This document shows, in pieces, positions 1-64,000 of a DNA stretch of 64,000 nucleotides. The notes beneath the pieces were generated by a model, which was not told the origin of the DNA, made no database searches, and worked only from the letters and a program-made list of their open reading frames with translations. The position numbers were made by a program, and so were the translations under genes. This DNA is from Vicinamibacteria bacterium (lineage in GTDB: Bacteria > Acidobacteriota > Vicinamibacteria > Vicinamibacterales > UBA8438). Positions within the stretch are counted from its first letter, which is position 1, and every line of letters begins with the position of its first letter. The stretch lies in contig JAJEEU010000101.1 in assembly GCA_022820825.1 (NCBI GenBank), positions 38,682-102,681 of the forward strand, in the 5' to 3' direction.

Positions 1-705
1 GTCACCGTGCCGGGTTTTTCCGTCGAGCTGTGCGGCGGCACGCATTGCCGCGCCACCGGCGACATCGGGCCGTTCGTCATCACGCACGAAGGCGGTGTGG
101 CGGCGGGCGTGCGGCGCATCGAAGCTGTCACGGGGGCGGGAGCGGTCACGCTGCAGCAGCAGCGCGGAGAAGCGCTCGCGGATCTCCTGCACCAGCTCGG
201 TACGGCGCCCGATCAGGCCCTGCCGGCCGTCCGGAAGCTGCAGGCCGAAGCCAGGCGCCTGACCCGCGAAATCGAGCGGCTGAAGGTCGCGGCGGCAGTG
301 GCCGGCCCGGCGGCGTCGCCGGCGGACGAGGCGGTCGAGGTCGCCGGCGTGAAGCTCGTGACCCGCCAGGTGCAGGCGCTCGAGCCGCAGGCCCTGCGGA
401 CGCTTGCCGACTCCCTGCGCGACCGCGCGGGGAGCGGCGTTGTCGTTCTTGCCTCGAGCAATGACGGCAAGGCGGCGCTGGTCGTCTCGGTCACCAGGGA
501 TCTGACCGGCCGCGTTCACGCCGGCCAATTGGTGAAGGAGCTGGCGCCGATCATCGGCGGCAAGGGCGGCGGCCGGCCCGACTTCGCCCAGGCCGGCGGC
601 CGCCAGCCGGAACGCATCGGCGAGCTCTTCGTCGCCTGCCGCGAACTGCTGGGCCGCCAGTTGGCGGAAGAGCGCACCTCCAATGCCGGACTGCGCTCAA
701 CCTGA
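1..705 (+). CDS. alaS: alanyl-tRNA synthetase, C-terminal part (5' end outside window)
   Basis: Frame 1 is open from the window edge. The translation carries the AlaRS editing-domain motif ELCGGTHC and the C-terminal DHHA1-like GGKGGGRPDFAQAGG. Stop TGA at 703-705. Confidence 0.9.
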   Translation, partial: VTVPGFSVELCGGTHCRATGDIGPFVITHEGGVAAGVRRIEAVTGAGAVTLQQQRGEALADLLHQLGTAPDQALPAVRKLQAEARRLTREIERLKVAAAVAGPAASPADEAVEVAGVKLVTRQVQALEPQALRTLADSLRDRAGSGVVVLASSNDGKAALVVSVTRDLTGRVHAGQLVKELAPIIGGKGGGRPDFAQAGGRQPERIGELFVACRELLGRQLAEERTSNAGLRST

Positions 706-1069
706 ACGCATCCGCCTGGACGTCTGGCTGGACGTGGCCTGCGTCTGCAAGACGCGCTCTGCCGCGCGGCAGGCCTGCGTGGGCGGCAAGGTCAGCGTGA
801 ACGGCGCGCGCGCGAAACCGAATCAGGAGATCCGCGCAGGCGACAGAATCGGGATCACCGGTCCCCACGGCCGCCGCGAGCTCGTCGTCAGCGCGATCGA
901 GGCTCAACACGTCCCGAAGGCGACGGCCCGCAAGCTGTACGAGGACGTCACGCCCCCGCCCACGCCCGAGGAGCTCGAGCTGCGCGACCTGTTGCGCCGG
1001 GCGGGACCTGTACCGGGCCAGGGCAGCACGCCCGATCGCCGCAATCGGCGCCAGCGTAGCCGGTGGTGA
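683..1069 (+). CDS. S4-domain RNA-binding protein (Hsp15-like)
   Basis: 128-aa ORF. The N-terminal IRLDVWLDVACVCKTRSAARQACVGGKVSVNG...IRAGDRIGI fits the S4 alpha-L RNA-binding pattern, followed by a basic tail. ATG at 683 overlaps the alaS end by 23 nt. Confidence 0.7.
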   Translation: MPDCAQPERIRLDVWLDVACVCKTRSAARQACVGGKVSVNGARAKPNQEIRAGDRIGITGPHGRRELVVSAIEAQHVPKATARKLYEDVTPPPTPEELELRDLLRRAGPVPGQGSTPDRRNRRQRSRW

Positions 1070-1126
1070 AGCGGCTACCCTGAAGCCGACTGCGCCGGGT
1101 GCGGCACTAACGGACGTCGCACGCTA

Positions 1127-1155
1127 TGGACGGCGCCTCATGCAGCGTCTATAAT
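1127..1155 (+). promoter_or_regulatory. sigma70-like promoter upstream of rpsT
   Basis: TGGACG (1127-1132), 17-nt spacer, TATAAT (1150-1155). It is an AT-rich island in GC-rich DNA, about 40 nt upstream of the rpsT start. Confidence 0.45.
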
Positions 1156-1193
1156 TATTGGCCGCACAGCGTGATAGACAAGGACAGGCAGGG

Positions 1194-1466
1194 TTGGCGA
1201 ATCATAAATCGGCGCTGAAGGCGCATCGTCAGAACGTCAAGATACGGGCTCACAACCGCGAGCTTCGCAGCCGCCTGCGGCATGCGCTGAAGGCCGCGCG
1301 CGCTGCCATCGAGAGCGGCGACGCCGCGACCGCCGGCGCGCAAATGCGCAGCACCGTCTCGCTCATCGACCGGATGGCCGGCAAGCGCATCATCCACCCC
1401 AACGCCGCGGACCGCTACAAGTCCCGCCTGTCAAAGCGTCTCGCGGCGGCCTCTTCCGGAACCTGA
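1194..1466 (+). CDS. rpsT: 30S ribosomal protein S20
   Basis: ANHKSALKAHRQNVKIRAHNRELRSRLR... is a typical bS20 sequence. The ORF-track start (TTG 1158) is probably too early; TTG at 1194 gives the canonical (M)ANHKSA N-terminus, with AGGACAGG upstream. Confidence 0.88.
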   Translation: MANHKSALKAHRQNVKIRAHNRELRSRLRHALKAARAAIESGDAATAGAQMRSTVSLIDRMAGKRIIHPNAADRYKSRLSKRLAAASSGT

Positions 1467-2402
1467 CGCGCGGCCGGCTCCCGCCGCCGCGCACAACTCG
1501 ACCACCAGCCGTTCGAGCAGCTGGCGCCGGTCGCCTGCCGACCGCTTGAGGGCGTTGTCCGTCCTGAAGACCACGTCGATGGCCTGCGGAATGCGCGGCG
1601 GCGGGAGCCGGCTGCGCGCCACCCAGGCAAGCTGGCCCAGCACCATGTAGGGCTCGGCGCCCTGCTCCAGCGCCAGTGCAAGCTGCCGCAGCGCGGTTGC
1701 CGCGTCGCCGCGCTCGATCGCGCGCGTTACCGCCCAGTTGTCGTAGGCCGCCGCCGGACCGGCCACGTCCCGCACGTCCTGCACCGACACGTCCGGGTTG
1801 TCGCCGGCGAACAGCAACAGGCGCTCGACTTCGTCCCGCAGCCGGTTGGCGTCGGGGCCGATCCGCTCGCCGAGCAGCCGCACGGCCTGCGGATCGATCC
1901 GCTTCCCGGCGGCCTGCACCCTCGTCCGGATCCAGCGTTGCGCATCGGCGACGGTCTCGATGGCGGCGCCGCGCAGTACGGTGGCGCGGCTCAACAGCCG
2001 CTTGTTGAGACGGCGGCGCTCGTCGAGCGGGGCGCTTGCCAGCACGAGCGCGGCGTGCTGCGGCGGATCCTCCAGGAATGCCTCCAGCTCCGCGGCATCC
2101 TGCTCCGCCGCCTTGCCGTCGCGCGCCGGCTGCAGCAGCCGCTCGGCATGGGACACGATGACGATGCGGCGCGGCGCCATCAGCGGCAGGGTGCGGGCGG
2201 CGTCGAGCACCTCGCCGAGCGCCGCCTCGCCGCCGTGGAACCGCGCGACGTTGAACGCCCGCAGCCCCTCGTCGACCGCCTGCTCGAACTCGGCCGCCAG
2301 CGCCAGCTTCCACTGCTCGTCCTCGCCCAGGATCAGGTAGACGGGATCGAGCTGCCCCGACGCAATCTGCGCCCGGACCGCCTCCGGCGCGGCGCTGCCC
2401 AT
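1431..2402 (-). CDS. holA: DNA polymerase III delta subunit
   Basis: 323 aa. The N-terminus IASGQLDPVYLILGEDEQWK...ARFHGGEA...LPLMAPRRIVIV fits the HolA pattern and the gene sits in conserved leuS-lptE-holA synteny. ATG at 2400-2402. Confidence 0.8.
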   Translation of the reverse strand: MGSAAPEAVRAQIASGQLDPVYLILGEDEQWKLALAAEFEQAVDEGLRAFNVARFHGGEAALGEVLDAARTLPLMAPRRIVIVSHAERLLQPARDGKAAEQDAAELEAFLEDPPQHAALVLASAPLDERRRLNKRLLSRATVLRGAAIETVADAQRWIRTRVQAAGKRIDPQAVRLLGERIGPDANRLRDEVERLLLFAGDNPDVSVQDVRDVAGPAAAYDNWAVTRAIERGDAATALRQLALALEQGAEPYMVLGQLAWVARSRLPPPRIPQAIDVVFRTDNALKRSAGDRRQLLERLVVELCAAAGAGRASGSGRGRRETL

Positions 2403-2411
2403 GTCGACCGC

Positions 2412-2951
2412 CTAGAACGCCTCGAGGATTGAGCTGACCACCGTCTCCGCGAAGTCCTGCGCGATGCGCTCGACGGCGTTCGAGCGCTGGCCGAAGAACG
2501 AGGAAACGCTTGCGACGTCTCCGCCGCCGGACGCCACCTCGTACTCGTCGCTGAACACCATGCGCGGGTTCTCCCACAGCACCTCGTCCGTGGTGAGGTC
2601 CGTGAACTGGATGCCCGCCGTCAGGGTGAAGACGTAGCGCGAGGCCTGCTGGTCGTCCGTGAAGCTGGCCGGCGCAATCTGGATATTGTCGATGGAGCCG
2701 ACGAGCACGGCGTCGACGTCTTCGACTTCCGCCACCACCCGGTAGCTGCCGCGGCCGATGAACTCCTGCCGCACTTCCTGCGTAACGAGCTGCTCGACCT
2801 CGAATACCGGCGTGCCGTTCTCGAACATCGGGATGGCGATAGTCTCGATGTAGTCCGGCAGGAACGATCCGCCGCCCACCAGCGCGTACCCGCAGCCGGA
2901 AAACGAAACGCACGACATTACGACTCCGATCAGCGCACTTTTTCGAGTCAT
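2412..2951 (-). CDS. lptE: LPS-assembly lipoprotein LptE
   Basis: 179 aa with a lipoprotein signal and lipobox (VSFSGC). It lies immediately downstream of leuS with an ATGA overlap, the canonical lptE position. Confidence 0.7.
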   Translation of the reverse strand: MTRKSALIGVVMSCVSFSGCGYALVGGGSFLPDYIETIAIPMFENGTPVFEVEQLVTQEVRQEFIGRGSYRVVAEVEDVDAVLVGSIDNIQIAPASFTDDQQASRYVFTLTAGIQFTDLTTDEVLWENPRMVFSDEYEVASGGGDVASVSSFFGQRSNAVERIAQDFAETVVSSILEAF

Positions 2952-5506
2952 CGATCCTCCCGAGAACGAGCAACGACGTTCACGAGCTTGCCGGGCACGA
3001 CGATTACCTTCGCAATCCGCTTGCCGGCGGTATGTGCGCCAACGTGCGGATCCTTCAACGCCAGTGCTTCAAGCATATCCGGCGGCGCGTCGGCCGCCAC
3101 GGTGAGGCGCGCGCGCAGGCGTCCGTTCACCTGCACGGGCACCACGATTTCCTCGGCCCGCGCGGCTTCCTCGTCGCACTCCGGCCACCCCGCCGCCACC
3201 ACGCCGCCGGCGTGGCCCAGCACCTCCCACAGCTCCTCCGCCAGGTGCGGTGCAAACGGCGACAGCATCAGCACGAGCGCCTCGACCGCTTCCCTGACGA
3301 CCGCCAGCGCCGCCGGACGCGGCGGCCGCCCGGACTCGTCGGCAGCGGGCTGTTCGACGCCGATCCGCTCCCGGGCGCAGAACGCGTACAGCTCGTTGAC
3401 CAGCTCCATCAGCGCAGAAACGGCCGTGTTGAGATGTACGCGTACGTCGATGTCGCTCGAGACCCGCCGGATGGTGTCATGCGTCCTGCGGCGCAGGGCG
3501 CGGTCCGCGCTCTGAAGATCCACGGCGTCGAGGGCTGGACAATCCGGGGCCGCCGTGCAGAATGCGCTGACCAGCCGCCACACGCGGCCGAGGAAACGGT
3601 AGCTGCCTTCCAGCCCGGCGTCGGTCCACTCGATTTCCCGTTCCGGCGGCGCGACGAACATCTCGTACAGCCGCAGCGCGTCGGCGCCGTAGGTGGCGAG
3701 CATGTCATCCGGGTCGACGACGTTCCCCCTGGACTTGGACATGACCGCGCCGTTGCGCAGCACCATGCCCTGCGTCAACAGCCGCTTGAACGGCTCCTCG
3801 TGCTCGACCATCCCCAGATCGTTGAGGACGCGGCAGAAGAACCGGGAGTAGATGAGGTGCAGGATCGCATGCTCGATCCCCCCGCTGTAGAAGTCGATGG
3901 GTCCCCAGTACGCAACCGTCGCTGGATCGAAAGGCTGCGCGTCGTTGCGCGGGTCGCAGTAGCGGTAGAAGTACCACGACGAGTCGACGAACGTGTCCAT
4001 CGTATCCGTTTCGCGCTTCGCCGGCCCGCCGCATCCGGGGCAGGCCGTCGCCACGAACTCGGGCACCTCGGCGAGGGGTGAATCGCCGCGTCCGCTGAAT
4101 TGCTCGACCCGCGGCAACTCGACCGGCAGGTCCTCGTCGGGCACCGGCTGCGTTCCGCACGTCTCGCAGTAGACGATCGGGATCGGCGTGCCCCAGTAGC
4201 GCTGCCGCGAGACGCCCCAGTCCTTCAGGCGGAACTGGACCTCGCCGCGGCCCGTGCCGCGCTCCTCCGCCGCCTGCGTCATGGCGCGCATCGCCGCGGC
4301 GCTGGACAGGCCGCTGAACGGACCGGAATCGACCAGCACGCCGTGCTCCGCCGAGGCCGCCTCCAGCGTCTCGCCGCGCAGCGGCGGCGCGCCGTCCGGC
4401 TGCACGACCACCGTGACCGGCAGGCCGTACCTGCGCGCGAACTCGAAGTCGCGCTGATCGTGCGCGGGCACGGCCATGATCGCCCCCGTGCCGTACTCGG
4501 CCAGCACGAAGTTGGCGATCCAGATCGGCACCGGCTTGCCCGTAAACGGATTCAGGGCCTGGCGTCCGGTGTCGAAGCCTTCCTTCTCGATCTGGCCGGT
4601 CGTACGGGCCGTGCGGTCGAGCGCCCGGAAACGGTCGAGCTGCGCGCGGAACGCGGCCGGGTCGGCGCTCGACGCGGCCAGGCGCTCGGCCAGCGGATGC
4701 TCGGGGGCCAGCAGCACCGCCGTGGCGCCGTAGATCGTGTCGATGCGCGTCGTGAATACCTCGACGGGCTCCTCGGCCGCGTCCGCCTCGCGGCCGGGAA
4801 TGACCGCGAACCGCACGCGCGCACCGTGCGAGCGGCCGATCCAGTTGCGCTGCATCGTGAGCACCTGCTCGGGCCACTGCTCGAGCCGCTCCGCGCCCTC
4901 CAGCAGCGCGTCGGCGTAGCGCGTGATCCTGAAGAACCACTGGTTCAGCTCCCGGGTGCCCACCTGCGTGTCGCAGCGCCAGCAGGCGCCGTCCACCACC
5001 TGCTCGTTGGCCAGCACGGTTTCGCACGACGGGCACCAGTTCACGGCGGAGCGCTGGCGGTAGGCCAGGCCGCGCTCGAACATGCGCAGGAAGATCCACT
5101 GGTTCCACTTGTAGTAGTCCCGCTCGCACGTCGCGAATTCACGTTCCCAGGCGTAGCTGATCCCGAGCCGCTGCAACTGGCCCTTCATGTGGGCGATGTT
5201 GTCGAGCGTCCAGCGTTCCGGATGGATGCCGTGCTTGATGGCGGCGTTCTCGGCCGGCATCCCGAACGCGTCCCAGCCGAACGGGTGGAGCACGTTGTAG
5301 CCCTGCATGCGCCGGGTCCGCGCGACCACGTCCCCAATCATGTAGTTGCGCACGTGCCCGACGTGCGCGTGCCCCGAGGGGTAGGCGAACATGACGAGGC
5401 AGTAGAACTTGGGCCGGCCGGGATCCTCGGCCACCTCGAAGGCGCGGCTGTCCCGCCAGCGCTGCTGCCACTTCTTCTCGATGGACTGGGGGTCGTAGTC
5501 GCGCAC
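2948..5506 (-). CDS. leuS: leucyl-tRNA synthetase
   Basis: 852 aa. Class I signatures are present: HVGHVRNY (HIGH-type) and VMSKSRGN (KMSKS-type), plus full-length LeuRS-like sequence. GTG start at 5504-5506. Confidence 0.97.
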   Translation of the reverse strand: MRDYDPQSIEKKWQQRWRDSRAFEVAEDPGRPKFYCLVMFAYPSGHAHVGHVRNYMIGDVVARTRRMQGYNVLHPFGWDAFGMPAENAAIKHGIHPERWTLDNIAHMKGQLQRLGISYAWEREFATCERDYYKWNQWIFLRMFERGLAYRQRSAVNWCPSCETVLANEQVVDGACWRCDTQVGTRELNQWFFRITRYADALLEGAERLEQWPEQVLTMQRNWIGRSHGARVRFAVIPGREADAAEEPVEVFTTRIDTIYGATAVLLAPEHPLAERLAASSADPAAFRAQLDRFRALDRTARTTGQIEKEGFDTGRQALNPFTGKPVPIWIANFVLAEYGTGAIMAVPAHDQRDFEFARRYGLPVTVVVQPDGAPPLRGETLEAASAEHGVLVDSGPFSGLSSAAAMRAMTQAAEERGTGRGEVQFRLKDWGVSRQRYWGTPIPIVYCETCGTQPVPDEDLPVELPRVEQFSGRGDSPLAEVPEFVATACPGCGGPAKRETDTMDTFVDSSWYFYRYCDPRNDAQPFDPATVAYWGPIDFYSGGIEHAILHLIYSRFFCRVLNDLGMVEHEEPFKRLLTQGMVLRNGAVMSKSRGNVVDPDDMLATYGADALRLYEMFVAPPEREIEWTDAGLEGSYRFLGRVWRLVSAFCTAAPDCPALDAVDLQSADRALRRRTHDTIRRVSSDIDVRVHLNTAVSALMELVNELYAFCARERIGVEQPAADESGRPPRPAALAVVREAVEALVLMLSPFAPHLAEELWEVLGHAGGVVAAGWPECDEEAARAEEIVVPVQVNGRLRARLTVAADAPPDMLEALALKDPHVGAHTAGKRIAKVIVVPGKLVNVVARSREDR

Positions 5507-5533
5507 CGGAGGAGTGAAGAGAGGGTGTCTGGA

Positions 5534-6589
5534 TTATAGTGCAGGCCAGTACGGCGCCTGCGCCCGCCGTACCTGCGCCAGCACGGCCTCGGCGCGCCGC
5601 GTGGAACCTGCGGGGGACGCCGGCGGCGGCGCCGGCGGCGCGGCCAGCACGTCGAGCGTGCCGGCCAGGCACGCCTCCAGCGCATCGAGGTCGTAGCCGC
5701 CCTCCGTGACCACCGCCAGCCGCCCGCCGCAGCACCGCTCCGCCACGCCGCGCAACACCCCGTCCATCCGCGCGTAGCCGCCGGTGGAAACACGCATGCC
5801 GCCGAGCGGGTCGCGGTCGTGCGCATCGTAGCCCGCCGATACCAGCAGCAGATCCGGCCCGTACGCCTCCAGGATCGGGGCTACCGCGGTGTCGAAGACA
5901 AGGCCGTAGTCGGCGTCGCCGGCGCCGGCCTCCAGCGGCACGTTCACGGTGAAACCCGCGCCGCCCTCACGGCCGACGTCGCCGGCCGCGCCCGTGCCGG
6001 GATAGAACGGATACTGGTGCAGGGATATGTACAGGACGCGCGGATCGTCGTAGAACATCCACTGGGTGCCGTTGCCGTGGTGCACGTCGTAGTCGACGAC
6101 GGCAACTCGATCGAGGCCGCGGCTCAGGGCGTGGGCGGCGGCCACCGCCACGTTGTTGTAGAGACAGAAACCCATCGCCCTGTCCCGCTCCGCGTGGTGG
6201 CCCGGCGGGCGGACGAAGGCGACGCCGGTCGCTCCGGCCAGCGCATGCTCGACGGCCCGTATCGCCGCTCCAGCCGCCAGGCGGGCGACTTCCTCCGAAT
6301 CCGGCGCCGTGAACGTATCGGCGTCCAGCCGCACGCTCCGGCCGGCCGTTCCGGCGATGGTTTCCAGGTGGAGCTGATCGTGGACCCGCAGCAGGGCGCC
6401 TGCCGGAGCGGCGTCCGGCGCGGCGACGGCGCCGCCGCCGTCGGCCCAGCGCCGAGCCACGGTGGCCATGACCGTTGCCCGCGCCGGCCGCTCCGGATGT
6501 CCTGCGGGAGTCGCGTGGCCGCCGAAGCGCTCCGAGAACACCAGCAGCACGTCGCCGCCGGATTGCGCCGGCGTGGTCCGCGCCTCCAT
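5534..6589 (-). CDS. histone deacetylase-family (acetoin utilisation/deacetylase-like) protein
   Basis: RPPGHHAERDRAMGFCLYNNVA...VDYDVHHGNGTQ...SAGYDAH are classic HDAC/AcuC motifs. The start was re-set to the ATG at 6587-6589 (MEARTT), just after the upstream gene's stop at 6598; the track ORF extends spuriously to 7021. Confidence 0.85.
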   Translation of the reverse strand: MEARTTPAQSGGDVLLVFSERFGGHATPAGHPERPARATVMATVARRWADGGGAVAAPDAAPAGALLRVHDQLHLETIAGTAGRSVRLDADTFTAPDSEEVARLAAGAAIRAVEHALAGATGVAFVRPPGHHAERDRAMGFCLYNNVAVAAAHALSRGLDRVAVVDYDVHHGNGTQWMFYDDPRVLYISLHQYPFYPGTGAAGDVGREGGAGFTVNVPLEAGAGDADYGLVFDTAVAPILEAYGPDLLLVSAGYDAHDRDPLGGMRVSTGGYARMDGVLRGVAERCCGGRLAVVTEGGYDLDALEACLAGTLDVLAAPPAPPPASPAGSTRRAEAVLAQVRRAQAPYWPAL

Positions 6590-6597
6590 CCTGCCCG

Positions 6598-7272
6598 TCA
6601 CCTTCCGGCCACCCTGGAGGCCGCCTGCTCCGCCAGCCGGCGCAGGGACGTTTCCAGCCTGGCACGGGCGGCTTCCAGTTCCCCGGCGTCCCGGCCCGCT
6701 CGCACGTCGAGCGGCTCTCCGATCGCCACCGCGATCCGGCTGAACGGCCGCGGCACCTGGGTGCGATCCCAACTGCGCGCCGACCAGTAGCGCTCCGCTT
6801 CGATGTGAAACGGCAGAATCGGGCTGCCGGTGCGCTCCGCCAGCCAGACCGCCCCCGGCTGCACCGAACGCGACGGCCCGCGCGGCCCGTCCACGGCGAA
6901 CCCGGCCGGCCGGCCGCGGCCGACCTCGCGCCGCAACTGCGCCAGCGCGCGCGGCCCGCCGCGCGACGTGGAACCCCGCGCGGTGCCGTAGCCGAAGCGC
7001 CGGATGATGCGGGCGATCCACTCGCCGTCGAAGTTCTCGCTGATCATTACCACGATGCCGTGGTCGCGCCAGAAATACGTCGCGGCAAGGATGCGGCCGT
7101 GCCAGAAGGCGAAGATCGGCACGCGCCCGGCCGCCCGCAGCGCAGCGTAATGCTCGTAGCCGTCGACCTGCCAGCGGCAGGTCCTGCCCAGGAGTGCGAT
7201 GAGCGGGTGCCCGAGCGCGGCGATGACCGCCGCCCGGGTGCGCTGCGCGCGCGAAAGAGACTTAACCCGCAT
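6598..7272 (-). CDS. DUF374-domain protein (lysophospholipid acyltransferase-like)
   Basis: 224 aa. FAFWHGRIL...MISENFDGEWIARIIRRFGYGTARGSTSRGG...DGPRGP matches the DUF374 family pattern. Its ATG (7270-7272) lies inside the left arm of the 20-bp inverted repeat. Confidence 0.75.
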   Translation of the reverse strand: MRVKSLSRAQRTRAAVIAALGHPLIALLGRTCRWQVDGYEHYAALRAAGRVPIFAFWHGRILAATYFWRDHGIVVMISENFDGEWIARIIRRFGYGTARGSTSRGGPRALAQLRREVGRGRPAGFAVDGPRGPSRSVQPGAVWLAERTGSPILPFHIEAERYWSARSWDRTQVPRPFSRIAVAIGEPLDVRAGRDAGELEAARARLETSLRRLAEQAASRVAGR

Positions 7273-7443
7273 TTCTCACCAGCCTTCTGCTGCGGCCGCC
7301 GATCCGCTCGCCGTGGCGGGCCGTACTCCCTCACGCCGCTTCGACGTAGTTACGACTACGCCTGCAGCGTCGTTCGGTCCGTGCGACCCACCACACCGGC
7401 GCCTCGACGCCCTCGCGACGAACGCTGGTGAGAAATGCGGGTT
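7264..7443. repeat. perfect 20-bp inverted repeat pair (7264-7283 / 7424-7443) bracketing a 140-bp intergenic spacer
   Basis: AACCCGCATTTCTCACCAGC at 7264-7283 is the exact reverse complement of GCTGGTGAGAAATGCGGGTT at 7424-7443. This was read directly and is confirmed by identical peptide strings (AGEKCG) in two opposite-strand track ORFs. Confidence 0.9.
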
Positions 7444-9101
7444 CACATCCCTTCGTAGCGGGGTCCGCCGCCGCCTTCCGGCGGCACCCAGTCGATGATC
7501 TGGTACGGGTCCATGATGTCACACGTCTTGCAGTGCACGCAGTTGGACGCGTTGATCTGCAGTTGCTTCCCGCCCGAGCCGTCGGTGGCGTCGATGATCT
7601 CGTAGACGTTGGCTGGACAGAAGCGGGTGCAGGGATTGCGGTACTCCGCAAGGCACCGCGTGCGGCAGATGTCCGTGTCGTGCACCAGCAGGTGGGACGG
7701 CTGGTCTTCGTCGTGGCTCGTGCCCGAATGGTGCACGTTGGTCGCCTTGTCGAACGTCAGCTTGCGATCGATCACGAGCGTCCGGGCGGTCGCGGGCCGG
7801 GTCGCGTCAACGCGCCGCATGCGCGCGTGGCCGGGCCGCGCGGGCAGCGGATCCCGGAACCACCAGCCGCCGGTGACGAGCGCCAGGGCCGAGAACGCAA
7901 GACCCGCCGGCAGCCCATAGCCGAAGCTCTGGTGCACGTTGCGCACGGGATACAGCTCGGAGCGGATGCTGCCCGCTTCGACCAGTTCCGCGTAGCGCGC
8001 CAGGCGCGCCGCCGACGCGTCCCCCGCGCGCACCGCCTCGAACGCGGCCTCCGCGGCGCACATGCCGCTGCGCATGGCGAGGTGAATCCCCTTCAGCCGC
8101 ATCGAGTTCAGGAAACCGGCCGCGTCGCCGGCGATCAGCGCGCCGGGCATGTGGCAGCGCGGGACGGCATGCCAGCCGCCCTCCGGCAGCGCCTTGGCGC
8201 CGTAACGCACCATCTGGCCGTCCGCCAGCAGGCGCGCCACCAGCGGCTGCCGCTTGAACTGCTGAAACGCGGCGTGCGGATCGAAGAGCGGGTCGCGGTA
8301 GTCGAGGCCGGCCACGAAGCCGACCGAAAGACGCCCTTCCGGCAGCGCGTAGATGAAGCCGCCCCCGAATTCTCCCAGCCCCAGCGGATAGCCCAGCGTA
8401 TGGATGACCGCGCCTGGCGCCAGCCACTCGGGCGGCACCTCCCACAGCTCCTTGATGCCGACCGCATACTGCTGCGGCAGGCGGCCCTCGTCGAGGGCGA
8501 AGCGCCGGATCAGGGTCTTGGTCAGGTTGCCGCGCACCCCGTCGGCGAAGATTGTCACCGCCGCCCGGATGTCGACGCCGGGCTCGAACGTGGGCTTGCG
8601 CGCGCCGCTGCGGTCGAGCCCCTGGTCGCCGGTACGCACGCCGGCGACCCGATCGCCGTCAAACAACACCTCCGCGCCGGTGAAGCCGGCGAAGACGTCG
8701 ACACCCGCTTCCTCCACGAGACCCGCGAGCCACTTGACGAAGCGGTTGAGCGATATGACGTAGTGGCCGTGGTTGCGCAACGGCGGGGGCGTGACGGGGA
8801 ACCGGAGCGCCCGTTTGCGCGTCAGGAAGTAGATCCGATCTTCCCGGACGGCGGTGTCCAGCGGCGCGCCGCGCGCGCGCCAGTCGGGGACCAGCTCGTC
8901 GAGGGCCTGCGGATCCAGCACGGCGCCCGACAGCATGTGGGCGCCGCTCTCGCGCGCCTTCTCCAGGACCGCAACGCTCAGCGGTTCCCCGCCGCGCTCG
9001 CGCTGGAGCGTGGCCAGGCGGTACGCCGCCGCAAGACCCGCGGGACCGCCGCCGACGATCAGGACGTCGACGTCGAGGGTGTCGCGTTGAAAATCATTCA
9101 C
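7443..9101 (-). CDS. electron-transfer flavoprotein:ubiquinone oxidoreductase (ETF-QO)
   Basis: 552 aa. It has an N-terminal FAD Rossmann motif VLIVGGGPAGLAAA and a C-terminal 4Fe-4S region CPANVYEI...CVHCKTCDI. GTG start at 9099-9101 overlaps the etfA stop. Confidence 0.93.
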   Translation of the reverse strand: MNDFQRDTLDVDVLIVGGGPAGLAAAYRLATLQRERGGEPLSVAVLEKARESGAHMLSGAVLDPQALDELVPDWRARGAPLDTAVREDRIYFLTRKRALRFPVTPPPLRNHGHYVISLNRFVKWLAGLVEEAGVDVFAGFTGAEVLFDGDRVAGVRTGDQGLDRSGARKPTFEPGVDIRAAVTIFADGVRGNLTKTLIRRFALDEGRLPQQYAVGIKELWEVPPEWLAPGAVIHTLGYPLGLGEFGGGFIYALPEGRLSVGFVAGLDYRDPLFDPHAAFQQFKRQPLVARLLADGQMVRYGAKALPEGGWHAVPRCHMPGALIAGDAAGFLNSMRLKGIHLAMRSGMCAAEAAFEAVRAGDASAARLARYAELVEAGSIRSELYPVRNVHQSFGYGLPAGLAFSALALVTGGWWFRDPLPARPGHARMRRVDATRPATARTLVIDRKLTFDKATNVHHSGTSHDEDQPSHLLVHDTDICRTRCLAEYRNPCTRFCPANVYEIIDATDGSGGKQLQINASNCVHCKTCDIMDPYQIIDWVPPEGGGGPRYEGM

Positions 9102-10065
9102 CGGCTTCGAGGGCTGCGATCAGCGCCGGCACCACGTCGAACAGGTCTCCGACGATGCCGTAGTCGGCCACCTCGAAGATCGGGGCGTCGGCATCCTTGT
9201 TGATGGCGACGATGGTGCGGGCGCCTTTCATCCCGACCAGGTGCTGGATGGCGCCGGAGATACCCAGCGCCAGGTACAGCGCCGGCGCCACGGTCTGGCC
9301 GGAGCTGCCGATCTGCCGGTCCATCGGCAGCCAGCCTGCATCGCATATCGGCCGGGATGCGGCCAGCTCCGCATCCAGCGCGCGCGCCAGCTCCTGCGCG
9401 AGCGGCAGGTGCTCCTGCGACTTGATGCCGCGGCCGACCGCCACGATCCGCTCGGCCTGTCCGAGATCGACCGCCTGCTTCGATTCCTGAAACGGCTCCT
9501 CCGGACGCTGGCGGATCCGCCCGGCGTCGATGGTCAGCGCCGCGCGGCGCACGGGCGCCGGCTCCTCGCGCGTGCCGGCCGCGTCGCCCCGGTACGCGCC
9601 CACCTGGAAGCTCGCCAGGCAGGGACCCGGCCCCTCGGGCGCCACGTCCGCCAGGAACTTCCCCTGGAACATCGGCCTGACGAACGCCAGACCGGTTTCC
9701 CGGGGCCTGACCGCGACGCAGTCGGTGATCAGCGTGCGGCCGAGCCCGGCCGCCAGCGCGGGCGCGAAATCCCGCGTCTGATACGTATGCGGCAGGAATA
9801 CGGCGCCCGGAGCCTCGGCCTCGATCACCTGGCGCCAGGCCTGGACGAAACCGTCGGGCGTATAAGGCTCCAGCGCCGGATCGTCCAGCACCAGCACCTC
9901 CGCGACGTCCGCCCGCGCCAGCTTGGCCGCAACCGCCTCCATGCCGCTGCCGGCGACGGCCACCTTCACCGGCACGCCCGCGTGCCGGGCCGCGGCAATC
10001 ACCTCCCGGCTCACCGGGTTCAGCGCACCGCCGCGCTGTTCCGCCATCACCAATACCGTCATCAT
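9094..10065 (-). CDS. etfA: electron transfer flavoprotein alpha subunit
   Basis: 323 aa. The C-terminal FAD-binding region [37 protein letters not shown] is diagnostic for EtfA. Confidence 0.92.
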   Translation of the reverse strand: [323 protein letters not shown]

Positions 10066-10188
10066 TACTTGGGGCTGCGCCCCAAACCCCCGGCGGCTGC
10101 TAGCGGGGACCCCGTTGCCCCACGCCGCTGCCGCCGGGCCGCGCCGTGCGCGGCCTGGGGACGGCCGCTGTCAGGCTTGCCGTCCCCC
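10066..10188 (+). repeat. family A structured intergenic repeat, copy A1
   Basis: TTACTTGGGGCTGCGCCCCAAACCCCCGGCGGCTGC...GGCCGCGCCGTGCGCGGCC...GGGGACGGC-13nt-GCCGTCCCC. It fills the etfB/etfA intergenic gap. The closest relative is A5. Confidence 0.85.
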
Positions 10189-10251
10189 TTTCTGAATACG
10201 TCGTGGTACACCTGCACACTCTCAAGCATGCTCACTCGCATTACTACCGTG

Positions 10252-11016
10252 TCAGCCCAGCACGCGGGCCTCTTCGCGCAGCGCGCGCACCAGCTCACCG
10301 GCGGCGGCGTCCGGCGCGCCCTCGAACAGTTTCGTCTGCTTGTCCTTCTCGGGTACGTACAGCCGCAGGATGCGCTGGCCCGCGGCGGCCGGTGCGTCCG
10401 GCGCAACCTTGCGCACCGGCTTGCGCCGCGCCGCCATGATGCCCTTGAGCGTCGCGTAGCGCAGTTGGTTGATGCCGCTCTGGATGGTCAGCAACGCGGG
10501 CAGCGGCAGCGTCACCCACTGGAACTGCCCGCCCTCGAGCTCCCGCTTGACGCGCACCTGGCCGTCGCCGACAACTATCTCCATGATGATGGTGGCGTGC
10601 GGCACGCCCAGCGCGCTCGCCAGCACGACTCCAGTCTGGCCGAACCCCTGGTCGTCGGACTGCAGCCCGGTCAGCACCAGGTCGCAGGACTCGGGCCGCA
10701 AGGCATCTCCCAGCGCCTGTCCCACGGCCGACGGCTCCGCCGCCCGCAGATCGTCGGACTCGACGTGGATGGCGCGATCGGCGCCGCGCGCCAGCCCCTC
10801 GCGCAGCACCTGCGCCACGCGCGCCGGGCCGGCGGAACAGACGATCACCTCGCCGCCGTGCCGCTCCTTGAGCCGCAGCCCCTCCTCGAGGGCGTACGCG
10901 TCCGGCTCGTTCATCTCGAAGCTGGCGTCGGCGTCGCGGACCCAACCGCCGTCCTGGTCGACGCGCAGCGGCCAGTCCCGCGCCACGACCTGCTTGACGC
11001 AGACCGCGATCTTCAT
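10252..11016 (-). CDS. etfB: electron transfer flavoprotein beta subunit
   Basis: MKIAVCVKQV...FEMNEPDAYALEEGLRLKE... is a typical EtfB sequence (254 aa). The ATG at 11014-11016 forms an ATGA overlap with the fabF stop. The 647-aa track ORF is a read-through artefact. Confidence 0.9.
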   Translation of the reverse strand: MKIAVCVKQVVARDWPLRVDQDGGWVRDADASFEMNEPDAYALEEGLRLKERHGGEVIVCSAGPARVAQVLREGLARGADRAIHVESDDLRAAEPSAVGQALGDALRPESCDLVLTGLQSDDQGFGQTGVVLASALGVPHATIIMEIVVGDGQVRVKRELEGGQFQWVTLPLPALLTIQSGINQLRYATLKGIMAARRKPVRKVAPDAPAAAGQRILRLYVPEKDKQTKLFEGAPDAAAGELVRALREEARVLG

Positions 11017-12278
11017 CGGGCGGCCCCGGCGTCCGCCGCGTCGTAGCGCCTGAAGAGCAGACTGGCGTTGGTGCCGCCGAAGCCGAACGAGTTGGACAGG
11101 GCGTAGGTGACGTCGGCGGCGCGCTTGCAGTTCGGAACGTAGTCCAGATCGCAGTCGGGATCGGGGTTTTCCAGGTTGATCGTGGGCGGCAGCATCTGCT
11201 TGCGGACCGCGAGCGCGGTGATGCCCGCCTCCAGGCCGCCCGACGCACCGAGCAGATGTCCGGTCATCGACTTGGTCGACGAGATGGCTAGGGAACGCGC
11301 GTGCTCGCCGAAGCACTTCTTGATAGCCAGCGTCTCGATCTTGTCGTTGTAGGTGGTCGACGTCCCGTGCGCGTTGATGTAGTCCACCATCGACGGCTCC
11401 ACGCCCGCCTCGTCGAGCGCGGCCTGCATGACCCGCAACGCGCCGTCCCCGTCCTCTGCCGGCGCCGTCATGTGGTGGGCGTCGGCGGACATGCCGTAGC
11501 CGACCAGCTCGGCGTAAGCGGGCGCTCCGCGCGCGCGGGCATGCTCCAGCTCTTCCAGCACGAGCACACCGGAACCCTCGCCGACAACGAACCCGTCGCG
11601 GTCCTTGTCGAACGGCCGGCTGGCCCGCTGCGGCTCGTCGTTGCGCGTGGACAGGGCGCGCATGGCCGCGAAGCCGCCGACGCCCATCGGCGTGATGGAA
11701 GCCTCCGACCCGCCCGCAATCATCACGTCGGCGGTGCCGCGGCGCACCATCTCGCCGGCGTCCCCGATGGCGTGCGCCGAGGCCGAGCAGGCGGTGCAGG
11801 TGGCGGAGTTCGGCCCGCGGGCCCCGAAGCGGATGGACACCTGCCCGGCCGCCAGATTGATGATGGCCGAGGGGATGAAGAAGGGCGATATCTTGCGCGG
11901 ACCACCCTTGAGCAACGCGCGGTGCTCGCGCTCGATGGTGGTGAAGCCGCCAATGCCCGAGGCGATGAACACGCCGGCCCGCGGCCCCAGCGGCCGCTCC
12001 AGATCCATGCCGGCATCCTGCAACGCGAAGGTCGACGCCGCCATCGCGTACTGGATGAACACGTCCATCTTCCGGACGTCCTTCCGGCTGATGAACTCGA
12101 GCGGATCGAAGCCGCGGACCTCGCCCGCAATGCGGGAGGCGAATCCGTCGGGATCGAAGTGCGTTATGGGCCCGATTCCGCTCCGCCCGGCGCACAGGGC
12201 GTCCCAGGTCGGCCCGGTGCCGATCCCCAGCGGCGACACCAGCCCCACACCCGTGACGACTACCCGTCGGCGCGACAT
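11013..12278 (-). CDS. fabF: 3-oxoacyl-ACP synthase II
   Basis: 421 aa. VVVTGVGLVSPLG..., the active-site region ATCTACSASAHAIG, and HGTSTTYND/GHLLGASG motifs are present. Confidence 0.95.
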   Translation of the reverse strand: MSRRRVVVTGVGLVSPLGIGTGPTWDALCAGRSGIGPITHFDPDGFASRIAGEVRGFDPLEFISRKDVRKMDVFIQYAMAASTFALQDAGMDLERPLGPRAGVFIASGIGGFTTIEREHRALLKGGPRKISPFFIPSAIINLAAGQVSIRFGARGPNSATCTACSASAHAIGDAGEMVRRGTADVMIAGGSEASITPMGVGGFAAMRALSTRNDEPQRASRPFDKDRDGFVVGEGSGVLVLEELEHARARGAPAYAELVGYGMSADAHHMTAPAEDGDGALRVMQAALDEAGVEPSMVDYINAHGTSTTYNDKIETLAIKKCFGEHARSLAISSTKSMTGHLLGASGGLEAGITALAVRKQMLPPTINLENPDPDCDLDYVPNCKRAADVTYALSNSFGFGGTNASLLFRRYDAADAGAAR

Positions 12279-12312
12279 CGTCTATGTCTATCCGTCCGGC
12301 AATCCGGAGCGG

Positions 12313-12555
12313 CTACTGCTTCCCCTTGGCATGCGACTCGATGTACTCGACCGCATCCTTGACCCGCGTTATCTTCTCGGCGTCCTCGTCGGGAATCTCG
12401 AGTCCGAACTCCTCCTCGAACACCATGAGCAACTCGACCTCGTCAAGGGAATCGGCGCCCAGGTCGTCCACGAAAGACGCGTCTGGAGTGACCTCTTCCT
12501 CGTCCACGCCCAACTGCTCCACGATGATGCCCTTGACTTTGTCCGCTACGGCCAT
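12313..12555 (-). CDS. acpP: acyl carrier protein
   Basis: 80 aa with the [13 protein letters not shown] phosphopantetheine-attachment motif. Confidence 0.95.
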
Positions 12556-12565
12556 TCAATGCCTC

Positions 12566-13306
12566 CTACATGTACATCCCACCGTTAACGCCGATTACCT
12601 GGCCAGTAATATACGACGCTTCCTCTGATGCAAGATAGCAGACGGCGGCGGCGACATCCTCCGGTTGGCCGAGGCGCCCCGCCGGGATCCGCGCGGTCAG
12701 CGCTTCGCGGGCCGCGTCGCCGATGGCCGCCGTCATGTCGGTTTCGATGAATCCCGGCGCCACCACGTTCACCGTGATGCCGCGCGCCGCGACCTCCTGC
12801 GCCAGCGCCTTGCTGAAACCGATCAGGCCCGCTTTCGACGCGGCGTAGTTCGCCTGTCCGGCATTGCCCGACTGCCCCACGACCGAGCCCACGTTGACTA
12901 CCCGGCCCCACCGCTGCCGCAGCATCGGCCGCAGCACGGCCTGCGTGCAGGAGTACGCCGCGGTCAGGTTGGTGGCGATGACCGCGTCCCACTCCTCGGG
13001 CTTCATGCGCATCAACAGTTGATCGCGGGCGATGCCGGCGTTGTTCACCAGGATGTCGATCCGTCCGAACCTGTCGAGTGCTGCACGCACCGCCGCCTGC
13101 AGCTCGCCGGCGCTGGTCACGTCCGCGCTCAATGCCTCGGCGCGTCCTCCGGCCGCCGCGATTTCGGCCGCAACGCCCCCGGCGTGATCCCCGCGGGCGC
13201 AGGCGGCCACGGCCGCGCCGGACGCGGCCAAGCGCACCGCAACCGCGCGCCCGATGCCCCGCGAGGCCCCGGTGACGAACGCCACCCGATCGCGTAAATC
13301 GGTCAT
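12566..13306 (-). CDS. fabG: 3-oxoacyl-ACP reductase
   Basis: 246 aa SDR with TGASRGIGRA, NNAG and YAASKAG motifs, in the fab operon position. Confidence 0.92.
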   Translation of the reverse strand: MTDLRDRVAFVTGASRGIGRAVAVRLAASGAAVAACARGDHAGGVAAEIAAAGGRAEALSADVTSAGELQAAVRAALDRFGRIDILVNNAGIARDQLLMRMKPEEWDAVIATNLTAAYSCTQAVLRPMLRQRWGRVVNVGSVVGQSGNAGQANYAASKAGLIGFSKALAQEVAARGITVNVVAPGFIETDMTAAIGDAAREALTARIPAGRLGQPEDVAAAVCYLASEEASYITGQVIGVNGGMYM

Positions 13307-13309
13307 GGG

Positions 13310-14251
13310 CTATCCCGCCGGCTGCTCCAGGAGTCTCGCCTCGAATGCGGCGACGCCTTCGGGATCGCCGACGCTCACGGCGTCGAAGCGCCGATCGATC
13401 TTGCGGATCAGGCCGCTCAGCACGGCGCCCGGACCGACCTCGACATACAGTTGCACTCCGGACGCCGCCAGGCGCCGGACCACCGCCTCCCAGCGTACAG
13501 GCGCGCTCACCTGTGCGACCAGCGCGTCTATCGCCGACGCCGCGTCGCGCTTCGGTTCCGCGTCCACGTTGGCGACGACAGGAACGTCCGGGTCGGATAC
13601 CACCAGCGAGCGCAGCTCCGGTTCGAGCCTCTTCTGTGCGGGCTGCATCAGCGCACAGTGGAACGGCGCGCTTACCGGCAGCGGCAGCACCCGCCGGGCG
13701 CCCAGCTCCCTGGCGCGCGCACCGGCCCGCGTCACCGCCGCGCGCGCGCCGGCGATTACCACCTGGCCGGGCGCGTTGAGGTTCGCGGCGCTGACGACCT
13801 CCCCTTCGGCCGCATCCGCGCAGGCCCGCGCCACCGCTTCCGCGTCCAGACCCAGGACCGCGGCCATGGCGCCGTCGCCGACCGGCACCGCCTCCTGCAT
13901 GTAGCGGCCCCGGCGGCGCACGGTGCGCAGCGCATCGGCGAACGAGAGCGTGCCGGCCGCGACATGCGCCGAATACTCGCCGAGGCTGTGGCCTGCGAGC
14001 ATTGCCGGCCGTGCACCGCGTGATGCAAGCAACCGGCACACGGCAACGCTGACCGCCAACACCGCCGGCTGCGTGTTCGCGGTCAGCGTCAGCGCGTCGG
14101 CCGGGCCCTCGAAGCAGAGGCGGCTCAACGGCTCGCCGAGCGCGTCGTCCGCCTCCTCGAACGTTGCGCGGCAGACGGGATACTGCGCCGCGAGCGCCTT
14201 GCCCATCCCTACCTGCTGCGACCCCTGGCCCGGAAACACGAACGCGATCAC
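13310..14251 (-). CDS. fabD: malonyl-CoA:ACP transacylase
   Basis: FVFPGQGSQQVGMG and GHSLGEYSA motifs are present. The start was re-set to the GTG at 14249-14251, a GTGA overlap with the plsX stop; the track ORF extends upstream over plsX. Confidence 0.88.
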   Translation of the reverse strand: MIAFVFPGQGSQQVGMGKALAAQYPVCRATFEEADDALGEPLSRLCFEGPADALTLTANTQPAVLAVSVAVCRLLASRGARPAMLAGHSLGEYSAHVAAGTLSFADALRTVRRRGRYMQEAVPVGDGAMAAVLGLDAEAVARACADAAEGEVVSAANLNAPGQVVIAGARAAVTRAGARARELGARRVLPLPVSAPFHCALMQPAQKRLEPELRSLVVSDPDVPVVANVDAEPKRDAASAIDALVAQVSAPVRWEAVVRRLAASGVQLYVEVGPGAVLSGLIRKIDRRFDAVSVGDPEGVAAFEARLLEQPAG

Positions 14252-15282
14252 GATCCGGCGCCCTTTCGCTCCACGACGCGCAGCCCACTCGAAACGGAGG
14301 CGATCTCGCGGGCCACCCGCTCCACGAAGCGCTGGCTCGCGTAGCGGTACGCGAGCACGACGGCGTTGCGCACCGCCTTGGCCGAGGAATGCCCGTGCCC
14401 CACGATGCACAGTCCCGCAACGCCCAGCAGCGGCGCACCGCCCACCTCGGAGTAGTCCACCCGGCGCTGAAACCGCCGAAACGCCCGGCTCGACAGCAGG
14501 TACCCGAACCGCGTCGTGAACGTCCGCTTGAGCTCCTCGCGCAGCAACGCCTCGACCATCTCGACGAGCCCCTCGCTGACCTTGAGCGCAACGTTGCCGG
14601 TGAAGCCGTCGCAGACGATGACGTCGGCCAGACCCGTGAACAGGTCGCGCGCCTCGACGTTGCCGATGAATCCCAGGTCGGAAGCCTGCAGGCGGCGGTG
14701 GGCGTCGCGGGTCAGCTCGTTGCCCTTCGTCGCTTCCTCGCCGATTGACAGCAGCCCGACCGACGGCTCGGACTTGTCGAGCAGCAGCCGCGCGTACACG
14801 CGCCCCATGGCGGCGAACTGCACCAGGTGCTGTGGCCGGCAGGCCACGTTGGCGCCGGCATCGAGCAGAACCGCGGTGCCACGGAGCGTCGGGAAGGCAG
14901 TGGCGAGCGCCGGCCGGTGAACGCCGGGCAACAGACCGAAAGCGGCATGCGCCGCGAGCAGCGTCGCGCCGGTATTGCCCGCGCTGAAGAAGGCCTCCGC
15001 CTCGCCGCGCGCCACGACCTCGGCCGCCTGCCGCACCGAGGACCTCGGCTTGCGCCGCAAGACCTCGGCCGGCGCCTCGTCCATGCCGACGACATCCTCG
15101 GCTTCGACAAGGCGAATGTCCAACCGCGACGCGTCGCCGTGGCGCGCCAGCTCAGCTTCCATCGCGGGCCGGCTGCCGACCAGCGTCAGACCGAAATCGA
15201 ACCGCCGGGCGGCCACCAACGCGCCGTCGATGATGTTGCGGGGCGCAAAATCCCCGCCCGCCGTGTCGATGGCGATGTGCAT
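14248..15282 (-). CDS. plsX: phosphate acyltransferase PlsX
   Basis: MHIAIDTAGGDFAP... is a canonical PlsX N-terminus, with the ATG at 15280-15282. The gene follows rpmF as in most bacteria. Confidence 0.9.
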   Translation of the reverse strand: MHIAIDTAGGDFAPRNIIDGALVAARRFDFGLTLVGSRPAMEAELARHGDASRLDIRLVEAEDVVGMDEAPAEVLRRKPRSSVRQAAEVVARGEAEAFFSAGNTGATLLAAHAAFGLLPGVHRPALATAFPTLRGTAVLLDAGANVACRPQHLVQFAAMGRVYARLLLDKSEPSVGLLSIGEEATKGNELTRDAHRRLQASDLGFIGNVEARDLFTGLADVIVCDGFTGNVALKVSEGLVEMVEALLREELKRTFTTRFGYLLSSRAFRRFQRRVDYSEVGGAPLLGVAGLCIVGHGHSSAKAVRNAVVLAYRYASQRFVERVAREIASVSSGLRVVERKGAGS

Positions 15283-15311
15283 GCTGGCTGTGCACCGGGC
15301 GCGCCCCGGCG

Positions 15312-15494
15312 CTAGGCGTCCTCGACCGCCTTGACCTGACGTCCCCGGTAGAAGCCGCAATGCGGGCAGACGTGGTGCGGCAGCTTCGGCTCGTGACACC
15401 GCGGGCACTCGCCGGTGCAGGCCGGGGCGAGCGCGTCATGCGCGCGGCGCTTGGCCGTACGGGCCTTTGAATGACGTCGTTTCGGGTTCGCCAT
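15312..15494 (-). CDS. rpmF: 50S ribosomal protein L32
   Basis: MANPKRRHSKARTAKRRAH...CPRC...CPHCG is a 60-aa zinc-ribbon bL32. ATG at 15492-15494. Confidence 0.9.
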   Translation of the reverse strand: MANPKRRHSKARTAKRRAHDALAPACTGECPRCHEPKLPHHVCPHCGFYRGRQVKAVEDA

Positions 15495-15517
15495 GTCGTC
15501 GAGTCCTCCGGGATGCG

Positions 15518-16054
15518 CTAGTGACGCCGCCCGCCGACCAGCGCTTCGAGCGCGGCGAGACGCGGGTCGCGCCACGCCGTCTCGCAGTTGCAGGCGTGTT
15601 CGTTCAGGTTCGTGCCGCACACCGGGCAGAGCCCGCGGCAGGCATCCCGGCACAGCGGCTTCATGGGCAGCGCCAACCGGCACTGTTCGTGCACCAGTTG
15701 CAGCAGGTCGATCCGGAAGTCGCGATAGAAGGCAATCGAGAGATCCTCTTCCGCGATCTCGCTGTCGGCGGCGCCGCGATTCTCGCTGTCGGGCAGGTAC
15801 AGCAGATCGATCATGAGTGTCTCGGGCGTCTCGAACCGCTCCAGGCACCGGCTGCACGACAGCGCCAGCGTGGTATGGACATGCCCCGAGATCCGGCACT
15901 TTTCGCCATCCTTGCGGACCCGCAGGGCGAGCGTGACGTTATCCGCGACGGCATAGTCGTCGCTGCGGCCGGCGGCAAAGGTCGCCGCCGGATGCGTCTG
16001 GTCGACTCGATCCTCAGGCCCGCGCATCTCGCGCAGATCCAATACCAATGGCAT
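15518..16054 (-). CDS. yceD: YceD/DUF177 family protein
   Basis: 178 aa with a C-terminal Cys cluster (CRDACRGLCPVCGTNLNEHACNC). It lies immediately upstream of rpmF, the conserved yceD-rpmF pairing. Confidence 0.8.
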   Translation of the reverse strand: MPLVLDLREMRGPEDRVDQTHPAATFAAGRSDDYAVADNVTLALRVRKDGEKCRISGHVHTTLALSCSRCLERFETPETLMIDLLYLPDSENRGAADSEIAEEDLSIAFYRDFRIDLLQLVHEQCRLALPMKPLCRDACRGLCPVCGTNLNEHACNCETAWRDPRLAALEALVGGRRH

Positions 16055-16058
16055 CGTT

Positions 16059-16204
16059 TAGATGGGGCTGCGCGGCATCATCAACCTTGGGGCTGCGCCC
16101 CAAACCCCCGCCGGCCACTCGCGGGGACCCCTTCGCCCCACTCCGTGGCCGGCGGGCCGCGCCTTGCGCGGCCTGGGGACGGCTGCGTTACCGTTCGCCT
16201 CCCC
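16059..16204 (+). repeat. family A structured intergenic repeat, copy A2 (with duplicated 5' half-hairpin)
   Basis: The core at 16087-16204 is identical to A3 over the first ~77 nt. It is preceded by TAGATGGGGCTGCGC (16059-16073), a variant 5' end also seen in A4. It fills the dgt/yceD gap. Confidence 0.85.
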
Positions 16205-16250
16205 TTCACCGCGCGCCGCTACAGGCGATCTGCGGAGTATATCACGCGAC

Positions 16251-17333
16251 CTACGAGCCGACCCGGCCCCAGGCGCGCGGGATGAACAGCTCCTCGAACA
16301 GGCGGATCGCGTAGCGATCGGTCATGCCGGCCAGGAAGTCGAGCACCGCGACGTCCACGCCGTCCCTTTCGAGCGTCCGGCGGTCGACGTAGCGCTGCGG
16401 CTCCTGCCGCACCTTCTCCCACAACCCCCGGAGCAGGCCCCTGGCCTTCCGGAACTCCATGGTGGCGGCGTCGTTCTCGTATACCGCCTGGTAGAGGAAC
16501 GTCCGCAGTGCGAGCAGGGCCTCGAGAACCGGAGCGCTCATGCGTATCTCCGGCGCCTCATCCTCGCTGCCGGCGGCAGTCCGCTCGACCACGTCGGCAA
16601 CCAGGCGGCCTATCCGTTCGGAAGACGTGCGCCCGAGCGTCTCGATCGGCTCCGGCGGCAACTCCCCGGGCGCCAGGATGCCGGCGCGAATCGCGTCGTC
16701 GATATCGTGGTTCACGTAGGCGATGATGTCGGCCACGCGGGCGACCTGGCCTTCCAGCGTCGCGGCCCGCTTTCCGGGCTCGGCCCCCACCGGCGCGCCG
16801 CCCTTGCCCTTGGAGTGCTTGGCGATGCCGTCCCGGACCTCCCAGGTGAGATTGAGACCCAGCCCGTCGCGCTCGAGCACGTCGACTATGCGCAGGCTCT
16901 GCTCGTAGTGGTTGAACCCCCCGGGAACCAGCTCCCTGAACACCCGCTCTCCGGCATGGCCGAACGGCGTGTGCCCCAGATCGTGGGCCAGCGCAATCGC
17001 CTCGGTCAGCTCCTCGTTGAGCCGCAGGACCTTGGCGATGGTTCGCGCAATCTGCGCCACCTCGAGAGTGTGGGTCAACCGCGTGCGGTAGTGATCGCCC
17101 GTGGGCGCCAGGAACACCTGGGTCTTGTGCTTCAGGCGGCGGAACGCCTTCGCGTGCACGATACGGTCGCGGTCACGCTGAAACGCGGGCCGGATGGGGT
17201 CGTCCGCCTCGGGCCGCAGGCGGCCTCTGCTGTCCGCGCTCTTCGCGGCCCAGACCGACAGTGCGTCCCGCTCGCGCGCTTCCAGATCGGAGCGGATGGA
17301 ATCGGTGGCTGAGAGACTCAACGTGGATGTCAC
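16251..17333 (-). CDS. dgt: dGTPase-like HD-domain triphosphohydrolase
   Basis: 360 aa. The HD motif region RTRLTHTLEVAQI...AHDLGHTPFGH and the DIDD motif are present. The GTG start overlaps the miaA stop (GTGA). Confidence 0.85.
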   Translation of the reverse strand: MTSTLSLSATDSIRSDLEARERDALSVWAAKSADSRGRLRPEADDPIRPAFQRDRDRIVHAKAFRRLKHKTQVFLAPTGDHYRTRLTHTLEVAQIARTIAKVLRLNEELTEAIALAHDLGHTPFGHAGERVFRELVPGGFNHYEQSLRIVDVLERDGLGLNLTWEVRDGIAKHSKGKGGAPVGAEPGKRAATLEGQVARVADIIAYVNHDIDDAIRAGILAPGELPPEPIETLGRTSSERIGRLVADVVERTAAGSEDEAPEIRMSAPVLEALLALRTFLYQAVYENDAATMEFRKARGLLRGLWEKVRQEPQRYVDRRTLERDGVDVAVLDFLAGMTDRYAIRLFEELFIPRAWGRVGS

Positions 17334-18259
17334 GCCGCCACGCGGCTCAGGACTGCATCGACCGCGGCGGGCGTTTCGCCGGTTCCGTCAATCCAATGTA
17401 GGTTAGGTTCTTTGCGGAACCAGATCAACTGGCGCCGCGCGTAGCGGCGGTTCTCCTCGACGATGAGCGCGCGTGTCGCCGCCTCGTCCCGCACGCCGGC
17501 CAGGTGCTCCATGACCTGCCGGTAGACCAGGCCGGTGAACGGGTGTGCGTCGGCAGGGACGCCGGCCGCCAGCAGCCCGCGCACTTCGTCGAGCAGCCCC
17601 GTTTCGAACTGTAGCGCGACGCGCCGCGCAATCCTCTCCGCGGTCACCGCCGGGTCCGGCCGCAGCGCGAACGCCAGCACGTCGTACTCGGCGAGCGGCG
17701 GCCTGGTCTCGCGGAAATGCTCGGTCAGCGGGCGGCGGGTGAGCACGTACACTTCGAGTGCCCGGACGAGGCGCTTCTCGTCGTGCGGATGGATGCGGTC
17801 CGCCGACTCCGGGTCCACGCGGACCAGCATGCGGTGCAGCCGGTCGACGCCGCGGCGGTTCGCGAGCCGCCCCAGCACGCGGCGGAGCGCCGGGTTGCGG
17901 CCCGGCCCTTCGAAGAGCCCGCGCGTCAGCACGCGATAGTACAGGCCCGAGCCGCCGACGACGACCGGCAGCCGGTCCTTGGCCGTGATGCGCCGCACCG
18001 CCGCGGCCGCCTCACGCATGTAACGGGCCGCAGAATAAGGCTCGGTCGGATCGACGACATCCACGAGATGATGCGGCACGCCGCCGCGTAGCGCGGCCGG
18101 CACCTTGTCGGTGCCGATGTCGAAGCCGCGGTACACGGCGGTCGAGTCGCAACTGATGATTTCTCCGTGGAGCCGCCGGGCAATCGCTATTCCGAGCGCG
18201 CTCTTGCCGGACGCCGTGGGGCCGACGACCGCCAGCAGCCGCTTTCCGGGGGCGCTCAT
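17330..18259 (-). CDS. miaA: tRNA dimethylallyltransferase
   Basis: 309 aa with the P-loop VVGPTASGKSALGIAIA and ISCDSTAVYRGFDIGTDK, both typical MiaA. Confidence 0.92.
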   Translation of the reverse strand: MSAPGKRLLAVVGPTASGKSALGIAIARRLHGEIISCDSTAVYRGFDIGTDKVPAALRGGVPHHLVDVVDPTEPYSAARYMREAAAAVRRITAKDRLPVVVGGSGLYYRVLTRGLFEGPGRNPALRRVLGRLANRRGVDRLHRMLVRVDPESADRIHPHDEKRLVRALEVYVLTRRPLTEHFRETRPPLAEYDVLAFALRPDPAVTAERIARRVALQFETGLLDEVRGLLAAGVPADAHPFTGLVYRQVMEHLAGVRDEAATRALIVEENRRYARRQLIWFRKEPNLHWIDGTGETPAAVDAVLSRVAA

Positions 18260-18301
18260 CGGCGCACGCTCAACACCGGCGGAAGGAGCGGGTGGAAGAT
18301 A

Positions 18302-18378
18302 TGGTCGGGATGACTGGATTTGAACCAGCGACCCCCTGACCCCCAGTCAGGTGCGCTACCAGACTGCGCCACATCCCG
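18302..18378 (-). tRNA. tRNA-Pro (anticodon GGG), CCA encoded
   Basis: Hand-folded cloverleaf: acceptor CGGGATG/CATCCCG, D stem GCGC/GCGC, anticodon stem CCTGA/TCAGG with loop CTGGGGG (GGG, G37), T arm GCTGG-TTCAAAT-CCAGT, 3' ACCA. Confidence 0.9.
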
Positions 18379-18418
18379 ACGCAAGAAGCTCAAGCAGCAG
18401 GGCTTTCGCCACGAGCTG

Positions 18419-18898
18419 CTAGGCGACCGAATCCTGCTTGCCGCCGGCCGCGGGCGCCTGCGCCGCCGCCGACTCTCCGGGCTCCGAATCCAGCATTTCC
18501 AGGAGATCCCGCAGCTCCTGCTCGACAGCGGCCACCCGCCAGCGAATGCCGTCCGCGAACAGATCCTCCGGCACGGCCTCCGCGACCTGTGCTTCCGGGT
18601 CGGCCGGCGGTTGCTCGCTCTCGAGCCTCCTGCGCGCGGCGCCCAGGGTCAGCGCCTCGCCGAATACCAGCTCCTTGATCCGTAGAACCAGCTCGACCTG
18701 GGAGCGCTCGTAGACCCGCGCACCGCTCTTCGTCCTGGCGCCGTCGAGCGCGCGGAACTCCGCCGCCCACGAGTTCAGCACGTACGGCTGCACGCCCGCG
18801 ATCGCGCACACGTCGGCGCTCCGGAAGAACCGGCGGTTCGGAATCGCTACCGTAGCGGCCATGGTCCCGGAATGCAAGCAGTATAACAGCCCGTTCAT
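18419..18898 (-). CDS. MerR-family transcriptional regulator
   Basis: The HTH region FFRSADVCAIAGVQPYVLNSWAAEF...RTKSGARVYERSQVELVLRIKELV is MerR-like. ATG at 18898 makes an ATGA overlap with the der stop; ATG at 18862 is an alternative start. Confidence 0.7.
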   Translation of the reverse strand: MNGLLYCLHSGTMAATVAIPNRRFFRSADVCAIAGVQPYVLNSWAAEFRALDGARTKSGARVYERSQVELVLRIKELVFGEALTLGAARRRLESEQPPADPEAQVAEAVPEDLFADGIRWRVAAVEQELRDLLEMLDSEPGESAAAQAPAAGGKQDSVA

Positions 18899-20271
18899 CG
18901 CGCACGGGCAGGCGCGCGGCGAGCGCGCGCCCTGAGGCGGATGGGCGTTCCGACGAAGTCGAACGATTCGCGCAGGCGGTTCTTGAGGAAGCGTTCGTAG
19001 GAAAAATGCAGCCGGCTGGCGGTGTTCGTGAAGACCACGAACTGCGGCGGCCGGGTGGCCACCTGCGCCCCGTAGTAGATCTTCACCTCACGCTTGCCGG
19101 CAACGCGCGGCGGATTGCGGCGCACGGCGCGTTCCAGCACCTGGTTGACGTCGGCAGTGGCGACGTGCGCGGAGTGCGCACGTGCAACCTGCTGCACCGT
19201 CTCGACGAGCCTGGAGGCCCGCGCGCCGGTCAGCGCCGATACGTGCACGACAGGTGCGAAGTCGGCGAACTTCAGCGCGTCGCGCAGCTCTTCGTCGAAC
19301 CGCTTGGCGAAAGCGCCGGTCCGCTCCACCAGGTCCCACTTGTTCGCGGCGATGACGATGCCGCACCCGGCCCGTTCTGCGGCGCCGGCGATCACGGCGT
19401 CCTGCCGCGCGACCGGCGCCGACGCATCCACGACCAGTACGGCCACGTCGGCGCGCGCTATCGCGCGCCTCGCGACCGTGACGCTCACCGACTCGACCTG
19501 GCCCGCGCGCGCCACCTTGCCCGGCCGCCGGATGCCGGCGGTGTCGACCAGACGCAACTGCCGGCCGTGCCAGCGGACCAGCGTATCGACCGCGTCGCGC
19601 GTGGTGCCGGCCACGTCGCTGACCAGCATTCGCTCGGTGCGCGCCAGCAGGTTGACAAGCGACGACTTGCCGACGTTCGGGCGGCCGATGACGGCCACGC
19701 CAATCTCATCCGGACCCGCGGAACCTGGCGGCAGGGCGCCGCCGGCGGCGACGCCGGGCAGCCGCGCGGTCACGGCGTCGAGCAACTCGCCGATCCCCAG
19801 CCCGTGCTCGGCCGCAATCGGCAGCAACGGCGCGATGCCCAGCGCATGAAACTCCTCGACACGGGCGGCGGCCCGGCGGTCGTCGACCTTGTTAACGGCC
19901 AGGATGAGCGGCGCGCCGACTCGCCGCGCGCGGTCCGCGACCTGCCAGTCGGCCGGGACCACACCGTCCCGGCCGTCGACGAGCACCACGACTACGTGTG
20001 CGCCTTCGAGCGCCCGCTCGCCCTGCGCCGCCACTGCCGCATGCAGCGGATCGGTGCTCGCACCGAACAGGCCCCCGGTATCGACCAGCTCGAACGGAGT
20101 CCCCAGCCATTCGGCCCCGGCGCGGATCACGTCGCGCGTCGTGCCGGCCACCGGCGCGACGATGGCCCGGCGCGACCCGCACACCCGGTTGAACAGGGTG
20201 GACTTGCCGACGTTCGGACGGCCGATCAGCACGACCGACCGGCCGCGCCGTGGTGCGCTGGAAGCAGACAT
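18895..20271 (-). CDS. der: ribosome-associated GTPase Der/EngA
   Basis: Two tandem GTPase domains are present (GRPNVGKSTLFN and GRPNVGKSSLVN P-loops, two DTAG/DTGG motifs) plus a KH-like C-terminus. The start was re-set to the ATG at 20269-20271 (MSASSAP...); the track ORF is over-extended. Confidence 0.92.
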   Translation of the reverse strand: MSASSAPRRGRSVVLIGRPNVGKSTLFNRVCGSRRAIVAPVAGTTRDVIRAGAEWLGTPFELVDTGGLFGASTDPLHAAVAAQGERALEGAHVVVVLVDGRDGVVPADWQVADRARRVGAPLILAVNKVDDRRAAARVEEFHALGIAPLLPIAAEHGLGIGELLDAVTARLPGVAAGGALPPGSAGPDEIGVAVIGRPNVGKSSLVNLLARTERMLVSDVAGTTRDAVDTLVRWHGRQLRLVDTAGIRRPGKVARAGQVESVSVTVARRAIARADVAVLVVDASAPVARQDAVIAGAAERAGCGIVIAANKWDLVERTGAFAKRFDEELRDALKFADFAPVVHVSALTGARASRLVETVQQVARAHSAHVATADVNQVLERAVRRNPPRVAGKREVKIYYGAQVATRPPQFVVFTNTASRLHFSYERFLKNRLRESFDFVGTPIRLRARARRAPARAR

Positions 20272-20292
20272 GGCGGAACGGAGCAAGAGTGC

Positions 20293-20322
20293 TTGACAGC
20301 CGTAAATTATAGTATCTATGAT
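20293..20322 (+). promoter_or_regulatory. sigma70-like promoter for the IHF/HU gene (divergent region also holds a minus-strand TATAAT for der)
   Basis: TTGACA (20293-20298), 18-nt spacer, TATGAT (20317-20322), then GAGG RBS and ATG at 20347. On the opposite strand, TATAAT (complement of 20306-20311) lies 34 nt upstream of the der ATG. Confidence 0.5.
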
Positions 20323-20346
20323 GCTTAAGTCGAGGTCAGGGGCGCG

Positions 20347-20619
20347 ATGATCAAGGTCGACATCATCAACGAGGTATCGACCGCCGCCGCCATCACCAAG
20401 GTCAAGGCGGAAGTGGCGGTGGATGCGGTCTTCGATGCGATGCGCATGTCGATGTGCCGGGGCGATCGGATCGAGCTGCGCGGCTTCGGCGTCTTCCAGG
20501 TCAAGCCCCGCAAGCGCGGCATAGGCCGCAACCCGCGCACCGGCAAGGAAGTCCGCATCCCTCCGGGCCGCACCATTCGGTTCAAGCCGGGCAAGGATCT
20601 GCAGACCATCGGGGGCTGA
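20347..20619 (+). CDS. integration host factor / HU-family DNA-binding protein
   Basis: 90 aa. RIELRGFGVFQVKPRKRGIGRNPRTGKEVRIPPGRTIRFKPGK is the IHF/HU beta-arm signature. Confidence 0.88.
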   Translation: MIKVDIINEVSTAAAITKVKAEVAVDAVFDAMRMSMCRGDRIELRGFGVFQVKPRKRGIGRNPRTGKEVRIPPGRTIRFKPGKDLQTIGG

Positions 20620-20637
20620 CCTCCGGGGACACGACAC

Positions 20638-21636
20638 TTGCCGCTCGACACGCCCGGCCGACCACTGCCTCCAGCACCGGTTGAGCCGTATCCACCATCC
20701 TACGGGGACAACCGCCCCGCGCGCGAAAGGCCGGAGCCGCCTCCGGCGGTCGCGCGGGCGCGCTCCCGTCCGCTGGTCCACCTGCTGCTCTTCCTGGCGA
20801 CACTGCTGACGACGACCGTCGCCGGGAGTTGCCACTACGCCGGCTTCGCCGCGGACTTCACCCAGGAATTCCCCGAGTTCTCGTTCATTCAGGGCGCCTG
20901 GTTCAGTCTCACGCTGCTAGCCATCCTGGCCGCCCACGAGTTCGGCCACTACTTCGCCTGCCGCTACTACCGCGTCGATGCGTCACTGCCGTATTTCCTG
21001 CCGGCGCCGCTGGCGCTGACCGGAACCGTGGGGGCCGTCATCCGCATCCGGCAACCGATCCGGAGCAAGCCGGTGCTGTTCGACGTCGGCGTAGCCGGCC
21101 CCATCGCGGGCTTCGTCGTCGCCGTGCCGGCGCTGTTCCTCGGCCTGTACCTGTCGCGCGTGGTGCCGCTGCCCGAGGATTTCGTCGGCATGTCGCTGGG
21201 CGAGCCGCTGCTGTTCCAGTGGGCGGCGGGGCTGACCTGGGGCGCCGCCCCGGAAGGCTATACCCTCAACCTGCACCCGGTGGGGCTCGCGGCCTGGCTG
21301 GGACTGTTGCTGACGGCGCTCAACCTGTTCCCCATCGGGCAGCTCGACGGCGGACATATCGCCTACGCGGTGCTGGGCAGCCGCTCGACAGTTGTCAGCC
21401 TGGGCGCCACCGTCACCGTCGTCGCACTCGTGTTCCTGTCGGCGAGCTGGATCATCTGGGCCGTGCTGATGATTGCAATGCTCGTGTTTCTGGGTCCGCG
21501 CCATCCGCGCACTCCCGACGAGCACGTCCCGCTGGACACGCCGCGGCTGCTGCTGGCCGCGGTTGCCGCCGCCATATTCGTGGTCTGCTTCACCCCCGCC
21601 CCGTTCAGCCCGCTCGACCTCGTCGCGCAGCCGTGA
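20638..21636 (+). CDS. site-2 protease family (M50) membrane metalloprotease
   Basis: It has multiple TM segments, an HEFGHYFACR (HExxH) motif and a downstream NLFPIGQLDGGH motif. The TTG start at 20638 is uncertain. Confidence 0.8.
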   Translation: MPLDTPGRPLPPAPVEPYPPSYGDNRPARERPEPPPAVARARSRPLVHLLLFLATLLTTTVAGSCHYAGFAADFTQEFPEFSFIQGAWFSLTLLAILAAHEFGHYFACRYYRVDASLPYFLPAPLALTGTVGAVIRIRQPIRSKPVLFDVGVAGPIAGFVVAVPALFLGLYLSRVVPLPEDFVGMSLGEPLLFQWAAGLTWGAAPEGYTLNLHPVGLAAWLGLLLTALNLFPIGQLDGGHIAYAVLGSRSTVVSLGATVTVVALVFLSASWIIWAVLMIAMLVFLGPRHPRTPDEHVPLDTPRLLLAAVAAAIFVVCFTPAPFSPLDLVAQP

Positions 21637-21697
21637 CGGGCGCGTCGTGCGCACGAGCGCGCCACCGCGGTGTGGCAGACGAAAGGAGACGACGGTC

Positions 21698-22267
21698 ATG
21701 ACGCGCACCCTCCTCGTTGCGGCCCTGTTACTCGCACCCGCTCTGGCGGCGGCGCAGTCGGATGCCGACCTGATTGCGGAAGCCACGCTGCCGCTGCCGG
21801 AACAACTGCGTGGCGGCGCCACCGTCGTCGTGGAAGCGGACGGGCAGCGCCGGGTGCTGCGGCAGGGTACGAATCCCTTCGTCTGCCGCCCGGATGGCAC
21901 AGAACCTGTCGGGTTCTACGTGAGCTGCTCCGACGAGCGGATGGGCCGCAGCACCGCCATGGCGGAGTACGGCCGGCTGCGGCAGCAGGGGCTTCCGGAA
22001 GATGAGATTCTCGCGGCTGTAAGTGCGGGCGTGGAGTCCGGGAAGTTGACACCCATCCCGTCGGGGGCCATGTTCTTCGCGCTTTCAGGGCCGGACAAGG
22101 ATCACGTCGAACTGCTCATCGTGATACGCACCCCGGACGCCACGGCCGAGTCCACCGGGCTGCCGACCGAGCCCAGCGACGACCAGGCCTGGCTGATGTT
22201 TCCGGGGACGCACCAGGCGCACATCATGATCGGCTCGCCGCCGTACTGGTGGTCGCCGAACGAGTAG
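21698..22267 (+). CDS. secreted hypothetical protein
   Basis: ATG at 21698 is preceded by AAAGGAG. A signal peptide MTRTLLVAALLLAPALAAAQ is present. I recognise no family. Confidence 0.6.
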   Translation: MTRTLLVAALLLAPALAAAQSDADLIAEATLPLPEQLRGGATVVVEADGQRRVLRQGTNPFVCRPDGTEPVGFYVSCSDERMGRSTAMAEYGRLRQQGLPEDEILAAVSAGVESGKLTPIPSGAMFFALSGPDKDHVELLIVIRTPDATAESTGLPTEPSDDQAWLMFPGTHQAHIMIGSPPYWWSPNE

Positions 22268-22345
22268 CCCGCAACCGGAGAGACCTCATGGGAAGGGCGA
22301 TCCCGCTCGCAATCTTGCTGTCGCTCGCGGCGCCGGGCGCAGCGG

Positions 22346-24583
22346 TCAGCGCACGGAAATCGGATCCACGTCGACGGTTGTCCGCCGGCGCAACGCCGGG
22401 CGGCGATCCAGCGCCGCCTGGACGGCGGCGCGCAGCGCGCGGCGGCGGGTGCCCTTCAGGAAGATCTGCGCCCGGTGCTCGCCCTTGAGGCGGGTAAGCG
22501 GTGCGGGCGCCGGACCGAGCACCTCGTACCCGTGCCCCGCGCCGCGCATGTCGGCGGCCAACCCGGCCGCCTCCTCCATCGCCCGCGCGAAAGTGCCGGC
22601 GCGCACGACGACGTTGACCATCGCCACGAGCGGCGGATAGCGCATGCTGCGGCGAAAGCGCAGCTCCGCCTTGAAGAACGGCTCGTACGCCTGCCGGCAG
22701 GCGTGCTCGATGCTGTAGTGCGCGGGATGGAACGTCTGCACGATGGCCTCGCCGGGCACGTCCCCGCGGCCGGCGCGGCCCGCAACCTGCGTCAGCAACT
22801 GGAACGTCCGCTCGGCGGCGCGAAAGTCGGCCAGTCCCAACCCCACGTCCGCCGATATGACGCCCACGAGCGTGACCGCCGGAAAGTCGTGCCCCTTGGC
22901 GACCATCTGGGTGCCGACCAGGACGTCGATCTCGCGGCGGGCGAAGCGTTGCAGGACGCGCTGCACCGCGCCGCGGCGGCGCGCCGTATCGCGATCGAGC
23001 CGCGCCACCGCGGCGGCCGGAAAAAGACCGGCCACCTCGCTCTCGATGCGCTCGGTGCCGACGCCGACGCGCTCGAGGAAGGGCCCGGCGCAGTGCGGAC
23101 AGGTGGCCGGGCGGCGCGCCCCGTAGCCGCAGTAGTGGCAGCGGACGCGGCCGGCCTGGCGGTGCAGCGTCAACGACACGCTGCAGTTCGGGCAGTCCAC
23201 CGTCCGGCCGCACTGGCGGCAGAGCACGGCGGCCGCGTAGCCGCGGCGATTCAGCAGCACGAGCGCCTGCTCGCGGCGTTCCAGGCGGGCCGCCAGCGCC
23301 GCTTGCAGCGCCGCGCTCAGCACCACCTCGGGTCCGTGCTCGGCGACCTCTTCCCGCATGTCGACGACGGAGACGGCCGGCAGCGGCCGCTCGAAGACGC
23401 GCTGGCTGAGCACGACCCGTTCGTAGCGCCCTTTCACGGCGTTGTGATAGCTCTCCATGGACGGCGTCGCCGAGCCCAGCACGACCAGCGCTCGCGCCTG
23501 CTTGCCGCGCATCACCGCGACGTCGCGGCCGTGGTAGCGCGGATTCTCCTCCTGCTTGAACGACGCATCGTGCTCTTCGTCGACGATGATCAGGCCGAGC
23601 CGGTCCAGCGGCGCGAAGACGGCGGACCGTGTGCCCACCACCACGTCGACGTCGCCGCGCCGGATGCGGTGCCACTGGTCGTGCCGCTCGCCGTCGGACA
23701 GCCCGCTGTGCTGGACGGCGACGCGGCCGGCGCACGCGGCGCGAAACGCGCCCACCACGGCCGGCGTCAGGGCGATCTCGGGCACGAGCACGAGCACGCC
23801 CCTGCCCTGCCGGCGCACCTGTCCCGCTAGCTGCAGGTAGACGGCGGTCTTCCCGCTCCCGGTCACCCCGTGCAGTAGCGCGACCCGAAACCGCCCGTCC
23901 GCCGCCCACGCGGTCAGGCTGCGCAGCGCCGCCTGCTGCTCGCCTGTCATCTCAATCGGCCCGGCGGTGGCGGCGTCCACCCAGTCGGGCGCGGCGAACG
24001 GGTCGCGCTCCACCTGCCGGCGCTCGATGCGCACCAGGCCCCTGCCGGCCAGCCGGCGCACGGCGTCGGCGGCGATGCCGTGCTCGGCCAATACCGTGGC
24101 GGTGAGCCCGGCCGGGGATGCCGCGAGCAGCGCCAGCGCGCCGCGCTGGCGCGGGCCCAACGCCGCCCGCTGACCGCTCCCGGCGATCCGCTCGCCCTCG
24201 GAGGTGAGGTGAACGGTGCGCACGGTGCGGAACCCGGAGCCGGCCACCGCACGCCGCGTCCAGGCGAAAGGCGGCATCGCGGCTGCCACCGCCTCGCCCG
24301 CGCCGCATCCGTAGTAGTCGGCGACCCAGCCCGCCAGCTCCAGCACCGCTGCCGGCAGAAACGGCTCGACGTCGAGACACTCCAGCAACTCCCGGACATC
24401 GACTGCTCCACCGCTGCCGTCCGCTGCCGCCGCGGGCAGCACGCAGCCGGTGACCTCCCGGCTCCCGAGCGGCACGCGGACCCGCACGCCCGGCGACGGC
24501 ATGGCCATATCGTCGGGGACGCGGTACGTCAGGGCGCCCAGAAGCGGAACCGGAACGGCGACGGAAACGAGACGGGACATCAC
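22346..24583 (-). CDS. priA: primosomal protein N' (replication restart helicase PriA)
   Basis: 745 aa with Walker [14 protein letters not shown], and the Cys-rich zinc region [20 protein letters not shown]...CHYCGY...CPHC. Confidence 0.93.
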
Positions 24584-25413
24584 CCCGCCTGCAGGATGGA
24601 ACGGACCTTCTTCATGTCCTCCCAGACGTCGCGCTTGCGGTCGGGGCTCCGCAGCAGGAACGCCGGGTGGAACGTCGGGATCAGACGGGCGCCGCGGAAT
24701 TCGAAGACGCGTCCGCGCAGCCGGGAGATGGCGTCCTCGGTCCGCAGCAGCGTCCGCGCCGCGAACGATCCCATCGCCACGATGACGCGCGGGCGGATCG
24801 CATCAATCTGGGCGAACAGGAACGGCTCGCAGGTACGCACCTCGTCGGGTTGCGGGTTGCGGTTGTCGGGTGGCCGGCACTTGATGACGTTGGCGATGTA
24901 TACGTCGTCGCGCCGCAGGTCGATGGCCTCGATGATCCTGGTCAGCAACTGCCCCGCGCGCCCCACGAACGGGATGCCCTGGAGATCTTCATCGCGGCCG
25001 GGCGCCTCGCCGACGAACATCAACGCCGCGTCGGGATTTCCGACGCCGTACACGAGCGTCTTGCGGCCGCCGTGCAGCCTGCAGCGCGTGCAGTCCCCGA
25101 GCTCCTCCCGGATCAGCCGCAGCCGCTCTTCCGCCGTGGCCGCGGACAGCGCCGCCACCTGATCGAACATCGAGAGCTCCACGGGAGCGCCCGCGGCGAC
25201 CGCCGCGCAGGGCTCGGGCTGCGCCGCCGCAACGGGCTCGGGAGCAGTAGCCGGGGAGGGCTCGGGGTCGGTCGGGCGCAGCCGCCACACGCGGTCCCGG
25301 CTCACGCCGGACACGCCCAGCTCCCGGAAGTACGCCACGTGCGCGGCCAGTTGCCCGGAAGGCCGGGTGGCTCCCGGGCCGGGCGCGCGGCGATCAGGAC
25401 GCGACGGGCGCAT
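24580..25413 (-). CDS. uracil-DNA glycosylase, family 4
   Basis: GDCTRCRLH...[37 protein letters not shown]...NVIKCRPP are family-4 UDG motifs. The Pro/Ala-rich N-terminal extension leaves the exact start uncertain. Confidence 0.85.
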
Positions 25414-26602
25414 GGATCAGCGTCTCCATGCGGTCGAGGAGCACCGCGGCCAGCGCCCGCTTGGTCCCCAGCGGCACGTCTTCCTCGCCTTCCGCCGTGA
25501 CCAGCGTGGCGGCATTGGTGTCGGCCGCGAATCCGCGGTCCGGCAGGGAAACGTCGTTGGCGACGACGAGGTCCACCTGCTTCTCCCGCAGCTTGTCCCG
25601 GGCGCGCTGCACGAGGTCCTGCGTCTCCGCGGCGAAACCGACCAGCACCGGCAGAGCGGCGCCTGCGCGGCGCCGACCCAGCTCCGACAGAATGTCCGGC
25701 GTGCGCTCGAAGCGCATCGTGAGCGCTCCGGAACCCTTGCGGATCTTGCCGGGCCGCGCTCCGTCAGCCGGCGCGTAGTCGGCCACTGCCGCGGCCATCA
25801 CCACCGCGTCCGCACCCTCGGCGCACTCCAGTACGGCCTGGTGCATCTCGCGGGCGCTGCGCACCCGCGTCACTTCGGCTCCCGCGGGAGGCTCCAGCGG
25901 CGTCGGCCCCACGACGAGCCGCACGCGCGCGCCGCGGGCGAGCGCCTCCGCCGCCACGGCGAACCCCATGCGCCCGGTCGACCGGTTGCCCAGATACCGC
26001 ACCGGGTCCAGGTCCTCGCAGGTCGGCCCGGCCGTCACCAGCAGGGTACGGCCCACCAGCCGGCCGTCCGGACTGAGCAACTGGCGGCTGGCGGCCACGA
26101 TCTCGGCCGGCTCGGCCAGCCGCCCCTTGCCAGTCCAGCCGCACGCGAGGTAGCCCTCGCCCGGCTCCACGAATCGCACGCCCTGCTCGGAGAGCCGCGC
26201 CAGGTTCCGCTGCACGGACGGATGCTCCAGCATGTTGCTGTTCATGGCCGGAGCGATGAGCACGGGCGCCCGCGTGGCGAGGTACATGGACGAGAGAAAG
26301 TCGTCGGCGATGCCGTTGGCCAGCTTGCCGATCACGTTGGCCGTGGCCGGAGCCACGATCAGCAGCGCGATGCGCGACGCCAGCGAGATGTGCTCGATGT
26401 CCGCGTTGGCGCCCGGTGCGAACTGATCGGTGATGACGGGCCGGCGCGTGATGGCCTCGAACGTGAGCGGCCCGACGAAGCGGCAGGCCGCCGCCGTCAT
26501 CACCGCCGTCACGTCGTGGCCGACCTGCTGCAGGCGGCGCGCCACGTCGACCGACTTGTAGGCCCCTATGCCGCCCGTGACGCCCAGCGCAACAAGTGCC
26601 AT
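25394..26602 (-). CDS. coaBC: bifunctional phosphopantothenoylcysteine decarboxylase / phosphopantothenate-cysteine ligase
   Basis: 402 aa with an N-terminal flavoprotein domain [11 protein letters not shown]...PAMNSNM and a C-terminal CoaB domain with NRSTGRMG. Confidence 0.93.
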
Positions 26603-26605
26603 GAA

Positions 26606-27229
26606 TCAATCATCCGGCGCGGCGAAACCCGCGACGATGCGTCCCACGGCGTCGTCCGCCGCCGCGGTGCGGGAGCGTTCCGCGATCACGATGCTCCGGA
26701 GCTGCGCCACGCAGCGCTCGAAGTCGTCGTTGACGACCAGGTAGTCGTAGCGGCCGGCCGCCGCCACCTCCCGGCGGGCGGCCTCGAGGCGGCCCTGCAA
26801 CTGCGTGCGGTCGGCCGCGGCGCGGCGGCGCAGGCGCTGCTCCAGCGCGGAGTACGACGGCGGCAGCACGAAGATGGAAACCGCGTCCACGCCGCGCTCC
26901 CTGACCTTCTGCGCCCCCTGCACGTCGATCACGAGGACGACGTCGCGGCCGGCCTGCCGGAGGCGCTCGGTGTCGTCCGCGCCCGTGCCGTAGCGGTGCC
27001 CGAACACCTCCGCCCATTCGAGAAACCCGCCCGCGGCGGCCATCTCCGCGAACCGGCTCTCGTCGACGAAATTATAGTCGACCCCGTCCGCCTCCCCTGG
27101 CCGCGGCGGCCGCGAGGTATACGAGCAGGACCGCACGAGGTCGGGCACGAGCTGCACGAGCCGCTCGACGAGCGTGGTCTTGCCGGTGCCCGACGGCGCG
27201 GAGACGATGAACAGGAGACCCCGCCGCAT
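26606..27229 (-). CDS. gmk: guanylate kinase
   Basis: 207 aa with P-loop SAPSGTGKTTL and typical Gmk sequence (YSYTSRPPRPGE...GVDYNFV). Confidence 0.93.
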   Translation of the reverse strand: MRRGLLFIVSAPSGTGKTTLVERLVQLVPDLVRSCSYTSRPPRPGEADGVDYNFVDESRFAEMAAAGGFLEWAEVFGHRYGTGADDTERLRQAGRDVVLVIDVQGAQKVRERGVDAVSIFVLPPSYSALEQRLRRRAAADRTQLQGRLEAARREVAAAGRYDYLVVNDDFERCVAQLRSIVIAERSRTAAADDAVGRIVAGFAAPDD

Positions 27230-27232
27230 GCG

Positions 27233-28120
27233 CTACTCCACGTTCTGGACCTGCTCGCGAATCCTCTCGAGCTCCGCCTTCACCGTCACCACGAGCGTAC
27301 CCGTGTCGCGGCCTTCCGCCTTGGACCCGATCGTGTTGATCTCGCGGTTCATCTCCTGGACCAGGAAATCCAGCTTGCGCCCGCAGGGATCCGCGCCGCC
27401 GAGCAGTCCGTCCAGGTGCTCGAGGTGACCGTGCAGGCGCGCCACCTCTTCGTGGATGTCGGATCGCGATACCCACTTGACGATCTCCAGGGCGATCGCC
27501 GCCGGATCGGCCGGCGCGGCGCTCCCCAGCTCGTCGATCCTGGCCTGCAACTGCTCGCGGAGCGCGGCGCCGCCGGCGTCCGATTCCTTCACGACGCGCC
27601 CCACGAGCTCGCGCACGGCCGCGGCGCGCTGGCTCAGGTCCGTGCGGAGGAACTCTCCCTCTCGACGGCGCATGCCGTCGAGCTCGTCGAGCGCCCGGCC
27701 GACCGCCGCAGTGACGCGGCTCCGAACCGCCTGCCGGAACTCCTCCCCGGCGGGCAGCTCGCGGACCGTGACCGCCTGCGGAAACCGCAACAGATCGCCG
27801 GCCGTGAGCCCCGTATCGGTCCAGCCGCGCCGGCGCGCGCCGGCGGCCGCGTCGGCCAATGCTTCCACCAGCCTCTCGTTCAGAGCCACCTCGACGGACG
27901 ATTCCGTCCTGAGCTGCACGGCAAGCGCCAGCTCCACCCGGCCCCGCGCGACGTGCTGCTGCACCAGGGCGCGCAGGTCGTGATCGAGCTCGGCGAGCGC
28001 AGGCGGCACGCGCAGTTGCACGTCCAGATAGCGGTGATTCACGCTGCGCGCCGTCACGGTCAGGTTCACCAGCTCGTCCTCGTGCGTCAGCGAGGCGAAG
28101 CCGGTCATGGACTTGATCAT
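27233..28120 (-). CDS. yicC: YicC-family protein
   Basis: MIKSMTGFA...SVNHRYLDV...EMNREINTIGSKA is the YicC N/C-terminal signature. ATG at 28118-28120; the track ORF is over-extended. Confidence 0.88.
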   Translation of the reverse strand: MIKSMTGFASLTHEDELVNLTVTARSVNHRYLDVQLRVPPALAELDHDLRALVQQHVARGRVELALAVQLRTESSVEVALNERLVEALADAAAGARRRGWTDTGLTAGDLLRFPQAVTVRELPAGEEFRQAVRSRVTAAVGRALDELDGMRRREGEFLRTDLSQRAAAVRELVGRVVKESDAGGAALREQLQARIDELGSAAPADPAAIALEIVKWVSRSDIHEEVARLHGHLEHLDGLLGGADPCGRKLDFLVQEMNREINTIGSKAEGRDTGTLVVTVKAELERIREQVQNVE

Positions 28121-28124
28121 GGTG

Positions 28125-29867
28125 TCAATCGCCCGCGCCGTCCCGATCGAACAACTGCAGCGCATACAGCTTGGCGTACAGGCTGTCGGTGGCCGCGAGG
28201 AGATCGTCGTGGCGCCCGATCTCCCGCACCCGGCCGTGGTCGAGCACAACGATCCGGTCGGCGCGGCGCACGGTGGACAGCCGGTGCGCTATCACGAACG
28301 CCGTCCGGTTCAGCATCAGCTTGGCGAGCGCGTCCTGCACCAGCAACTCGGACTCGGCATCGAGCGACGACGTCGCTTCGTCGAGTATCAGGATCGGCGA
28401 GTTGCGGAGCAGCGCACGGGCGATTGCAACCCGCTGCCGCTGCCCCCCGGACAGCCGCTGCCCGCGGTCGCCGATCAGCGTATCGTAGCCGGCCGGCAGC
28501 GTCGCGATGAACTCGTGCGCGTGCGCCGCGCGCGCCGCGACCTCGACGGCGTCCCGCGAGGCGGACGGCGCTGCGTAGGCGATGTTGTTGCCGATCGTGT
28601 CGTCGAACAGCACCGTGTCCTGGGTGACAATCCCGATCTGCGACCGCAACGACTCCACCGTCACGTCGCGGATGTCGACGCCGTCGACGGCGATGGACCC
28701 GCCCGTCACCTCGTAGAAGCGCGGCACGAGGTTGACGAGCGTCGTCTTGCCGGCGCCGCTCAGGCCTACAACCGCGACGACCTGTCCGGCGTCCACCTCG
28801 AACGACACGCGGTCGAGCACCTGTTCGTCCGGCGCATCGTCGTAGGCGAAGCTGACCTCCCGAAAGGCGATCGACCGCTCCAGCGGCGGCAGCCTCCGGG
28901 CGCCCGGCTTGTCCGCCGCCTCGCTGCGGGTGTCGAGCGTCTCGAACACCCGCTCCGCGGCCGCACGGGCCTGCTGGATGTTGGCGTTCACCCGGCTGAG
29001 CCGCTTGATCGGGGCGTACATCAGGAGCATGGCCCCCACGAACAACGAGAACCCGCCCGGCGTCAGATCCCCGGCTGCAATCTCCCGGCTGCCGTACCAC
29101 AAGACGCCGACAACCGCGAATGCGCCGAGCCATTCCATGAGCGGGGGAAGCGCGGACACCGAGCTGGTGACCTTCATGTTCATCCGGTACAGGCGCTCGG
29201 ACGCCTGGTCGAACCGCTGCTGCTCGTACTGCTCACCGGCGAAAGCCTTGACGATCCGGTGGCCGGCGAAGGCCTCCGCGGATATGTGCGAGAGGTGCTC
29301 CAGCTCCTCCTGGCCGCGCCGCGTCGAGCGCCGGACGCGCTGGCCGAGCCGCACGAGCGGGTACACGACGACCGGGGCGCCGGTGAGACACACGAGCGCC
29401 AGGCCGGTGTCCTGGTACAGCAACAGGCCGGCCAGGCCCGCCAGCGTGGCCGATTCGCGCAGCAGGTCGCCCATGGTGTGCGCGACAACCTGCTGGATCC
29501 GGTTGATGTCGTTCGTGATGCGCGACATCAGCCCCCCGGTGGTGCGGCGCGCGAAGAAACCGGCCGACTGGGCCAGGATGCGGCCGAACAACTGGCTGCG
29601 CAGGTCCCGGACCATGCGCTCGCCCACGCCGGTCATCAGATAGACGGAGAAGTACTCGGCGAGCCCCTTGCAGACGCTCAGGCCGATGACCGCCGACACC
29701 ACCCAGGCGAGCCCGGTGCGCTGGGGCAGCACCTCGTCGAATATCGGCTTGAAGAGGTACGCGCGCCCGGTGTGGGCGGCCGCGTAGATCAGCATCGCGA
29801 TCACCGCGAGCGCGAACCCGACGCGGTACGGGTAGCCGTAGCGGCACAGCCGCAGTATCGGATTCAC
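28125..29867 (-). CDS. ABC transporter permease/ATPase, MsbA-like lipid exporter
   Basis: A six-TM exporter domain is followed by an NBD (GLSGAGKTTL, LSGGQRQRVAIARA, ILILDEATS). The start was re-set to the GTG at 29865-29867, a GTGA overlap with the galE stop, giving 580 aa. Confidence 0.88.
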   Translation of the reverse strand: MNPILRLCRYGYPYRVGFALAVIAMLIYAAAHTGRAYLFKPIFDEVLPQRTGLAWVVSAVIGLSVCKGLAEYFSVYLMTGVGERMVRDLRSQLFGRILAQSAGFFARRTTGGLMSRITNDINRIQQVVAHTMGDLLRESATLAGLAGLLLYQDTGLALVCLTGAPVVVYPLVRLGQRVRRSTRRGQEELEHLSHISAEAFAGHRIVKAFAGEQYEQQRFDQASERLYRMNMKVTSSVSALPPLMEWLGAFAVVGVLWYGSREIAAGDLTPGGFSLFVGAMLLMYAPIKRLSRVNANIQQARAAAERVFETLDTRSEAADKPGARRLPPLERSIAFREVSFAYDDAPDEQVLDRVSFEVDAGQVVAVVGLSGAGKTTLVNLVPRFYEVTGGSIAVDGVDIRDVTVESLRSQIGIVTQDTVLFDDTIGNNIAYAAPSASRDAVEVAARAAHAHEFIATLPAGYDTLIGDRGQRLSGGQRQRVAIARALLRNSPILILDEATSSLDAESELLVQDALAKLMLNRTAFVIAHRLSTVRRADRIVVLDHGRVREIGRHDDLLAATDSLYAKLYALQLFDRDGAGD

Positions 29868-30850
29868 GATGCGTACCCGGCCGGATGGGACCGCTGCCAG
29901 CGCCACGCCGTCTCGACGATAACGTCCAGCTCCCCGTACTCCGGCTCCCAGCCGAGCTCGGAGCGCGCGCGTGCGCTGGAGGCGAGCAGCTCCGCCGGGT
30001 CGCCGGGCCGCCGGCGGCCGGCCGTGGACGGCACCGTCAGCCCCGTGACGCGCTCGACCGCCGCCACCACCTCGCGCACCGAATAACCGCGCCCGCTTCC
30101 CAGATTGCACACGCGCAGAGGTGTGTCCGCTTCCAGGGCCGCGAGCGCCAGCACGTGCGCGGCCGCGAGGTCGGAAACATGGACGTAGTCGCGCAGGCAG
30201 GTGCCGTCCGGCGTCGGGTAGTCGGCCCCGAAGCAGACCAGCGGCGGACCGCCGCGGGCCGCAGACAGCGCCCGCGGAATGAGATGCTCCTCGGGACGGT
30301 GATCCTCGCCGATGCTCCCGTCGGGGGCGGCGCCGGCGGCGTTGAAGTAGCGCAGGCGCACCGCCCGCAGTCCGTACGCGCGCTCGTAGTGTGGCAGCAG
30401 GTTCTCGACGGCGAGCTTCGTCTCGCCGTAGGGGTTCGTCGGACGGGTGGGATGATCCTCCGTGATCGGCGTCTCGCGCGGCTCGCCGTACACGGCCGCG
30501 GTCGACGAGAACACGAGCCGCTCCACGCCCTCCGCGACAACGGCGTCGAGCAACGCCAGCGTCTTAGTCACGTTCGCGGCGTAGTAGCGGGCCGGCGAGC
30601 GGACCGACTCGCCCACCGACAGCAGCGCCGCGAAGTGCATTACCGACGTTACCCGATGGCGCCGAATCGTGTCGCGGACGGCCGCCTGGTCGGAAATGTC
30701 CGCGACCACCAGCGGCGCGTCCCGCACCGCCGCGCGATGCCCGGCTTCCAGGCTGTCGAGGACCACCACGTCCCGGCCGGCCGCGCGCAGCGACAATACG
30801 GCGTGGCTGCCAACGTAACCAGCCCCGCCGGCCAGTAGAACGGCGCCCAT
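29864..30850 (-). CDS. galE: UDP-glucose 4-epimerase
   Basis: MGAVLLAGGAGYVGSH... and PYGETK (YxxxK) mark an SDR epimerase. The ATG at 30848-30850 overlaps the ugd stop by 1 nt. Confidence 0.9.
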   Translation of the reverse strand: MGAVLLAGGAGYVGSHAVLSLRAAGRDVVVLDSLEAGHRAAVRDAPLVVADISDQAAVRDTIRRHRVTSVMHFAALLSVGESVRSPARYYAANVTKTLALLDAVVAEGVERLVFSSTAAVYGEPRETPITEDHPTRPTNPYGETKLAVENLLPHYERAYGLRAVRLRYFNAAGAAPDGSIGEDHRPEEHLIPRALSAARGGPPLVCFGADYPTPDGTCLRDYVHVSDLAAAHVLALAALEADTPLRVCNLGSGRGYSVREVVAAVERVTGLTVPSTAGRRRPGDPAELLASSARARSELGWEPEYGELDVIVETAWRWQRSHPAGYAS

Positions 30851-32145
30851 TACCGACCGACCGAGAAGTAGGTGAAGCCCTCGGCCCGCATCTGTTCCAC
30901 GGCGAACAGATTGCGGCCGTCGAAGATGACCGGCGCGCGCAGCAGCGCCCGCATGCGCGCGAAGTCCGGCTCCCGGAAGGCATTCCACTCGGTCACGATG
31001 GCGAGGGCGTCCGCGCCGCGCAACGCGTCGTAGGCGCTGTCTGCGTAGGCAACCCGCGGGTCCATGACCTTGCGGGCCGTCTCGATCGCCTGCGGATCGT
31101 ACGCCACCACGCGCCCCCCGGCCTCCAGGATGCCCTCGGCGATCGCGATGGACGGCGCCTCGCGCATGTCGTCGGTGCGCGGCTTGAAGGCCAGGCCCCA
31201 GAGCGCGATGGTCTTGCCCTGCAGGGACGCGAAGTACGCCTTCATCCTGGCTACCAGCCGCGACTTCTGCGCCTCGTTCACCGCTTCGACGGCGTCGAGG
31301 ATGCGGCATTCGCTGCCGTTGCGGCGCGCGAGTCCGGCCAGCGCCCGCAGGTCCTTGGGGAAGCAACTGCCGCCGTAACCCACGCCCGGAAAGAGAAACG
31401 CCGGTCCGATGCGGCGGTCTGCGGCAATCACCCGCCGCACCTCGTCGACGTCGGCGCCGAACGTCTCGCACACGTTGGCCATCTCGTTCATGAAGGAGAC
31501 GCGCGTCGCCAGCATGGCGTTCGCCGCGTACTTGCTCAGCTCGGCGCTCGCGCAGTCCATCACCATGATGGGCGCGCCGGTCCGCGTGAACGGTGCGTAC
31601 AGGGCGCGCATGGTCCGCGCCGCACGCTCGTCGTCCGCGCCGATCACGACGCGGTCGGGCCGCATGAAGTCGTCGATGGCCGCGCCCTGCTTGAGAAACT
31701 CGGGGTTGGTGACGATGCTGAACGGCTGCGTCGTCGCTTCGGCCACCACCTCGCGGAGACGCGCCGCGGTACCCGCCGGCACCGTGCTCTTGGTCGCGAT
31801 GATCGTGTAGCCGTCGAGCGCGCCGGCAATCTCCCGGGCCACCTCGAGGACGTTCGTCAGGTCGGCCGCGCCATCCTCGCCGGACGGTGTGCCTACCGCG
31901 ATGAACACGATCTGCGACGCCGCCGCAGCTCGTGTGAGCGAAGTGGTGAACGCCAGGCGCTCCTCGCGCCGGTTGCGCGTCACGAGCTCCTCGAGACCCG
32001 GTTCGTAGATGGGAATGCGGCCCTGCTCCAGGGCGCGGACCTTGGCCGCGTCATTGTCGACGCAGACTACGGTGTTGCCGTTCTCCGCGAAGCAGGCGCC
32101 CACCACCAATCCGACGTATCCGGTTCCGACCACCGCGATTTTCAT
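30850..32145 (-). CDS. ugd: UDP-glucose 6-dehydrogenase
   Basis: 431 aa. MKIAVVGTGYVGLVVGACFAE and GYGGSCFPKD (catalytic Cys) are present. Confidence 0.93.
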   Translation of the reverse strand: MKIAVVGTGYVGLVVGACFAENGNTVVCVDNDAAKVRALEQGRIPIYEPGLEELVTRNRREERLAFTTSLTRAAAASQIVFIAVGTPSGEDGAADLTNVLEVAREIAGALDGYTIIATKSTVPAGTAARLREVVAEATTQPFSIVTNPEFLKQGAAIDDFMRPDRVVIGADDERAARTMRALYAPFTRTGAPIMVMDCASAELSKYAANAMLATRVSFMNEMANVCETFGADVDEVRRVIAADRRIGPAFLFPGVGYGGSCFPKDLRALAGLARRNGSECRILDAVEAVNEAQKSRLVARMKAYFASLQGKTIALWGLAFKPRTDDMREAPSIAIAEGILEAGGRVVAYDPQAIETARKVMDPRVAYADSAYDALRGADALAIVTEWNAFREPDFARMRALLRAPVIFDGRNLFAVEQMRAEGFTYFSVGR

Positions 32146-32279
32146 TGCCGCCGGCTCTCTGCAAGGACGCGCACCCGACGTTCACCGCCGGTGCGCAGGC
32201 ACAAAACTGCCATGATACCGAATGGAGAGAATACGGGGCGGGCGCCGGGCGGACCCCGCCACGCTATAGTGGAATCGAG

Positions 32280-33398
32280 ATGCGGATCGCCATCGACGCG
32301 CGCAAGCTGCACGACTACGGTATCGGCACCTATTTGCGCAACCTGCTGCGCCAGCTCGCACGCATCGATCACGACACGGAATACGTTCTGCTCTGCCGGC
32401 GCAGCGATCAACAGCTCGTGGACCGGCTGGGCGGCAACTTCCGGGGCGTCACCGAATCGTCCGGGCTGTACTCCATGAGCGAGCAGCTCTCGATTCCGCT
32501 GAGCCTCGCCCGCCTTGCGCCCGATCTGTTCCATACGCCGCACTACGTGCTGCCCCCGCTGGCGCCCTGCCGTTCAATCGTCACCATCCACGATTGCATC
32601 CACCTGATATTTCCGCAGTACCTGCGGCACCGGATGGCGTACGCCTACGCCCGGACGATGTTCTGGACGGCCGTCCACCGCGCCAGCCGCATCCTGACGG
32701 TTTCGGAAGCATCCAAGAACGACATCCTGCGCTTTTTCGACGTGCCGGCCTCCAAGGTAACGGTCATCTACAACGCCATCGACGACCTCTTCTTCGAGGA
32801 ACCGCCGGAGTCGGAGATCGTTCGGGTCCGCGAGCGGTACCAGTTGCACGACCGGTTCGTGATGTACGGCGGCAACGTGTCGCCCCACAAGAACGTGGAG
32901 CGCCTGATCGAGGCGTTCGTGCTGCTGCGCCGCGACGGGCTCGACGATCTGAAGCTGCTCGTCACCGGCGGCGAGGTTTCCCGCTATTCGTCGCTGCGCC
33001 GGGCCGTGCATCGTCACAACCTCCACCAGCACGTCCGGTTTCTCGGCTACCAGTCCGAGACCACGCTGGCGGCGCTGTACCGGCTGGCCGACGTATTCGT
33101 CTTTCCCTCGCTGTACGAGGGATTCGGCCTGCCGCCGCTGGAGGCCATGGCCAGCGGCACGCCGGTCGTCGTGTCCAACGTCTCCTCACTCCCGGAGGTG
33201 GTCGGGGACGGGGCCATACTCGTCAATCCGTACGAGCCGCGCGCAATCGCCGACGGCATTCACAAGGCGCTCGGGGACGCGGCGCTGCGCGAGCAGCTGC
33301 GGGTCCGCGGTCTGGCCCGCGCGCGATCGTTTTCGTGGCCCGAGTCCGTCAAACGGATCCACGCGATCTACCTGCAGATCGCCGCAGGCCAGGCGTGA
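32280..33398 (+). CDS. glycosyltransferase family 1 (GT4-type)
   Basis: [10 protein letters not shown]... with the C-terminal [26 protein letters not shown] (EX7E region). ATG at 32280 is preceded by TATAGT 9 nt upstream. Confidence 0.85.
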
Positions 33399-33406
33399 CC
33401 AGGAAT

Positions 33407-34546
33407 ATGCCGGTGCGGCCTGCCGACCTGCGCGGCGCCCGCGTGGCGCTCGTGCACGACTGGCTCACCGGAATGCGCGGCGGCGAAAAGGTCCTCGAGG
33501 CGCTGCTGGATCTCCTTCCGGACGCTTCCCTGTTCACGCTGCTGCACGTCGCGGGCGCGGTTTCGCCACGCCTGGAGGCGTTGCGGCCGAGCGTCTCGTT
33601 CGTCCAGTACCTGCCGGACGCCCGGCGCCGGTACCGCTGGTATGTCGGACTCTTTCCGGCTGCCGTCGAGCAGTTCGACCTCGACGAATTCGACCTGGTG
33701 CTCAGCACGAGCCACTGCGCGGCCAAATCGGTCGTGCGGGCGGGGCGCGCGCGGCACGTCTGCTACTGCCATACGCCGATGCGCTACGCGTGGGACCAGT
33801 TCGACAACTATTTCGGCCCGCAACGGGTGGGTCCACTGCAGAACCGGCTCTTCCGGCTCGCATTCAGCCGTCTGGCCAGGTGGGACGCGGCGACGGCGGG
33901 GCGGGTCGATCGGTACGTGGCGAACTCGCACCACGTTGCTGCGAGAATCCGGCGATACTATAATCGTCAGGCCACGGTCGTGCATCCACCAGTCGACACG
34001 GCGTTCTTCAGTCCCAACGGGTCACCGCCAGGTTCGTATTTCCTGATCGTCTCGGCGCTGGTACCGTACAAGCGGATCGAGATGGCCATGGATGCGTGCC
34101 GTCTGGCGCGGGTGCCGTTGCGGATCGCCGGAGAAGGCCCGGAGCGCGAGCGCCTGCAGGCGCTCGCCGGACCGGACGTGGAGTTCATGGGTTGGCGGTC
34201 GGACGAGGAAATCCGGGAGCTCTACCGCGGCGCCAGGGCCTTCCTGCTGCCCGGCGAGGAGGACTTCGGCATCGCACCCGTCGAGGCGCTTGCCTGCGGC
34301 CGTCCGGTGGTCGGCCTCGCCCGGGGCGGCGTCACCGAGACGGTTTCTGACGGCGTCACCGGCGTGCTGGTCGACGAGCCGGCCGTGGAGGCGTTCGCCG
34401 CGGGCATCGCCCGCGCCGCCGCCCTGCGCTTCGACGCCGAGCGCATCCGCAACCATGCGTTGCGTTTCTCGGTCAGTCGCTTTCACGACGAAATGCGCCC
34501 GTTGCTCGAGGCCGCGGCGGTCCAGGCGGGAGGCGCCGCGGCATGA
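33407..34546 (+). CDS. glycosyltransferase family 1
   Basis: VALVHDWLTGMRGGEKVLE... with the C-terminal LLPGEEDFGIAPVEALACGRPVV. ATG at 33407. Confidence 0.85.
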   Translation: MPVRPADLRGARVALVHDWLTGMRGGEKVLEALLDLLPDASLFTLLHVAGAVSPRLEALRPSVSFVQYLPDARRRYRWYVGLFPAAVEQFDLDEFDLVLSTSHCAAKSVVRAGRARHVCYCHTPMRYAWDQFDNYFGPQRVGPLQNRLFRLAFSRLARWDAATAGRVDRYVANSHHVAARIRRYYNRQATVVHPPVDTAFFSPNGSPPGSYFLIVSALVPYKRIEMAMDACRLARVPLRIAGEGPERERLQALAGPDVEFMGWRSDEEIRELYRGARAFLLPGEEDFGIAPVEALACGRPVVGLARGGVTETVSDGVTGVLVDEPAVEAFAAGIARAAALRFDAERIRNHALRFSVSRFHDEMRPLLEAAAVQAGGAAA

Positions 34547-35982
34547 TTACGCGGCTGAGCCGGCGGCTCGTCACGCTCCACGCCGTAACCGATTCGCTGC
34601 TGTGCATGCTGGCGTTCGCGCTGGCGTACTTCATCCGCTTCGAGCTGCCGCTGTTCGAGGCTCCCAAGGGCCAGCCCCCGTTCGCGCAGTACCTCGTCCT
34701 GATTCCGTTCATCGGCATCCTGGTGCCGCTGGCGTTCAACCTGCAGGGCGCCTACCGCCTGCCCCGGATCCGGACGCGCGTGGACGACTTCTTCTCGGCG
34801 CTCGTCAGCAACGTAATGGTCGTGGTGGTCGGCCTGCTCGGCACGCTGTACTACCAGGTCTACGTCGCCGGGCCGCAGGCGCAGGCCGCCGGCGCCTACG
34901 AGGTTTCGCGGCTGGTCTGGCTGCTGTACCTGGTCCTGGGCATCAGCCTGACGTACGCCTCGCGCGCCGTGGTGCGCATCGAGACGAAACGGCGTTTCGA
35001 TGTCGGGGTCGGCCTCAAGCGGGTGTTGATCGCCGGCACCGGCAACCTGGCCCGGCACGTTGCCGACAAGCTGCTGGAGCACCGGGAGTTCGGCTTCGAG
35101 GTCGCCGGGTTCGTGGACGATTCGGCGGGCGCCGACACCGCGGGCTACCGCGGCCTGCCGCTGCACGGGAGCATCGCCGACACCGGCGAGATCATCCGCC
35201 GCGAGCGCGTGGATCAACTGTACGTCGCGCTCCCGCTCGAAGAGCACGTCAAGATGCTCGGATTGATTGAAGTCGCCAACCGGGAGTGCATCGACGTCAA
35301 GATAGCGCCCGACATCCTGCACGTCATCGCCCTGCGGGCGCGGCTCGAGGATCTGGACGGCGTCCCGCTCATCAACATCAACGACGTGCCGCTGCAGGGC
35401 CTCAACAGCCTGGTCAAGCGCATCATCGACATCTCGGTGTCCGCGGTGGTGCTGGTCGGCCTGACCCTGCCGTGCGCCGCCATCGCCGCCATCATCCGGC
35501 TCACGTCGCCCGGACCCGTGTTCTACCGGCAGGAGCGCATGGGACTCGACCGGCATCCGTTCATGGTGCTCAAGTTCCGGTCGATGTACAACGACGCCGA
35601 GCGCGAGACCGGGCCGGTGTGGACGCGGGAGAACGATCCGCGCGTCACGCCGGTGGGCCGTGTCCTGCGGCGGTTCAGCATCGACGAGCTGCCGCAGCTC
35701 TGGAACGTGCTGATGGGCGACATGTCGCTGGTCGGTCCGCGGCCCGAGCGCCCGTTCTTCGTCGAGCAGTTCCGCGAGCGCGTGCCGCAGTACATGCTTC
35801 GCCACAAGGTGAAGTCGGGTCTCACGGGGTGGGCGCAGGTGAACGACTGGCGCGGCAACACCTCGATCGAGAAGCGGATCGAGTGCGACCTGTACTACAT
35901 CGAGAACTGGTCCTTCGCGCTCGACTTCAAGATCCTGTGGCTCACGGTGGTGCGCGTATTCTTCCACCGCCACGCCTACTAG
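34543..35982 (+). CDS. polyprenyl-phosphate hexose-1-phosphate transferase (WbaP/exopolysaccharide priming sugar transferase)
   Basis: 479 aa with N-terminal TM segments and a C-terminal bacterial sugar-transferase domain (VLKFRSM...[24 protein letters not shown]). Its start overlaps the previous gene by 4 nt. Confidence 0.88.
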
Positions 35983-35996
35983 AAACCGGTCTCCTG

Positions 35997-36944
35997 GTGC
36001 CCCCCGGACCGAGCGACCGCGTGGTCATCACCGGCGCAGCCGGCTTCATCGGCTCGCATCTGAGCGAGGCGCTGCTCGACCGCGGCCACACCGTAATCGG
36101 CATCGACAACCTCCTGACCGGCGACCGGAAGAACGTCGAGCATCTGCAACAGCGCGACTTCCACCTCATCCAGCAGGACGTCGCCCGCTACATCGACGTC
36201 GACGGCCCCGTGGACCGGGTCCTGCACTGGGCCAGTCCGGCGAGTCCGGCCGACTATCTGGCCTATCCGATCCAGACGCTCAAGGCGGGAGCGCTCGGAA
36301 CGCACAACGCGCTCGGACTGGCGCGCGCGAAGCGCGCCACCTTCGTGCTGGCATCGACCTCCGAGGTGTACGGGGACCCGGCGGAGCACCCGCAGCCGGA
36401 GACCTACTGGGGTCACGTCAACCCGATCGGACCGCGTGGCGTGTACGACGAGGCCAAGCGGTTCGCCGAGGCGATGACGACGGCGTACCACCGGCACCAC
36501 GGCCTGCAGACGAGGATCGTCCGGATTTTCAACACGTACGGGCCGCGCATGCGGCTGGACGACGGCCGCGCCATACCGAACTTCATCGTCCAGGCCCTGC
36601 AGGGCGAGGACATCACCATCTACGGCGACGGCGAACAGACCCGCAGCTTCTGTTACATCAGCGATCTGGTCGAGGGGATCATCCGGCTCATGCACGCGGA
36701 TACGGCCGAACCGGTCAACATCGGCAACCCGAACGAGATGTCCATCGTGCAGGTCGCCCGGAGGATCGTCGACGCGACAGGATCCCGGTCGCGGGTCGTC
36801 CACGAGCCGCTGCCGGCCGACGATCCCAAGGTGCGCAGGCCGGATATCACCCGCGCCCGCAAGCTGCTCGGCTGGGAACCGCGCGTGTCCCTGGAAACGG
36901 GGTTGCGCGCCACGATCGACGACGTCCGCCGCAGGCTCGGCTAG
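35997..36944 (+). CDS. uxs: UDP-glucuronate decarboxylase (UDP-xylose synthase)
   Basis: [14 protein letters not shown]..., [15 protein letters not shown] and FNTYGPRM are UXS-type SDR motifs. The start is ambiguous (GTG 35997, CTG 35994 or GTG 36021). Confidence 0.85.
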
Positions 36945-36958
36945 CGCCCGGCTCTCGA

Positions 36959-37510
36959 CTAACGGTTCACCAGGCGCGCGGCGTGGACGATGTAGTGGAA
37001 TCCGGAAGCGAGCGTCACCGCGAGCGCCGCCCAGATGGCCACGTCGACCAGCACGGACGGGCGGCCGAGGTAATTGAACAACAGCGTGAGGCTGCCGGTC
37101 AGGATGTAGACGAAGGTGGCGATCTTCCCCAGGTTCGAAGGCGGGAACGTGAACCGCTCCAGCGCCAGGTTCACCACGGCCACCGTCAGCACGATGATCA
37201 CGTCGCGGCTGATGACCAGCACGGTCAGCCAGATCGGCAGCCGGTTCACCAGGTCGAGCCCCGGCATGGTGAGCACGACGAACGTCGACACCAGCAGCAG
37301 CTTGTCGGCCATCGGGTCGAGCAGCGCCCCGAGGCTGGTCGGCCCGCCGGAGCGGCGCGCGATGAGTCCGTCGAGCCCGTCCGTCACGCCCGCGATGATG
37401 AAGACGATCAACGCCCAGCCGGGGTACCCGTAGATGACCAGGATGACCAGCACCGGCACGAGCAGCAAGCGCACCAGCGTCAACTGATTGGCCAGGGTGA
37501 GCGTCGCCAT
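36959..37510 (-). CDS. pgsA: CDP-diacylglycerol-glycerol-3-phosphate 3-phosphatidyltransferase (CDP-alcohol phosphatidyltransferase)
   Basis: MATLTLANQLTLVRL... and the DGLDGLIARRSG...GALLDPMADK motif are present. ATG at 37508-37510; the track ORF is over-extended. Confidence 0.85.
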   Translation of the reverse strand: MATLTLANQLTLVRLLLVPVLVILVIYGYPGWALIVFIIAGVTDGLDGLIARRSGGPTSLGALLDPMADKLLLVSTFVVLTMPGLDLVNRLPIWLTVLVISRDVIIVLTVAVVNLALERFTFPPSNLGKIATFVYILTGSLTLLFNYLGRPSVLVDVAIWAALAVTLASGFHYIVHAARLVNR

Positions 37511-37515
37511 GGCGA

Positions 37516-38871
37516 CTAGCAGCCTGCCTCTTCCGCCAGCGCCGCCAAGCGATCCGTCACGCGCGCCGCGGCGGCGCCGTCGACCGCCTGCGTGGGCTGG
37601 AACGCCTGCCCCTCCAGCACACGCATCACGCCGGCCGTAACGGCCCGCGCGGCGGAGGGATAACGCAGGTGGCCGGCAGGCATGTCGCTGAACACGGGTC
37701 GGCCGGAGGACCAGCGGGCCGCGGACGCGGGATCGCCGACTGCCAGCAGGTCCAGCAGGGCGCTCACGATTTCCGCCAGATCGGCACGCCGCACCGTGCG
37801 CGACGGATCGAAGCGGTACGCCGCGTCGACGCTCATTACTCCGGCCCGGGTTACGTCCAGGATCCACCGCTGCGCCCAGTGATCGCGGGCGTCCGTTACG
37901 ATGACTGTCCGTCCCTCGTCCGCCGCAACCGCGAGCAGGTCGGCAAACCGCGATCCGATCAGCGCCGCCAGCTCGCCGCGCGTGACCGCCGCCCGCCCGC
38001 GAATCGCCCGGATCTCCGGCGGCAGCGCCGCCAGCCTCAACTGCTCGCGCCATTGCTCCAGTTGCCGTGTGACCTCGTCGCTGGGCGCCAGGCGGTCGAC
38101 GCGCTCGAAAGCCGCGATGGCAGCCGCCAGATCCCCAGCCGTCGCGTGCAGCTCCCCCTCCAGCCGGAACGCCGCCGGATCCGAAGGATCGAGCTCGATG
38201 GCCCGCCGCACGTGTCGGAGCGCGGCCGCGGCGTCCTGGAGATCGCGCTCCACCCGGCCGAGCTCCAGATGCAGGAACGCACTGTCGGGCGACGCCGCGA
38301 TCAGTTGCTCGTACGCCGCCCTGGCGGCCGGCAGCCGGCCGGCCCCGGCATGCTCGCGCGCCGCCGCGATCCGCTGGCTGACCAGCGTGAAGCGCAGTTG
38401 CTCCACGGCGCGCCCGATGTGCGACAGGCCGGCGTCCAGCGCCAGCGCAGCCTCGAACGAGCGCAGCGCCGCCTCCGAATCGTCCAGCGCGAGGAGCGCC
38501 TCGCCGCGTCCGACGAGCGCCGGCACGTAGTCCGTCGACGCCGCGACGGCCCGGCCGAAATGGAGCTCCGCGGCACGCGCATCGCCGCGCGCCAGGTGCA
38601 GCCAGCCCAGCCCGGTCTCCGCCGGATAGAATCCCGGGCTCGTCTCGACGAGCGCCACGTACCGCCGCTCCGCGGTGGACAGATCACCCGCCTGAAAGAA
38701 CGCCCATGCATCATCGAGGCGTCGCGCCGCAGGCGAGCCGAGCAGCTCCGCGGGGACGGCAGGGTACAGGTAGTCGGGATAGGCGGGCGACGACACGACC
38801 GGCGGCCGGACGCTGCAGCCTGCCGCCAGCAGCGCGGCAATCAGCACTGTCCGCAACGTGGTCCGCGTCAC
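37516..38871 (-). CDS. TPR-repeat lipoprotein with C-terminal SLH-like domain
   Basis: Lipobox LLAAGC, several TPR-like repeats, and C-terminal segments resembling S-layer-homology motifs (AVTRGELAALI..., FDPSRTVRRADLAEIV). The GTG start overlaps the hflX stop (GTGA). Confidence 0.7.
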   Translation of the reverse strand: MTRTTLRTVLIAALLAAGCSVRPPVVSSPAYPDYLYPAVPAELLGSPAARRLDDAWAFFQAGDLSTAERRYVALVETSPGFYPAETGLGWLHLARGDARAAELHFGRAVAASTDYVPALVGRGEALLALDDSEAALRSFEAALALDAGLSHIGRAVEQLRFTLVSQRIAAAREHAGAGRLPAARAAYEQLIAASPDSAFLHLELGRVERDLQDAAAALRHVRRAIELDPSDPAAFRLEGELHATAGDLAAAIAAFERVDRLAPSDEVTRQLEQWREQLRLAALPPEIRAIRGRAAVTRGELAALIGSRFADLLAVAADEGRTVIVTDARDHWAQRWILDVTRAGVMSVDAAYRFDPSRTVRRADLAEIVSALLDLLAVGDPASAARWSSGRPVFSDMPAGHLRYPSAARAVTAGVMRVLEGQAFQPTQAVDGAAAARVTDRLAALAEEAGC

Positions 38872-40193
38872 AGCCGGGACGCCTCCTCGCGATCCGTGCC
38901 CGCAGCCGGGGAGGACCGCGGCCGCAGGCGCGCGATCAGTCGGCGCGGAACCTCGGCCTCCACCGATATCCGATCGCCATTCGCCACCTGCCGCAGCACC
39001 CGGCTGTGGCGATGCAGGGCGGCCAGACGCTGCCGGTCGTCACGGGCGGTGTGGTCGAACTCGAGCGTGACGCGGCTGGTGTCCATCTCGACGGACCGCA
39101 TCACGCGGCGCACCAGGTCCTCCGTGCCGAATCCGGTACGCGCCGAAATGCACACCGCGTCGCCGGCGGTCCGCGGCAGGCGCGCCACGTCCACGTCGTC
39201 CACGCGGTCGCACTTGTTGAACACCAGCAGTTGCGGCAGCTTTGCGCAGCCGACCTCATCGAGCACGCGGTGGACGGCGGCCAGCCTTTCCTCCCGGGCC
39301 GGATGGCTGGCGTCGACCACGTGCAGCAGCAGATCCGCCTCGGCCACCTCTTCCAGTGTTGCCCGAAAGGCGGCCACGAGCGTGTGCGGCAAGCGGTCGA
39401 TGAAGCCGACCGTATCCGACAGCAGCACCGTCTGGCGGTCGGGGAGCCGCATGGGACGCACCAACGGATCGAGCGTCGCGAACAGCTTGCCGGAAGCGAG
39501 CGCGTCACTGCGCGTCAGGCGGTTGAACAACGACGTCTTGCCGGCGTTGGTATAGCCGACCAGAGCGACAGTGGGTACGGCGTCCTTCTGCCGGCGGTCG
39601 CGCGATCGCGCGCGGCGCCGGCGCACCGCTTCCAGCTCCCGCGTCAGCCGGCTGATGCGGTGGCGGATCCTCCGCCTGTCGCTCTCGAGCTTGGTTTCGC
39701 CCGGGCCGCGCGTGCCGATGCCGGCGCCCAACCGCGACAGGGCGACGCCGGCGCCGGTCAATCTCGGCAGCAGGTACTTCAACTGCGCCAGCTCGACCTG
39801 CAGGCGCCCCTCCCGCGTGCGGGCGCGCGACGCGAAGATGTCCAGTATCAACTGCGTGCGGTCCACGACGCGGCGATCGAGCGTCTTTTCCAGGTTTCGC
39901 AACTGGACCGGCGTCAGCTCCGCGTCCACTACCACCAGATCGATCGCCGTCTCGGCGCAGGCGGCGGCCAGCGCCTCCGCCTTGCCGCGCCCCAGGAAAA
40001 GCGCCGGCGAAGGATTTTCGCGCTCCTGGACGGAGCGCAGCGTGACGACGGCGCCGGCCGTGCTTGCCAGTCCGGCCAACTCGTCGAGGGAGGCCTCCAC
40101 GACGTGACGGCTGCGCACGCCGAAAGCCAGCCCGATTACCGCTGCGCGCTCCTGCGGCCGGGCCTGCCGCTCGCCGGCGTGTGTCCGCGTCAC
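38868..40193 (-). CDS. hflX: GTPase HflX
   Basis: The HflX N-domain (LTPVQLRNLE...VVDRTQLILDIFA.RA.TREG.LQVELAQL) is followed by a GTPase domain (GYTNAGKTSLFN, DTVGF, NKCD). The start was re-set to the GTG at 40191-40193, because the track ORF's first ~40 codons are repeat A3. Confidence 0.88.
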   Translation of the reverse strand: MTRTHAGERQARPQERAAVIGLAFGVRSRHVVEASLDELAGLASTAGAVVTLRSVQERENPSPALFLGRGKAEALAAACAETAIDLVVVDAELTPVQLRNLEKTLDRRVVDRTQLILDIFASRARTREGRLQVELAQLKYLLPRLTGAGVALSRLGAGIGTRGPGETKLESDRRRIRHRISRLTRELEAVRRRRARSRDRRQKDAVPTVALVGYTNAGKTSLFNRLTRSDALASGKLFATLDPLVRPMRLPDRQTVLLSDTVGFIDRLPHTLVAAFRATLEEVAEADLLLHVVDASHPAREERLAAVHRVLDEVGCAKLPQLLVFNKCDRVDDVDVARLPRTAGDAVCISARTGFGTEDLVRRVMRSVEMDTSRVTLEFDHTARDDRQRLAALHRHSRVLRQVANGDRISVEAEVPRRLIARLRPRSSPAAGTDREEASRL

Positions 40194-40215
40194 TACGGCG
40201 AGTTTAGCAGCATTG

Positions 40216-40340
40216 TTACTTGGGGCTGCGCCCCAAACCCCCGCCGGCCACTCGCGGGGACCCCTTCGCCCCACTCCGTGGCCGGCGGGCCGCGCCGTGC
40301 GCGGCCTGGGCGCCGACATGTGAGGCGCACGTCGGCGCCC
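40216..40340 (+). repeat. family A structured intergenic repeat, copy A3
   Basis: It matches the A2 core through hairpin 3. Terminal hairpin 4 is replaced by the unrelated GGGCGCCGAC-13nt-GTCGGCGCCC. It fills the tsaC/hflX gap. Confidence 0.85.
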
Positions 40341-40358
40341 TGCCTGTTTCCAGCTTGA

Positions 40359-41030
40359 TCAGTTTGCGTCGGGCTCATTGTGGGGGTTGCCGCAGGCGGC
40401 CAGGACGCGGTCCCATTCGACGGCGCCGGGGCGCAGCAGCAGCGGCGCCGAGCCGCGTGCGTCCACGATCGTCGACGGCGCGGTGCCGTCCGACGGACCC
40501 GCGTCCAGGACGCAGGCGAGGTCGCGGCCGACCGCTTCGGCGGCGGACGCGGCAGTTGTCGCGGGCGGCGCCCCGGAGCGGTTGGCGCTGGTCGCCGTCA
40601 CCGGGTGGCCCAGCGCCGCGGCGAGCGCACGCGCCACCGCGTGGTCGGGCACGCGCACGGCGACGGTTGCGCCGCCTCCGAGCAGCCGCGGGCTCAATGC
40701 GGCCGAGGCGGCCACCACGAGCGTAAGCGGGCCCGGCCAGAAACGCCGGGCCAGTGCGCGCGCGAGCGGTGTGAGCCGGCCGGCGTCCCGCGCGACCTGC
40801 TCCATGCTGGCGGCGATGAGCGGCACCGCCATGGCGGCCGGCCGGCCCTTCGCCCGAAACAACCGATCCACCGCGTCCGGACGCCGTGGATCCACTGCCA
40901 GGCCGTACAACGTATCCGTCGGGTACGCCACGAGCCGTCCGTCGGCCAGCAGCCTCGCGGCGCGGCGCACGACAGCGGGGTCCGGAGCCAGACGGTCGAC
41001 GGGAACAATCCCCGGAGTAGGATCAGGCAT
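40359..41030 (-). CDS. tsaC: L-threonylcarbamoyladenylate synthase (TsaC/YrdC/Sua5 family)
   Basis: LADGRLVAYPTDTLYGLAVDP...FRAKGRP...PLI...WPGPLTLV...TSANRSG are YrdC-domain motifs. ATG at 41028-41030 (MPDPTPG...). Confidence 0.85.
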   Translation of the reverse strand: MPDPTPGIVPVDRLAPDPAVVRRAARLLADGRLVAYPTDTLYGLAVDPRRPDAVDRLFRAKGRPAAMAVPLIAASMEQVARDAGRLTPLARALARRFWPGPLTLVVAASAALSPRLLGGGATVAVRVPDHAVARALAAALGHPVTATSANRSGAPPATTAASAAEAVGRDLACVLDAGPSDGTAPSTIVDARGSAPLLLRPGAVEWDRVLAACGNPHNEPDAN

Positions 41031-41198
41031 GGTGTCAACGTCCGCGGATCGCACCAGAACGACGAAGAAGCCGCGCAGGCCGCGCGCCCCGCTGCCGCGG
41101 CAACGGGGCGGACCGCATGAGGACAAGACGAGGCGGCCGTTCCGGCAGCGCAAGCACAGGCGGCCGGTCGACCGCGAAGCCCCGGAATCGGACTCCTA

Positions 41199-41358
41199 GC
41201 AGTCCGTGGTGAAACCCCGCGTCGCACCGAGAGCGGCGAGGCGCGCGGCTGACAAGGCGCGAAGAGCGAGCATATTCGAAGATATGTGAGCGATGAGCAA
41301 CACAGTCAGGCGTGATGCATCGGCGCTCGAATGCAGCGGGGCTTTTGCCACGGGCTGC
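41199..41358 (+). mobile_element. family B hairpin element (MITE-like or structured RNA), copy B1, 160 bp, TA-flanked
   Basis: It has imperfect ~30-nt terminal inverted repeats, GCAGTCCGTGGTGAAACCCCGCGTCGCA ... TGCAGCGGGGCTTTTGCCACGGGCTGC. TA dinucleotides flank it at 41197-98 and 41359-60. It ends 2 nt from the glpX stop. Confidence 0.6.
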
Positions 41359-41360
41359 TA

Positions 41361-42344
41361 CTAGAAGCGCAGCCCCCGCCGCCGCGCCTGCGCCTTGACG
41401 TGAATCGTGTCGATGAACTGCACGCGGTGCGGGTTCGTCTGCATCACCACGGAGCTAGTGCGGCACCCTTCGCCGAAGAACCGCACACCCTTCATCAACG
41501 CTCCCTCGGTGACGCCTGTCGCCGCGAACGTAATGTTCTCGCCCGAAGCCAGGTCCTCCGCCCGGTAGACCCGGGACGGATCGTCGATGCCCATGGATTC
41601 GGCGCGCGCCCGTTTTTCCGGCGTGTCCAGCACCAGGCGGCCGAATATCTCGCCGCCGAGGCAGCGCATCGCCGCGGCCGCAATCACGCCTTCCGGTGCG
41701 CCGCCGCTGCCCATGACCGCGTGCACGCCGCTGCCGACCACCGCCGCACCGATGGCCGCGGTCAGGTCGCCGTCCGTGATGAGCCGAATCCGCGCGCCGG
41801 CGTCCCGGATCTCGGCGATCAGCCGCTCGTGCCGCTTGCGGTCGAGCACCACGATCACGAGATCCGACACCTCGCGGTCGAGACAGCGCGCAATCTGGTG
41901 CAGGTTGTGGGCTACGGGGGCATCGAGATCGACGGAGCGCTTCGACTGCGCGCCGACGACGAGTTTCTCCATGTAGACGTCGGGCGCGTGCAGCAACCCG
42001 CCCCGCTCCGATGCGGCCAGCACGGCTATGGCCCGCGGCGCGCCGGTGGCGCACAGGTTCGTGCCTTCCAGCGGATCGACTGCAATGTCGATCTCCGGCA
42101 GTCCGTTTTCGCCGTTCGCCCCGCGGCCGACCCGCTCGCCGATGTACAGCATCGGCGCCTTGTCGCGCTCGCCTTCTCCGATGACCACGCGGCCGTCTAT
42201 GGGCACGCTGTCGAGCCGCGCGCGCATCGCCTCCACCGCCACCTGATCGGACCGGTGGCGGTCGCCCTGCCCCATCGTATGGGCGCAGGCTATCGCGGCC
42301 TGCTCGACGACATCGAGGAATGCGTGTGAAAGTTCCGCCTCCAT
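41361..42344 (-). CDS. glpX: fructose-1,6-bisphosphatase class II
   Basis: 327 aa with full-length GlpX-like sequence ([30 protein letters not shown]). The TAG stop is followed in frame by a second TAG supplied by the B1 flank. Confidence 0.92.
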
Positions 42345-42389
42345 GGTGCTCCTCTGCGCCCGGGGACCGTGCGCGCCTCCGTCGGCGCT

Positions 42390-43181
42390 TCACTCCTGCC
42401 GCACGACGACCGCTGCGCCGCGTTCGACGCCCAGCCGGTCGACGGCGCTGCTGGAGCTGGCGGCAAACTCCAGGTGTTCCGTGCCGCCGAAAAGCGCGCA
42501 CACCTCGTCGTCGCCTATCTCCGTGTAGGTCTCGACCAGTCGGCCTATGACGTGCGGTCCCACTTCAATCTGAATCGATCCGCGCTGCGCCACGCTCTCG
42601 AACGCCTTCCGGTCGATGTTCGAGACGACGTTGCCGAAACGATCGATGCGCAACACCTGTCCCACGACGCGATCGTCAGCCAGGTCCGGCACCGGTACGT
42701 CCAGCACGCGGTAGTCACGCAACGGCCGTCCAAGCGCCGACAGTTGCACGCCCTTGGCGATCCAGGCTGCCGCGGGCGCGAAACGGTCGCGTCCCTCGAA
42801 TGTGCGGCTCACCGTGGGCCGGGCATAGCGCCGCTCCGTCAGCTCCACCACGCGCCGCGGCGGCTGCTCGCCCAGGACGGCAGTCAGCACGCCGTTGTCC
42901 GGAGCAACGAAACGGTAGTCGCCGACGTCGGCCGCAACGCCGCGGCGGTCGGAACCGACGCCGGGATCGACCACGACGAGGAATACGCTGCCAACCGGAA
43001 AATAGCGGTAGGCCGCAGCCAGCTCCAATGCCGCGGTGAGCACGTCGTGTGCGGGAATCTCATGGGAGATGTCGACCAGCGTTGCCTCGGGACAAATATT
43101 GAGCACGACGCCCTTCATCGCCCCGACGTAGTGATCGCGGAAGCCGAAGTCACTCAACAATGCAACTACGGGCCGTGCCAT
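42390..43181 (-). CDS. SAM hydroxide adenosyltransferase family protein (DUF62)
   Basis: VALLSDFGFRDHYVGAMKGVVLNICPEATLVDISHEIP...YFPVGSVFLVVVDPGVGSDRR matches the DUF62/SAM-HAT N-domain pattern. Confidence 0.85.
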   Translation of the reverse strand: MARPVVALLSDFGFRDHYVGAMKGVVLNICPEATLVDISHEIPAHDVLTAALELAAAYRYFPVGSVFLVVVDPGVGSDRRGVAADVGDYRFVAPDNGVLTAVLGEQPPRRVVELTERRYARPTVSRTFEGRDRFAPAAAWIAKGVQLSALGRPLRDYRVLDVPVPDLADDRVVGQVLRIDRFGNVVSNIDRKAFESVAQRGSIQIEVGPHVIGRLVETYTEIGDDEVCALFGGTEHLEFAASSSSAVDRLGVERGAAVVVRQE

Positions 43182-43219
43182 TCACCTCCCCCTGCGGCTG
43201 TCCGCCGCATGCTGCAACA

Positions 43220-43888
43220 TCATGCTGCGGCGGTCGCCGGGTTGGCCTTCCGCAACAACACCTCCCGCGTGCGGCTCTTGAGCAGCACGGTCTTGACTGC
43301 TTGCAGCCCCTCGAACAGCACCTCCAGCTCGCGGTGCTTGAGCGGCCGCTCGACGCCCTGCGCGGCATCGTCGCTCCGGTGCACGCAAACCCGGTCCAGG
43401 CCGGCGATCTCGTACACCAGACGCCCCGAAAACGCCCGCTGATCCACGCGCTGGTACAGCAGCAGGACGCCGGCCGGACTCAGCACGCGATAGAGCTCGG
43501 CCGCCAGCGCCCACCGTGCCGCGTCGTCGAGATGATCGAGAACATCCCAGCACAGTACACCGTCGACGCTCTCGTCCGGCTGCGACAGGCGCGGCCGCCA
43601 CGTGTCGTCGTTGCCGCTCGGCCCAGCGGGCCGTTTTCCCAGCAGATCCTCGATGAAGACCTTGCACGCGACTTCCTCACCCAGAAATGTGACGTTCGTT
43701 CCGACGGCGGGACCCAGGTCGAGAACGACAGGCGCGGGCTTCGCCCTGACCGCGGCCACGAAGTCGGACAATACGTGCGTCGTGCGATAGGTTTCCGGGG
43801 GCGGACCCTGTGTTTCGGCGCTCGCGACGGGCGGCGGCCGGCGCCGCAGCCTGGTCGCCAGGGCGCCAAAGTACCCGCTTCGGGTCAT
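43220..43888 (-). CDS. class I SAM-methyltransferase-like protein (degenerate motif I)
   Basis: VVLDLGPAVG (GxGxG degenerated to GPAVG), ...DGVLCWDVLDHL...LSPAGVLLL gives a methyltransferase-fold pattern. Confidence 0.6.
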   Translation of the reverse strand: MTRSGYFGALATRLRRRPPPVASAETQGPPPETYRTTHVLSDFVAAVRAKPAPVVLDLGPAVGTNVTFLGEEVACKVFIEDLLGKRPAGPSGNDDTWRPRLSQPDESVDGVLCWDVLDHLDDAARWALAAELYRVLSPAGVLLLYQRVDQRAFSGRLVYEIAGLDRVCVHRSDDAAQGVERPLKHRELEVLFEGLQAVKTVLLKSRTREVLLRKANPATAAA

Positions 43889-43946
43889 TGGCTTCCTCGC
43901 ATTCGGCGGGCCGAGGCGGCGCGGTATCGAGTACCGGGGGCCTCAG

Positions 43947-44606
43947 CTACGCCTTGCGGACCGGAGCCACTTGAGCGGATGGGGTCTCCTGCTTGGCACT
44001 GCTCCGCGACCGCGCCGCATGCGCCCCGTCGCCGGCGGAGCCGGCTGTGGCTCCCGCACCGGCCGCGCCGGCCGGACTTGCGGAACCGGCCGCACCAGCC
44101 GCTGCTGCCGCAGCCGCCGGCTTTGCGCTCTCCGCGCGCCGCATGTCGATGCTGCCCCTGAAGTGGGCGCCCTCCGCAATTGCCACACGCGGCGAGGATA
44201 TGTCTCCGTCGACCACGCCCTTCTCCTGGATGCTGACCTTCTCGACGGCCGTGACGTTACCCAGAACCTCGCCGATGATGACTACGGTCTTGGCAAATAT
44301 CTGCGCCTTGACCTTGCCGGACTCGCCCACCGTCAGCAGGTTCTGATTCAAATCGATCTTGCCTTCGACGCGCCCTTCGACCCGGAGATCCTCGTTGCCG
44401 CTCAACTCGCCCTTGACGACAATCGACTTGCCGATGCCCACGATGCCGTTGCTATCCTCCATGGCGCCACTCCGATCAGTCTTCCGCACATTGGGCTCGC
44501 GCCCGACTGTCTTTGGGCTGGACACCACGTCTTCCACGGAGTGCCCAGGTCGACTCGGCTGAGGACGCACCGGAATCTCCGGTTCCTCCCGCCTCCACAT
44601 TGCCAT
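43947..44606 (-). CDS. bactofilin (DUF583) cytoskeletal protein
   Basis: The central beta-helical repeat region IVVKGELSGNEDLRVEGRVEGKIDL...VKAQIFAKTVVIIGEVLGNV...GDISSPRVAIAEGAHFRGSIDM has disordered Pro/Ala-rich termini. ATG at 44600 is an alternative start. Confidence 0.85.
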   Translation of the reverse strand: MAMWRREEPEIPVRPQPSRPGHSVEDVVSSPKTVGREPNVRKTDRSGAMEDSNGIVGIGKSIVVKGELSGNEDLRVEGRVEGKIDLNQNLLTVGESGKVKAQIFAKTVVIIGEVLGNVTAVEKVSIQEKGVVDGDISSPRVAIAEGAHFRGSIDMRRAESAKPAAAAAAAGAAGSASPAGAAGAGATAGSAGDGAHAARSRSSAKQETPSAQVAPVRKA

Positions 44607-44676
44607 TTATACCCCCAACGGAACAGCGAACCGAACCGATAGTATACGAGCACTCCCGCGAAGGTGTCTAGGAACG

Positions 44677-45909
44677 GTGCGCCTCGGCGCGACGCCGCCA
44701 GAGGCCCCGTTGCGGGCGCCGGTGGTAAGATCCCCGGAAGTGCGCACATACCTGGACCACAACGCGACCACGCCGCTCGCACCGGCCGTGCTGGAGACGA
44801 TGATCCCGGTTCTGCGCGAGCAGTTCGGCAACGCTTCCAGCGTGCACGTGTTCGGCCAGATGGCCAAGGCCCAGGTCGACGGCGCACGCGCGGCGGTCGC
44901 CGATCTGATCGGCGCCCGGCCCCAGGAAATCGTCTTCGCCAGCGGCGGCACCGAAGCGGACAACCTGGCCATCCGGGGCGTCGCCGAGGCGGCCGCGCCG
45001 GGCCGCAAGCGGCACATCGTGGCGAGCGCCATCGAGCACGAGGCGGTGCTCAAGACCTTGAAGGTGTTGAACCGGCACGGTTGGAAGACGTCGCTGGTTC
45101 CTGTCGCGGAGAACGGCATCGTGGCGCCGGACGCGCTCGAGGCAGCGCTGACCGACGAGACGGTGCTCGTCTCCGTCATGCACGCCAACAACGAGATCGG
45201 CACGGTGCAACCGATCGCGGAGCTGGCCGCCATGGCCCACCGGCGCGGTGCGCTGTTCCACACGGACGCGGTGCAGTCGGCCGGCAAGCTGCCGCTCGCG
45301 GTGGACGAGCTCGGCGTCGACCTGCTGTCGCTTTCCGCGCACAAGCTGAACGGACCGAAGGGCGTCGGGGCGCTGTGGGTGCGTCGCGGCCTGCGGCTGG
45401 TCGCCGGCCAGACCGGCGGCGGGCAGGAACGCAATCGGCGCGCCGGGACCGAGAATGTACCGGGCATCGCCGGGTTCGGGGCCGCGGCCCGGCTCGCGGC
45501 CGAGGCGGCCGGCGCGGGACGGACGGATATCGCCGCCCTGCGCGACCGGCTCGAAACCGGAATTCTCGACGGCGTGCCGGGCACGGTTGTCAACGGCGAC
45601 CGCGAGCGGCGGGTCCCGAACACCACGAACATCAGCTTCGAGGGCGTGGAAGCCGAGTCGCTGCTCATTGCGCTCGACCTCGAGGGAGTGGCGGTCTCCA
45701 CCGGCTCGGCCTGCTCGTCCGGAACGCTCGAGCCGTCTCACGTGCTGCAGGCGATGGGCTGCCCGCCGCACCGCACGCAGAGCTCCATCCGCTTCAGCCT
45801 CGGGCTCGGCAACACGACCGGGCAGATCGACCGCGTCGTCGAGATCATGCCGCGCGTAGTCGGCAAGCTGCGCACGCTGGCGCGGCCGCCGCAAACCGTG
45901 GGAGCCTAG
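44677..45909 (+). CDS. cysteine desulfurase (NifS/IscS class)
   Basis: YLDHNATTP, the SAHKLNGPKG PLP-lysine motif and the SSGSACSS active-site Cys loop are present. Start is GTG 44677 or, giving a more typical N-terminus, GTG 44740. Confidence 0.9.
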   Translation: MRLGATPPEAPLRAPVVRSPEVRTYLDHNATTPLAPAVLETMIPVLREQFGNASSVHVFGQMAKAQVDGARAAVADLIGARPQEIVFASGGTEADNLAIRGVAEAAAPGRKRHIVASAIEHEAVLKTLKVLNRHGWKTSLVPVAENGIVAPDALEAALTDETVLVSVMHANNEIGTVQPIAELAAMAHRRGALFHTDAVQSAGKLPLAVDELGVDLLSLSAHKLNGPKGVGALWVRRGLRLVAGQTGGGQERNRRAGTENVPGIAGFGAAARLAAEAAGAGRTDIAALRDRLETGILDGVPGTVVNGDRERRVPNTTNISFEGVEAESLLIALDLEGVAVSTGSACSSGTLEPSHVLQAMGCPPHRTQSSIRFSLGLGNTTGQIDRVVEIMPRVVGKLRTLARPPQTVGA

Positions 45910-45922
45910 CAGGACTCCGGGC

Positions 45923-46984
45923 ATGCGTATCGTCGCAGCGATGTCGGGCGGCGTCGATTCGTCCGTCGCCGCGGCGCTCCTCGCCGAGGCGGGCCACGAG
46001 GTCGTCGGGCTTTCGATGCAGCTCTACGACCAGCGCGGGGATGAGACGCGCTTCGGTAGCTGCTGCACCCTCGACGACCTGCACGACGCGCGCCGCGTGG
46101 CGGCGGTGCTGGACATACCCCACTACATCATGAACTTCGAGCGGCAGTTCGACGACCACGTGGTCTCGAACTTCGTGCGCGACTACATGGCCGCCCGCAC
46201 GCCGATTCCGTGCGTCCGCTGCAACGGCGACCTGAAGTTCGCCACGCTGCTCGACCGCGCCCGGGGGCTGGATGCGCCCGTGGTGGCGACAGGCCACTAC
46301 GCCCGTGTCGAGCAGGCGGCCGACGGCACGCATCTGCTCAAGCGCGGCGTCGACGCCGACAAGGATCAGTCGTATTTCCTGTTCACGCTGACCCAGCCGC
46401 AACTCGCCGGCGCGCGCTTTCCCCTCGGGGCGCTGCGCAAGCCGGAGGTCCGCGCCTACGCGGCGGCGCGCGCCCTGCCGGTCGCGGACAAGCCCGACAG
46501 CCATGAGATTTGCTTCGTGCCCGACGGCGACTACGCGGCCTTCGTCGAGCGGCGCACGCCGCAGGCGGTTTCGCCGGGCCGCATCGTCGACGGCGCCGGG
46601 CGCACGCTTGGACACCACGACGGCGTCCACCGGTTCACGGTCGGACAACGCAAGGGACTCGGCCTGTCCAGCCACCTGCCGCTGTACGTCACGGCGCTCG
46701 ACGCCGCGTCCGGACGCGTAACCGTCGGCCCGCGCCAGGCGCTGGAGCGGTCGACCCTTTCCGCGTCCGCGGTGAACTGGATTGCCGGCTCGCCGCCCGC
46801 CGCACCCATCCGCGCGACCGCCCGGATCAGGTACCGGCACCGGGAGGCCGCCGCATGCATTACCCCGTTGGGCGACGACGCGGCGCGGGTGGAATTCGAC
46901 GAGCCGCAGGCTGCAATTGCTCCCGGTCAGGCCGTCGTCTTCTACCGGGGGGACACCGTGCTGGGCGGCGGCTGGATCGACTAG
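45923..46984 (+). CDS. mnmA: tRNA 2-thiouridine(34) synthase
   Basis: [17 protein letters not shown] (PP-loop) and full-length MnmA-like sequence. Stop TAG at 46982-46984 overlaps the trxB stop on the other strand. Confidence 0.93.
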
Positions 46985-47973
46985 CCGGGGGTTTGGGGCG
47001 CAGCCCCATCTAACGATGCCGCCTCTGTCGCGTCCTCGGCTGCGGCGTCGGTTTCCGGCAGGCTCTCGAGATAGCGCTCGGCGTCGATCGCCGCCATGCA
47101 GCCGGACCCGGCCGCGGTGATCGCCTGCCGGTACACGTGATCCTGGACGTCTCCCGCCGCGAACACGCCGGGGACGCTCGTGCGCGCACCGCCGCGCGGA
47201 ACGATGTAGCCGTTGGCGTCCAGCTCCATCTGTCCCTTGAACAGGCCGGTGTTGGGTGTGTGGCCGATCGCCACGAACACCCCCTCCACGGCCAGCGTCC
47301 TGAGCGCGCCCGTCTTCAGGTTCCGCAGCGCAACGCCGGTGACGACGCCCTTCTCCGTGTCGGTTATGTCATCGACGACGGCGTCCCACTCGAACGAGAT
47401 CTTCGGGTTCCTGAACGCCTTGTCCTGCATGATCTTCGACGCGCGCAGCGTGTCGCGGCGGTGCACCACGGTGACGTGCGAGGCAAACTTGGTGAGGAAC
47501 GTAGCCTCTTCCATGGCGGAATCGCCGCCGCCGACGACGGCAATCGGCTTGCCGCGGAAAAAATAGCCGTCGCAGGTCGCGCAAGTCGACACGCCGTGCC
47601 CCATCAGGGTGCGCTCGGACGGCAGCCCCAGCAGCCTTGCCGACGCACCGGTGGCGATGATGAGGGTGCGGCCGCGATACGCCGTGTCGCTCGTGGTCAC
47701 GACGAACGGCGGCCGGCCGAGCTTCACCCCGGTGACGTCGCCGGTCACGAACTCCGTGCCGAACCGCTCCGCCTGGGCCCGCATCTCGGCCATCAGATCG
47801 GGACCCATGATGCCGTCGCGAAACCCCGGATAGTTCTCGACGGCAGTCGTCAGCATCAGTTGGCCGCCCGACTCCAGGCCCTCGATCAACAGCGGGTTCA
47901 GATTGGCGCGGGCGGCGTACAGCGCGGCGGTCAGTCCCGCCGGGCCGGAGCCGATGATGATGACCTGGCGCAT
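46981..47973 (-). CDS. trxB: thioredoxin-disulfide reductase
   Basis: [23 protein letters not shown], the redox-active CATCDG, and [10 protein letters not shown] are present. ATG at 47971-47973; the GTG at 48015 used by the track lies inside element B2. Confidence 0.93.
46985..47012 (-). repeat. family A repeat fragment A4 (5' hairpin only)
   Basis: Read on the minus strand, TAGATGGGGCTGCGCCCCAAACCCCCGG carries hairpin 1 plus the C-run. It shares the TAGATGGGGC variant 5' end with A2 and lies inside the last 9 codons of trxB. Confidence 0.6.
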
Positions 47974-47986
47974 CGCGGGCGGGTTA

Positions 47987-48146
47987 GCAGTCCGTGGCGA
48001 AACCCCGCGTCGCACCGAGAGCGGCGAGGCGCGCGGCTGGCAAGGCGCGAGAAGCGAGCATATTCAACCATATGTGAGCGACGAGCAACACAGTCAGGCG
48101 TGATGCATCGTCGCTCGAATGCAGCGGGGCCTTCGCCACGGGCTGC
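47987..48146 (+). mobile_element. family B hairpin element, copy B2, 160 bp, TA-flanked
   Basis: About 93% identical to B1 by hand alignment. TA dinucleotides sit at 47985-86 and 47147+1000 equivalent 48147-48. Its last C plus the flanking TA form the TAG stop of the S11 peptidase gene. Its other end is 13 nt from the trxB ATG. Confidence 0.6.
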
Positions 48147-49072
48147 TAATCCGCGGGACTGATCGCGGGCGGGTCGAGCGCGGCGCCGTGCTCGGACACC
48201 CAGTCGGCCAGCCTGCGGACCTCCCCGAAACGGCGCGCGTTCGACCCTGCGCCCAGGACCACAATGGACAGCGGGTCGCGGTCCGGCAGCTTCACGACCG
48301 TGGCCAGACAGTAGCCGGAGGCATTGATGTAGCCGGTCTTGCCGCCGTGGATGAGGAGCCGGCCGCGCAGCAGATCGTTGGTGCTGCGCACCCTCAGGCG
48401 GCGGCGGCTGGTCTCCAGGTTGTGCGACCGCTTGCGCATGATCGTCGAAATGACGGGCCGCCGGGTCGCCTCCGCGATCAACCGCGATACGTCGTAGGCC
48501 GTCGACACGTTGCCGCTGTCGAGTCCGGACGGCTCGGTGAACGCGGTGCCGCGAAGTCCCATCGCGGCTGCCGTGGCATTCATCTGCTCGACGAACCCGC
48601 GGGTGCCCCACGGCGACACCCGCGCCAGGAGGCGGGCGGCGGTGTTGTCCGAGGCCACCAGGGCCAGGTGCAGGACGTCGTACAGCGCTACCCGCTCTCC
48701 CCGCCGCAAATAGGTGGTCGACGCGCGGCGCACGTCGCGGCGGGACACCACGACGTCGGCATCCAGGTCGGGCTGCTGCTCCAGGAATACGAGCGCCGTC
48801 ATCACCTTCGTGATGCTGGCGATCGGGCGAGGGCTGAGGCTGTTCGACTCCCAGAGGATCTCGTGGCTGGCCGGGTCGTAGACAACGGCCGCCTCCGCGC
48901 GGAGGCGCGGCGCAGGCAACCCGGCGGTGTCCAGCGTGCGCGGGGGATCATGCGCGGGGTCGGGGCCGACAGCGGGTGGCGGGACGGCCGCGGCCCCGCC
49001 GGCGTGCGGGGCAAGGCCGACCGTGCCCGACCACAGCAGCAGGATTCCACAGATCGCGGCGAATCGCGCCAT
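48146..49072 (-). CDS. D-alanyl-D-alanine carboxypeptidase/endopeptidase (peptidase S11, class C PBP)
   Basis: A signal peptide is present, with SITK (SxxK), SDN (SxN) and KTG motifs in the correct order. ATG at 49070-49072; the track ORF is over-extended. Confidence 0.82.
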   Translation of the reverse strand: MARFAAICGILLLWSGTVGLAPHAGGAAAVPPPAVGPDPAHDPPRTLDTAGLPAPRLRAEAAVVYDPASHEILWESNSLSPRPIASITKVMTALVFLEQQPDLDADVVVSRRDVRRASTTYLRRGERVALYDVLHLALVASDNTAARLLARVSPWGTRGFVEQMNATAAAMGLRGTAFTEPSGLDSGNVSTAYDVSRLIAEATRRPVISTIMRKRSHNLETSRRRLRVRSTNDLLRGRLLIHGGKTGYINASGYCLATVVKLPDRDPLSIVVLGAGSNARRFGEVRRLADWVSEHGAALDPPAISPAD

Positions 49073-49074
49073 CG

Positions 49075-50457
49075 CTACTGGAGGTCCGACTGCTCCGGCT
49101 CCAATGGAATCGAGTAGTGCGTGCGGTGGCGCAAGGAAGCGCCGTCGCGGTTCACCTCGATCCGCAGCCGCCGCGTCCGGAACGACTGGTCGGGGTTGCT
49201 CGAGTAGAACCCGAGCACGTAGTAGTCGCTCGTCTCCGCGTCGATCTCCTCGAACGCGTCCTTGAAGTCGTTCCTGTTCACCACGGCCATGCCGCCGGTC
49301 AGCTCGGACAGCAGCCGCAGCGAGTTCTGCGTCTGGAACACGTGGTCGCGCCATTCCCGCAGCGGCACGTCGTAGCCGATGTCCGGCCCCGCCACCAGCC
49401 CGCGGGGATCGATCGTGTAGAACGACGCGTTCGCGCGGTTGGCGGCCAATGCGAGCTGCTTCAGCTCGAGCGCGAGATCGGTGTCCGCAAACACCGTGCC
49501 CTGACGCTCGTTGACGTTGAACATGTCGATGTCGCGATCGGTGATGCCCCGGTAGAAGGAATCGTTGGCACCGCCCGCCGCTCCCTGGATATCGGCCATC
49601 GCCCGACCGACCGGGCTGTTGCGGAACCGCTCGTACTCGAACGGGTTGAAGTCGTAGCCGCTGCTCAGGTAGATGAACGCCTTGCGCCGGTTCTCGACCT
49701 CTTCGAGGTTGCGGACGATGTCGCGAGCCAGCTTGAACGCCTTGTGCGTCCGCCACCGCAACTCCGAAGGACCTCCGGGGCCGCCCGCGAGCTGCTGGAT
49801 CATCTCCTGGTTGGAGAAGCCGTCGCCCGTGATCTTGCTCATCGCCGAGTACAGCAGCGACCGGTCATAGGTCATCTGCACGTTGATGGCCGACGGGCCG
49901 CTCGACACGATGCCGAACAGGTCTCCCTCGTGGATCAACGTCTCCGCCAGGGTCTCGAACACCTGGCGCACCTTCGGCGTCAGGCTCGTCTGCAGGTGCA
50001 GATCGTCGATGAACAGGATGAAGATGCGGCCGGCGGTATCGTTGACCGGACGGGACGGCGGCAGCACGATCCCTTCCTGCACCGGCGCCGGCGGCAGCAA
50101 CTGGTTGTACACGCGGCCGCCGTGGACGAGCACCAGCGAAGCGATTTCCTGCGGCTGGTCGTCCTCGAAGACCGCAATTTCATCCAGGGTCAGATCCGGG
50201 ATGAACTGCCCGTTCTCGTCGCGGGCAATGACGTCCGTCGTCACGAGGGTGACGCCGGACCGGAAGATGGGCGTGTCGACGGCAGGACTGATCCTGCCGA
50301 CGTCCTCCGGGGTCGGCCCCTGCGGCGGCGGAGGCGCCGGCCGGTCGGCCGGACCCTGCGCCCCGACGCCGGCGACGCCGCTCACGACGAGCGCGAGCGC
50401 CGCAACCGCCCCAGCCCACAGCACCGTCACTCTGCCGAAGCGGCTGGCTGTACGCAT
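49075..50457 (-). CDS. VWFA-related Acidobacteria-type secreted protein
   Basis: A signal peptide is present. PIFRSGVTLVTTDVIARDENGQFIPDLTLDEIAVFEDDQPQEI and FILFIDDLHL follow the pattern of the VWFA-related Acidobacterial domain family. Confidence 0.78.
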   Translation of the reverse strand: MRTASRFGRVTVLWAGAVAALALVVSGVAGVGAQGPADRPAPPPPQGPTPEDVGRISPAVDTPIFRSGVTLVTTDVIARDENGQFIPDLTLDEIAVFEDDQPQEIASLVLVHGGRVYNQLLPPAPVQEGIVLPPSRPVNDTAGRIFILFIDDLHLQTSLTPKVRQVFETLAETLIHEGDLFGIVSSGPSAINVQMTYDRSLLYSAMSKITGDGFSNQEMIQQLAGGPGGPSELRWRTHKAFKLARDIVRNLEEVENRRKAFIYLSSGYDFNPFEYERFRNSPVGRAMADIQGAAGGANDSFYRGITDRDIDMFNVNERQGTVFADTDLALELKQLALAANRANASFYTIDPRGLVAGPDIGYDVPLREWRDHVFQTQNSLRLLSELTGGMAVVNRNDFKDAFEEIDAETSDYYVLGFYSSNPDQSFRTRRLRIEVNRDGASLRHRTHYSIPLEPEQSDLQ

Positions 50458-50468
50458 GATAGCTCTGC

Positions 50469-50497
50469 ATTATATGCAAACAGGCCGCGCGCTACAA
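50469..50497 (-). promoter_or_regulatory. sigma70-like promoter for the VWFA gene (near-leaderless)
   Basis: On the minus strand: TTGTAG (50497-50492), 17-nt spacer, TATAAT (50474-50469). Only 11 nt separate the -10 box from the ATG at 50457. Confidence 0.5.
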
Positions 50498-51502
50498 CGC
50501 CCGCCGCAGGAACCGGATCAGCGTGTACCCGTCGAGCCAGCTGAACGGCGCGACGCCCGTGCTGTAGTGGCCGCACGGCAGCACGGCCACCTGCGGATCG
50601 AGTCCGGCGCGGTGAAATTCCCCGACAAGCTGCCGTGACAGCCTCACCGGGAACGAGAGGTCGTAGCGCGCATAGACGAGCAGCGTGCGGGTGCCGCGCA
50701 TCCGCCCGACGAACGGAGCAGGACTGATGGGCATCCAGAGCGCCCGCAGCCGCTCCAGATCGATCGCGCCGTCGAGTCCGGCGCGGACGTGCGCCGTCGA
50801 CAGGCCTTCCCACACCACGTCCGCAAAGTACACGGAAACGTGGTTGAGCGCCGCCGCGACCAGGCGCTTCTCGTGCGCCGCGGTCAGCAGCGCGAGGCAG
50901 GATCCGAGACTCGTACCGAGAATGCCGATACGTTCGTACCCCTGCGACTCCAGCCAGTCGACCGCGCGCCGGGCGTCCAGCACCGCCTGGCGGCAGACCT
51001 GCGCCGTACGGCCGACGTTGGCGCTCACGATGTAGTCGGCGCGGTGCAGCTCCGGCGGCATCCGCGCATCGTGGTACGGCAGGCTGAGCCGCAGGGCGCT
51101 GATGCCGAAGCGCGCGAGCAGCCGCGCCAGCGCCACGTGGTCCCCGGGGCCGGCATTCCACTGCGGCAGCACGACGACCGCACGGCGCCGCCCGCCGGAA
51201 ACATCCTCCGCCGGAAAATACCGCGCATGCACGGTGTTGTTTTCCTCGTGCGGAGTCTCGAATGCGCTGGGAAACGTCAGATGCCGGCCGTCGAGGCGGA
51301 ACTCGCCGGTCCGCGGCACGGCGTAGAACCGGTCGCTGTCGGTCATCACCGCGGCGGCCCAGGCACGCAGCGCCTCGCCGGGCGGCAGCGCGCGGTCGGC
51401 CTCGGGCACCCAGTCGACGCCCCACTCGAACGGCCGCACCACCCGGTCGACGGTGCGCGCCGCCAGGCGTCGCTCCCAGTTGTGAAAGAGGCGGGTGAGC
51501 AC
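50492..51502 (-). CDS. alpha/beta hydrolase
   Basis: GILGTSLGSC (GxSxG nucleophile elbow) and a C-terminal His region are present. The start is uncertain: GTG 51502 was chosen because the track start at 51622 would overlap the divergent rhodanese gene. Confidence 0.65.
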   Translation of the reverse strand: MLTRLFHNWERRLAARTVDRVVRPFEWGVDWVPEADRALPPGEALRAWAAAVMTDSDRFYAVPRTGEFRLDGRHLTFPSAFETPHEENNTVHARYFPAEDVSGGRRRAVVVLPQWNAGPGDHVALARLLARFGISALRLSLPYHDARMPPELHRADYIVSANVGRTAQVCRQAVLDARRAVDWLESQGYERIGILGTSLGSCLALLTAAHEKRLVAAALNHVSVYFADVVWEGLSTAHVRAGLDGAIDLERLRALWMPISPAPFVGRMRGTRTLLVYARYDLSFPVRLSRQLVGEFHRAGLDPQVAVLPCGHYSTGVAPFSWLDGYTLIRFLRRAL

Positions 51503-51537
51503 GGCGGGACCAATGCTGAATGCTACTATTCCGGCCC

Positions 51538-51984
51538 ATGAGCGTGAAACACGTGGACGTGAGGCAGGCGCACGCGCTGCAGTCGGACGAGGGCTACACC
51601 TACGTCGACGTGCGGTCGACACCGGAATACGACCAGGGACATCCGGCGGGCGCCCACAACGTGCCGCTGCTGCACCTGGACCCGGCGACGCGGCAGATGG
51701 TACCCAACCCCGATTTCCTGGCCGTCATGCAGGCGAGCCATGCGCCGGACGCGAAGCTGCTGATCGGCTGCCAGATGGGCGGCCGCTCGGCGCGCGCCGC
51801 GGATATCCTGGCTGCGGCCGGTTACACCGACGTCTCCAACGTCGCCGGCGGCTTCGGCGGCGCCCGCAACCGCATGACGGGCGAGGTGATGAACGAGGGC
51901 TGGGCCGACGCCGGGCTGCCGGTGGAAGCCTCCGCGACGCCGGGCGGCAGCTACGCCGAGCTGCGCCAGCGCGCCGACAAGTAG
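51538..51984 (+). CDS. rhodanese-domain sulfurtransferase
   Basis: YVDVRSTPEYDQGHPAGAHNVP and the active-site loop CQMGGRSARAA are present. ATG at 51538 is preceded by TACTAT 8 nt upstream; ATG at 51520 is an alternative start. Confidence 0.85.
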   Translation: MSVKHVDVRQAHALQSDEGYTYVDVRSTPEYDQGHPAGAHNVPLLHLDPATRQMVPNPDFLAVMQASHAPDAKLLIGCQMGGRSARAADILAAAGYTDVSNVAGGFGGARNRMTGEVMNEGWADAGLPVEASATPGGSYAELRQRADK

Positions 51985-51989
51985 CCGGG

Positions 51990-53306
51990 CTATCCGCGAA
52001 CCGCCGCTTCCAGCCCCGCCGCCAGGGCCAGCAGCTCGACGGTCCGGCCGCGGCGGCCCACGAGCTGGATGCCGGCGGGCAGCCCCCCGGCCGTGCCGCA
52101 CGGCAGCGACACGGCCGGATGCCCCGTCACGTCGAACAACTGGGTAAGCCGCAGCATGAGCGGACGGACCGTTTCGGCGTCGGCGCCGAGGCGCGGCGGC
52201 ACGATGGGCAGGGTCGGCAACAGCAACGCCGCGCGGCCTTCGAGCGCCGCGTCCACCTCGACCGCCAGCCGCCGCCGCGCCTGCTGCGCCCGAACGTAAT
52301 CCACGGCCGGAATCTCGCGCCCCATCTCGAGGCGCTGCCGCACCCGCGCGCTGAAGTCGTCCGGACGGGTGTCGAGCGCCTCCCGGTGGCACGCCGCCGC
52401 TTCCGGCAACTGCGTTCCGCGGTATACCGCGGGCGTCTCGCCCGCGTGCGGAATCTCGACGTCCTCCACGCCACAACCGTCCGCCTCGAGCCGCGCGACG
52501 CAGTCCGCGAACGCGGTGTGCACGGCCGGCTCGACCATCTCCAGCAGGTAGCCGCGCGGCACGCCCAGCCGCGCGCCGCGCACCGCCGCCGGCAGGACCT
52601 CGTCGCCCCGCCCGCCGGTCAGCACATGATGCAACGTGGCGGCATCGCGCACGGAGCGGGCCAGCGGACCCGCGTGGTCGAGCGACGGCGCGAGCGGCAC
52701 GACCCCCTCCAGGCTCACCTCGCCATGGGTGGGCTTGAGTCCCACCAGACCGCACGCGGACGCGGGAATGCGGATGGAGCCGCCCGTGTCCGTACCGACC
52801 GAGGCGACCGCCATGCCGGCCGCTACCGAGGCCGCCGAACCGCCGCTCGAGCCGCCCGGGGTGCGGTCCGGCGCGTGCGGGTTGCGCGTCGGACCGTACG
52901 CCGACTCCTCGCCGGTGGTCCCCAGCCCGAGCTCGTGCAGGTTGCACTTGCCCACGAAGACGGCGCCGGCCCCGCGCAGGCGCGCGACCAGGGGCGAGTC
53001 GGCCTCCGCGCGGTGGTCCCGCCGGACGCGCGACGCTGCCGTGGTCGGCCCGCCGGCCACATCGATCAGGTCCTTCAACGAGATCGGCATGCCGTGCAGC
53101 GGGCCGCGGTCGCGGCCCGCCGCCAGCTCCGCGTCCGCGGTGCGGGCCTGCCGGCGTGCGTCCTCGGCCAGCAGCGTGATGAACGCGTTGAGCGCCGGGT
53201 CGCACTCCTCGACTGCCGCCAGACACTCCTCCAGGAGCTGCACCGCCGTGAGGCGCCCGCGCCGCAGCGCGGTTCCGAGCGTGGCGATGGTGGCGTCCGC
53301 CAGCAT
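51990..53306 (-). CDS. amidase (amidase-signature family, GatA-like)
   Basis: GMPISLKD, GGSSGGSAASVAAG and GTDTGGSIRIPA are amidase-signature motifs. ATG at 53304-53306. Confidence 0.88.
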   Translation of the reverse strand: MLADATIATLGTALRRGRLTAVQLLEECLAAVEECDPALNAFITLLAEDARRQARTADAELAAGRDRGPLHGMPISLKDLIDVAGGPTTAASRVRRDHRAEADSPLVARLRGAGAVFVGKCNLHELGLGTTGEESAYGPTRNPHAPDRTPGGSSGGSAASVAAGMAVASVGTDTGGSIRIPASACGLVGLKPTHGEVSLEGVVPLAPSLDHAGPLARSVRDAATLHHVLTGGRGDEVLPAAVRGARLGVPRGYLLEMVEPAVHTAFADCVARLEADGCGVEDVEIPHAGETPAVYRGTQLPEAAACHREALDTRPDDFSARVRQRLEMGREIPAVDYVRAQQARRRLAVEVDAALEGRAALLLPTLPIVPPRLGADAETVRPLMLRLTQLFDVTGHPAVSLPCGTAGGLPAGIQLVGRRGRTVELLALAAGLEAAVRG

Positions 53307-53317
53307 GGACCGTGCCG

Positions 53318-54481
53318 TCAGTACAGCAGGTAGCGGCGCCTGATCGGCTCGAACGCCGCGACTGCCGGCTCCCAACCGGCGGCGATGTCGGCTGCAGCGC
53401 GGCCCGCGTCGAGGGAGCGTCGCAGCGCTTCCGAACCGGAGAGGATGTCCATGGGCATGCGCTCCTGCTCGTATTCGTAGGGAGGCTCGCGCCAGGCGAA
53501 GGCATCCGGCGCGGCCGCCCGGCAGGCGCGGATCACCGCCGTGGCGGTCAGCACCGGCCGGAACGCGCGGCGGTCCGTGACGTGGATCTGGCAGCCGCCG
53601 CATGTCCTGCCGGCATGCTTCTGGAACGTCGGCTCGAAACCTGCCGGCCGGAAGTGCACGCCCGGCAGGTCCAGCGCGTTCAGCGCGCCGGCCAGCGCCT
53701 CGGGATCGATCCCCGGCGCGCCCGCCAGCTCGAAGGGACGCGTCGTGCCGCGGCCCTCGGACAGCGTCGTCCCCTCCAGCAGCACCATGCCGGGATAGAC
53801 GAGCGCGCTGTCGAGCGTGGGGAGGTTGGGCGACGGCATGACCCACGGCGCGCATGCCTCGTCCTGGTAGTGCGCCCGCGTCCAGCCGCGCAACTCGCAT
53901 ACCTCCAGCTCGGCGCCGATGCCGAACTCCTCGTTGAAGAGCCGCGCCAGCTCCCCGATCGTCATCCCGTGCCGCAGCGGAATCGGGAACTGTCCCACGA
54001 ACGAGGCGAACGCGGGGTCGAGCACGGGCCCCTCGACCGTCTCGCCGCCGATCGGGTTCGGACGGTCGCAGACGACCACGCGTACGCCGTGGCTGCGCGC
54101 CGCGCGCAGGCAGTTGGCCATCGTATAGACATACGTGTAGACCCGCGTGCCGACGTCCTGGAGGTCGATGACGAGCAGGTCGAGGCCGTCGAGCATGGCC
54201 GCCGTCGGTTCCCGCGTGTCGCTGTACAGCGAGTAGAGCGGCACGCCGAGCCGCGGATGCCGCGCGTGCGGCGTCTCCACCATGTTGTCCTGGACGTCGG
54301 CATGGAACCCGTGCTGCGGCCCGAACAGCGCCGCCAGGGTGCCCCCCGGCAACCCGGCGATACGGTCCGCCACATGCCTGAAGGCGCGGTCGACCGACGC
54401 GGGATTGGAGACCAGGCCGATCCGCGCCCCGTCGAGCAGTCCGGATTCGAGCAGGCGTTCGGAACCGAGGGTTACGGCCAC
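53318..54481 (-). CDS. DUF1343 family protein (NamZ-like exo-beta-N-acetylmuramidase family)
   Basis: IGLVSNPASV...LFGPQHGF...LYSLYSDTREP...LVIDLQDVGTRVYTY...DRPNPIGG matches the DUF1343 pattern. GTG at 54479-54481 lies 2 nt after the dam stop, giving 387 aa. Confidence 0.85.
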   Translation of the reverse strand: MAVTLGSERLLESGLLDGARIGLVSNPASVDRAFRHVADRIAGLPGGTLAALFGPQHGFHADVQDNMVETPHARHPRLGVPLYSLYSDTREPTAAMLDGLDLLVIDLQDVGTRVYTYVYTMANCLRAARSHGVRVVVCDRPNPIGGETVEGPVLDPAFASFVGQFPIPLRHGMTIGELARLFNEEFGIGAELEVCELRGWTRAHYQDEACAPWVMPSPNLPTLDSALVYPGMVLLEGTTLSEGRGTTRPFELAGAPGIDPEALAGALNALDLPGVHFRPAGFEPTFQKHAGRTCGGCQIHVTDRRAFRPVLTATAVIRACRAAAPDAFAWREPPYEYEQERMPMDILSGSEALRRSLDAGRAAADIAAGWEPAVAAFEPIRRRYLLY

Positions 54482-54483
54482 GG

Positions 54484-55407
54484 TCAGGCTGCCCGCTCCG
54501 GCATGTTCGTAATCGCGTACTCCATGATCGCGCCCCGGCGCGCCGCTGCAGAGTTGATGGCCCTGCGGGCCGCGACCTTGTGGGCGCGGATGCCGACGCG
54601 CAGGGCCTCCCGATTCTCGTCGTACAACTCCGTGACTTCCGGCGCCGTCGAATTGCTGAGCAAGACGTGACACCCGCGCTCCGCAAGCTCGACGACGACC
54701 TGCTGGAGCTGCCGCTGATCGGCGCTGGTGAAGCCGCCCGCGGTGTACGACGTGAAGCGGGCCGTCGCGCTGAGAGGGGCGTACGGCGGATCGAAGTAGA
54801 TGAAGTCGCCGCGGCCGGCGGAATGCAGCACCTGCCGGTACGGCTGGTAGTCGATCTCCACCGCCAGGTCCGACAACGTCGCCGCCACCCTGCCGAGGTT
54901 GTCCGCGTCGCATATGCGCGGATTCACGTAACGCCCCCGCGGAACGTTGAACATGCCCCTGGAATTCAACCTGAACAACCCGTTGTAGCCGGTGCGGTTC
55001 AGGTAGATGAGCATCGCGGCGAGGTCCGGTGTGTACGCATCGGCCCTGCGCGGGATGCAACTGCGCGCGGGGTTGAACTCTTCGTCGCGGACGCGGTAGT
55101 AGTGCTCGGCGGGCGCCGCGTTGTAGCCGGACTCGAGCGCGCGCAGGCGCTCCATCACGGCCTCCGGCGCGTCGCGCACCTGCAGCCAGCACCCGATCAG
55201 GTCGGCGTTGACATCCGTCAGGCGGACCCTGCGCCCGCGGAGCCGGCCGGCGGCGGCCAGGTCGAAGAAGACAGCGCCGCTGCCCAGGAACGGCTCGTGG
55301 TAGGCGCCGAACCTCTCCGGGTAGAAGCGGCGCAACTGCGGCAGGAGCTGGCGCTTGCCGCCGGCCCACTTCAGGAACGGGCGCGCCGCGTTACGCGCTG
55401 TCGTCAT
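54484..55407 (-). CDS. dam: DNA adenine methyltransferase (D12 class, Dam-like), no adjacent restriction gene
   Basis: PFLKWAGGKRQLLPQL, EPFLGSGAVFFD (SAM motif) and the catalytic YFDPPY are present. ATG at 55405-55407 (or 55420-55422) overlaps the upstream ORF by 17 nt. Confidence 0.88.
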   Translation of the reverse strand: MTTARNAARPFLKWAGGKRQLLPQLRRFYPERFGAYHEPFLGSGAVFFDLAAAGRLRGRRVRLTDVNADLIGCWLQVRDAPEAVMERLRALESGYNAAPAEHYYRVRDEEFNPARSCIPRRADAYTPDLAAMLIYLNRTGYNGLFRLNSRGMFNVPRGRYVNPRICDADNLGRVAATLSDLAVEIDYQPYRQVLHSAGRGDFIYFDPPYAPLSATARFTSYTAGGFTSADQRQLQQVVVELAERGCHVLLSNSTAPEVTELYDENREALRVGIRAHKVAARRAINSAAARRGAIMEYAITNMPERAA

Positions 55408-56176
55408 CGGCCGGGTCTGCATCCCCGGGCGGCGGATCGTCCTCGTCGCCTCCCGCATCGCTCCCGGCGGGAGGCCCGTCGAGCAGGGCTCTGATGGCGT
55501 CGGATTCCGCCTCGAACCGCTCGATGCCGTGAACGGCGTCCTCCATGGTTTCCCAGCCGTCCGGATTGAGCGCCCCGGCGCGCGCCAGCGCCGCATCGCG
55601 CGTACCGGCATCGACGTCCCGCTCGGCGATACCGGCCTGTACCTCCGTGTACAACGCCCTGAGCCGTGCGAGCATCTCCTCGCCCATCAGGGCCACGACG
55701 GGATGCTCCCACGGCTCGTCCCGGCCGCGGCCGACATCCGCCTCCGGCTCGGCCTCGGCGAACGCGGTTGCGTCCGTCTCCGGGGGGGCATGGGTCTCCG
55801 CTTCCGCGGCAGCGGGCGCCTCCGGGTCCCTTGCGGTGGGAACCGCAGGCTCGGCGGAGGCCGCTTCCCTCTCCGGCGCCGAAGCTGCCGGCGGCTTCTT
55901 CCTGGCCGCCCGCTGCCGGCCGCGGCGGTTCTCCGGCGGGCGCGGCGCGGGCCGCTCCTTGAGCATCTCGCCCCAGTCGAACTCCAGGCCCGGATTGCTC
56001 GCCTCGATGGCTCGAACCGCCTCGTCGTCGAGCGGGTGCCGGCCCACCCGGGCGCCGGGCGGCGTGCGGAACCAGTACAGCAGCCGCGGCTCCGGGCCGC
56101 GCTTGCCGCGGAAGGTGTGCAGGACGTAGGTGTTTTCGTAGCCGCGCTTGTCGCGCGAATACCTCAGATACGGCAT
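55391..56176 (-). CDS. hypothetical protein (basic N-domain, acidic Pro/Ala/Glu-rich centre and tail)
   Basis: ATG at 56174-56176 (MPYLRYSRDKRGYENTYVLHTFRGKRG...). It is in frame to a TAA at 55391 that lies inside dam. I recognise no family. The track ORF's extra N-terminus is repeat A5. Confidence 0.6.
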   Translation of the reverse strand: MPYLRYSRDKRGYENTYVLHTFRGKRGPEPRLLYWFRTPPGARVGRHPLDDEAVRAIEASNPGLEFDWGEMLKERPAPRPPENRRGRQRAARKKPPAASAPEREAASAEPAVPTARDPEAPAAAEAETHAPPETDATAFAEAEPEADVGRGRDEPWEHPVVALMGEEMLARLRALYTEVQAGIAERDVDAGTRDAALARAGALNPDGWETMEDAVHGIERFEAESDAIRALLDGPPAGSDAGGDEDDPPPGDADPADDDSA

Positions 56177-56232
56177 CCGACTTGAAAGTATATGGGCGAG
56201 GCGGCGAAGTGGCGAAATGGTGAAGTACGGAA

Positions 56233-56354
56233 GGGGACGGCGAGCAGCGAGCGGCCGTCCCCAAGCCGCGCACAGCGCGGCCCGGCGGCAGCGGCGCGGG
56301 GCTATGGGGTCCCCGCTAGCAGCCGCCGGGGGTTTGGGGCGAAGCCCCAAGTAA
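56233..56354 (-). repeat. family A structured intergenic repeat, copy A5 (inverted orientation)
   Basis: Its reverse complement aligns with A1 along its whole length (about 90% by eye), including GGGGACGGC...GCCGTCCCC. It lies in the divergent region between the hypothetical gene and hemE. Confidence 0.85.
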
Positions 56355-56373
56355 CAGATGTACTATAGGTCGA

Positions 56374-57399
56374 GTGAACGACACCTTCCTGCGCGCCTGC
56401 CGGCGCGAGCCGACCGACACCACGCCCGTCTGGTTCATGCGTCAGGCCGGCCGCTACATGGCGGAATACCGGGCCATCCGCGCGCACCATTCGCTGCTTG
56501 AAATCTGCCGGCAGCCGGAGCTGGCCGCGGAGGTCACGTTGCAGCCCGTCAACCGCATCGAGGTCGACGCCGCCATCCTGTTCTCGGACCTGCTGCTGCC
56601 GCTCGAGCCATTGGGCATACCGTTCGACTTCGTCAAGGGAGAGGGCCCCGCAATCGAGCGCCCCGTCCGCTGCGCCGCCGACGTGGGCCGGCTGCGGCCG
56701 TTCGAGCCGCGCGAGGAGCTGGAGCACGTCCTGCTGACGATACGGCTGGTGCGCCGCGAGCTGGAAGGCCGGGTGCCGCTGATCGGCTTCGCCGGCGCGC
56801 CGTTCACCCTGGCGTCGTACGCCATAGAGGGCGGCGCGTCGCGCGCCTTCGCACTGACCAAGGGCCTCATGTACAGCGAGCCGGAGGTGTGGCACGAGTT
56901 GTGCGAGCTGCTCGCCGACGTCGTCGCGGACTATCTCCTGGCGCAGATCGAGGCGGGCGCGCAGGCCGTGCAGCTCTTCGATTCCTGGGTCGGCGCACTC
57001 TCCGACCGTGACTACCGCGAGTTCGCCCTGCCGCATACGAAGCGGATCATGGACGCCGTGGCGGACGCGGGCGTACCGGTGATTCACTTCGGCACCGGCA
57101 CGGCCACCCTGCTGGAAGCGATGGCGGAGGCGGGCGGCGATGTGGTAGGCGTCGACTGGCGCGTGCCGCTCGACGAGGCCTGGGAGCGCATCGGCGCGGA
57201 CAGGGCCGTGCAGGGCAATCTCGATCCGACGCTGCTGCTGGGTCCGGTCCACCGGCTGCTCGACGGGGCCGATGCGGTGCTGCAGCAGGCCGGCGGACGT
57301 CCCGGACACATCTTCAATCTCGGGCACGGCATCCTGCCGGAGACACCGGTCGAGCACGTACAGGCGCTGGCCCGCTTCGTCCACGCCCGCAGTGCCTAG
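56374..57399 (+). CDS. hemE: uroporphyrinogen decarboxylase
   Basis: NDTFLRACRREPTDTTPVWFMRQAGRYMAEYR is the canonical HemE N-terminus (341 aa). The GTG start lies 7 nt after a TACTAT hexamer. Confidence 0.93.
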   Translation: MNDTFLRACRREPTDTTPVWFMRQAGRYMAEYRAIRAHHSLLEICRQPELAAEVTLQPVNRIEVDAAILFSDLLLPLEPLGIPFDFVKGEGPAIERPVRCAADVGRLRPFEPREELEHVLLTIRLVRRELEGRVPLIGFAGAPFTLASYAIEGGASRAFALTKGLMYSEPEVWHELCELLADVVADYLLAQIEAGAQAVQLFDSWVGALSDRDYREFALPHTKRIMDAVADAGVPVIHFGTGTATLLEAMAEAGGDVVGVDWRVPLDEAWERIGADRAVQGNLDPTLLLGPVHRLLDGADAVLQQAGGRPGHIFNLGHGILPETPVEHVQALARFVHARSA

Positions 57400-58780
57400 C
57401 CCTACCGTCGACGTCAGCGTAGCGGTCGTGGGCGGCGGCATCAGCGGACTGGCCGCCGCGTACGAGCTCCAGGCACGGAAAGTCCGGCACGTCGTGCTGG
57501 AGCGTGCGCCCCGCGTCGGGGGCGTGATCCGCACCGACCAGGTGGACGGATTCACCCTCGACGGCGGCCCCGACGCCCTCCTCGTGCAGAAACCGGCCGC
57601 CGTCGAGCTGTGCCGCGAGCTGGGCCTCGGCGACCGGCTCGTGCCGACGCTGCCGCCGCGCACCGCCTTCGTGCTGCGCGCGGGGCGGCTGCACCCGCTG
57701 CCGGCGCACTCGGTGCTGGGCATTCCCACCCGCGTCCGGCCGCTGGCGGCGACGCGGCTGCTCTCCGCGGCCGGCAGGATCCGCATGGCCGCGGACCTGG
57801 TGCTGCCGGCCGGCGCGCCGGGAGCGCGGGGCGACGAATCCGTAGCGTCGTTCTTCGCGCGCCGGTTCGGTCAGGAGACGGTCGACTACATCGCGGAGCC
57901 GCTGCTCGCGGGCATCCATGCCGGCCACGTCGAGCGGCTTTCCATCCGCGCCCTGTTCCCGCGGCTCGTCGAGGCCGAACGTACGCACGGCAGCATCATC
58001 CGTGCGCTGGCGGCGCGGCGGCGCCGGGCGCCGGCGCCCGGCGGCCCGTTCCGCTCGTTGCGGGGCGGCGTCGGGGAGCTGGTCATGGCGCTCGCCGGCA
58101 GGCTTGCGCCGGACGTCCTGCGCACCGGCGCCGGCGTGCGCGAAATCCGCGGTCGCGCTCCGTACCGGTTGCTGCTGGATACCGGCGCCAGCGTTACCGC
58201 CGGCCAGGTCGTGCTGGCGGTGCCCGGCCCCGCCGTCGCGGCACTGCTGCGCCCGCTCGACCCGGAGCTCGCCGAGCAGTGCGGCAGCATCCCGCACACC
58301 TCCACCGCCACCGTGGCGCTCGGCTATCCGCGCGATGCAATCGGCCACGATCTCCGCGGCACGGGATTCGTGGTGCCGCGCGTCGAACGCGGTGTGTCGG
58401 TGATGGCCGGGACGTGGGTCTCGTCGAAATGGCCCGGCCGCGCCCCGCCCGGACAGGCGCTGCTGCGCGGGTTCGTGGGCGGCGCGCGCGACGGCTCGGC
58501 GCTCGACCGCACCGACGCGGAACTGGTGGCTGCCGTGCACCGCGACTTCACGCAACTGCTCGACATCTCCGGGACGCCTTCACTCGCGCGCGTCTACCGC
58601 TGGCCCGGGCTGAATCCACAGTACGAGGTCGGCCACCTCGAGCGGCTGGCCGCCATCGACGCCGGTCTCGAGCGGCTTCCCGGCGTGCAGATCACCGGCG
58701 CCGGATTCCGCGGCGTCGGCATCCCCGACTGCATCGCCGCGGGCCGCGCCGCCGGCGCGGCCGCAAGTCGCGCGGCCTGA
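57392..58780 (+). CDS. hemY: protoporphyrinogen/coproporphyrinogen III oxidase (HemY/CgoX type, FAD)
   Basis: VAVVGGGISGLAAAYEL...GGVIRT...GFTLDGGPD are present, with a C-terminal FRGVGIPDCI. GTG at 57392 overlaps the hemE stop; the track ORF is over-extended. Confidence 0.85.
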   Translation: MPSPTVDVSVAVVGGGISGLAAAYELQARKVRHVVLERAPRVGGVIRTDQVDGFTLDGGPDALLVQKPAAVELCRELGLGDRLVPTLPPRTAFVLRAGRLHPLPAHSVLGIPTRVRPLAATRLLSAAGRIRMAADLVLPAGAPGARGDESVASFFARRFGQETVDYIAEPLLAGIHAGHVERLSIRALFPRLVEAERTHGSIIRALAARRRRAPAPGGPFRSLRGGVGELVMALAGRLAPDVLRTGAGVREIRGRAPYRLLLDTGASVTAGQVVLAVPGPAVAALLRPLDPELAEQCGSIPHTSTATVALGYPRDAIGHDLRGTGFVVPRVERGVSVMAGTWVSSKWPGRAPPGQALLRGFVGGARDGSALDRTDAELVAAVHRDFTQLLDISGTPSLARVYRWPGLNPQYEVGHLERLAAIDAGLERLPGVQITGAGFRGVGIPDCIAAGRAAGAAASRAA

Positions 58781-58859
58781 CCGGCACCGTGGTATATTGG
58801 CGTTTGCAAGGTTTTTGAATACCGGTTCTCATCACCCTCGATACACACAGGAGTCCCCC

Positions 58860-59501
58860 ATGACGCGCAAGAATCTCTCGTTCCTCACCCTGCTTTCCGG
58901 ACTGGTATTCCTGGTCGCATGCGGCGGCGGGATGCCGGAGGAAGCGGCTGAAGAACCGATGCCCGAGGCGGCGCCGGCCGAGCCGGAACCGGCTCCGGTG
59001 GCGTCGTCGACGCCGGAAATGGTGGGCGGCGGCAAGGCGATGGAAGTCCACCCCGGGCAGGGCGGCAGCCCGCACGTCCAGGTCGACTGGATGGTGAACG
59101 ACGCCAACATCTCCATCACCTACGGCCGCCCCTACCTCAGGGACCGCGTCGTCGGCGAGAGCGTCGAGCCGATGCCGACGGGCGTGTGGCGGCTGGGTGC
59201 GGACGAGGCGACCACGCTCGTCACCGACAAGGACCTGATGCTCGGCGACGCCCACATTCCCGCCGGCGAGTACACCCTCTGGGCCGGGAACATGGGCGGC
59301 GAGTTCCACCTGATCGTGAACGGCCAGACCGGCCAGTGGGGCACGCAGTACGACTCCGGCCAGGACGTGGCGCACATCACGATGGAGACCGGGGAGCTGG
59401 ATCCACCGGCCGACCAGTTGACCCTGTCGGTCACGAGCGACGCGTTCAGCTTCGACTGGGGTCAGATGACGGCGTCCGTGCCCCTCACGGTGCACGACTA
59501 G
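58860..59501 (+). CDS. DUF2911-like lipoprotein
   Basis: ATG at 58860 follows ACAGGAG. The lipobox is FLVACG. ITYGRPYLRDRVV...VWRLGADEATTL...LGDAHIPAGEYTLW resembles the DUF2911 pattern. Confidence 0.72.
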   Translation: MTRKNLSFLTLLSGLVFLVACGGGMPEEAAEEPMPEAAPAEPEPAPVASSTPEMVGGGKAMEVHPGQGGSPHVQVDWMVNDANISITYGRPYLRDRVVGESVEPMPTGVWRLGADEATTLVTDKDLMLGDAHIPAGEYTLWAGNMGGEFHLIVNGQTGQWGTQYDSGQDVAHITMETGELDPPADQLTLSVTSDAFSFDWGQMTASVPLTVHD

Positions 59502-59510
59502 CAGCGTTCC

Positions 59511-61628
59511 GTGACGACCCGCGCCGCGCTGGTACCGGTCTGGCGCGGGGCCGTGCTCGCCACCGCACTGGTGCTCGGCGCGCCGTCCCCGCAACTGCCC
59601 GCGCAGCGCGCATCCGGACCGGCAGTCGACGACGCGGCGCTCGCCGACGAACCGTCCGGCGCGCACTGGCTCGCATTCGGCCGCACCTACAGCGAGCAGC
59701 GGTTCAGCCCGCTCGCCCGGATCGACACGTCCACCGTGGGCAATCTTGCGGTGGACTGGTTTCTCGACCTGCCGGGCGAGCGGGGCCTCGTCTCCACTCC
59801 TCTCGTCGTTGATGGCGTCCTGTACTTCATCGGCAGCATGAACATCGTGCGCGCGGTGAATGCCGCGTCCGGCGCGCTGCTGTGGGAATACGACCCCGAG
59901 GTGGCCGTGCACGCCGGCCGCCGCATGCGCGCCGGCTGGGATCACAGCCGGGGCATCGCATTCTGGAACGACGCGGTCTACGTCGCCACGTGGGACGGCC
60001 GCCTGAACGCGGTCGACGCCGCCACCGGTCGCGAGCTGTGGAGCACCATGACGATCGAGCCGGAGGACAACTTCTACATCACCGGCGCGCCCAAGGTGTT
60101 CAAGGGCAAGGTGCTGGTGGGCAACGGCGGCACGGAGAACGGCGCGGCGCGCGGCTACGTGACGGCGTACGACGCGGAAACCGGCGAGCAGGCGTGGCGC
60201 TTCCACATCGTGCCGGGCAACCCCGCCGACGGGTTCGAGAACGAGGCGATGGCCATGGCGGCCGAGACCTGGACGGGCGAGTGGTGGAAGCATGGCGGCG
60301 GGGGCAACGCGTGGCACGGGTTCACCTACGATCCCGAGCTCGACACGCTGTACATCGGCACCGGCAACGGATCGCCCTGGAACCGGAAGATCCGCAGCCC
60401 GGGCGGCGGCGACAACCTCTTCCTCTGCTCCATAGTCGCGCTGGATCCCGACACCGGCGAGTACCGCTGGCACTACCAGACCACGCCGGGCGAGACGTGG
60501 GACTACAACTCCAACATGGACATCGTGCTGGCCGACCTGAACATCGACGGCCGCGCGGTGAAGGCGCTGATGCACGCGCCGAAGAACGGCTTCTTCTACG
60601 TGATCGACCGCGCGAACGGCGAGCTCGTCTCGGCCGCGCCGTTCACGGAGACCACCTGGGCGACGTCCGTCGACCCGGCGAGCGGGCGGCCGGTGGAGGT
60701 GCCGGGCGCACGCTACGAGAACGGCCCGGCCTTTGTTTCACCGGGTCCGATCGGCGGCCACAACTGGCATGCCATGTCGTACAACCCGGCCACCGGCCTG
60801 GCGTACTTCCCCGCCATACATCTCTCCTACCGCTTTTCCGACGAGAGCATCGATCTCGACGCCTGGCGTTCCCCGCTGCGCGGAACCGGCACGGGCGTCC
60901 GCACGACCCGGCTCGGCTCGTCGCGTCCGGACGGTGTGCTCGGATCATTGCAGGCCTGGGATCCGGTGCGCCAGCGGCGCGCATGGGAAGTCCCGCTGGA
61001 CGGCATGTGGCATGCGGGTACGTTGACGACGGCCGGCAACCTGGTGTTCCAGGGCAGCGCTACCGGCGAGCTCGCCGCCTACGACGCGGAAACCGGTGCG
61101 GTGCTCTGGCGCTTCCGCGTGGGATCCGGCATCTCCGCGCCGCCGATCACCTACGCCGTCGACGGCCGCCAGTACCTGGCGCTGCTGGTCGGCTGGGGCG
61201 GCGCCTACGCCGGCGTCGGCGGGCGGATCTCGGCGGACCAGGGCTGGGCCTACGGCGTGCATCCGCGGCGGCTGATCGCGTTCTCCCTGGAGGGCGCGGC
61301 CAGTCTGCCGCCATCGCCGCCGCCGCGCGTCCCGGCGCCTCTGGAGGCGCCGCACTTCGAGGTCGACGCCGGCCTGGCGCGGCAGGGCGCCCTGGAGTTC
61401 GGCGGCGTGTGCAGCTCGTGCCACGGCGGCGGAGCCGTATCGTCGGGCATGGCGCCCGACCTCAGGGCCTCGGGACTGGTCCTGTCGGCAGGCGCGTTCG
61501 CCAACATCGTGCGCGACGGACGCACCGAGCGGGGCATGCCCGACTACCCGGAGCTGACGGACCAGCAACTCACCGCGCTACGGCACTACATCCGCCAGCA
61601 GGCGGAACTCGAACTGGCCGGCCGCTAG
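59511..61628 (+). CDS. PQQ-dependent quinohemoprotein dehydrogenase (alcohol-dehydrogenase type II architecture)
   Basis: 705 aa with a signal peptide, an eight-bladed PQQ propeller pattern (W-docking repeats, ...ETWDYNSNMD...) and a C-terminal cytochrome c domain with CSSCHG. Confidence 0.88.
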   Translation: MTTRAALVPVWRGAVLATALVLGAPSPQLPAQRASGPAVDDAALADEPSGAHWLAFGRTYSEQRFSPLARIDTSTVGNLAVDWFLDLPGERGLVSTPLVVDGVLYFIGSMNIVRAVNAASGALLWEYDPEVAVHAGRRMRAGWDHSRGIAFWNDAVYVATWDGRLNAVDAATGRELWSTMTIEPEDNFYITGAPKVFKGKVLVGNGGTENGAARGYVTAYDAETGEQAWRFHIVPGNPADGFENEAMAMAAETWTGEWWKHGGGGNAWHGFTYDPELDTLYIGTGNGSPWNRKIRSPGGGDNLFLCSIVALDPDTGEYRWHYQTTPGETWDYNSNMDIVLADLNIDGRAVKALMHAPKNGFFYVIDRANGELVSAAPFTETTWATSVDPASGRPVEVPGARYENGPAFVSPGPIGGHNWHAMSYNPATGLAYFPAIHLSYRFSDESIDLDAWRSPLRGTGTGVRTTRLGSSRPDGVLGSLQAWDPVRQRRAWEVPLDGMWHAGTLTTAGNLVFQGSATGELAAYDAETGAVLWRFRVGSGISAPPITYAVDGRQYLALLVGWGGAYAGVGGRISADQGWAYGVHPRRLIAFSLEGAASLPPSPPPRVPAPLEAPHFEVDAGLARQGALEFGGVCSSCHGGGAVSSGMAPDLRASGLVLSAGAFANIVRDGRTERGMPDYPELTDQQLTALRHYIRQQAELELAGR

Positions 61629-61650
61629 GAACGGGACCGATCGGGACCCC

Positions 61651-62592
61651 CTACGGCGCGGCGGTGTTGCTCAGCGCAGCCCGGCCGGAGACGTGCCGCC
61701 CCAGGAACTCCTGGATGGCCGCATAGCTGCGCACCATTTCCTCCTGGCTGAAGCCGCCGTGACCGCCTCCCGGTATGGTGATCAGCCGGTTCGGCACGCC
61801 CTTCCCTTCCAGCCCTTCATGCAGCCGTATGGCCTGCGTGTGGGGAATTCGGGGATCCTCGTCGCCGTGGATCGTGATGATGGCCGGGAGCCCTTCACGC
61901 ACATAGGTCAATGGCGAGAGGAACTGCGCCAGCTCCCGGCGGTCGGGGTTGCTCCCGAACCAGCGCACCGTGCCCGGCCTGGAGTGCGGTCCTTCCAGGC
62001 GCTCCAGCACATCGGTGATGCCGTACCAGTTGACGATGCCGGCCACCTCGATCGGCGCGCCCGGACACTGCCGGTCGAGACCCGTCGAGCTCGGGATCAT
62101 GCCGGCGGCGAGCGCCAGGTGGCCGCCAGCGGAGTTGCCGGTCAGCACGAGCCGGCTCGTGTCGATGCCGTAGTCCTCGCCGTTCTCGATCACCCAGCGC
62201 ACTGCGCACAGGCAGTCCTCCACGGCCGCGGGGGCATGCGCCATGGGCGCCAGCCGGTACTCGACGTTGACGACGGCCCAGCCCATCTCCAGGTACGGCA
62301 GCAGCGTCAGGAAGCTCGCCTCCTTGCTGCCGAAAACGTGCGCGCCGCCATGGAAGTAGATGAACGCCGGATGCGGACCCTCGCTCCGTGGAACGTAGAC
62401 GTCCAGCTTGCCTTCCCACCCGTTGGCGGTGAGGTACGTGACATTCGGAACCGACCGGACCGTGCGGCCGACGCCGATCGCCCACTCCGCCGTTTCCGAC
62501 AACTGGGCGTGGGCGACCGGCGGGACCAGACCTGCGGCGAGGCCCGCAACAACGCTCACCGCCAGCAAACGACTCAGCCGGTTGGCAGCCAT
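61651..62592 (-). CDS. secreted alpha/beta hydrolase (esterase/lipase type)
   Basis: A signal peptide (MAANRLSRLLAVSVVAGLAAG...AHA), an oxyanion HGG (IYFHGGAH), a GNSAGGHLA nucleophile elbow and HGDEDPRIP are present. ATG at 62590-62592 with an AAAGGA RBS. Confidence 0.8.
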   Translation of the reverse strand: MAANRLSRLLAVSVVAGLAAGLVPPVAHAQLSETAEWAIGVGRTVRSVPNVTYLTANGWEGKLDVYVPRSEGPHPAFIYFHGGAHVFGSKEASFLTLLPYLEMGWAVVNVEYRLAPMAHAPAAVEDCLCAVRWVIENGEDYGIDTSRLVLTGNSAGGHLALAAGMIPSSTGLDRQCPGAPIEVAGIVNWYGITDVLERLEGPHSRPGTVRWFGSNPDRRELAQFLSPLTYVREGLPAIITIHGDEDPRIPHTQAIRLHEGLEGKGVPNRLITIPGGGHGGFSQEEMVRSYAAIQEFLGRHVSGRAALSNTAAP

Positions 62593-62715
62593 GGGATGTC
62601 CTTTCTCCATGCGCCCCATCATACGCCTCCCGGGGGCCGGCCGCCAGATCCGCGTCCGCGGGTCGGGACGCCGGGCATCTCGACGCTATAATCGGAACAG
62701 CGGAGGAGGTTGCCC

Positions 62716-63210
62716 GTGTTGAAGATGGTCCTGAAGATTGCCGCCGGCGCCGTTGCGCTCGCCTTGGCGTTCGGCTTCGGCTGGGTGGGCTCAAGCTTGA
62801 CGGGAATAGGCCGCGAAGCGCCCGTGGAGTCGCTGACGGATCTCGAACGCGACTTCGCCGCGCGGATGGAGAATGTCGTGCTGACCGGCCACTTCACCAT
62901 CGAAGGCGAGGAACGGCGCGACGGCGTTCCCGAGCGCTACGAGATCGCGCGGGCGACCAAGCTCGACGGCAACCTCTGGCGCTTCGAGGCGCGCGTCAAG
63001 TACGGCAACACGGACGTGACGCTGCCGATGGTGCTGCCCGTCGAGTGGGCCGGCGACACCCCGCTGGTCAGCATCACCGACTTCACGATTCCAGGCCTCG
63101 GCGACGAGTTCGGCGCGCGGGTGGTCTTCTACGACGAGCGCTACGCCGGCACCTGGGACCACGGGCCGTACGGCGGCATGATGTACGGCACCATCGCGCC
63201 GATGGACTGA
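62716..63210 (+). CDS. membrane-anchored hypothetical protein
   Basis: GGAGGAGG lies 6 nt upstream of the GTG at 62716, and TATAAT sits at 62687-62692. A single N-terminal TM helix is present. I recognise no family. Confidence 0.55.
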   Translation: MLKMVLKIAAGAVALALAFGFGWVGSSLTGIGREAPVESLTDLERDFAARMENVVLTGHFTIEGEERRDGVPERYEIARATKLDGNLWRFEARVKYGNTDVTLPMVLPVEWAGDTPLVSITDFTIPGLGDEFGARVVFYDERYAGTWDHGPYGGMMYGTIAPMD

Positions 63211-63222
63211 CCGCCGCCCGGC

Positions 63223-63238
63223 GCCTCCTTCCGGAGGC
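63223..63238. terminator. short GC hairpin between convergent genes (possible bidirectional terminator)
   Basis: GCCTCC-TTCC-GGAGGC has a 6-bp stem and lies between the stop at 63210 and the osmC stop at 63246. There is no clear U-tract. Confidence 0.25.
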
Positions 63239-63245
63239 CGGACTC

Positions 63246-63671
63246 CTACGACTCCAGAACGGCGTCCAGCGTGATCTCGGCGTTCAGCAGCTTCGAGATC
63301 GGGCAGCCCGCCTTCGCGTTGCCGGCCGCCGTATCGAACGCCGCCTGGTCCGCGCCCGGAACCCTGGCCGAGCAGTCGAGGTGCACCTTCGTAACGGCGA
63401 AGCCGCCCTCGACCTGCGCCAGCGTTACCGTCGCCGTCGTGCTCACGTGATCCGGCGTGAATCCGGCGCCACCGAGCTGCGCGGAAAGCGCCATCGAGAA
63501 GCAGCCCGCGTGCGCCGCGGCGATCAACTCCTCCGGATTCGTCCCCGGACGCCCCTCGAACCGCGTGGCGAACGTGTACGCCGCCGACGAGAGCACGCCG
63601 CTCGCGCTCGAGATCTCTCCGCTGCCGTCCTTGAGGCTGCCCTTCCAGACGGCGGATGCCTTGCTGTCCAT
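63246..63671 (-). CDS. osmC: OsmC-family peroxiredoxin
   Basis: 141 aa. AVWKGSLKDGSGEIS..., both conserved Cys residues (AAHAGCFSMAL, AKAGCPISKLL). ATG at 63669-63671 with a GAGAGGA RBS. Confidence 0.88.
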   Translation of the reverse strand: MDSKASAVWKGSLKDGSGEISSASGVLSSAAYTFATRFEGRPGTNPEELIAAAHAGCFSMALSAQLGGAGFTPDHVSTTATVTLAQVEGGFAVTKVHLDCSARVPGADQAAFDTAAGNAKAGCPISKLLNAEITLDAVLES

Positions 63672-63886
63672 GTTGCTGAATTCCTCTCGTTGACCGCCGG
63701 ACCCGGCCGGGGTCCCGCGCCGGCCGCTACCACCAGGACCGCGCCCGGCCGACCGGTGCCGGACGCGCGACAAACTCTAGATCGCCCGGCGGCGGCGTGG
63801 CAAATGCGGGCGACGGCGTTCGACGCGCCTGCGCGGCCCGGACCGCGGGAGCTGCGCTTCACCGGCGAGAGGCAGCCGTTGCGCCA

Positions 63887-63978
63887 GCAGCCCGTGGTGA
63901 AAGTCCCGCGTTGCACCGAGACCGTTCAGGCGGGATGCATGGACGGTCGAATGCAGCGGGACTTTTGCCACGGGCTGC
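63887..63978 (+). mobile_element. family B hairpin element, copy B3, 92-bp internally shortened variant
   Basis: GCAGCCCGTGGTGAAAGTCCCGCGTTGCACCGAG-ACCGT-TCAGGCGGGATGCATGG-ACGGT-CGAATGCAGCGGGACTTTTGCCACGGGCTGC. TA follows at 63979-80 and CA sits on the left. It lacks ~68 nt of the B1/B2 interior. Confidence 0.6.
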
Positions 63979-64000
63979 TATACTCGCGTGTTCGAGGTCC

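Follow-up and report, generated by a model that had tools for sequence, protein, structure and literature searches.

Several classes of short interspersed repeats are the closest described systems for the element reported here. BIMEs of Escherichia coli are composed of REP units in alternating orientation with defined linker motifs, and have gyrase, IHF and Pol I as protein partners. The ends of IS200/IS605 elements carry subterminal hairpins and leave no target-site duplication (TSD); PATEs derived from them are expected to insert 3' of a fixed 4–5-nt target and to show a strand bias relative to replication. Integron attC sites are imperfect palindromes flanked by the inverted core sites R''(RYYYAAC) and R'(GTTRRRY) and occur in arrays of cassettes. 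REP superfamilies are defined by GTAG and CGTC tags, and their units commonly occur as inverted pairs (HH/TT dimers, REPINs) and rarely head-to-tail (Di Nocera et al. 2013, PMC3733652). Acidobacteria reportedly have RAYT-like genes of a separate group, TIRYT (PMC3733652).

Family A, the repeat analyzed here, is a new REP/BIME-like mosaic repeat family, previously undescribed; no description matching it was found in the published literature. We consider it probable that family A belongs to the REP/BIME/BOX class as a dispersed repeat that neither codes for protein nor moves autonomously, and that it is specific to Vicinamibacterales. In the window, by which we mean the whole 64,000-nt stretch of DNA, part of a Vicinamibacterales (Acidobacteriota) genome, it is represented by four full copies, all of which are intergenic, and two 5' fragments, with a density of ~1 per 16 kb. 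The 22-nt core of hairpin 1 and its spacer had five matches with at most one mismatch (0 expected from 100 shuffles), and the hairpin-3 block had four (0 expected). A covariance model derived from 86 copies, run over the whole window without filters, found the four full copies at 91–107 bits and fragment A4 at 26 bits and nothing further, the next best match scoring 19.5 bits. The five loci of the original prediction are all present at their positions, and its inventory was complete in that the unfiltered model picks up exactly the four full copies and A4. The range assigned to A2 does contain a full copy (16074–16204) but also holds an extra 5' fragment, which overlaps the yceD ATG at 16054; this layout of a fragment followed by a full copy recurs at many loci. 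A4, described as a 28-nt fragment, is present but longer, and includes a 13-nt leader.

Table: Positions of family A copies, fragments and associated modules in the window
Feature	Position	Strand	Remarks
Copy A1, 94-nt core	10063–10156	+	covariance model 98.1 bits
A1 leader	10063–10070	+	
A1 hairpin 1	10069–10085	+	followed by the AAACCCCC spacer
A1 stem 2	10090–10137	+	
A1 hairpin 3	10138–10154	+	
A1 hairpin 4	10157–10187	+	GGGGACGGC...GCCGTCCCC; optional module
Repeat P right half	10189–10254	+	truncated, joined to A1; …CACACTCTCAAGCATGCTC…TGTCAGCC
5' fragment directly before A2	16050–16073	+	GGCATCGTTTAGATGGGGCTGCGC; leader and first 10 nt of hairpin 1
Copy A2, leader and core	16074–16174	+	covariance model 90.8 bits
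A2 hairpin 1	16087–16103	+	
A2 stem 2	16108–16155	+	
A2 hairpin 3	16156–16172	+	
A2 hairpin 4	16175–16204	+	imperfect
Copy A3, core	40214–40307	+	covariance model 96.1 bits
A3 hairpin 1	40220–40236	+	
A3 stem 2	40241–40288	+	
A3 hairpin 3	40289–40305	+	
A3 alternative hairpin 4	40308–40340	+	GGGCGCCGAC...GTCGGCGCCC
Fragment A4	46984–47020	-	leader GGCATCGTTAGAT, hairpin 1, AAACCCCCGGC; covariance model 26 bits
Copy A5, core	56263–56356	-	covariance model 106.6 bits
A5 hairpin 1	56334–56350	-	
A5 stem 2	56282–56329	-	
A5 hairpin 3	56265–56281	-	
A5 hairpin 4	56233–56262	-	missing from the orthologous copy in locus L055
A5 tail and decayed right half of repeat P	56170–56232	-	…CCTCGCCCATATACTTTCAAG…

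The core of family A is 94 nt long with almost no variation in length, and runs from a short leader through a 7-bp hairpin 1, the AAACCCCC spacer and a bipartite stem 2 of ~48 nt to a 7-bp hairpin 3. Stem 2 encloses an invariant GCGGGG(A)CCCC…GCCCC and had been described correctly base for base, including the two compensatory pairs and one T-T by which the window subfamilies differ. Hairpin 4 had been taken for a fixed part of the element and is instead an optional module, present in about half of the copies elsewhere; the view that its sequence is free while its pairing is retained stands in part, some of the unrelated paired variants being probably different modules instead of covariation. 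All four hairpins were predicted on both strands, with z-scores of -3.4 to -6.3 relative to shuffles.

Covariation was evaluated on 98 non-redundant stretches of hairpin 1 plus stem 2 from the sampled loci and the window, with 86 that included hairpin 3 aligned. Pairing held in 91.6% of pair cells over these 86 distinct copies, as opposed to 33–52% when the partners were slid, and double-sided changes were found at 10 pairs in 163 cells, counts that are inflated by subfamily inheritance. The covariation value was 0.163 compared with 0.063 in shuffles and was reached by none of 500 shuffles, so the proposed pairing is supported on many copies. A5 has orthologous copies in loci L055 and L059, and between the window and L055 the stem 2 sequences at this hemE site differ by two double changes. 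On the strand first described, mismatches were of A·C type in 78 cases and of G·T type in 15, so that the complementary strand pairs better, an asymmetry driven mainly by two alignment columns. Three copies had been called antisense to the surrounding operons, but which strand of the element is described is arbitrary; read as its reverse complement, it runs in the sense of the genes and its predicted fold is slightly more stable.

More than 100 occurrences of family A were found in ~0.6 Mb sampled from at least nine related genomes, and the copies are therefore not the assembly artefacts that the original prediction had feared. The window is syntenic with Vicinamibacterales metagenome-assembled genomes (MAGs) at 82–91% identity. 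About 105 matches exceeded 65 bits in the covariance model, every one of them in Vicinamibacterales loci, and family A was not found in other phyla, where the model gave 40 bits or less in 32 loci. Family A is real, abundant and lineage-restricted to Vicinamibacterales, and the core claim of a real dispersed structured repeat held up.

Occupied and empty sites were compared between relatives. In L107 (EtfA 93% identical) and L108, where the A1/P site is empty, etfB and etfA overlap by 4 nt; in the window their junction holds a 190-nt composite. L110 has copies at two junctions that lack them in L109, with flanks 95–97% identical, and 6 kb of L110 contained four matches, of which two were full copies and the others partial, as against none in L107–L109; another site was filled in L001 where it was empty in L054. 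Insertion replaces 9–14 nt of the target and the termini are not fixed. Three filled/empty comparisons revealed small target deletions instead of a TSD, and no convincing terminal inverted repeats (TIRs) of family A were found, the leader and tail being weakly similar by eye. Such imprecise ends and the missing TSD fit recombination better than a site-specific transposase. Subfamilies are genome-specific, chimeric left/right arms occur, module content at one locus varies between related genomes, and the family includes fragments and head-to-tail arrays, those in L035 and L089 consisting of family A alone with a 95-nt period. All 35 of the 35 neighboring pairs within 400 nt were head-to-tail. 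The presence/absence variation, genome-specific subfamilies, fragments and arrays, and the occurrence of both orientations relative to genes suggest a selfish or REP-like nature, and the sequence evidence favors mobile or selfish DNA.

The same distribution could be approached by assuming that the copies are structured DNA sites for a host chromosomal protein involved in supercoiling or nucleoid organization, with their spread as a by-product. Such a function would not depend on orientation and would agree with the invariant single-stranded or loop motifs (GCGGGG, CCCC and AAACCCCC), the high density in the window and the recurrence of the hairpin-1 21-mer in many phyla. However, copy content differs sharply among close relatives, as between L110 and L107–L109, subfamilies are genome-specific, no candidate protein was found and the strand pairing asymmetry is unexpected for double-stranded binding sites, and we consider this explanation very unlikely.

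With crude gene calls based on third-codon-position GC content (GC3), family A between co-directional genes matched their orientation in 27 cases and was opposed to it in 24–34; orientation was about even across 109 copies, 25 of which lay between convergent or divergent genes. A convincing ORF start was located within 30 nt in 29 of 103 copies. These counts bear on a host-useful cis-acting RNA module, the pairing of which would be kept by selection on an RNA role: transcribed as part of operons, the four stem-loops would shield the mRNA upstream of them from 3' exonucleases, determine the stability of individual mRNA segments or affect how the next gene is translated, with a stop codon and ATG-like motif in the leader and G-runs beside start codons contributing. 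Three of the four window copies are indeed inside co-directional gene pairs with the hairpin-1 end 0–20 nt from the next start codon, the more stable fold is that of the sense strand, which the G·U asymmetry also favors, loops are conserved while stems covary, and at least one published account describes E. coli REPs as 3'UTR regulators. This remains unlikely given the even orientation and the minority of copies near a convincing start; moreover, close relatives have these junctions with no copy in them, and fragments, chimeras and tandem arrays are unexpected for a tuned regulatory module.

No U-tract terminator (a U tract after a GC-rich hairpin) and no sigma-70 match or promoter-like site was found within any copy; a sigma-70-like match (56215–56187) is located in the stretch made up of the A5 tail and the decayed right half of P. 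The Rfam scan of the window matched only a tRNA, and A1 searched in E-value mode gave at best 13 bits (E = 2.6) with an unrelated family, so that, as had been anticipated, family A reached the gathering threshold of no Rfam family in either search. Among the four possibilities raised originally, the REP-like element gained support, and a strand-specific small RNA or dedicated mRNA-processing signal was not supported, orientation being ~50:50 and the copies having neither promoter-like nor terminator-like sites. Small-RNA genes in their own right, or a SINE-like repeat derived from a retroelement and spreading via an RNA intermediate, would account for the compact, covarying structure and for the end that many partial copies have in common (3' fragments on the G-rich strand). 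We regard this as extremely improbable: besides the absence of such sites and of an Rfam match, fragments of the opposite end exist too, as in L001, no reverse transcriptase was seen near the copies, and the searches were anchored on hairpin 1, which makes the fragment bias an ascertainment effect.

Family A fragments have also been absorbed into the ends of coding sequences. A4 is translated as an 11-residue C-terminal extension of TrxB and ends at a stop codon common to the convergent mnmA, while the reverse complement of the P right half at A1 gives etfB its new TGA stop and shortens it by 5 codons. A spurious long ORF, a 483-aa 'HflX' reading frame, begins inside A3. Nothing in the sequence-based evidence shows a specific job for the cell, although a host function may exist.

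Approximately one quarter of family A copies are inside repeat P, an IS630-like MITE, most copies of which have TIRs GCAGCCYGTGGC and are flanked by TA at each end. In many loci family A occupies one fixed P position, as seen from empty P (…GCATC/CCG/CCTGAAC…) versus filled P; P remnants accompany A1, A3 and A5, and some leaders (GGCATCG, for example) are similar to the left part of P. Family A might accordingly be a passenger, immobile alone and moved as cargo of P by an IS630/Tc1-type DDE transposase, its P-free copies being decayed composites. This reading appears decidedly improbable, however, as 79 of 105 copies had no recognizable P part in either the 130 nt upstream or the 380 nt downstream, the recent L110 insertions are without P TIRs or TA duplication, and the L035 and L089 arrays contain family A only.

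Family A shares with the REP/REPIN and RAYT systems of E. coli and Pseudomonas the character of high-copy, mainly extragenic GC-rich palindromes with covarying arms, genome-specific subfamilies, occasional capture at coding-sequence ends and presence/absence between relatives. Hairpin 1 resembles the layout of GTAG-1/2 REPs, with an unpaired tag, two extra bases, a 5–7 bp stem, a 3-nt loop and a short tail. Its tag at positions -6 to -3 is, however, Y-T-A-S (YTAG/YTAC; A10 C49 G3 T39 at -6 among 101 distinct copies, that is, G at 3%) and not GTAG or CGTC, its unit consists of three different hairpins in a constant 94-nt arrangement in place of one 20–40-nt palindrome, and its neighbors are head-to-tail where inverted dimers prevail in REP families. 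Strict REP membership was rejected on the tag and the lack of inverted dimers. BIMEs and the RIMEs of rhizobia are similar in their mosaic assembly of short intergenic motifs, variable modules and, as presumed for family A, co-transcription in operons, but the modules and neighbors of family A are all co-oriented, its core length is near-constant and it has no known protein partner; the mosaic is present without alternating orientation, and BIME membership was likewise rejected. BOX of Streptococcus pneumoniae and ERIC/IRU of enterobacteria are also non-coding modular or imperfect-palindrome repeats of ~100–150 nt, found in either orientation in transcribed intergenic DNA with variable module number and no encoded transposase; they differ in taxon, are unrelated in sequence, and family A has stronger loop conservation and multi-helix covariation.

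MITEs (Correia/NEMIS, IS630-type) and IS200/IS605-derived PATEs are comparably small, non-autonomous and structured, and nest in other repeats. Whereas the neighboring repeat P has the TIRs and flanking TA typical of a MITE, family A shows neither convincing TIRs nor a TSD, and was rejected as a DDE-dependent MITE. As at IS200/IS605 ends, hairpins lie close to both of its ends and no TSD is left, but no conserved 4–5-nt target was seen 5' of the element, its termini vary and its insertion goes with small losses of target sequence. The GTTRRRY site of attC is matched by GTTAGAT at the 5' end, which is neither placed nor oriented as an attC site would be and lacks a partner, and the flanking genes are housekeeping genes; integron attC was also rejected.

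Returning to the favored REP/BIME/BOX-class repeat, we propose that a 94-nt core, to which hairpin 4 and pieces of the MITE-like P attach as optional modules, would multiply within genomes and insert between genes, even where operon junctions are very tight. Its arms would be kept complementary because the element is recognized or propagated as a folded single strand, presumably the G-rich one, which pairs better. The likeliest agent would be an HUH tyrosine transposase or nuclease of the RAYT/TIRYT kind that is encoded by the host and binds hairpins. A tblastn search of ~0.9 Mb of sampled loci, which cover only ~5% of any one genome, with three approximate Y1 queries gave nothing below E = 0.1, and ORFs between oppositely oriented copies in these loci encoded ordinary, unrelated enzymes, with no RAYT flanked by copies. 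Recombination and gene conversion between copies probably added the mosaicism, and the P-associated quarter may have spread riding inside P. After insertion the element would simply be co-transcribed, its GC-rich stem-loops serving at most as passive mRNA structures.

The exact hairpin-1 21-mer was also found, among the matches listed, in Chloroflexota, Streptomyces, Holophaga, Myxococcota, Bacteroidales, Clostridia, Verrucomicrobiota, Dehalococcoidia and Acetobacteraceae. Outside Vicinamibacterales it has unrelated flanks, often with a different hairpin next to it, and is itself repeated in several genomes. This recurrence with unrelated flanks raises the possibility, which we judge quite unlikely, that hairpin 1 and its spacer (TT-GGGGC-NNN-GCCCC-AA-ACCCCC) are an ancient or horizontally travelling recognition signal defining a third REP-like superfamily that has no tag and works with a separate partner, an HUH enzyme or conserved host factor; family A would then be its Vicinamibacterales elaboration, propagating head-to-tail unlike REPINs.

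Vicinamibacterales are abundant in soil, and to our knowledge their genetics is almost unstudied. In their annotation, family A lengthens or shortens real genes and creates long spurious ORFs, and it separates translationally coupled genes. It is a ready marker for strain typing and makes hairpin covariation in selfish DNA accessible to study, with many compensatory variants and presence that differs between ~95%-identical genomes. Family A could lead to the enzyme moving such elements in Acidobacteriota and, if the cross-phylum hairpin-1 signal is functional, would extend the concept of REPs to elements with neither a GTAG nor a CGTC tag.

On reading the sequence, we found the Family A repeat at each of the five loci named in the original prediction. 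The 22-nt block GGGGCTGCGCCCCAAACCCCCG matched five times in the window (G+C content 70%) at ≤1 mismatch versus 0 matches in 100 dinucleotide shuffles, and the hairpin-3 block matched four times versus 0 expected. A covariance model run unfiltered over the whole window scored the four full copies at 91–107 bits and the fragment A4 at 26 bits, the next window match reaching 19.5 bits. The four hairpins claimed for each full copy were reproduced by predicted folding on either strand (z = −3.4 to −6.3), and the G-rich strand (the reverse complement) of full copies was predicted to fold 4–8 kcal/mol more stably. A2 stood as a full copy with a 24-nt 5′ fragment in front of it that had gone unnoticed, and A4 was a fragment as described but with a corrected span.

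Repeat copies and neighboring features in the window (Family A full copies are given as cores)
Feature	Position	Strand	Remark
Family A copy A1	10063–10156		full copy
Family A copy A2	16074–16174		full copy; leader and core
5′ fragment in front of A2	16050–16073		24 nt
Family A copy A3	40214–40307		full copy
Family A fragment A4	46984–47020		5′ fragment
Family A copy A5	56263–56356	-	full copy
Repeat P copy	41196–41364	-	
Repeat P copy	47984–48149	-	
Repeat P copy	near 63885–63980	-	deleted
Repeat P remnant	10189–10254	+	beside A1
Repeat P remnant	56170–56215	-	beside A5
tRNA gene	18305–18378	-	sole Rfam match in the window
Site with a D12-class N6-adenine DNA methyltransferase gene near hemE	54484–55611 (-) and 56374–57399 (+)		

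The anatomy of the element was read from an alignment of 86 distinct copies over 94 columns, with single-base gaps only now and then. A variable leader of 6–13 nt, in which information content climbs from about position −13 and which mostly ends in TTAGAT, CTAGAT or TTACTT, is followed by hairpin 1, (T)T-GGGGC-TGC-GCCCC-A(A), and the spacer AAACCCCC. Stem 2 consists of an 11-bp outer helix, TAG/TCG and then an inner helix GCGGGG/CCCCGC, which closes a 9-nt loop whose central three bases are free, and hairpin 3 has a 7-bp stem with the loop YGT. Hairpin 4, although predicted in the full window copies, was not the constant part of Family A that it had been taken for: it was present in roughly half of the copies, the remainder passing directly into other repeated modules, and it used several unrelated complementary arm pairs (GGGGACGRC/GYCGTCCCC, GGGACCACC/GGTGGTCCC, GGAGTCTGC/GCAGACTCC and GGGCGCCGAC/GTCGGCGCCC, for example). 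At the orthologous site upstream of hemE, hairpin 4 was found in the window copy and was missing in L055, a locus from a 90% identical genome, while the corresponding site in L059 carried a nested pair with extra modules.

The compensatory stem changes first noted among the window copies held when many copies were aligned, with a covariation score of 0.163 versus 0.063 ± 0.004 in shuffles, none of 500 of which reached it. Standard pairs made up 91.6% of the 2629 pair cells in the 86-copy alignment under the named structure, and sliding the 3′ partners by 1–3 columns reduced pairing to 33–52%. Double-sided changes were found in 10 of the 31 pairs (163 cells; stem 2 accounts for six of these pairs, hairpin 3 for three and hairpin 1 for one, T-A to C-G), counts that overstate the independent events because the copies are related by descent. 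Several pairs occurred as three pair types, such as G-C/C-G/A-T at columns 37–66, and in stem 2 the orthologous copies of the window and L055 were separated by two double changes. Occasional mismatched chimeras joined left and right arms of different subfamilies. Since the core length is near-constant, the loops are invariant and the stems covary, the folded form appears to matter for the persistence of the element. A reading of the four G/C tracts as a possible G-quadruplex or i-motif was considered; the strong hairpins would compete with such structures. Mismatches on the strand of the original prediction were 78 of the A·C type versus 15 of the G·T type, mostly from two columns, so that the complementary strand tolerates them as wobble pairs; judged from the sequences, this asymmetry is weak evidence for a strand-specific single-stranded form.

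We then scanned a species-representative genome collection with the 21-mer GGGGCTKCGCCCCAAACCCCC, which spans hairpin 1 and the spacer, and obtained at least 106 loci. About three quarters of the matches listed were metagenome-assembled genomes of Vicinamibacterales (Acidobacteriota), and the loci of this order among them contained the whole element beyond the 21-mer. The window was syntenic with four Vicinamibacterales loci at 82–91% identity, and the best identity of its EtfA to any database protein was 93%, which places the window in this order. With the covariance model, ∼105 Family A copies above 65 bits were detected in 0.61 Mb of Vicinamibacterales loci, ruling out artefacts confined to one contig, while 32 loci of other phyla gave no match above 40 bits. 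No Family A match was found in a plasmid collection (blastn) or in viral contigs, and a single one was found in JGI metagenome contigs. The absence of the element from Rfam, as first supposed, was upheld both at the gathering threshold and in E-value mode. A full-text literature search for the hairpin string found no paper, and the REP surveys found in the literature did not cover the order Vicinamibacterales.

The 21-mer itself occurred verbatim, with unrelated flanks, in at least eight other phyla among the matches listed, the hosts including Chloroflexota, Streptomyces, Holophaga, Minicystis, Bacteroidales, Clostridia/Oscillospiraceae, Verrucomicrobiota, Dehalococcoidia and Acetobacteraceae (loci L007, L015, L023, L026–L028, L030, L032, L037–L039, L044, L045, L047, L049, L050, L060, L061, L066, L067, L072, L081, L083–L085, L088, L090–L092, L094, L100 and L105). 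Some of these genomes have a G+C content of ∼45–52%, and by a rough estimate well under one match would be expected by chance in the whole collection. In these taxa the 21-mer was often followed by a different hairpin, or by a Shine–Dalgarno-like GGAGGTG and a start codon; it was locally repeated in L044, L015 and L090, and lay directly after the RNase P RNA gene in L032 and after a tRNA cluster in L084. The cross-phylum 21-mer may be a recognition signal in common use, or may have arisen by horizontal spread or by convergence.

Comparison of relatives at the etf genes revealed insertion polymorphism. The window has 190 nt between etfB and etfA, filled by A1 together with a piece of another repeat joined to it; the two genes overlap by 4 nt (ATGA) in L107, whose EtfA is 93% identical, and in L108. 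The insert replaced 14 nt of the ancestral junction, with loss of the ATGA translational overlap, and supplied the TGA stop codon of etfB (window 10252–10330 versus L107 2440–2504), so that EtfB lacks the last five residues present in its closest relatives (…ARVLG* versus …ARVLGAREGG*). In L109 and L110, whose flanks are 95–97% identical, Family A was present at fabF-etfB and etfB-etfA only in L110. The fabF-etfB spacer of L110 (1474–1593) was a 118-nt Family A copy reaching exactly from stop codon to ATG, that of L109 (1645–1720) was an unrelated 72-nt sequence with a small hairpin of its own, and more distant relatives had no spacer there at all. At etfB-etfA, L109 had a 16-nt spacer with no Family A copy, and the L110 insertion removed 9 nt. 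From these alignments, structured inserts appear to be gained preferentially at operon junctions. A filled site in L001 was likewise empty in L054. No target-site duplication, terminal inverted repeat (TIR) or constant termini were found in three filled/empty pairs, and such imprecise junctions argue against a clean site-specific mechanism of movement.

Some Family A copies sit in a second, MITE-like repeat, repeat P. This element is 160 nt in length and forms a long imperfect hairpin; it has the TIRs GCAGCCYGTGGC…GCCACRGRCTGC, a central palindrome CACATAT-N6-ATATGCTC and no Rfam match. Most P copies are bordered by TA on both sides, which is a signature of IS630/Tc1-type elements. Both sua5/yrdC and trxB have an intact, sense-oriented P copy immediately upstream. 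Family A was often nested at one fixed P site, which reads …GCATC|CCG|CCTGAAC… when empty, and this nesting accounts for the ‘type ii’ tail as well as for some of the leader. As 79 of the 105 Family A copies had no P sequence nearby, and the recent L110 insertions likewise lacked it, P is a frequent host or vehicle but not the sole explanation of the spread. The string ‘TTCAACCGTT’ after hairpin 4 was considered as an IS91-like GTTC target or an IS608-like TTAC/TCAA end and was assigned instead to a conserved tail or to P.

The mix of stem-2 and hairpin-3 variants differed genome by genome, GGCAAGCGC being dominant in OZ253664.1 and GGCGTCCGC in CBDCCO01, and mean copy identity was 0.881 within genomes versus 0.846 between genomes. 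Fragments of the 5′ end were found immediately in front of full copies, L035 and L089 carried head-to-tail arrays with a 95-nt period, and all 35 neighbor pairs within 400 nt were head-to-tail. By rough GC3-based gene calls, orientation relative to flanking genes was approximately even (27 same/same and 24–34 opposite/opposite), with 16 copies between convergent and nine between divergent genes. For orientation relative to replication, the matches listed from the 21-mer scan were themselves a visibly strand-biased sample.

Neither a terminator with a U tract nor a sigma-70-like promoter was found inside the copies, and a terminator or promoter role for Family A was rejected on that basis. A sigma-70-like match, TCGCCA-17-TATACT, was located at 56215–56187 inside a decayed P remnant; repeat sequence fills the region from which hemE and a conserved small gene (start near 56165, minus strand) diverge. 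All window copies abut ‘CAT’ at the 5′ end, and CAT was found 4–12 nt upstream in ∼60% of copies. An association with start codons was rejected, a credible divergent ORF being present at CAT in only 29 of 103 copies; the CAT is part of a leader (GGCATCG) that resembles the left part of repeat P. Repeat sequence also reaches into coding ends. The 11 C-terminal residues of TrxB are encoded by A4, and the trxB stop overlaps the convergent mnmA stop in the palindrome CTAG (window 46981–47020). At the other end of the gene (47971–48015), translation of trxB probably begins with the ATG at 47973, which follows repeat P by 10 nt, and not with the longest-ORF GTG at 48015. The longest hflX ORF, of 483 aa, has its ATG within A3 and includes 35 codons of repeat sequence (40195–40319, minus strand). 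This long ‘HflX’ ORF is an artefact. Both the conserved N-terminus (…ERAAVIGL…) and the logic of the alignment place the real start probably at a GTG near 40195, an apparent ATG at 40213 being out of frame.

The original prediction had offered a REP-like element, an mRNA module, a protein-binding site or a small RNA; polymorphism, subfamilies and mosaics favored the first, and terminator or promoter sites did not materialize. We consider with moderate confidence that Family A is a REP/BIME-like mobile mosaic repeat. Family A is restricted to a single lineage, reaches a high copy number, shows insertion polymorphism and has genome-specific subfamilies; it also forms chimeras, fragments and arrays, is indifferent to gene orientation and is tolerated in the ends of coding sequences. 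Together these traits make up the profile of a dispersed repeat that is selfish and non-autonomous, like the REP, BIME, BOX and ERIC elements. Behavior is shared with REP/BIME, but Family A has neither a GTAG nor a CGTC tag, lacks the inverted dimers typical of REPs and, in the limited DNA searched, was not found around a RAYT gene of the kind that repeats flank in REP systems. Classical MITEs have TIRs and target-site duplications, and Family A has neither; attC-like core sites were rejected because their arrangement is wrong.

For its movement, a trans-acting enzyme would recognize the single-stranded hairpin form, the best candidate class being the HUH tyrosine transposases (RAYT/TIRYT), which reportedly form a distinct group in Acidobacteria (Di Nocera et al., PMC3733652). 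A tblastn search of ∼0.9 Mb of sampled loci with approximate IS200, IS608 and Escherichia coli RAYT queries detected no transposase; its best match (E = 0.13, L046) lay in an ORF whose translation, judged by appearance, resembles an NAD-dependent epimerase, and a Pfam search of nine ORFs between oppositely oriented copies yielded nothing relevant. Recombination or gene conversion between copies would generate the mosaics. Any effects on mRNA, such as altered stability or, at operon junctions, translational decoupling, would follow passively from insertion. We filed Family A, which comes from an unstudied order, as a new family among the structured intergenic repeats of bacteria, a loosely defined class. 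Repeats of this type will inflate ORF calls in these genomes.

Follow-up and report, generated by a model that had tools for sequence, protein, structure and literature searches.

The repeat family B is very probably a MITE (miniature inverted-repeat transposable element) whose ends of roughly 20 nt allowed it to be moved by a DDE transposase, that of an IS1182/IS5-like insertion sequence (IS) of 1.46-1.49 kb residing in the same kinds of genomes. A non-autonomous transposon had been one proposal of the initial annotation. It was borne out by an autonomous IS with matching termini and TA/CTAG flanks, by IS and MITE copies that abut across a TA, by the many copies per genome and by the absence of B1 and B2 at orthologous junctions. 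The apparent partner IS is known from related genomes, and no transposase was found in the 64-kb window, meaning the whole stretch of DNA that was analysed. The shared ends suggest that the IS transposase may mobilise the MITE. Such a MITE is an ordinary kind of element; the kept hairpin and the multi-phylum range stand out.

Family B was represented in the window by three copies, B1, B2 and B3, all in one orientation and placed correctly by the initial annotation, which had overlooked a solo right end as a fourth piece. B1 (41199-41358, plus strand) is a full-length MITE copy of 160 nt with TA flanks at 41197-41198 and 41359-41360. A glpX-type FBPase gene (41361-42344, minus strand) stops on one side of it, and a Sua5/YciO/YrdC gene (40359-41030, minus strand) starts on the other. 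Its IRL-like left terminal inverted repeat, GCAGTCCGTGGTGAAACCCCGC (41199-41220, plus strand), is the 5' arm of the outer helix and matches the IS left ends GCAGCCCGTGGTGAAAGTC of locus L076 and GCAGCCCGTGGTAAAAGTC of L114-L118. The IRR-like right terminal inverted repeat, ...GCGGGGCTTTTGCCACGGGCTGC (41336-41358, plus strand), is the 3' arm and matches the IS right end ...CTTCTGCCACGGGCTGC of L076. B2 (47987-48146, plus strand) is a second full-length copy of 160 nt, with TA at 47985-47986 and 48147-48148. A peptidase_S11 gene (48146-49072, minus strand) stops on one side of B2 and trxB (46981-47973, minus strand) starts on the other, and the TAG stop of the peptidase gene is made up of the flanking TA and the terminal base of B2.

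B3 (63887-63978, plus strand) is an internally deleted copy of 92 nt with CA on the left (63885-63886) and TA on the right (63979-63980); the flanks of all three copies were as first described. With nhmmer, B3 matched model positions 3-40 and 108-165 only. The deletion comprises alignment columns about 46-115, and its ends sit in a short direct repeat (YCAGGCG). The solo right end (18394-18419, plus strand) is 26 nt long (GCAGCAGGGCTTTCGCCACGAGCTGC), has TA after it and was matched by nhmmer at model positions 136-165 (E = 9.2e-05). It is found between tRNA-Pro (18305-18378, minus strand) and a minus-strand ORF (18419-18898), next to the stop of the latter. The end pattern occurred in the window far beyond chance, as 0 of 100 shuffles reached 10 matches.

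The IS in related genomes has a length of 1463-1486 bp, MITE-type termini (GCAGYCCGTGGT...CCACGGRCTGC) and cTA...TAg flanks. In L076, it occupies positions 3996-5458, with the ends GCAGCCCGTGGTGAAAGTC... and ...GCCACGGGCTGC and TA on both sides. Ends of 12-21 nt and flanks were as in the MITE in L076, L114-L118 and L119-L120. The P0016-type IS was identical on five contigs and the P0006-type IS on two. Including L076, seven distinct IS insertion sites were present, all reading cTA/GCAG...CTGC/TAg. IS and MITE copy adjoin across a single TA in L076, L114 and L118. The interiors of IS and MITE share no sequence, so the MITE did not arise simply by deletion from the IS copies seen.

The single ORF of the IS encodes 456-466 aa, and its product has DUF772 and DDE_Tnp_1 domains. 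In NCBIfam, the transposase matched IS1182, IS5 and ISNCY only, with IS1182 as the best hit (NF033551, E = 1.9e-48), followed by IS5. The NF033551 score of 165.6 bits was below the curated IS1182 cut-off of 270. The transposase is thus related to the IS1182 family and a non-member by NCBI's rule. Among the matches listed were 120 homologues, all at least 81% identical, and 8000 candidates were below 1e-10. The nearest annotated relatives were just 51-53% identical. A relative on plasmid pLB1, with 51% identity, had like ends and TA flanks. The partner IS resembles the IS1182 and IS5 families in its DUF772 and DDE_Tnp_1 domains, single ORF and short inverted repeats. It differs from them in the sub-cut-off IS1182 score and in the P0016-type ORF, which has no stop of its own and ends on the flanking TA plus G.

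These domains bear on the origin first proposed for family B, an IS630/Tc1-mariner-derived, Stowaway-like MITE. TA within CTAG is the classic IS630 target, and family B shares the CTAG preference and an apparent TA duplication with such elements. However, the transposase family differs. The IS with these ends encodes a DUF772/DDE_Tnp_1 transposase, best matched by IS1182 and then IS5, with no match to an IS630-type domain, and no IS630-like gene was present beside B-type ends (GCAGCCCGTGG) in the loci inspected. An IS630 origin is disfavoured by the transposase domains, TA duplication is not IS630-specific, and this derivation is considered extremely unlikely.

The insertion sites were compared over the 94 copies. 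The flank logo showed C 87%, T 79% and A 78% on the left and T 81%, A 84% and G 69% on the right, with TA on both flanks in 47 copies. A stop codon was common to copy and neighbouring gene in 29 of the 94, and 93 were located outside rough gene calls, with L098 as the exception. Insertion would take place into TA, preferentially the TA of CTAG, with duplication of TA. In these genomes of 67% G+C, TA is rare and concentrated in stop codons, and many copies consequently lie in or just after stops. With G as its first and C as its last base, the element would restore a TAG stop whichever strand the gene lies on, and so leave the host gene unharmed. Each insertion would also recreate CTAG on both sides, which would account for tandem and nested copies. 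All seven IS sites fit a 4-bp CTAG duplication with the ends CAG...CTG too. For the MITE, a duplication of 2 bp appears most parsimonious, while 3-4 bp may also fit the IS copies. Elements of the IS5/IS427 group are reported to have 2-bp duplications and the IS1182 member ISPse1 one of 4 bp (PMC3281130, Table 2).

Comparison with relatives revealed sites lacking the element, a check put forward in the initial annotation. B2 was absent from the peptidase-trxB junction in L125-L130, where the flanking genes were conserved and TrxB was 92-96% identical; these loci showed TGA and 11-12 nt before the trxB ATG. B1 was absent from the glpX-Sua5 junction in L126. Both copies were thus missing in relatives; at the B2 empty site, however, TGA stands in place of the single TA expected (L125).

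Scans for family B returned at least 113 genome stretches and 92 metagenome stretches. The MITE census comprised 94 analysed copies from 113 genome loci and the window. Copy length ranged from 61 to 385 nt with a mode of 160 nt, and this length was constant across phyla. The element has no coding capacity, 160 nt being too short for a transposase. An independent metagenome set of 50 copies showed CTA...TAG in 30 and a length of 160 nt in 31. Hosts were MAGs of Acidobacteriota, Gemmatimonadota and Gammaproteobacteria. Going by record names, sponges and corals were the source of many carrier genomes. Identity between copies was 85-92% when Acidobacteriota chromosomes were compared with those of Gammaproteobacteria, and 90-99% inside one genome. 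The MAG chromosome behind L076 carried at least 20 MITE copies. The family would have spread horizontally between phyla and then been amplified inside genomes.

The hairpin is real. The outer stem of the copies in the window had about 19-22 pairs, and the outer helix across the family had 19 pairs that were paired in 98.7% of cells. Fold z-scores of B1, B2 and B3 were -6.7 to -10.9. Family-wide, 97.4% of cells were paired. Compensatory changes on both sides occurred at 26 of 52 pairs and in 207 cells, compared with 13-20 cells in slid controls, and 0 of 500 shuffles reached the observed values. The middle helix (in B1 41231-41328, plus strand, with 41231-41253 paired with 41305-41328) had the strongest covariation of all parts. 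Both-side changes were found at 12 of its 19 pairs; column pair 40-135, for example, held CG 22, GC 20, UA 10 and AU 5 times. The inner helix (in B1 41256-41301, plus strand) comprises three conserved tandem G·A/A·G steps, alternating with covarying Watson-Crick pairs, and is closed by an A/T-rich apical stem-loop (CATAT...ATATG). The G·A steps are suggested by conserved GA dinucleotides at mirrored positions.

The conserved structure claimed in the initial annotation was thus supported by strong covariation, and several of its details held. The C-to-T change of B3 is compensatory, with columns 21-150 showing CG in 48 copies and UA in 10. B1 and B2 differ at the paired columns 15-156 and 16-155, which form wobble pairs in the former and Watson-Crick pairs in the latter. 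Other assignments had to be revised. CATCGGCGCTC pairs with the 5'-side GAGCGGCGAGG and not with GAGCGATG, and GAGCGATGAGC pairs with GAAGAGCGAGC via alternating Watson-Crick and G·A steps. The segment TCAGGCGKGATGCAT, described as a conserved apical segment, is apical in B3 only because this copy lost columns about 46-115; full-length copies have it as the 3' strand of their middle helix. GACCGT/ACGGTC of B3, taken for a different helix, belongs to the same covarying middle helix. No named family had been recognised, in agreement with the Rfam scans. At gathering thresholds, tRNA was the sole match in the whole window, and an E-value scan of B1 gave chance matches only, sR19 at 15.7 bits and RAGATH-4 at 13.1 bits.

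Pairing was strand-specific. On one strand, G·U pairs accounted for 248 cells in 33 pair columns, against 14 cells in 11 columns for A·C. Unpaired columns showed no strand-biased C>T excess (3.0 vs 2.5 per column). The same strand was the better-folding one in 88 of the 94 copies, and again in 42 of the 50 from the independent metagenome set. For a cut-and-paste DDE element acting on double-stranded DNA, there is no obvious reason why G·U should outnumber A·C on one strand or why G·A steps should be conserved. Template switching is an established mutational mechanism at quasi-palindromes. By copying the change of one arm to the other, it could produce compensatory changes without selection in an element that is a near-perfect palindrome with frequent double changes. 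However, bulges would be lost by this route, as would G·A steps and G·U pairs, yet all of these are kept across phyla; nor would it give G·U an advantage over A·C on one strand. This origin of the covariation is judged improbable. The covariation indicates a fold under selection; that the folded molecule is RNA does not follow. The element would fold over its whole length into a single long, imperfect hairpin maintained by selection. The most likely reason would be a need for the single strand, as read-through RNA or transient ssDNA, to stay compact and inert or to bind a protein.

Copy orientation relative to the flanking genes was random, with 27, 21, 19 and 17 copies in the four configurations, and the 3'-UTR or intergenic RNA tied to neighbouring genes, also considered in the initial annotation, was accordingly not supported. 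Agreement with the local GC skew was found for 49 of 94 copies, showing no replication-strand bias. This absence, together with the DDE IS with the same ends and flanks, also argues against a REPIN-like origin, in which doublets of REP sequences would be spread by a domesticated RAYT (Y1/HUH) transposase that acts on single-stranded hairpins. In the loci inspected, no RAYT gene was noticed. Family B is similar to REPINs as a long, intergenic, hairpin-forming repeat with many copies, and its strand-specific pairing would suit a single-strand mechanism. REPIN-RAYT pairs are vertically inherited, in contrast to the spread of family B across phyla at 85-92% identity, and the TA flanks differ as well. 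The REPIN explanation is hardly credible.

The MITE may also have been co-opted as a structured nucleic acid with its own function, a one-strand RNA or ssDNA. Conceivable functions are protein binding via the G·A steps, dampening of the parent transposase via the IS-end sequences, or the ending or stabilising of transcripts. This is unlikely overall, but it is consistent with the strong covariation in the interior, where transposase recognition is unneeded, and with the excess of G·U over A·C while unpaired columns lack a C>T bias. The constant strand preference of the fold, the invariant 160-nt length and the conserved mirrored GA dinucleotides point in the same direction. On the other hand, orientation was unbiased relative to genes and GC skew, so that read-through would yield either strand. 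A U-tract is missing 3' of the stem, so the hairpin is not a canonical terminator. The wobble at columns 15-156 and 16-155 is partly inherited from the difference between the left and right IS ends (TG vs CA). The sole promoter-like site, CTGACA-16-CATATT in B1 (41249-41276, plus strand), begins inside the hairpin and is not conserved. It is absent from B2, its second hexamer is missing in some subfamilies according to the family alignment, and it is probably incidental. On the strength of the three conserved tandem G·A steps, the covarying Watson-Crick pairs and the G·U tolerance on one strand, a functional one-strand molecule of 160 nt carried between phyla by transposition, either a protein-binding RNA or an RNA restraining the parent transposase, is only tentatively proposed.

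The MITE resembles known intergenic repeats. Correia elements (CREE/NEMIS) of Neisseria are also 100-160 bp long with terminal inverted repeats of ~25 bp and TA flanks, and they are likewise intergenic and present in many copies, with internally deleted short forms and transcripts able to form a long hairpin. Family B differs in that it has no sequence similarity to them, occurs in other phyla, has a matching autonomous IS and forms one full-length hairpin that covaries strongly and contains G·A steps. ERIC/IRU and YPAL-type repeats of enterobacteria are imperfect intergenic palindromes of about 127-170 bp as well. They are thought to act as RNA hairpins with an orientation-dependent effect. 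ERIC is not known to have a partner transposase, whereas family B, which is dissimilar in sequence to these repeats, has one and is found across phyla.

With this identification, a repeat of many uncultured marine, host-associated and other environmental bacteria gains a name and a probable mechanism; it would otherwise be left unannotated or taken wrongly for an RNA gene. Recent exchange of DNA among Acidobacteriota, Gemmatimonadota and Gammaproteobacteria is marked by the IS/MITE pair. The element is an example of transposon life in a G+C-rich genome, in which the rare TA of stop codons is targeted and the element's own first base rebuilds the stop. The conserved strand-specific hairpin offers a clean test case for why bacterial MITEs keep secondary structure.

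The hairpin repeat of family B occurred in the window in three plus-strand copies, and both their positions and their flanks agreed with the initial annotation. B1 (41199-41358) and B2 (47987-48146) comprised 160 nt each with TA on either side, the wider flanks of B2 reading T-TA...TA-A. B3 (63887-63978) comprised 92 nt, with CA as its left flank and TA as its right flank. Beyond these copies, a search of the window with the family profile detected only a 26-nt solo right end at 18394-18419, followed by TA. It adjoined tRNA-Pro(GGG) (18305-18378, minus strand), which was located 15 nt from the fragment (18394-18421 including the TA). The TAG stop of a minus-strand ORF at 18419-18898 was formed by the last base of the fragment and the TA. 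Each of B1, B2 and B3 folded into one long hairpin, with energies of -90.8, -93.8 and -69.3 kcal/mol and z-scores against shuffled sequences of -7.2, -6.7 and -10.9, respectively. The fold of the opposite strand of B1 was much weaker, at -67.6 kcal/mol. B3 was an internal deletion between short direct repeats (YCAGGCG), covering approximately columns 46-115 of the family alignment. Its supposed apical segment corresponded to the 3' strand of the middle helix in full-length copies, and the closing helix that had been regarded as different was this same covarying middle helix. The earlier pairing of GAGCGATG with CATCGGCGCTC was also wrong.

The possibility of further copies elsewhere was borne out by at least 113 stretches with the right-end pattern in one scan of species-representative genomes and by 92 more in a metagenome scan, with 67 full-length profile matches. 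Among the matches listed, hosts were MAGs of Vicinamibacterales, Bryobacterales and Terriglobia (Acidobacteriota), Candidatus Palauibacter (Gemmatimonadota) and Candidatus Rariloculus and other Gammaproteobacteria. Several host MAGs were complete chromosomes. Many record names, with epithets such as irciniicola and poriticola, presumably refer to sponge or coral hosts. This reading of the names rests partly on a published account (PMC10469786). Full-length copies were present in many IMG and WGS contigs of the metagenome set (L133-L224). As some of these identifiers are, we assume, those of soil and open-ocean projects, family B may extend beyond host-associated bacteria. A length of exactly 160 nt was found for 55 of the 105 end pairs first detected, and 94 copies were analysed further after duplicate-strand and spurious pairs had been dropped. 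Other length forms were 171-173 nt, chiefly in Palauibacter, hairpin-only forms of 61-70 nt and longer variants with nested foreign repeats. The hairpin-only forms L054:2682-2744, L054:1403-1472 and L006:331-391 consisted of barely more than the two terminal repeats. The longer variants (L004:5431-5732, L079:6158-6542, L003:1901-2162 and L011:4537-4770) contained a tandem array of roughly 20-nt units similar to GAATTCAGCGGGGAAGCGCA or a GGGGCAACCCTTGTGGTTGCCCC hairpin, both of which look like separate small repeat families.

A partner insertion sequence was detected by all-against-all comparison of the loci. On the MAG chromosome stretch L076, TA separated a B copy from the 1463-bp IS after it (3996-5458), which had the left end GCAGCCCGTGGTGAAAGTCCCC, the right end ...CAGCCCCTTCTGCCACGGGCTGC and TA at both flanks. 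Its 456-aa ORF contained DUF772 and DDE_Tnp_1 and scored best against IS1182 (1.9e-48, 165.6 bits, under the cut-off of 270), followed by IS5. Each of the 120 homologues listed reached 81% identity or more, and scores below 1e-10 were obtained for 8000 candidates. Five contigs with one 85%-identical variant (L114-L118) and two with an 89%-identical variant (L119-L120) were fetched. Counting L076, seven distinct insertion sites were obtained, and all seven read cTA-GCAG(C/T)CCGTGGT...CCACGG(A/G)CTGC-TAg. In L114 and L118, the IS was followed by a B copy with one TA between them, as in L076. The left end of the repeat was similar to the left end of the IS (GTGGTGAAAG), and its right end to the right end of the IS (complement GTGGCA[A/G]AAG). 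The interiors had nothing in common when compared. A relative on plasmid pLB1, 51% identical and annotated as an IS5 family transposase, showed ends of similar style (ACAGGCCG...GCGCTGC) and the flanks cTA...TAa. Family B can thus be assigned as a MITE to an IS1182/IS5-like element, the partner IS being its probable parent. The IS630 origin suggested by the initial annotation was not upheld, the partner IS with B-type ends carrying DUF772/DDE_Tnp_1 and scoring best against IS1182 and then IS5. From the matches at both ends, the better-folding MITE strand is the one on which the transposase ORF of the IS is encoded.

Only two pairs of B ends were more than 1 kb apart, and neither enclosed a transposase. 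The pair in L054 consisted of two hairpin-only elements bracketing an ordinary gene, and the pair in L103, a Myxococcota contig, was a chance match inside a coding sequence. In the L114-L118 variant (gene 1501-2901, IS end 2898), the transposase ORF lacked its own stop codon and ran through the right inverted repeat. Its TAG stop was composed of the flanking TA and the next target base, so transposase length varies with the insertion site. At each of the three places where it was seen (L076:5461-7503, L107:5231-7262 and L005:1298-2215), a second IS was located exactly at the TA beside a B-type end. Its 582-aa transposase was of the IS1634 family (NF033559, 299 bits), and its ends were GCCCGACTTCGCCAACT. 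Both ends were read only in L076, and there TA was present on either side. This IS may prefer the CTAG recreated by B-type ends.

In the 94 copies, the left flank was dominated by C (87%), T (79%) and A (78%) and the right flank by T (81%), A (84%) and G (69%). CTA...TAG was also found in 30 of 50 copies of the independent metagenome set. The simplest reading is that the element inserts at the TA within CTAG and duplicates this TA. The first G of the element was kept in about 95% of copies, whichever base came after the right-hand TA. For the IS copies, a 3- or 4-bp duplication would be an alternative, and all seven sites fit CTAG + CAG...CTG + CTAG. Experimentally trapped relatives duplicated 2 bp (IS5/IS427 group) or 4 bp (ISPse1 of IS1182) (PMC3281130). 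With insertion into CTAG and TA duplication, each event would recreate CTAG on both sides, which fits the tandem and nested arrangements in L027, L076, L114 and L118. The full-length copies at L027:4206-4365 and 4367-4526 were 98% identical with a single A between them, the second beginning with GTAG instead of GCAG.

Empty sites were found in close relatives (L125-L130) whose TrxB homologues were 92-96% identical to that of the window and in which gene order was kept. There, the peptidase_S11 stop and the trxB start were separated by only 11-12 nt and B2 was absent. B1 was also absent in L126, between glpX and the Sua5-like gene. Given their absence at the orthologous junctions, B1 and B2 are lineage-specific insertions. 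At B2, the window reads gcggatTA-B2-TAacccgcccgcgATG and L125 reads gcggatTGAacccgaccgcgATG. The proposed TA duplication was consistent with this pair but not cleanly visible, because the ortholog has TGA at this spot. Exact matches to proteins encoded in the window came only from the same strain, in which the elements are present. The peptidase stop was TGA in the relatives; in the window it was TAG, formed by the TA and the complement of the last C of the element. Such sharing of a stop codon with the neighbouring gene, in which the stop comprises the flanking TA and the terminal base of the element, was observed for 29 of the 94 copies. B2 and the fragment at 18394 are examples. Copies were located outside rough gene calls in 93 of 94 cases, the exception being L098. 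Since TA accounted for 1.4% and CTAG for 0.047% of positions in the B loci (67% G+C), stop codons would be a main target source, and the G...C termini would keep a stop in place.

The structure was examined in an alignment of 59 distinct copies of 159-161 nt. The consensus fold was a single hairpin of 52 pairs, with standard pairs in 97.4% of cells. Changes on both sides affected 26 pairs and 207 cells, compared with 13-20 cells when partners were slid by 1-3 columns, and none of 500 shuffles reached any observed pairing measure. The conserved structure proposed from the three window copies was thus strongly supported by covariation. Some pairs used all four Watson-Crick types, such as columns 40-135 (CG 22, GC 20, UA 10, AU 5). 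In the inner helix, three pairs of GA dinucleotides, conserved and in mirrored positions, alternated with covarying Watson-Crick pairs; we infer the dinucleotides to form tandem G·A/A·G steps. The aligned strand contained G·U in 248 cells of 33 pair columns versus A·C in 14 cells of 11 columns, and it was the better-folding strand for 88 of the 94 copies and for 42 of the 50 independent ones. Strand-biased deamination was ruled out as the cause of this asymmetry, because C>T and G>A changes in unpaired columns were similar (3.0 and 2.5 per column). Some of the G·U signal, that of columns 15-156 and 16-155, derives from the IS ends, which differ as TG and CA. Selection seems to act on one strand in single-stranded form, as RNA or DNA.

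Orientation relative to flanking genes was random, with 27 co-directional, 21 antisense, 19 convergent and 17 divergent copies. For the structured 3'-UTR or intergenic RNA of the other earlier proposal, a 3'-UTR role in cis that follows gene direction was therefore rejected. Orientation relative to local GC skew was also random (49 of 94 in agreement), arguing against lagging-strand targeting, and no two-armed orientation pattern was present along four chromosomes. No U-tract followed the stem. A promoter-like CTGACA-16-CATATT starting inside the hairpin was restricted to B1, missing in B2 and not conserved. An integron attC was rejected: the GTTRRRY core was lacking, and with copies 6.8 and 15.9 kb apart the spacing was not cassette-like.

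Within one genome, B copies were 90-99% identical. Gammaproteobacterial and Vicinamibacterales copies shared 85-89% identity, and a Terriglobia copy was 92.5% identical to one of Vicinamibacterales. The copy closest to those of the window (97.5%) was found in the Vicinamibacterales MAG CBDBMV01. In non-coding DNA, these identities would mean horizontal spread, then amplification inside each genome. Neither a BLASTn search of plasmid and phage records with B1 (no match) nor a pattern scan of viral contigs (0 hits) pointed to a vector. Two MAG regions of 98% identity differed in an 884-nt stretch (L057:3183-4067) cut to 62 nt (L026:3223-3286); from synteny, this looks like decay of a gene remnant separate from family B. 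Rfam searches with the whole window at the gathering threshold and with B1 by E-value returned no family, and literature on the end sequence, sponge-symbiont MITEs and IS1182 with CTAG contained no description of the element, in line with the initial view that it is not a named family. As far as Rfam and the literature searched show, this MITE family was previously undescribed. Of note are its hairpin, conserved in a strand-specific manner, its occurrence in several phyla and an insertion mode that would preserve stop codons.
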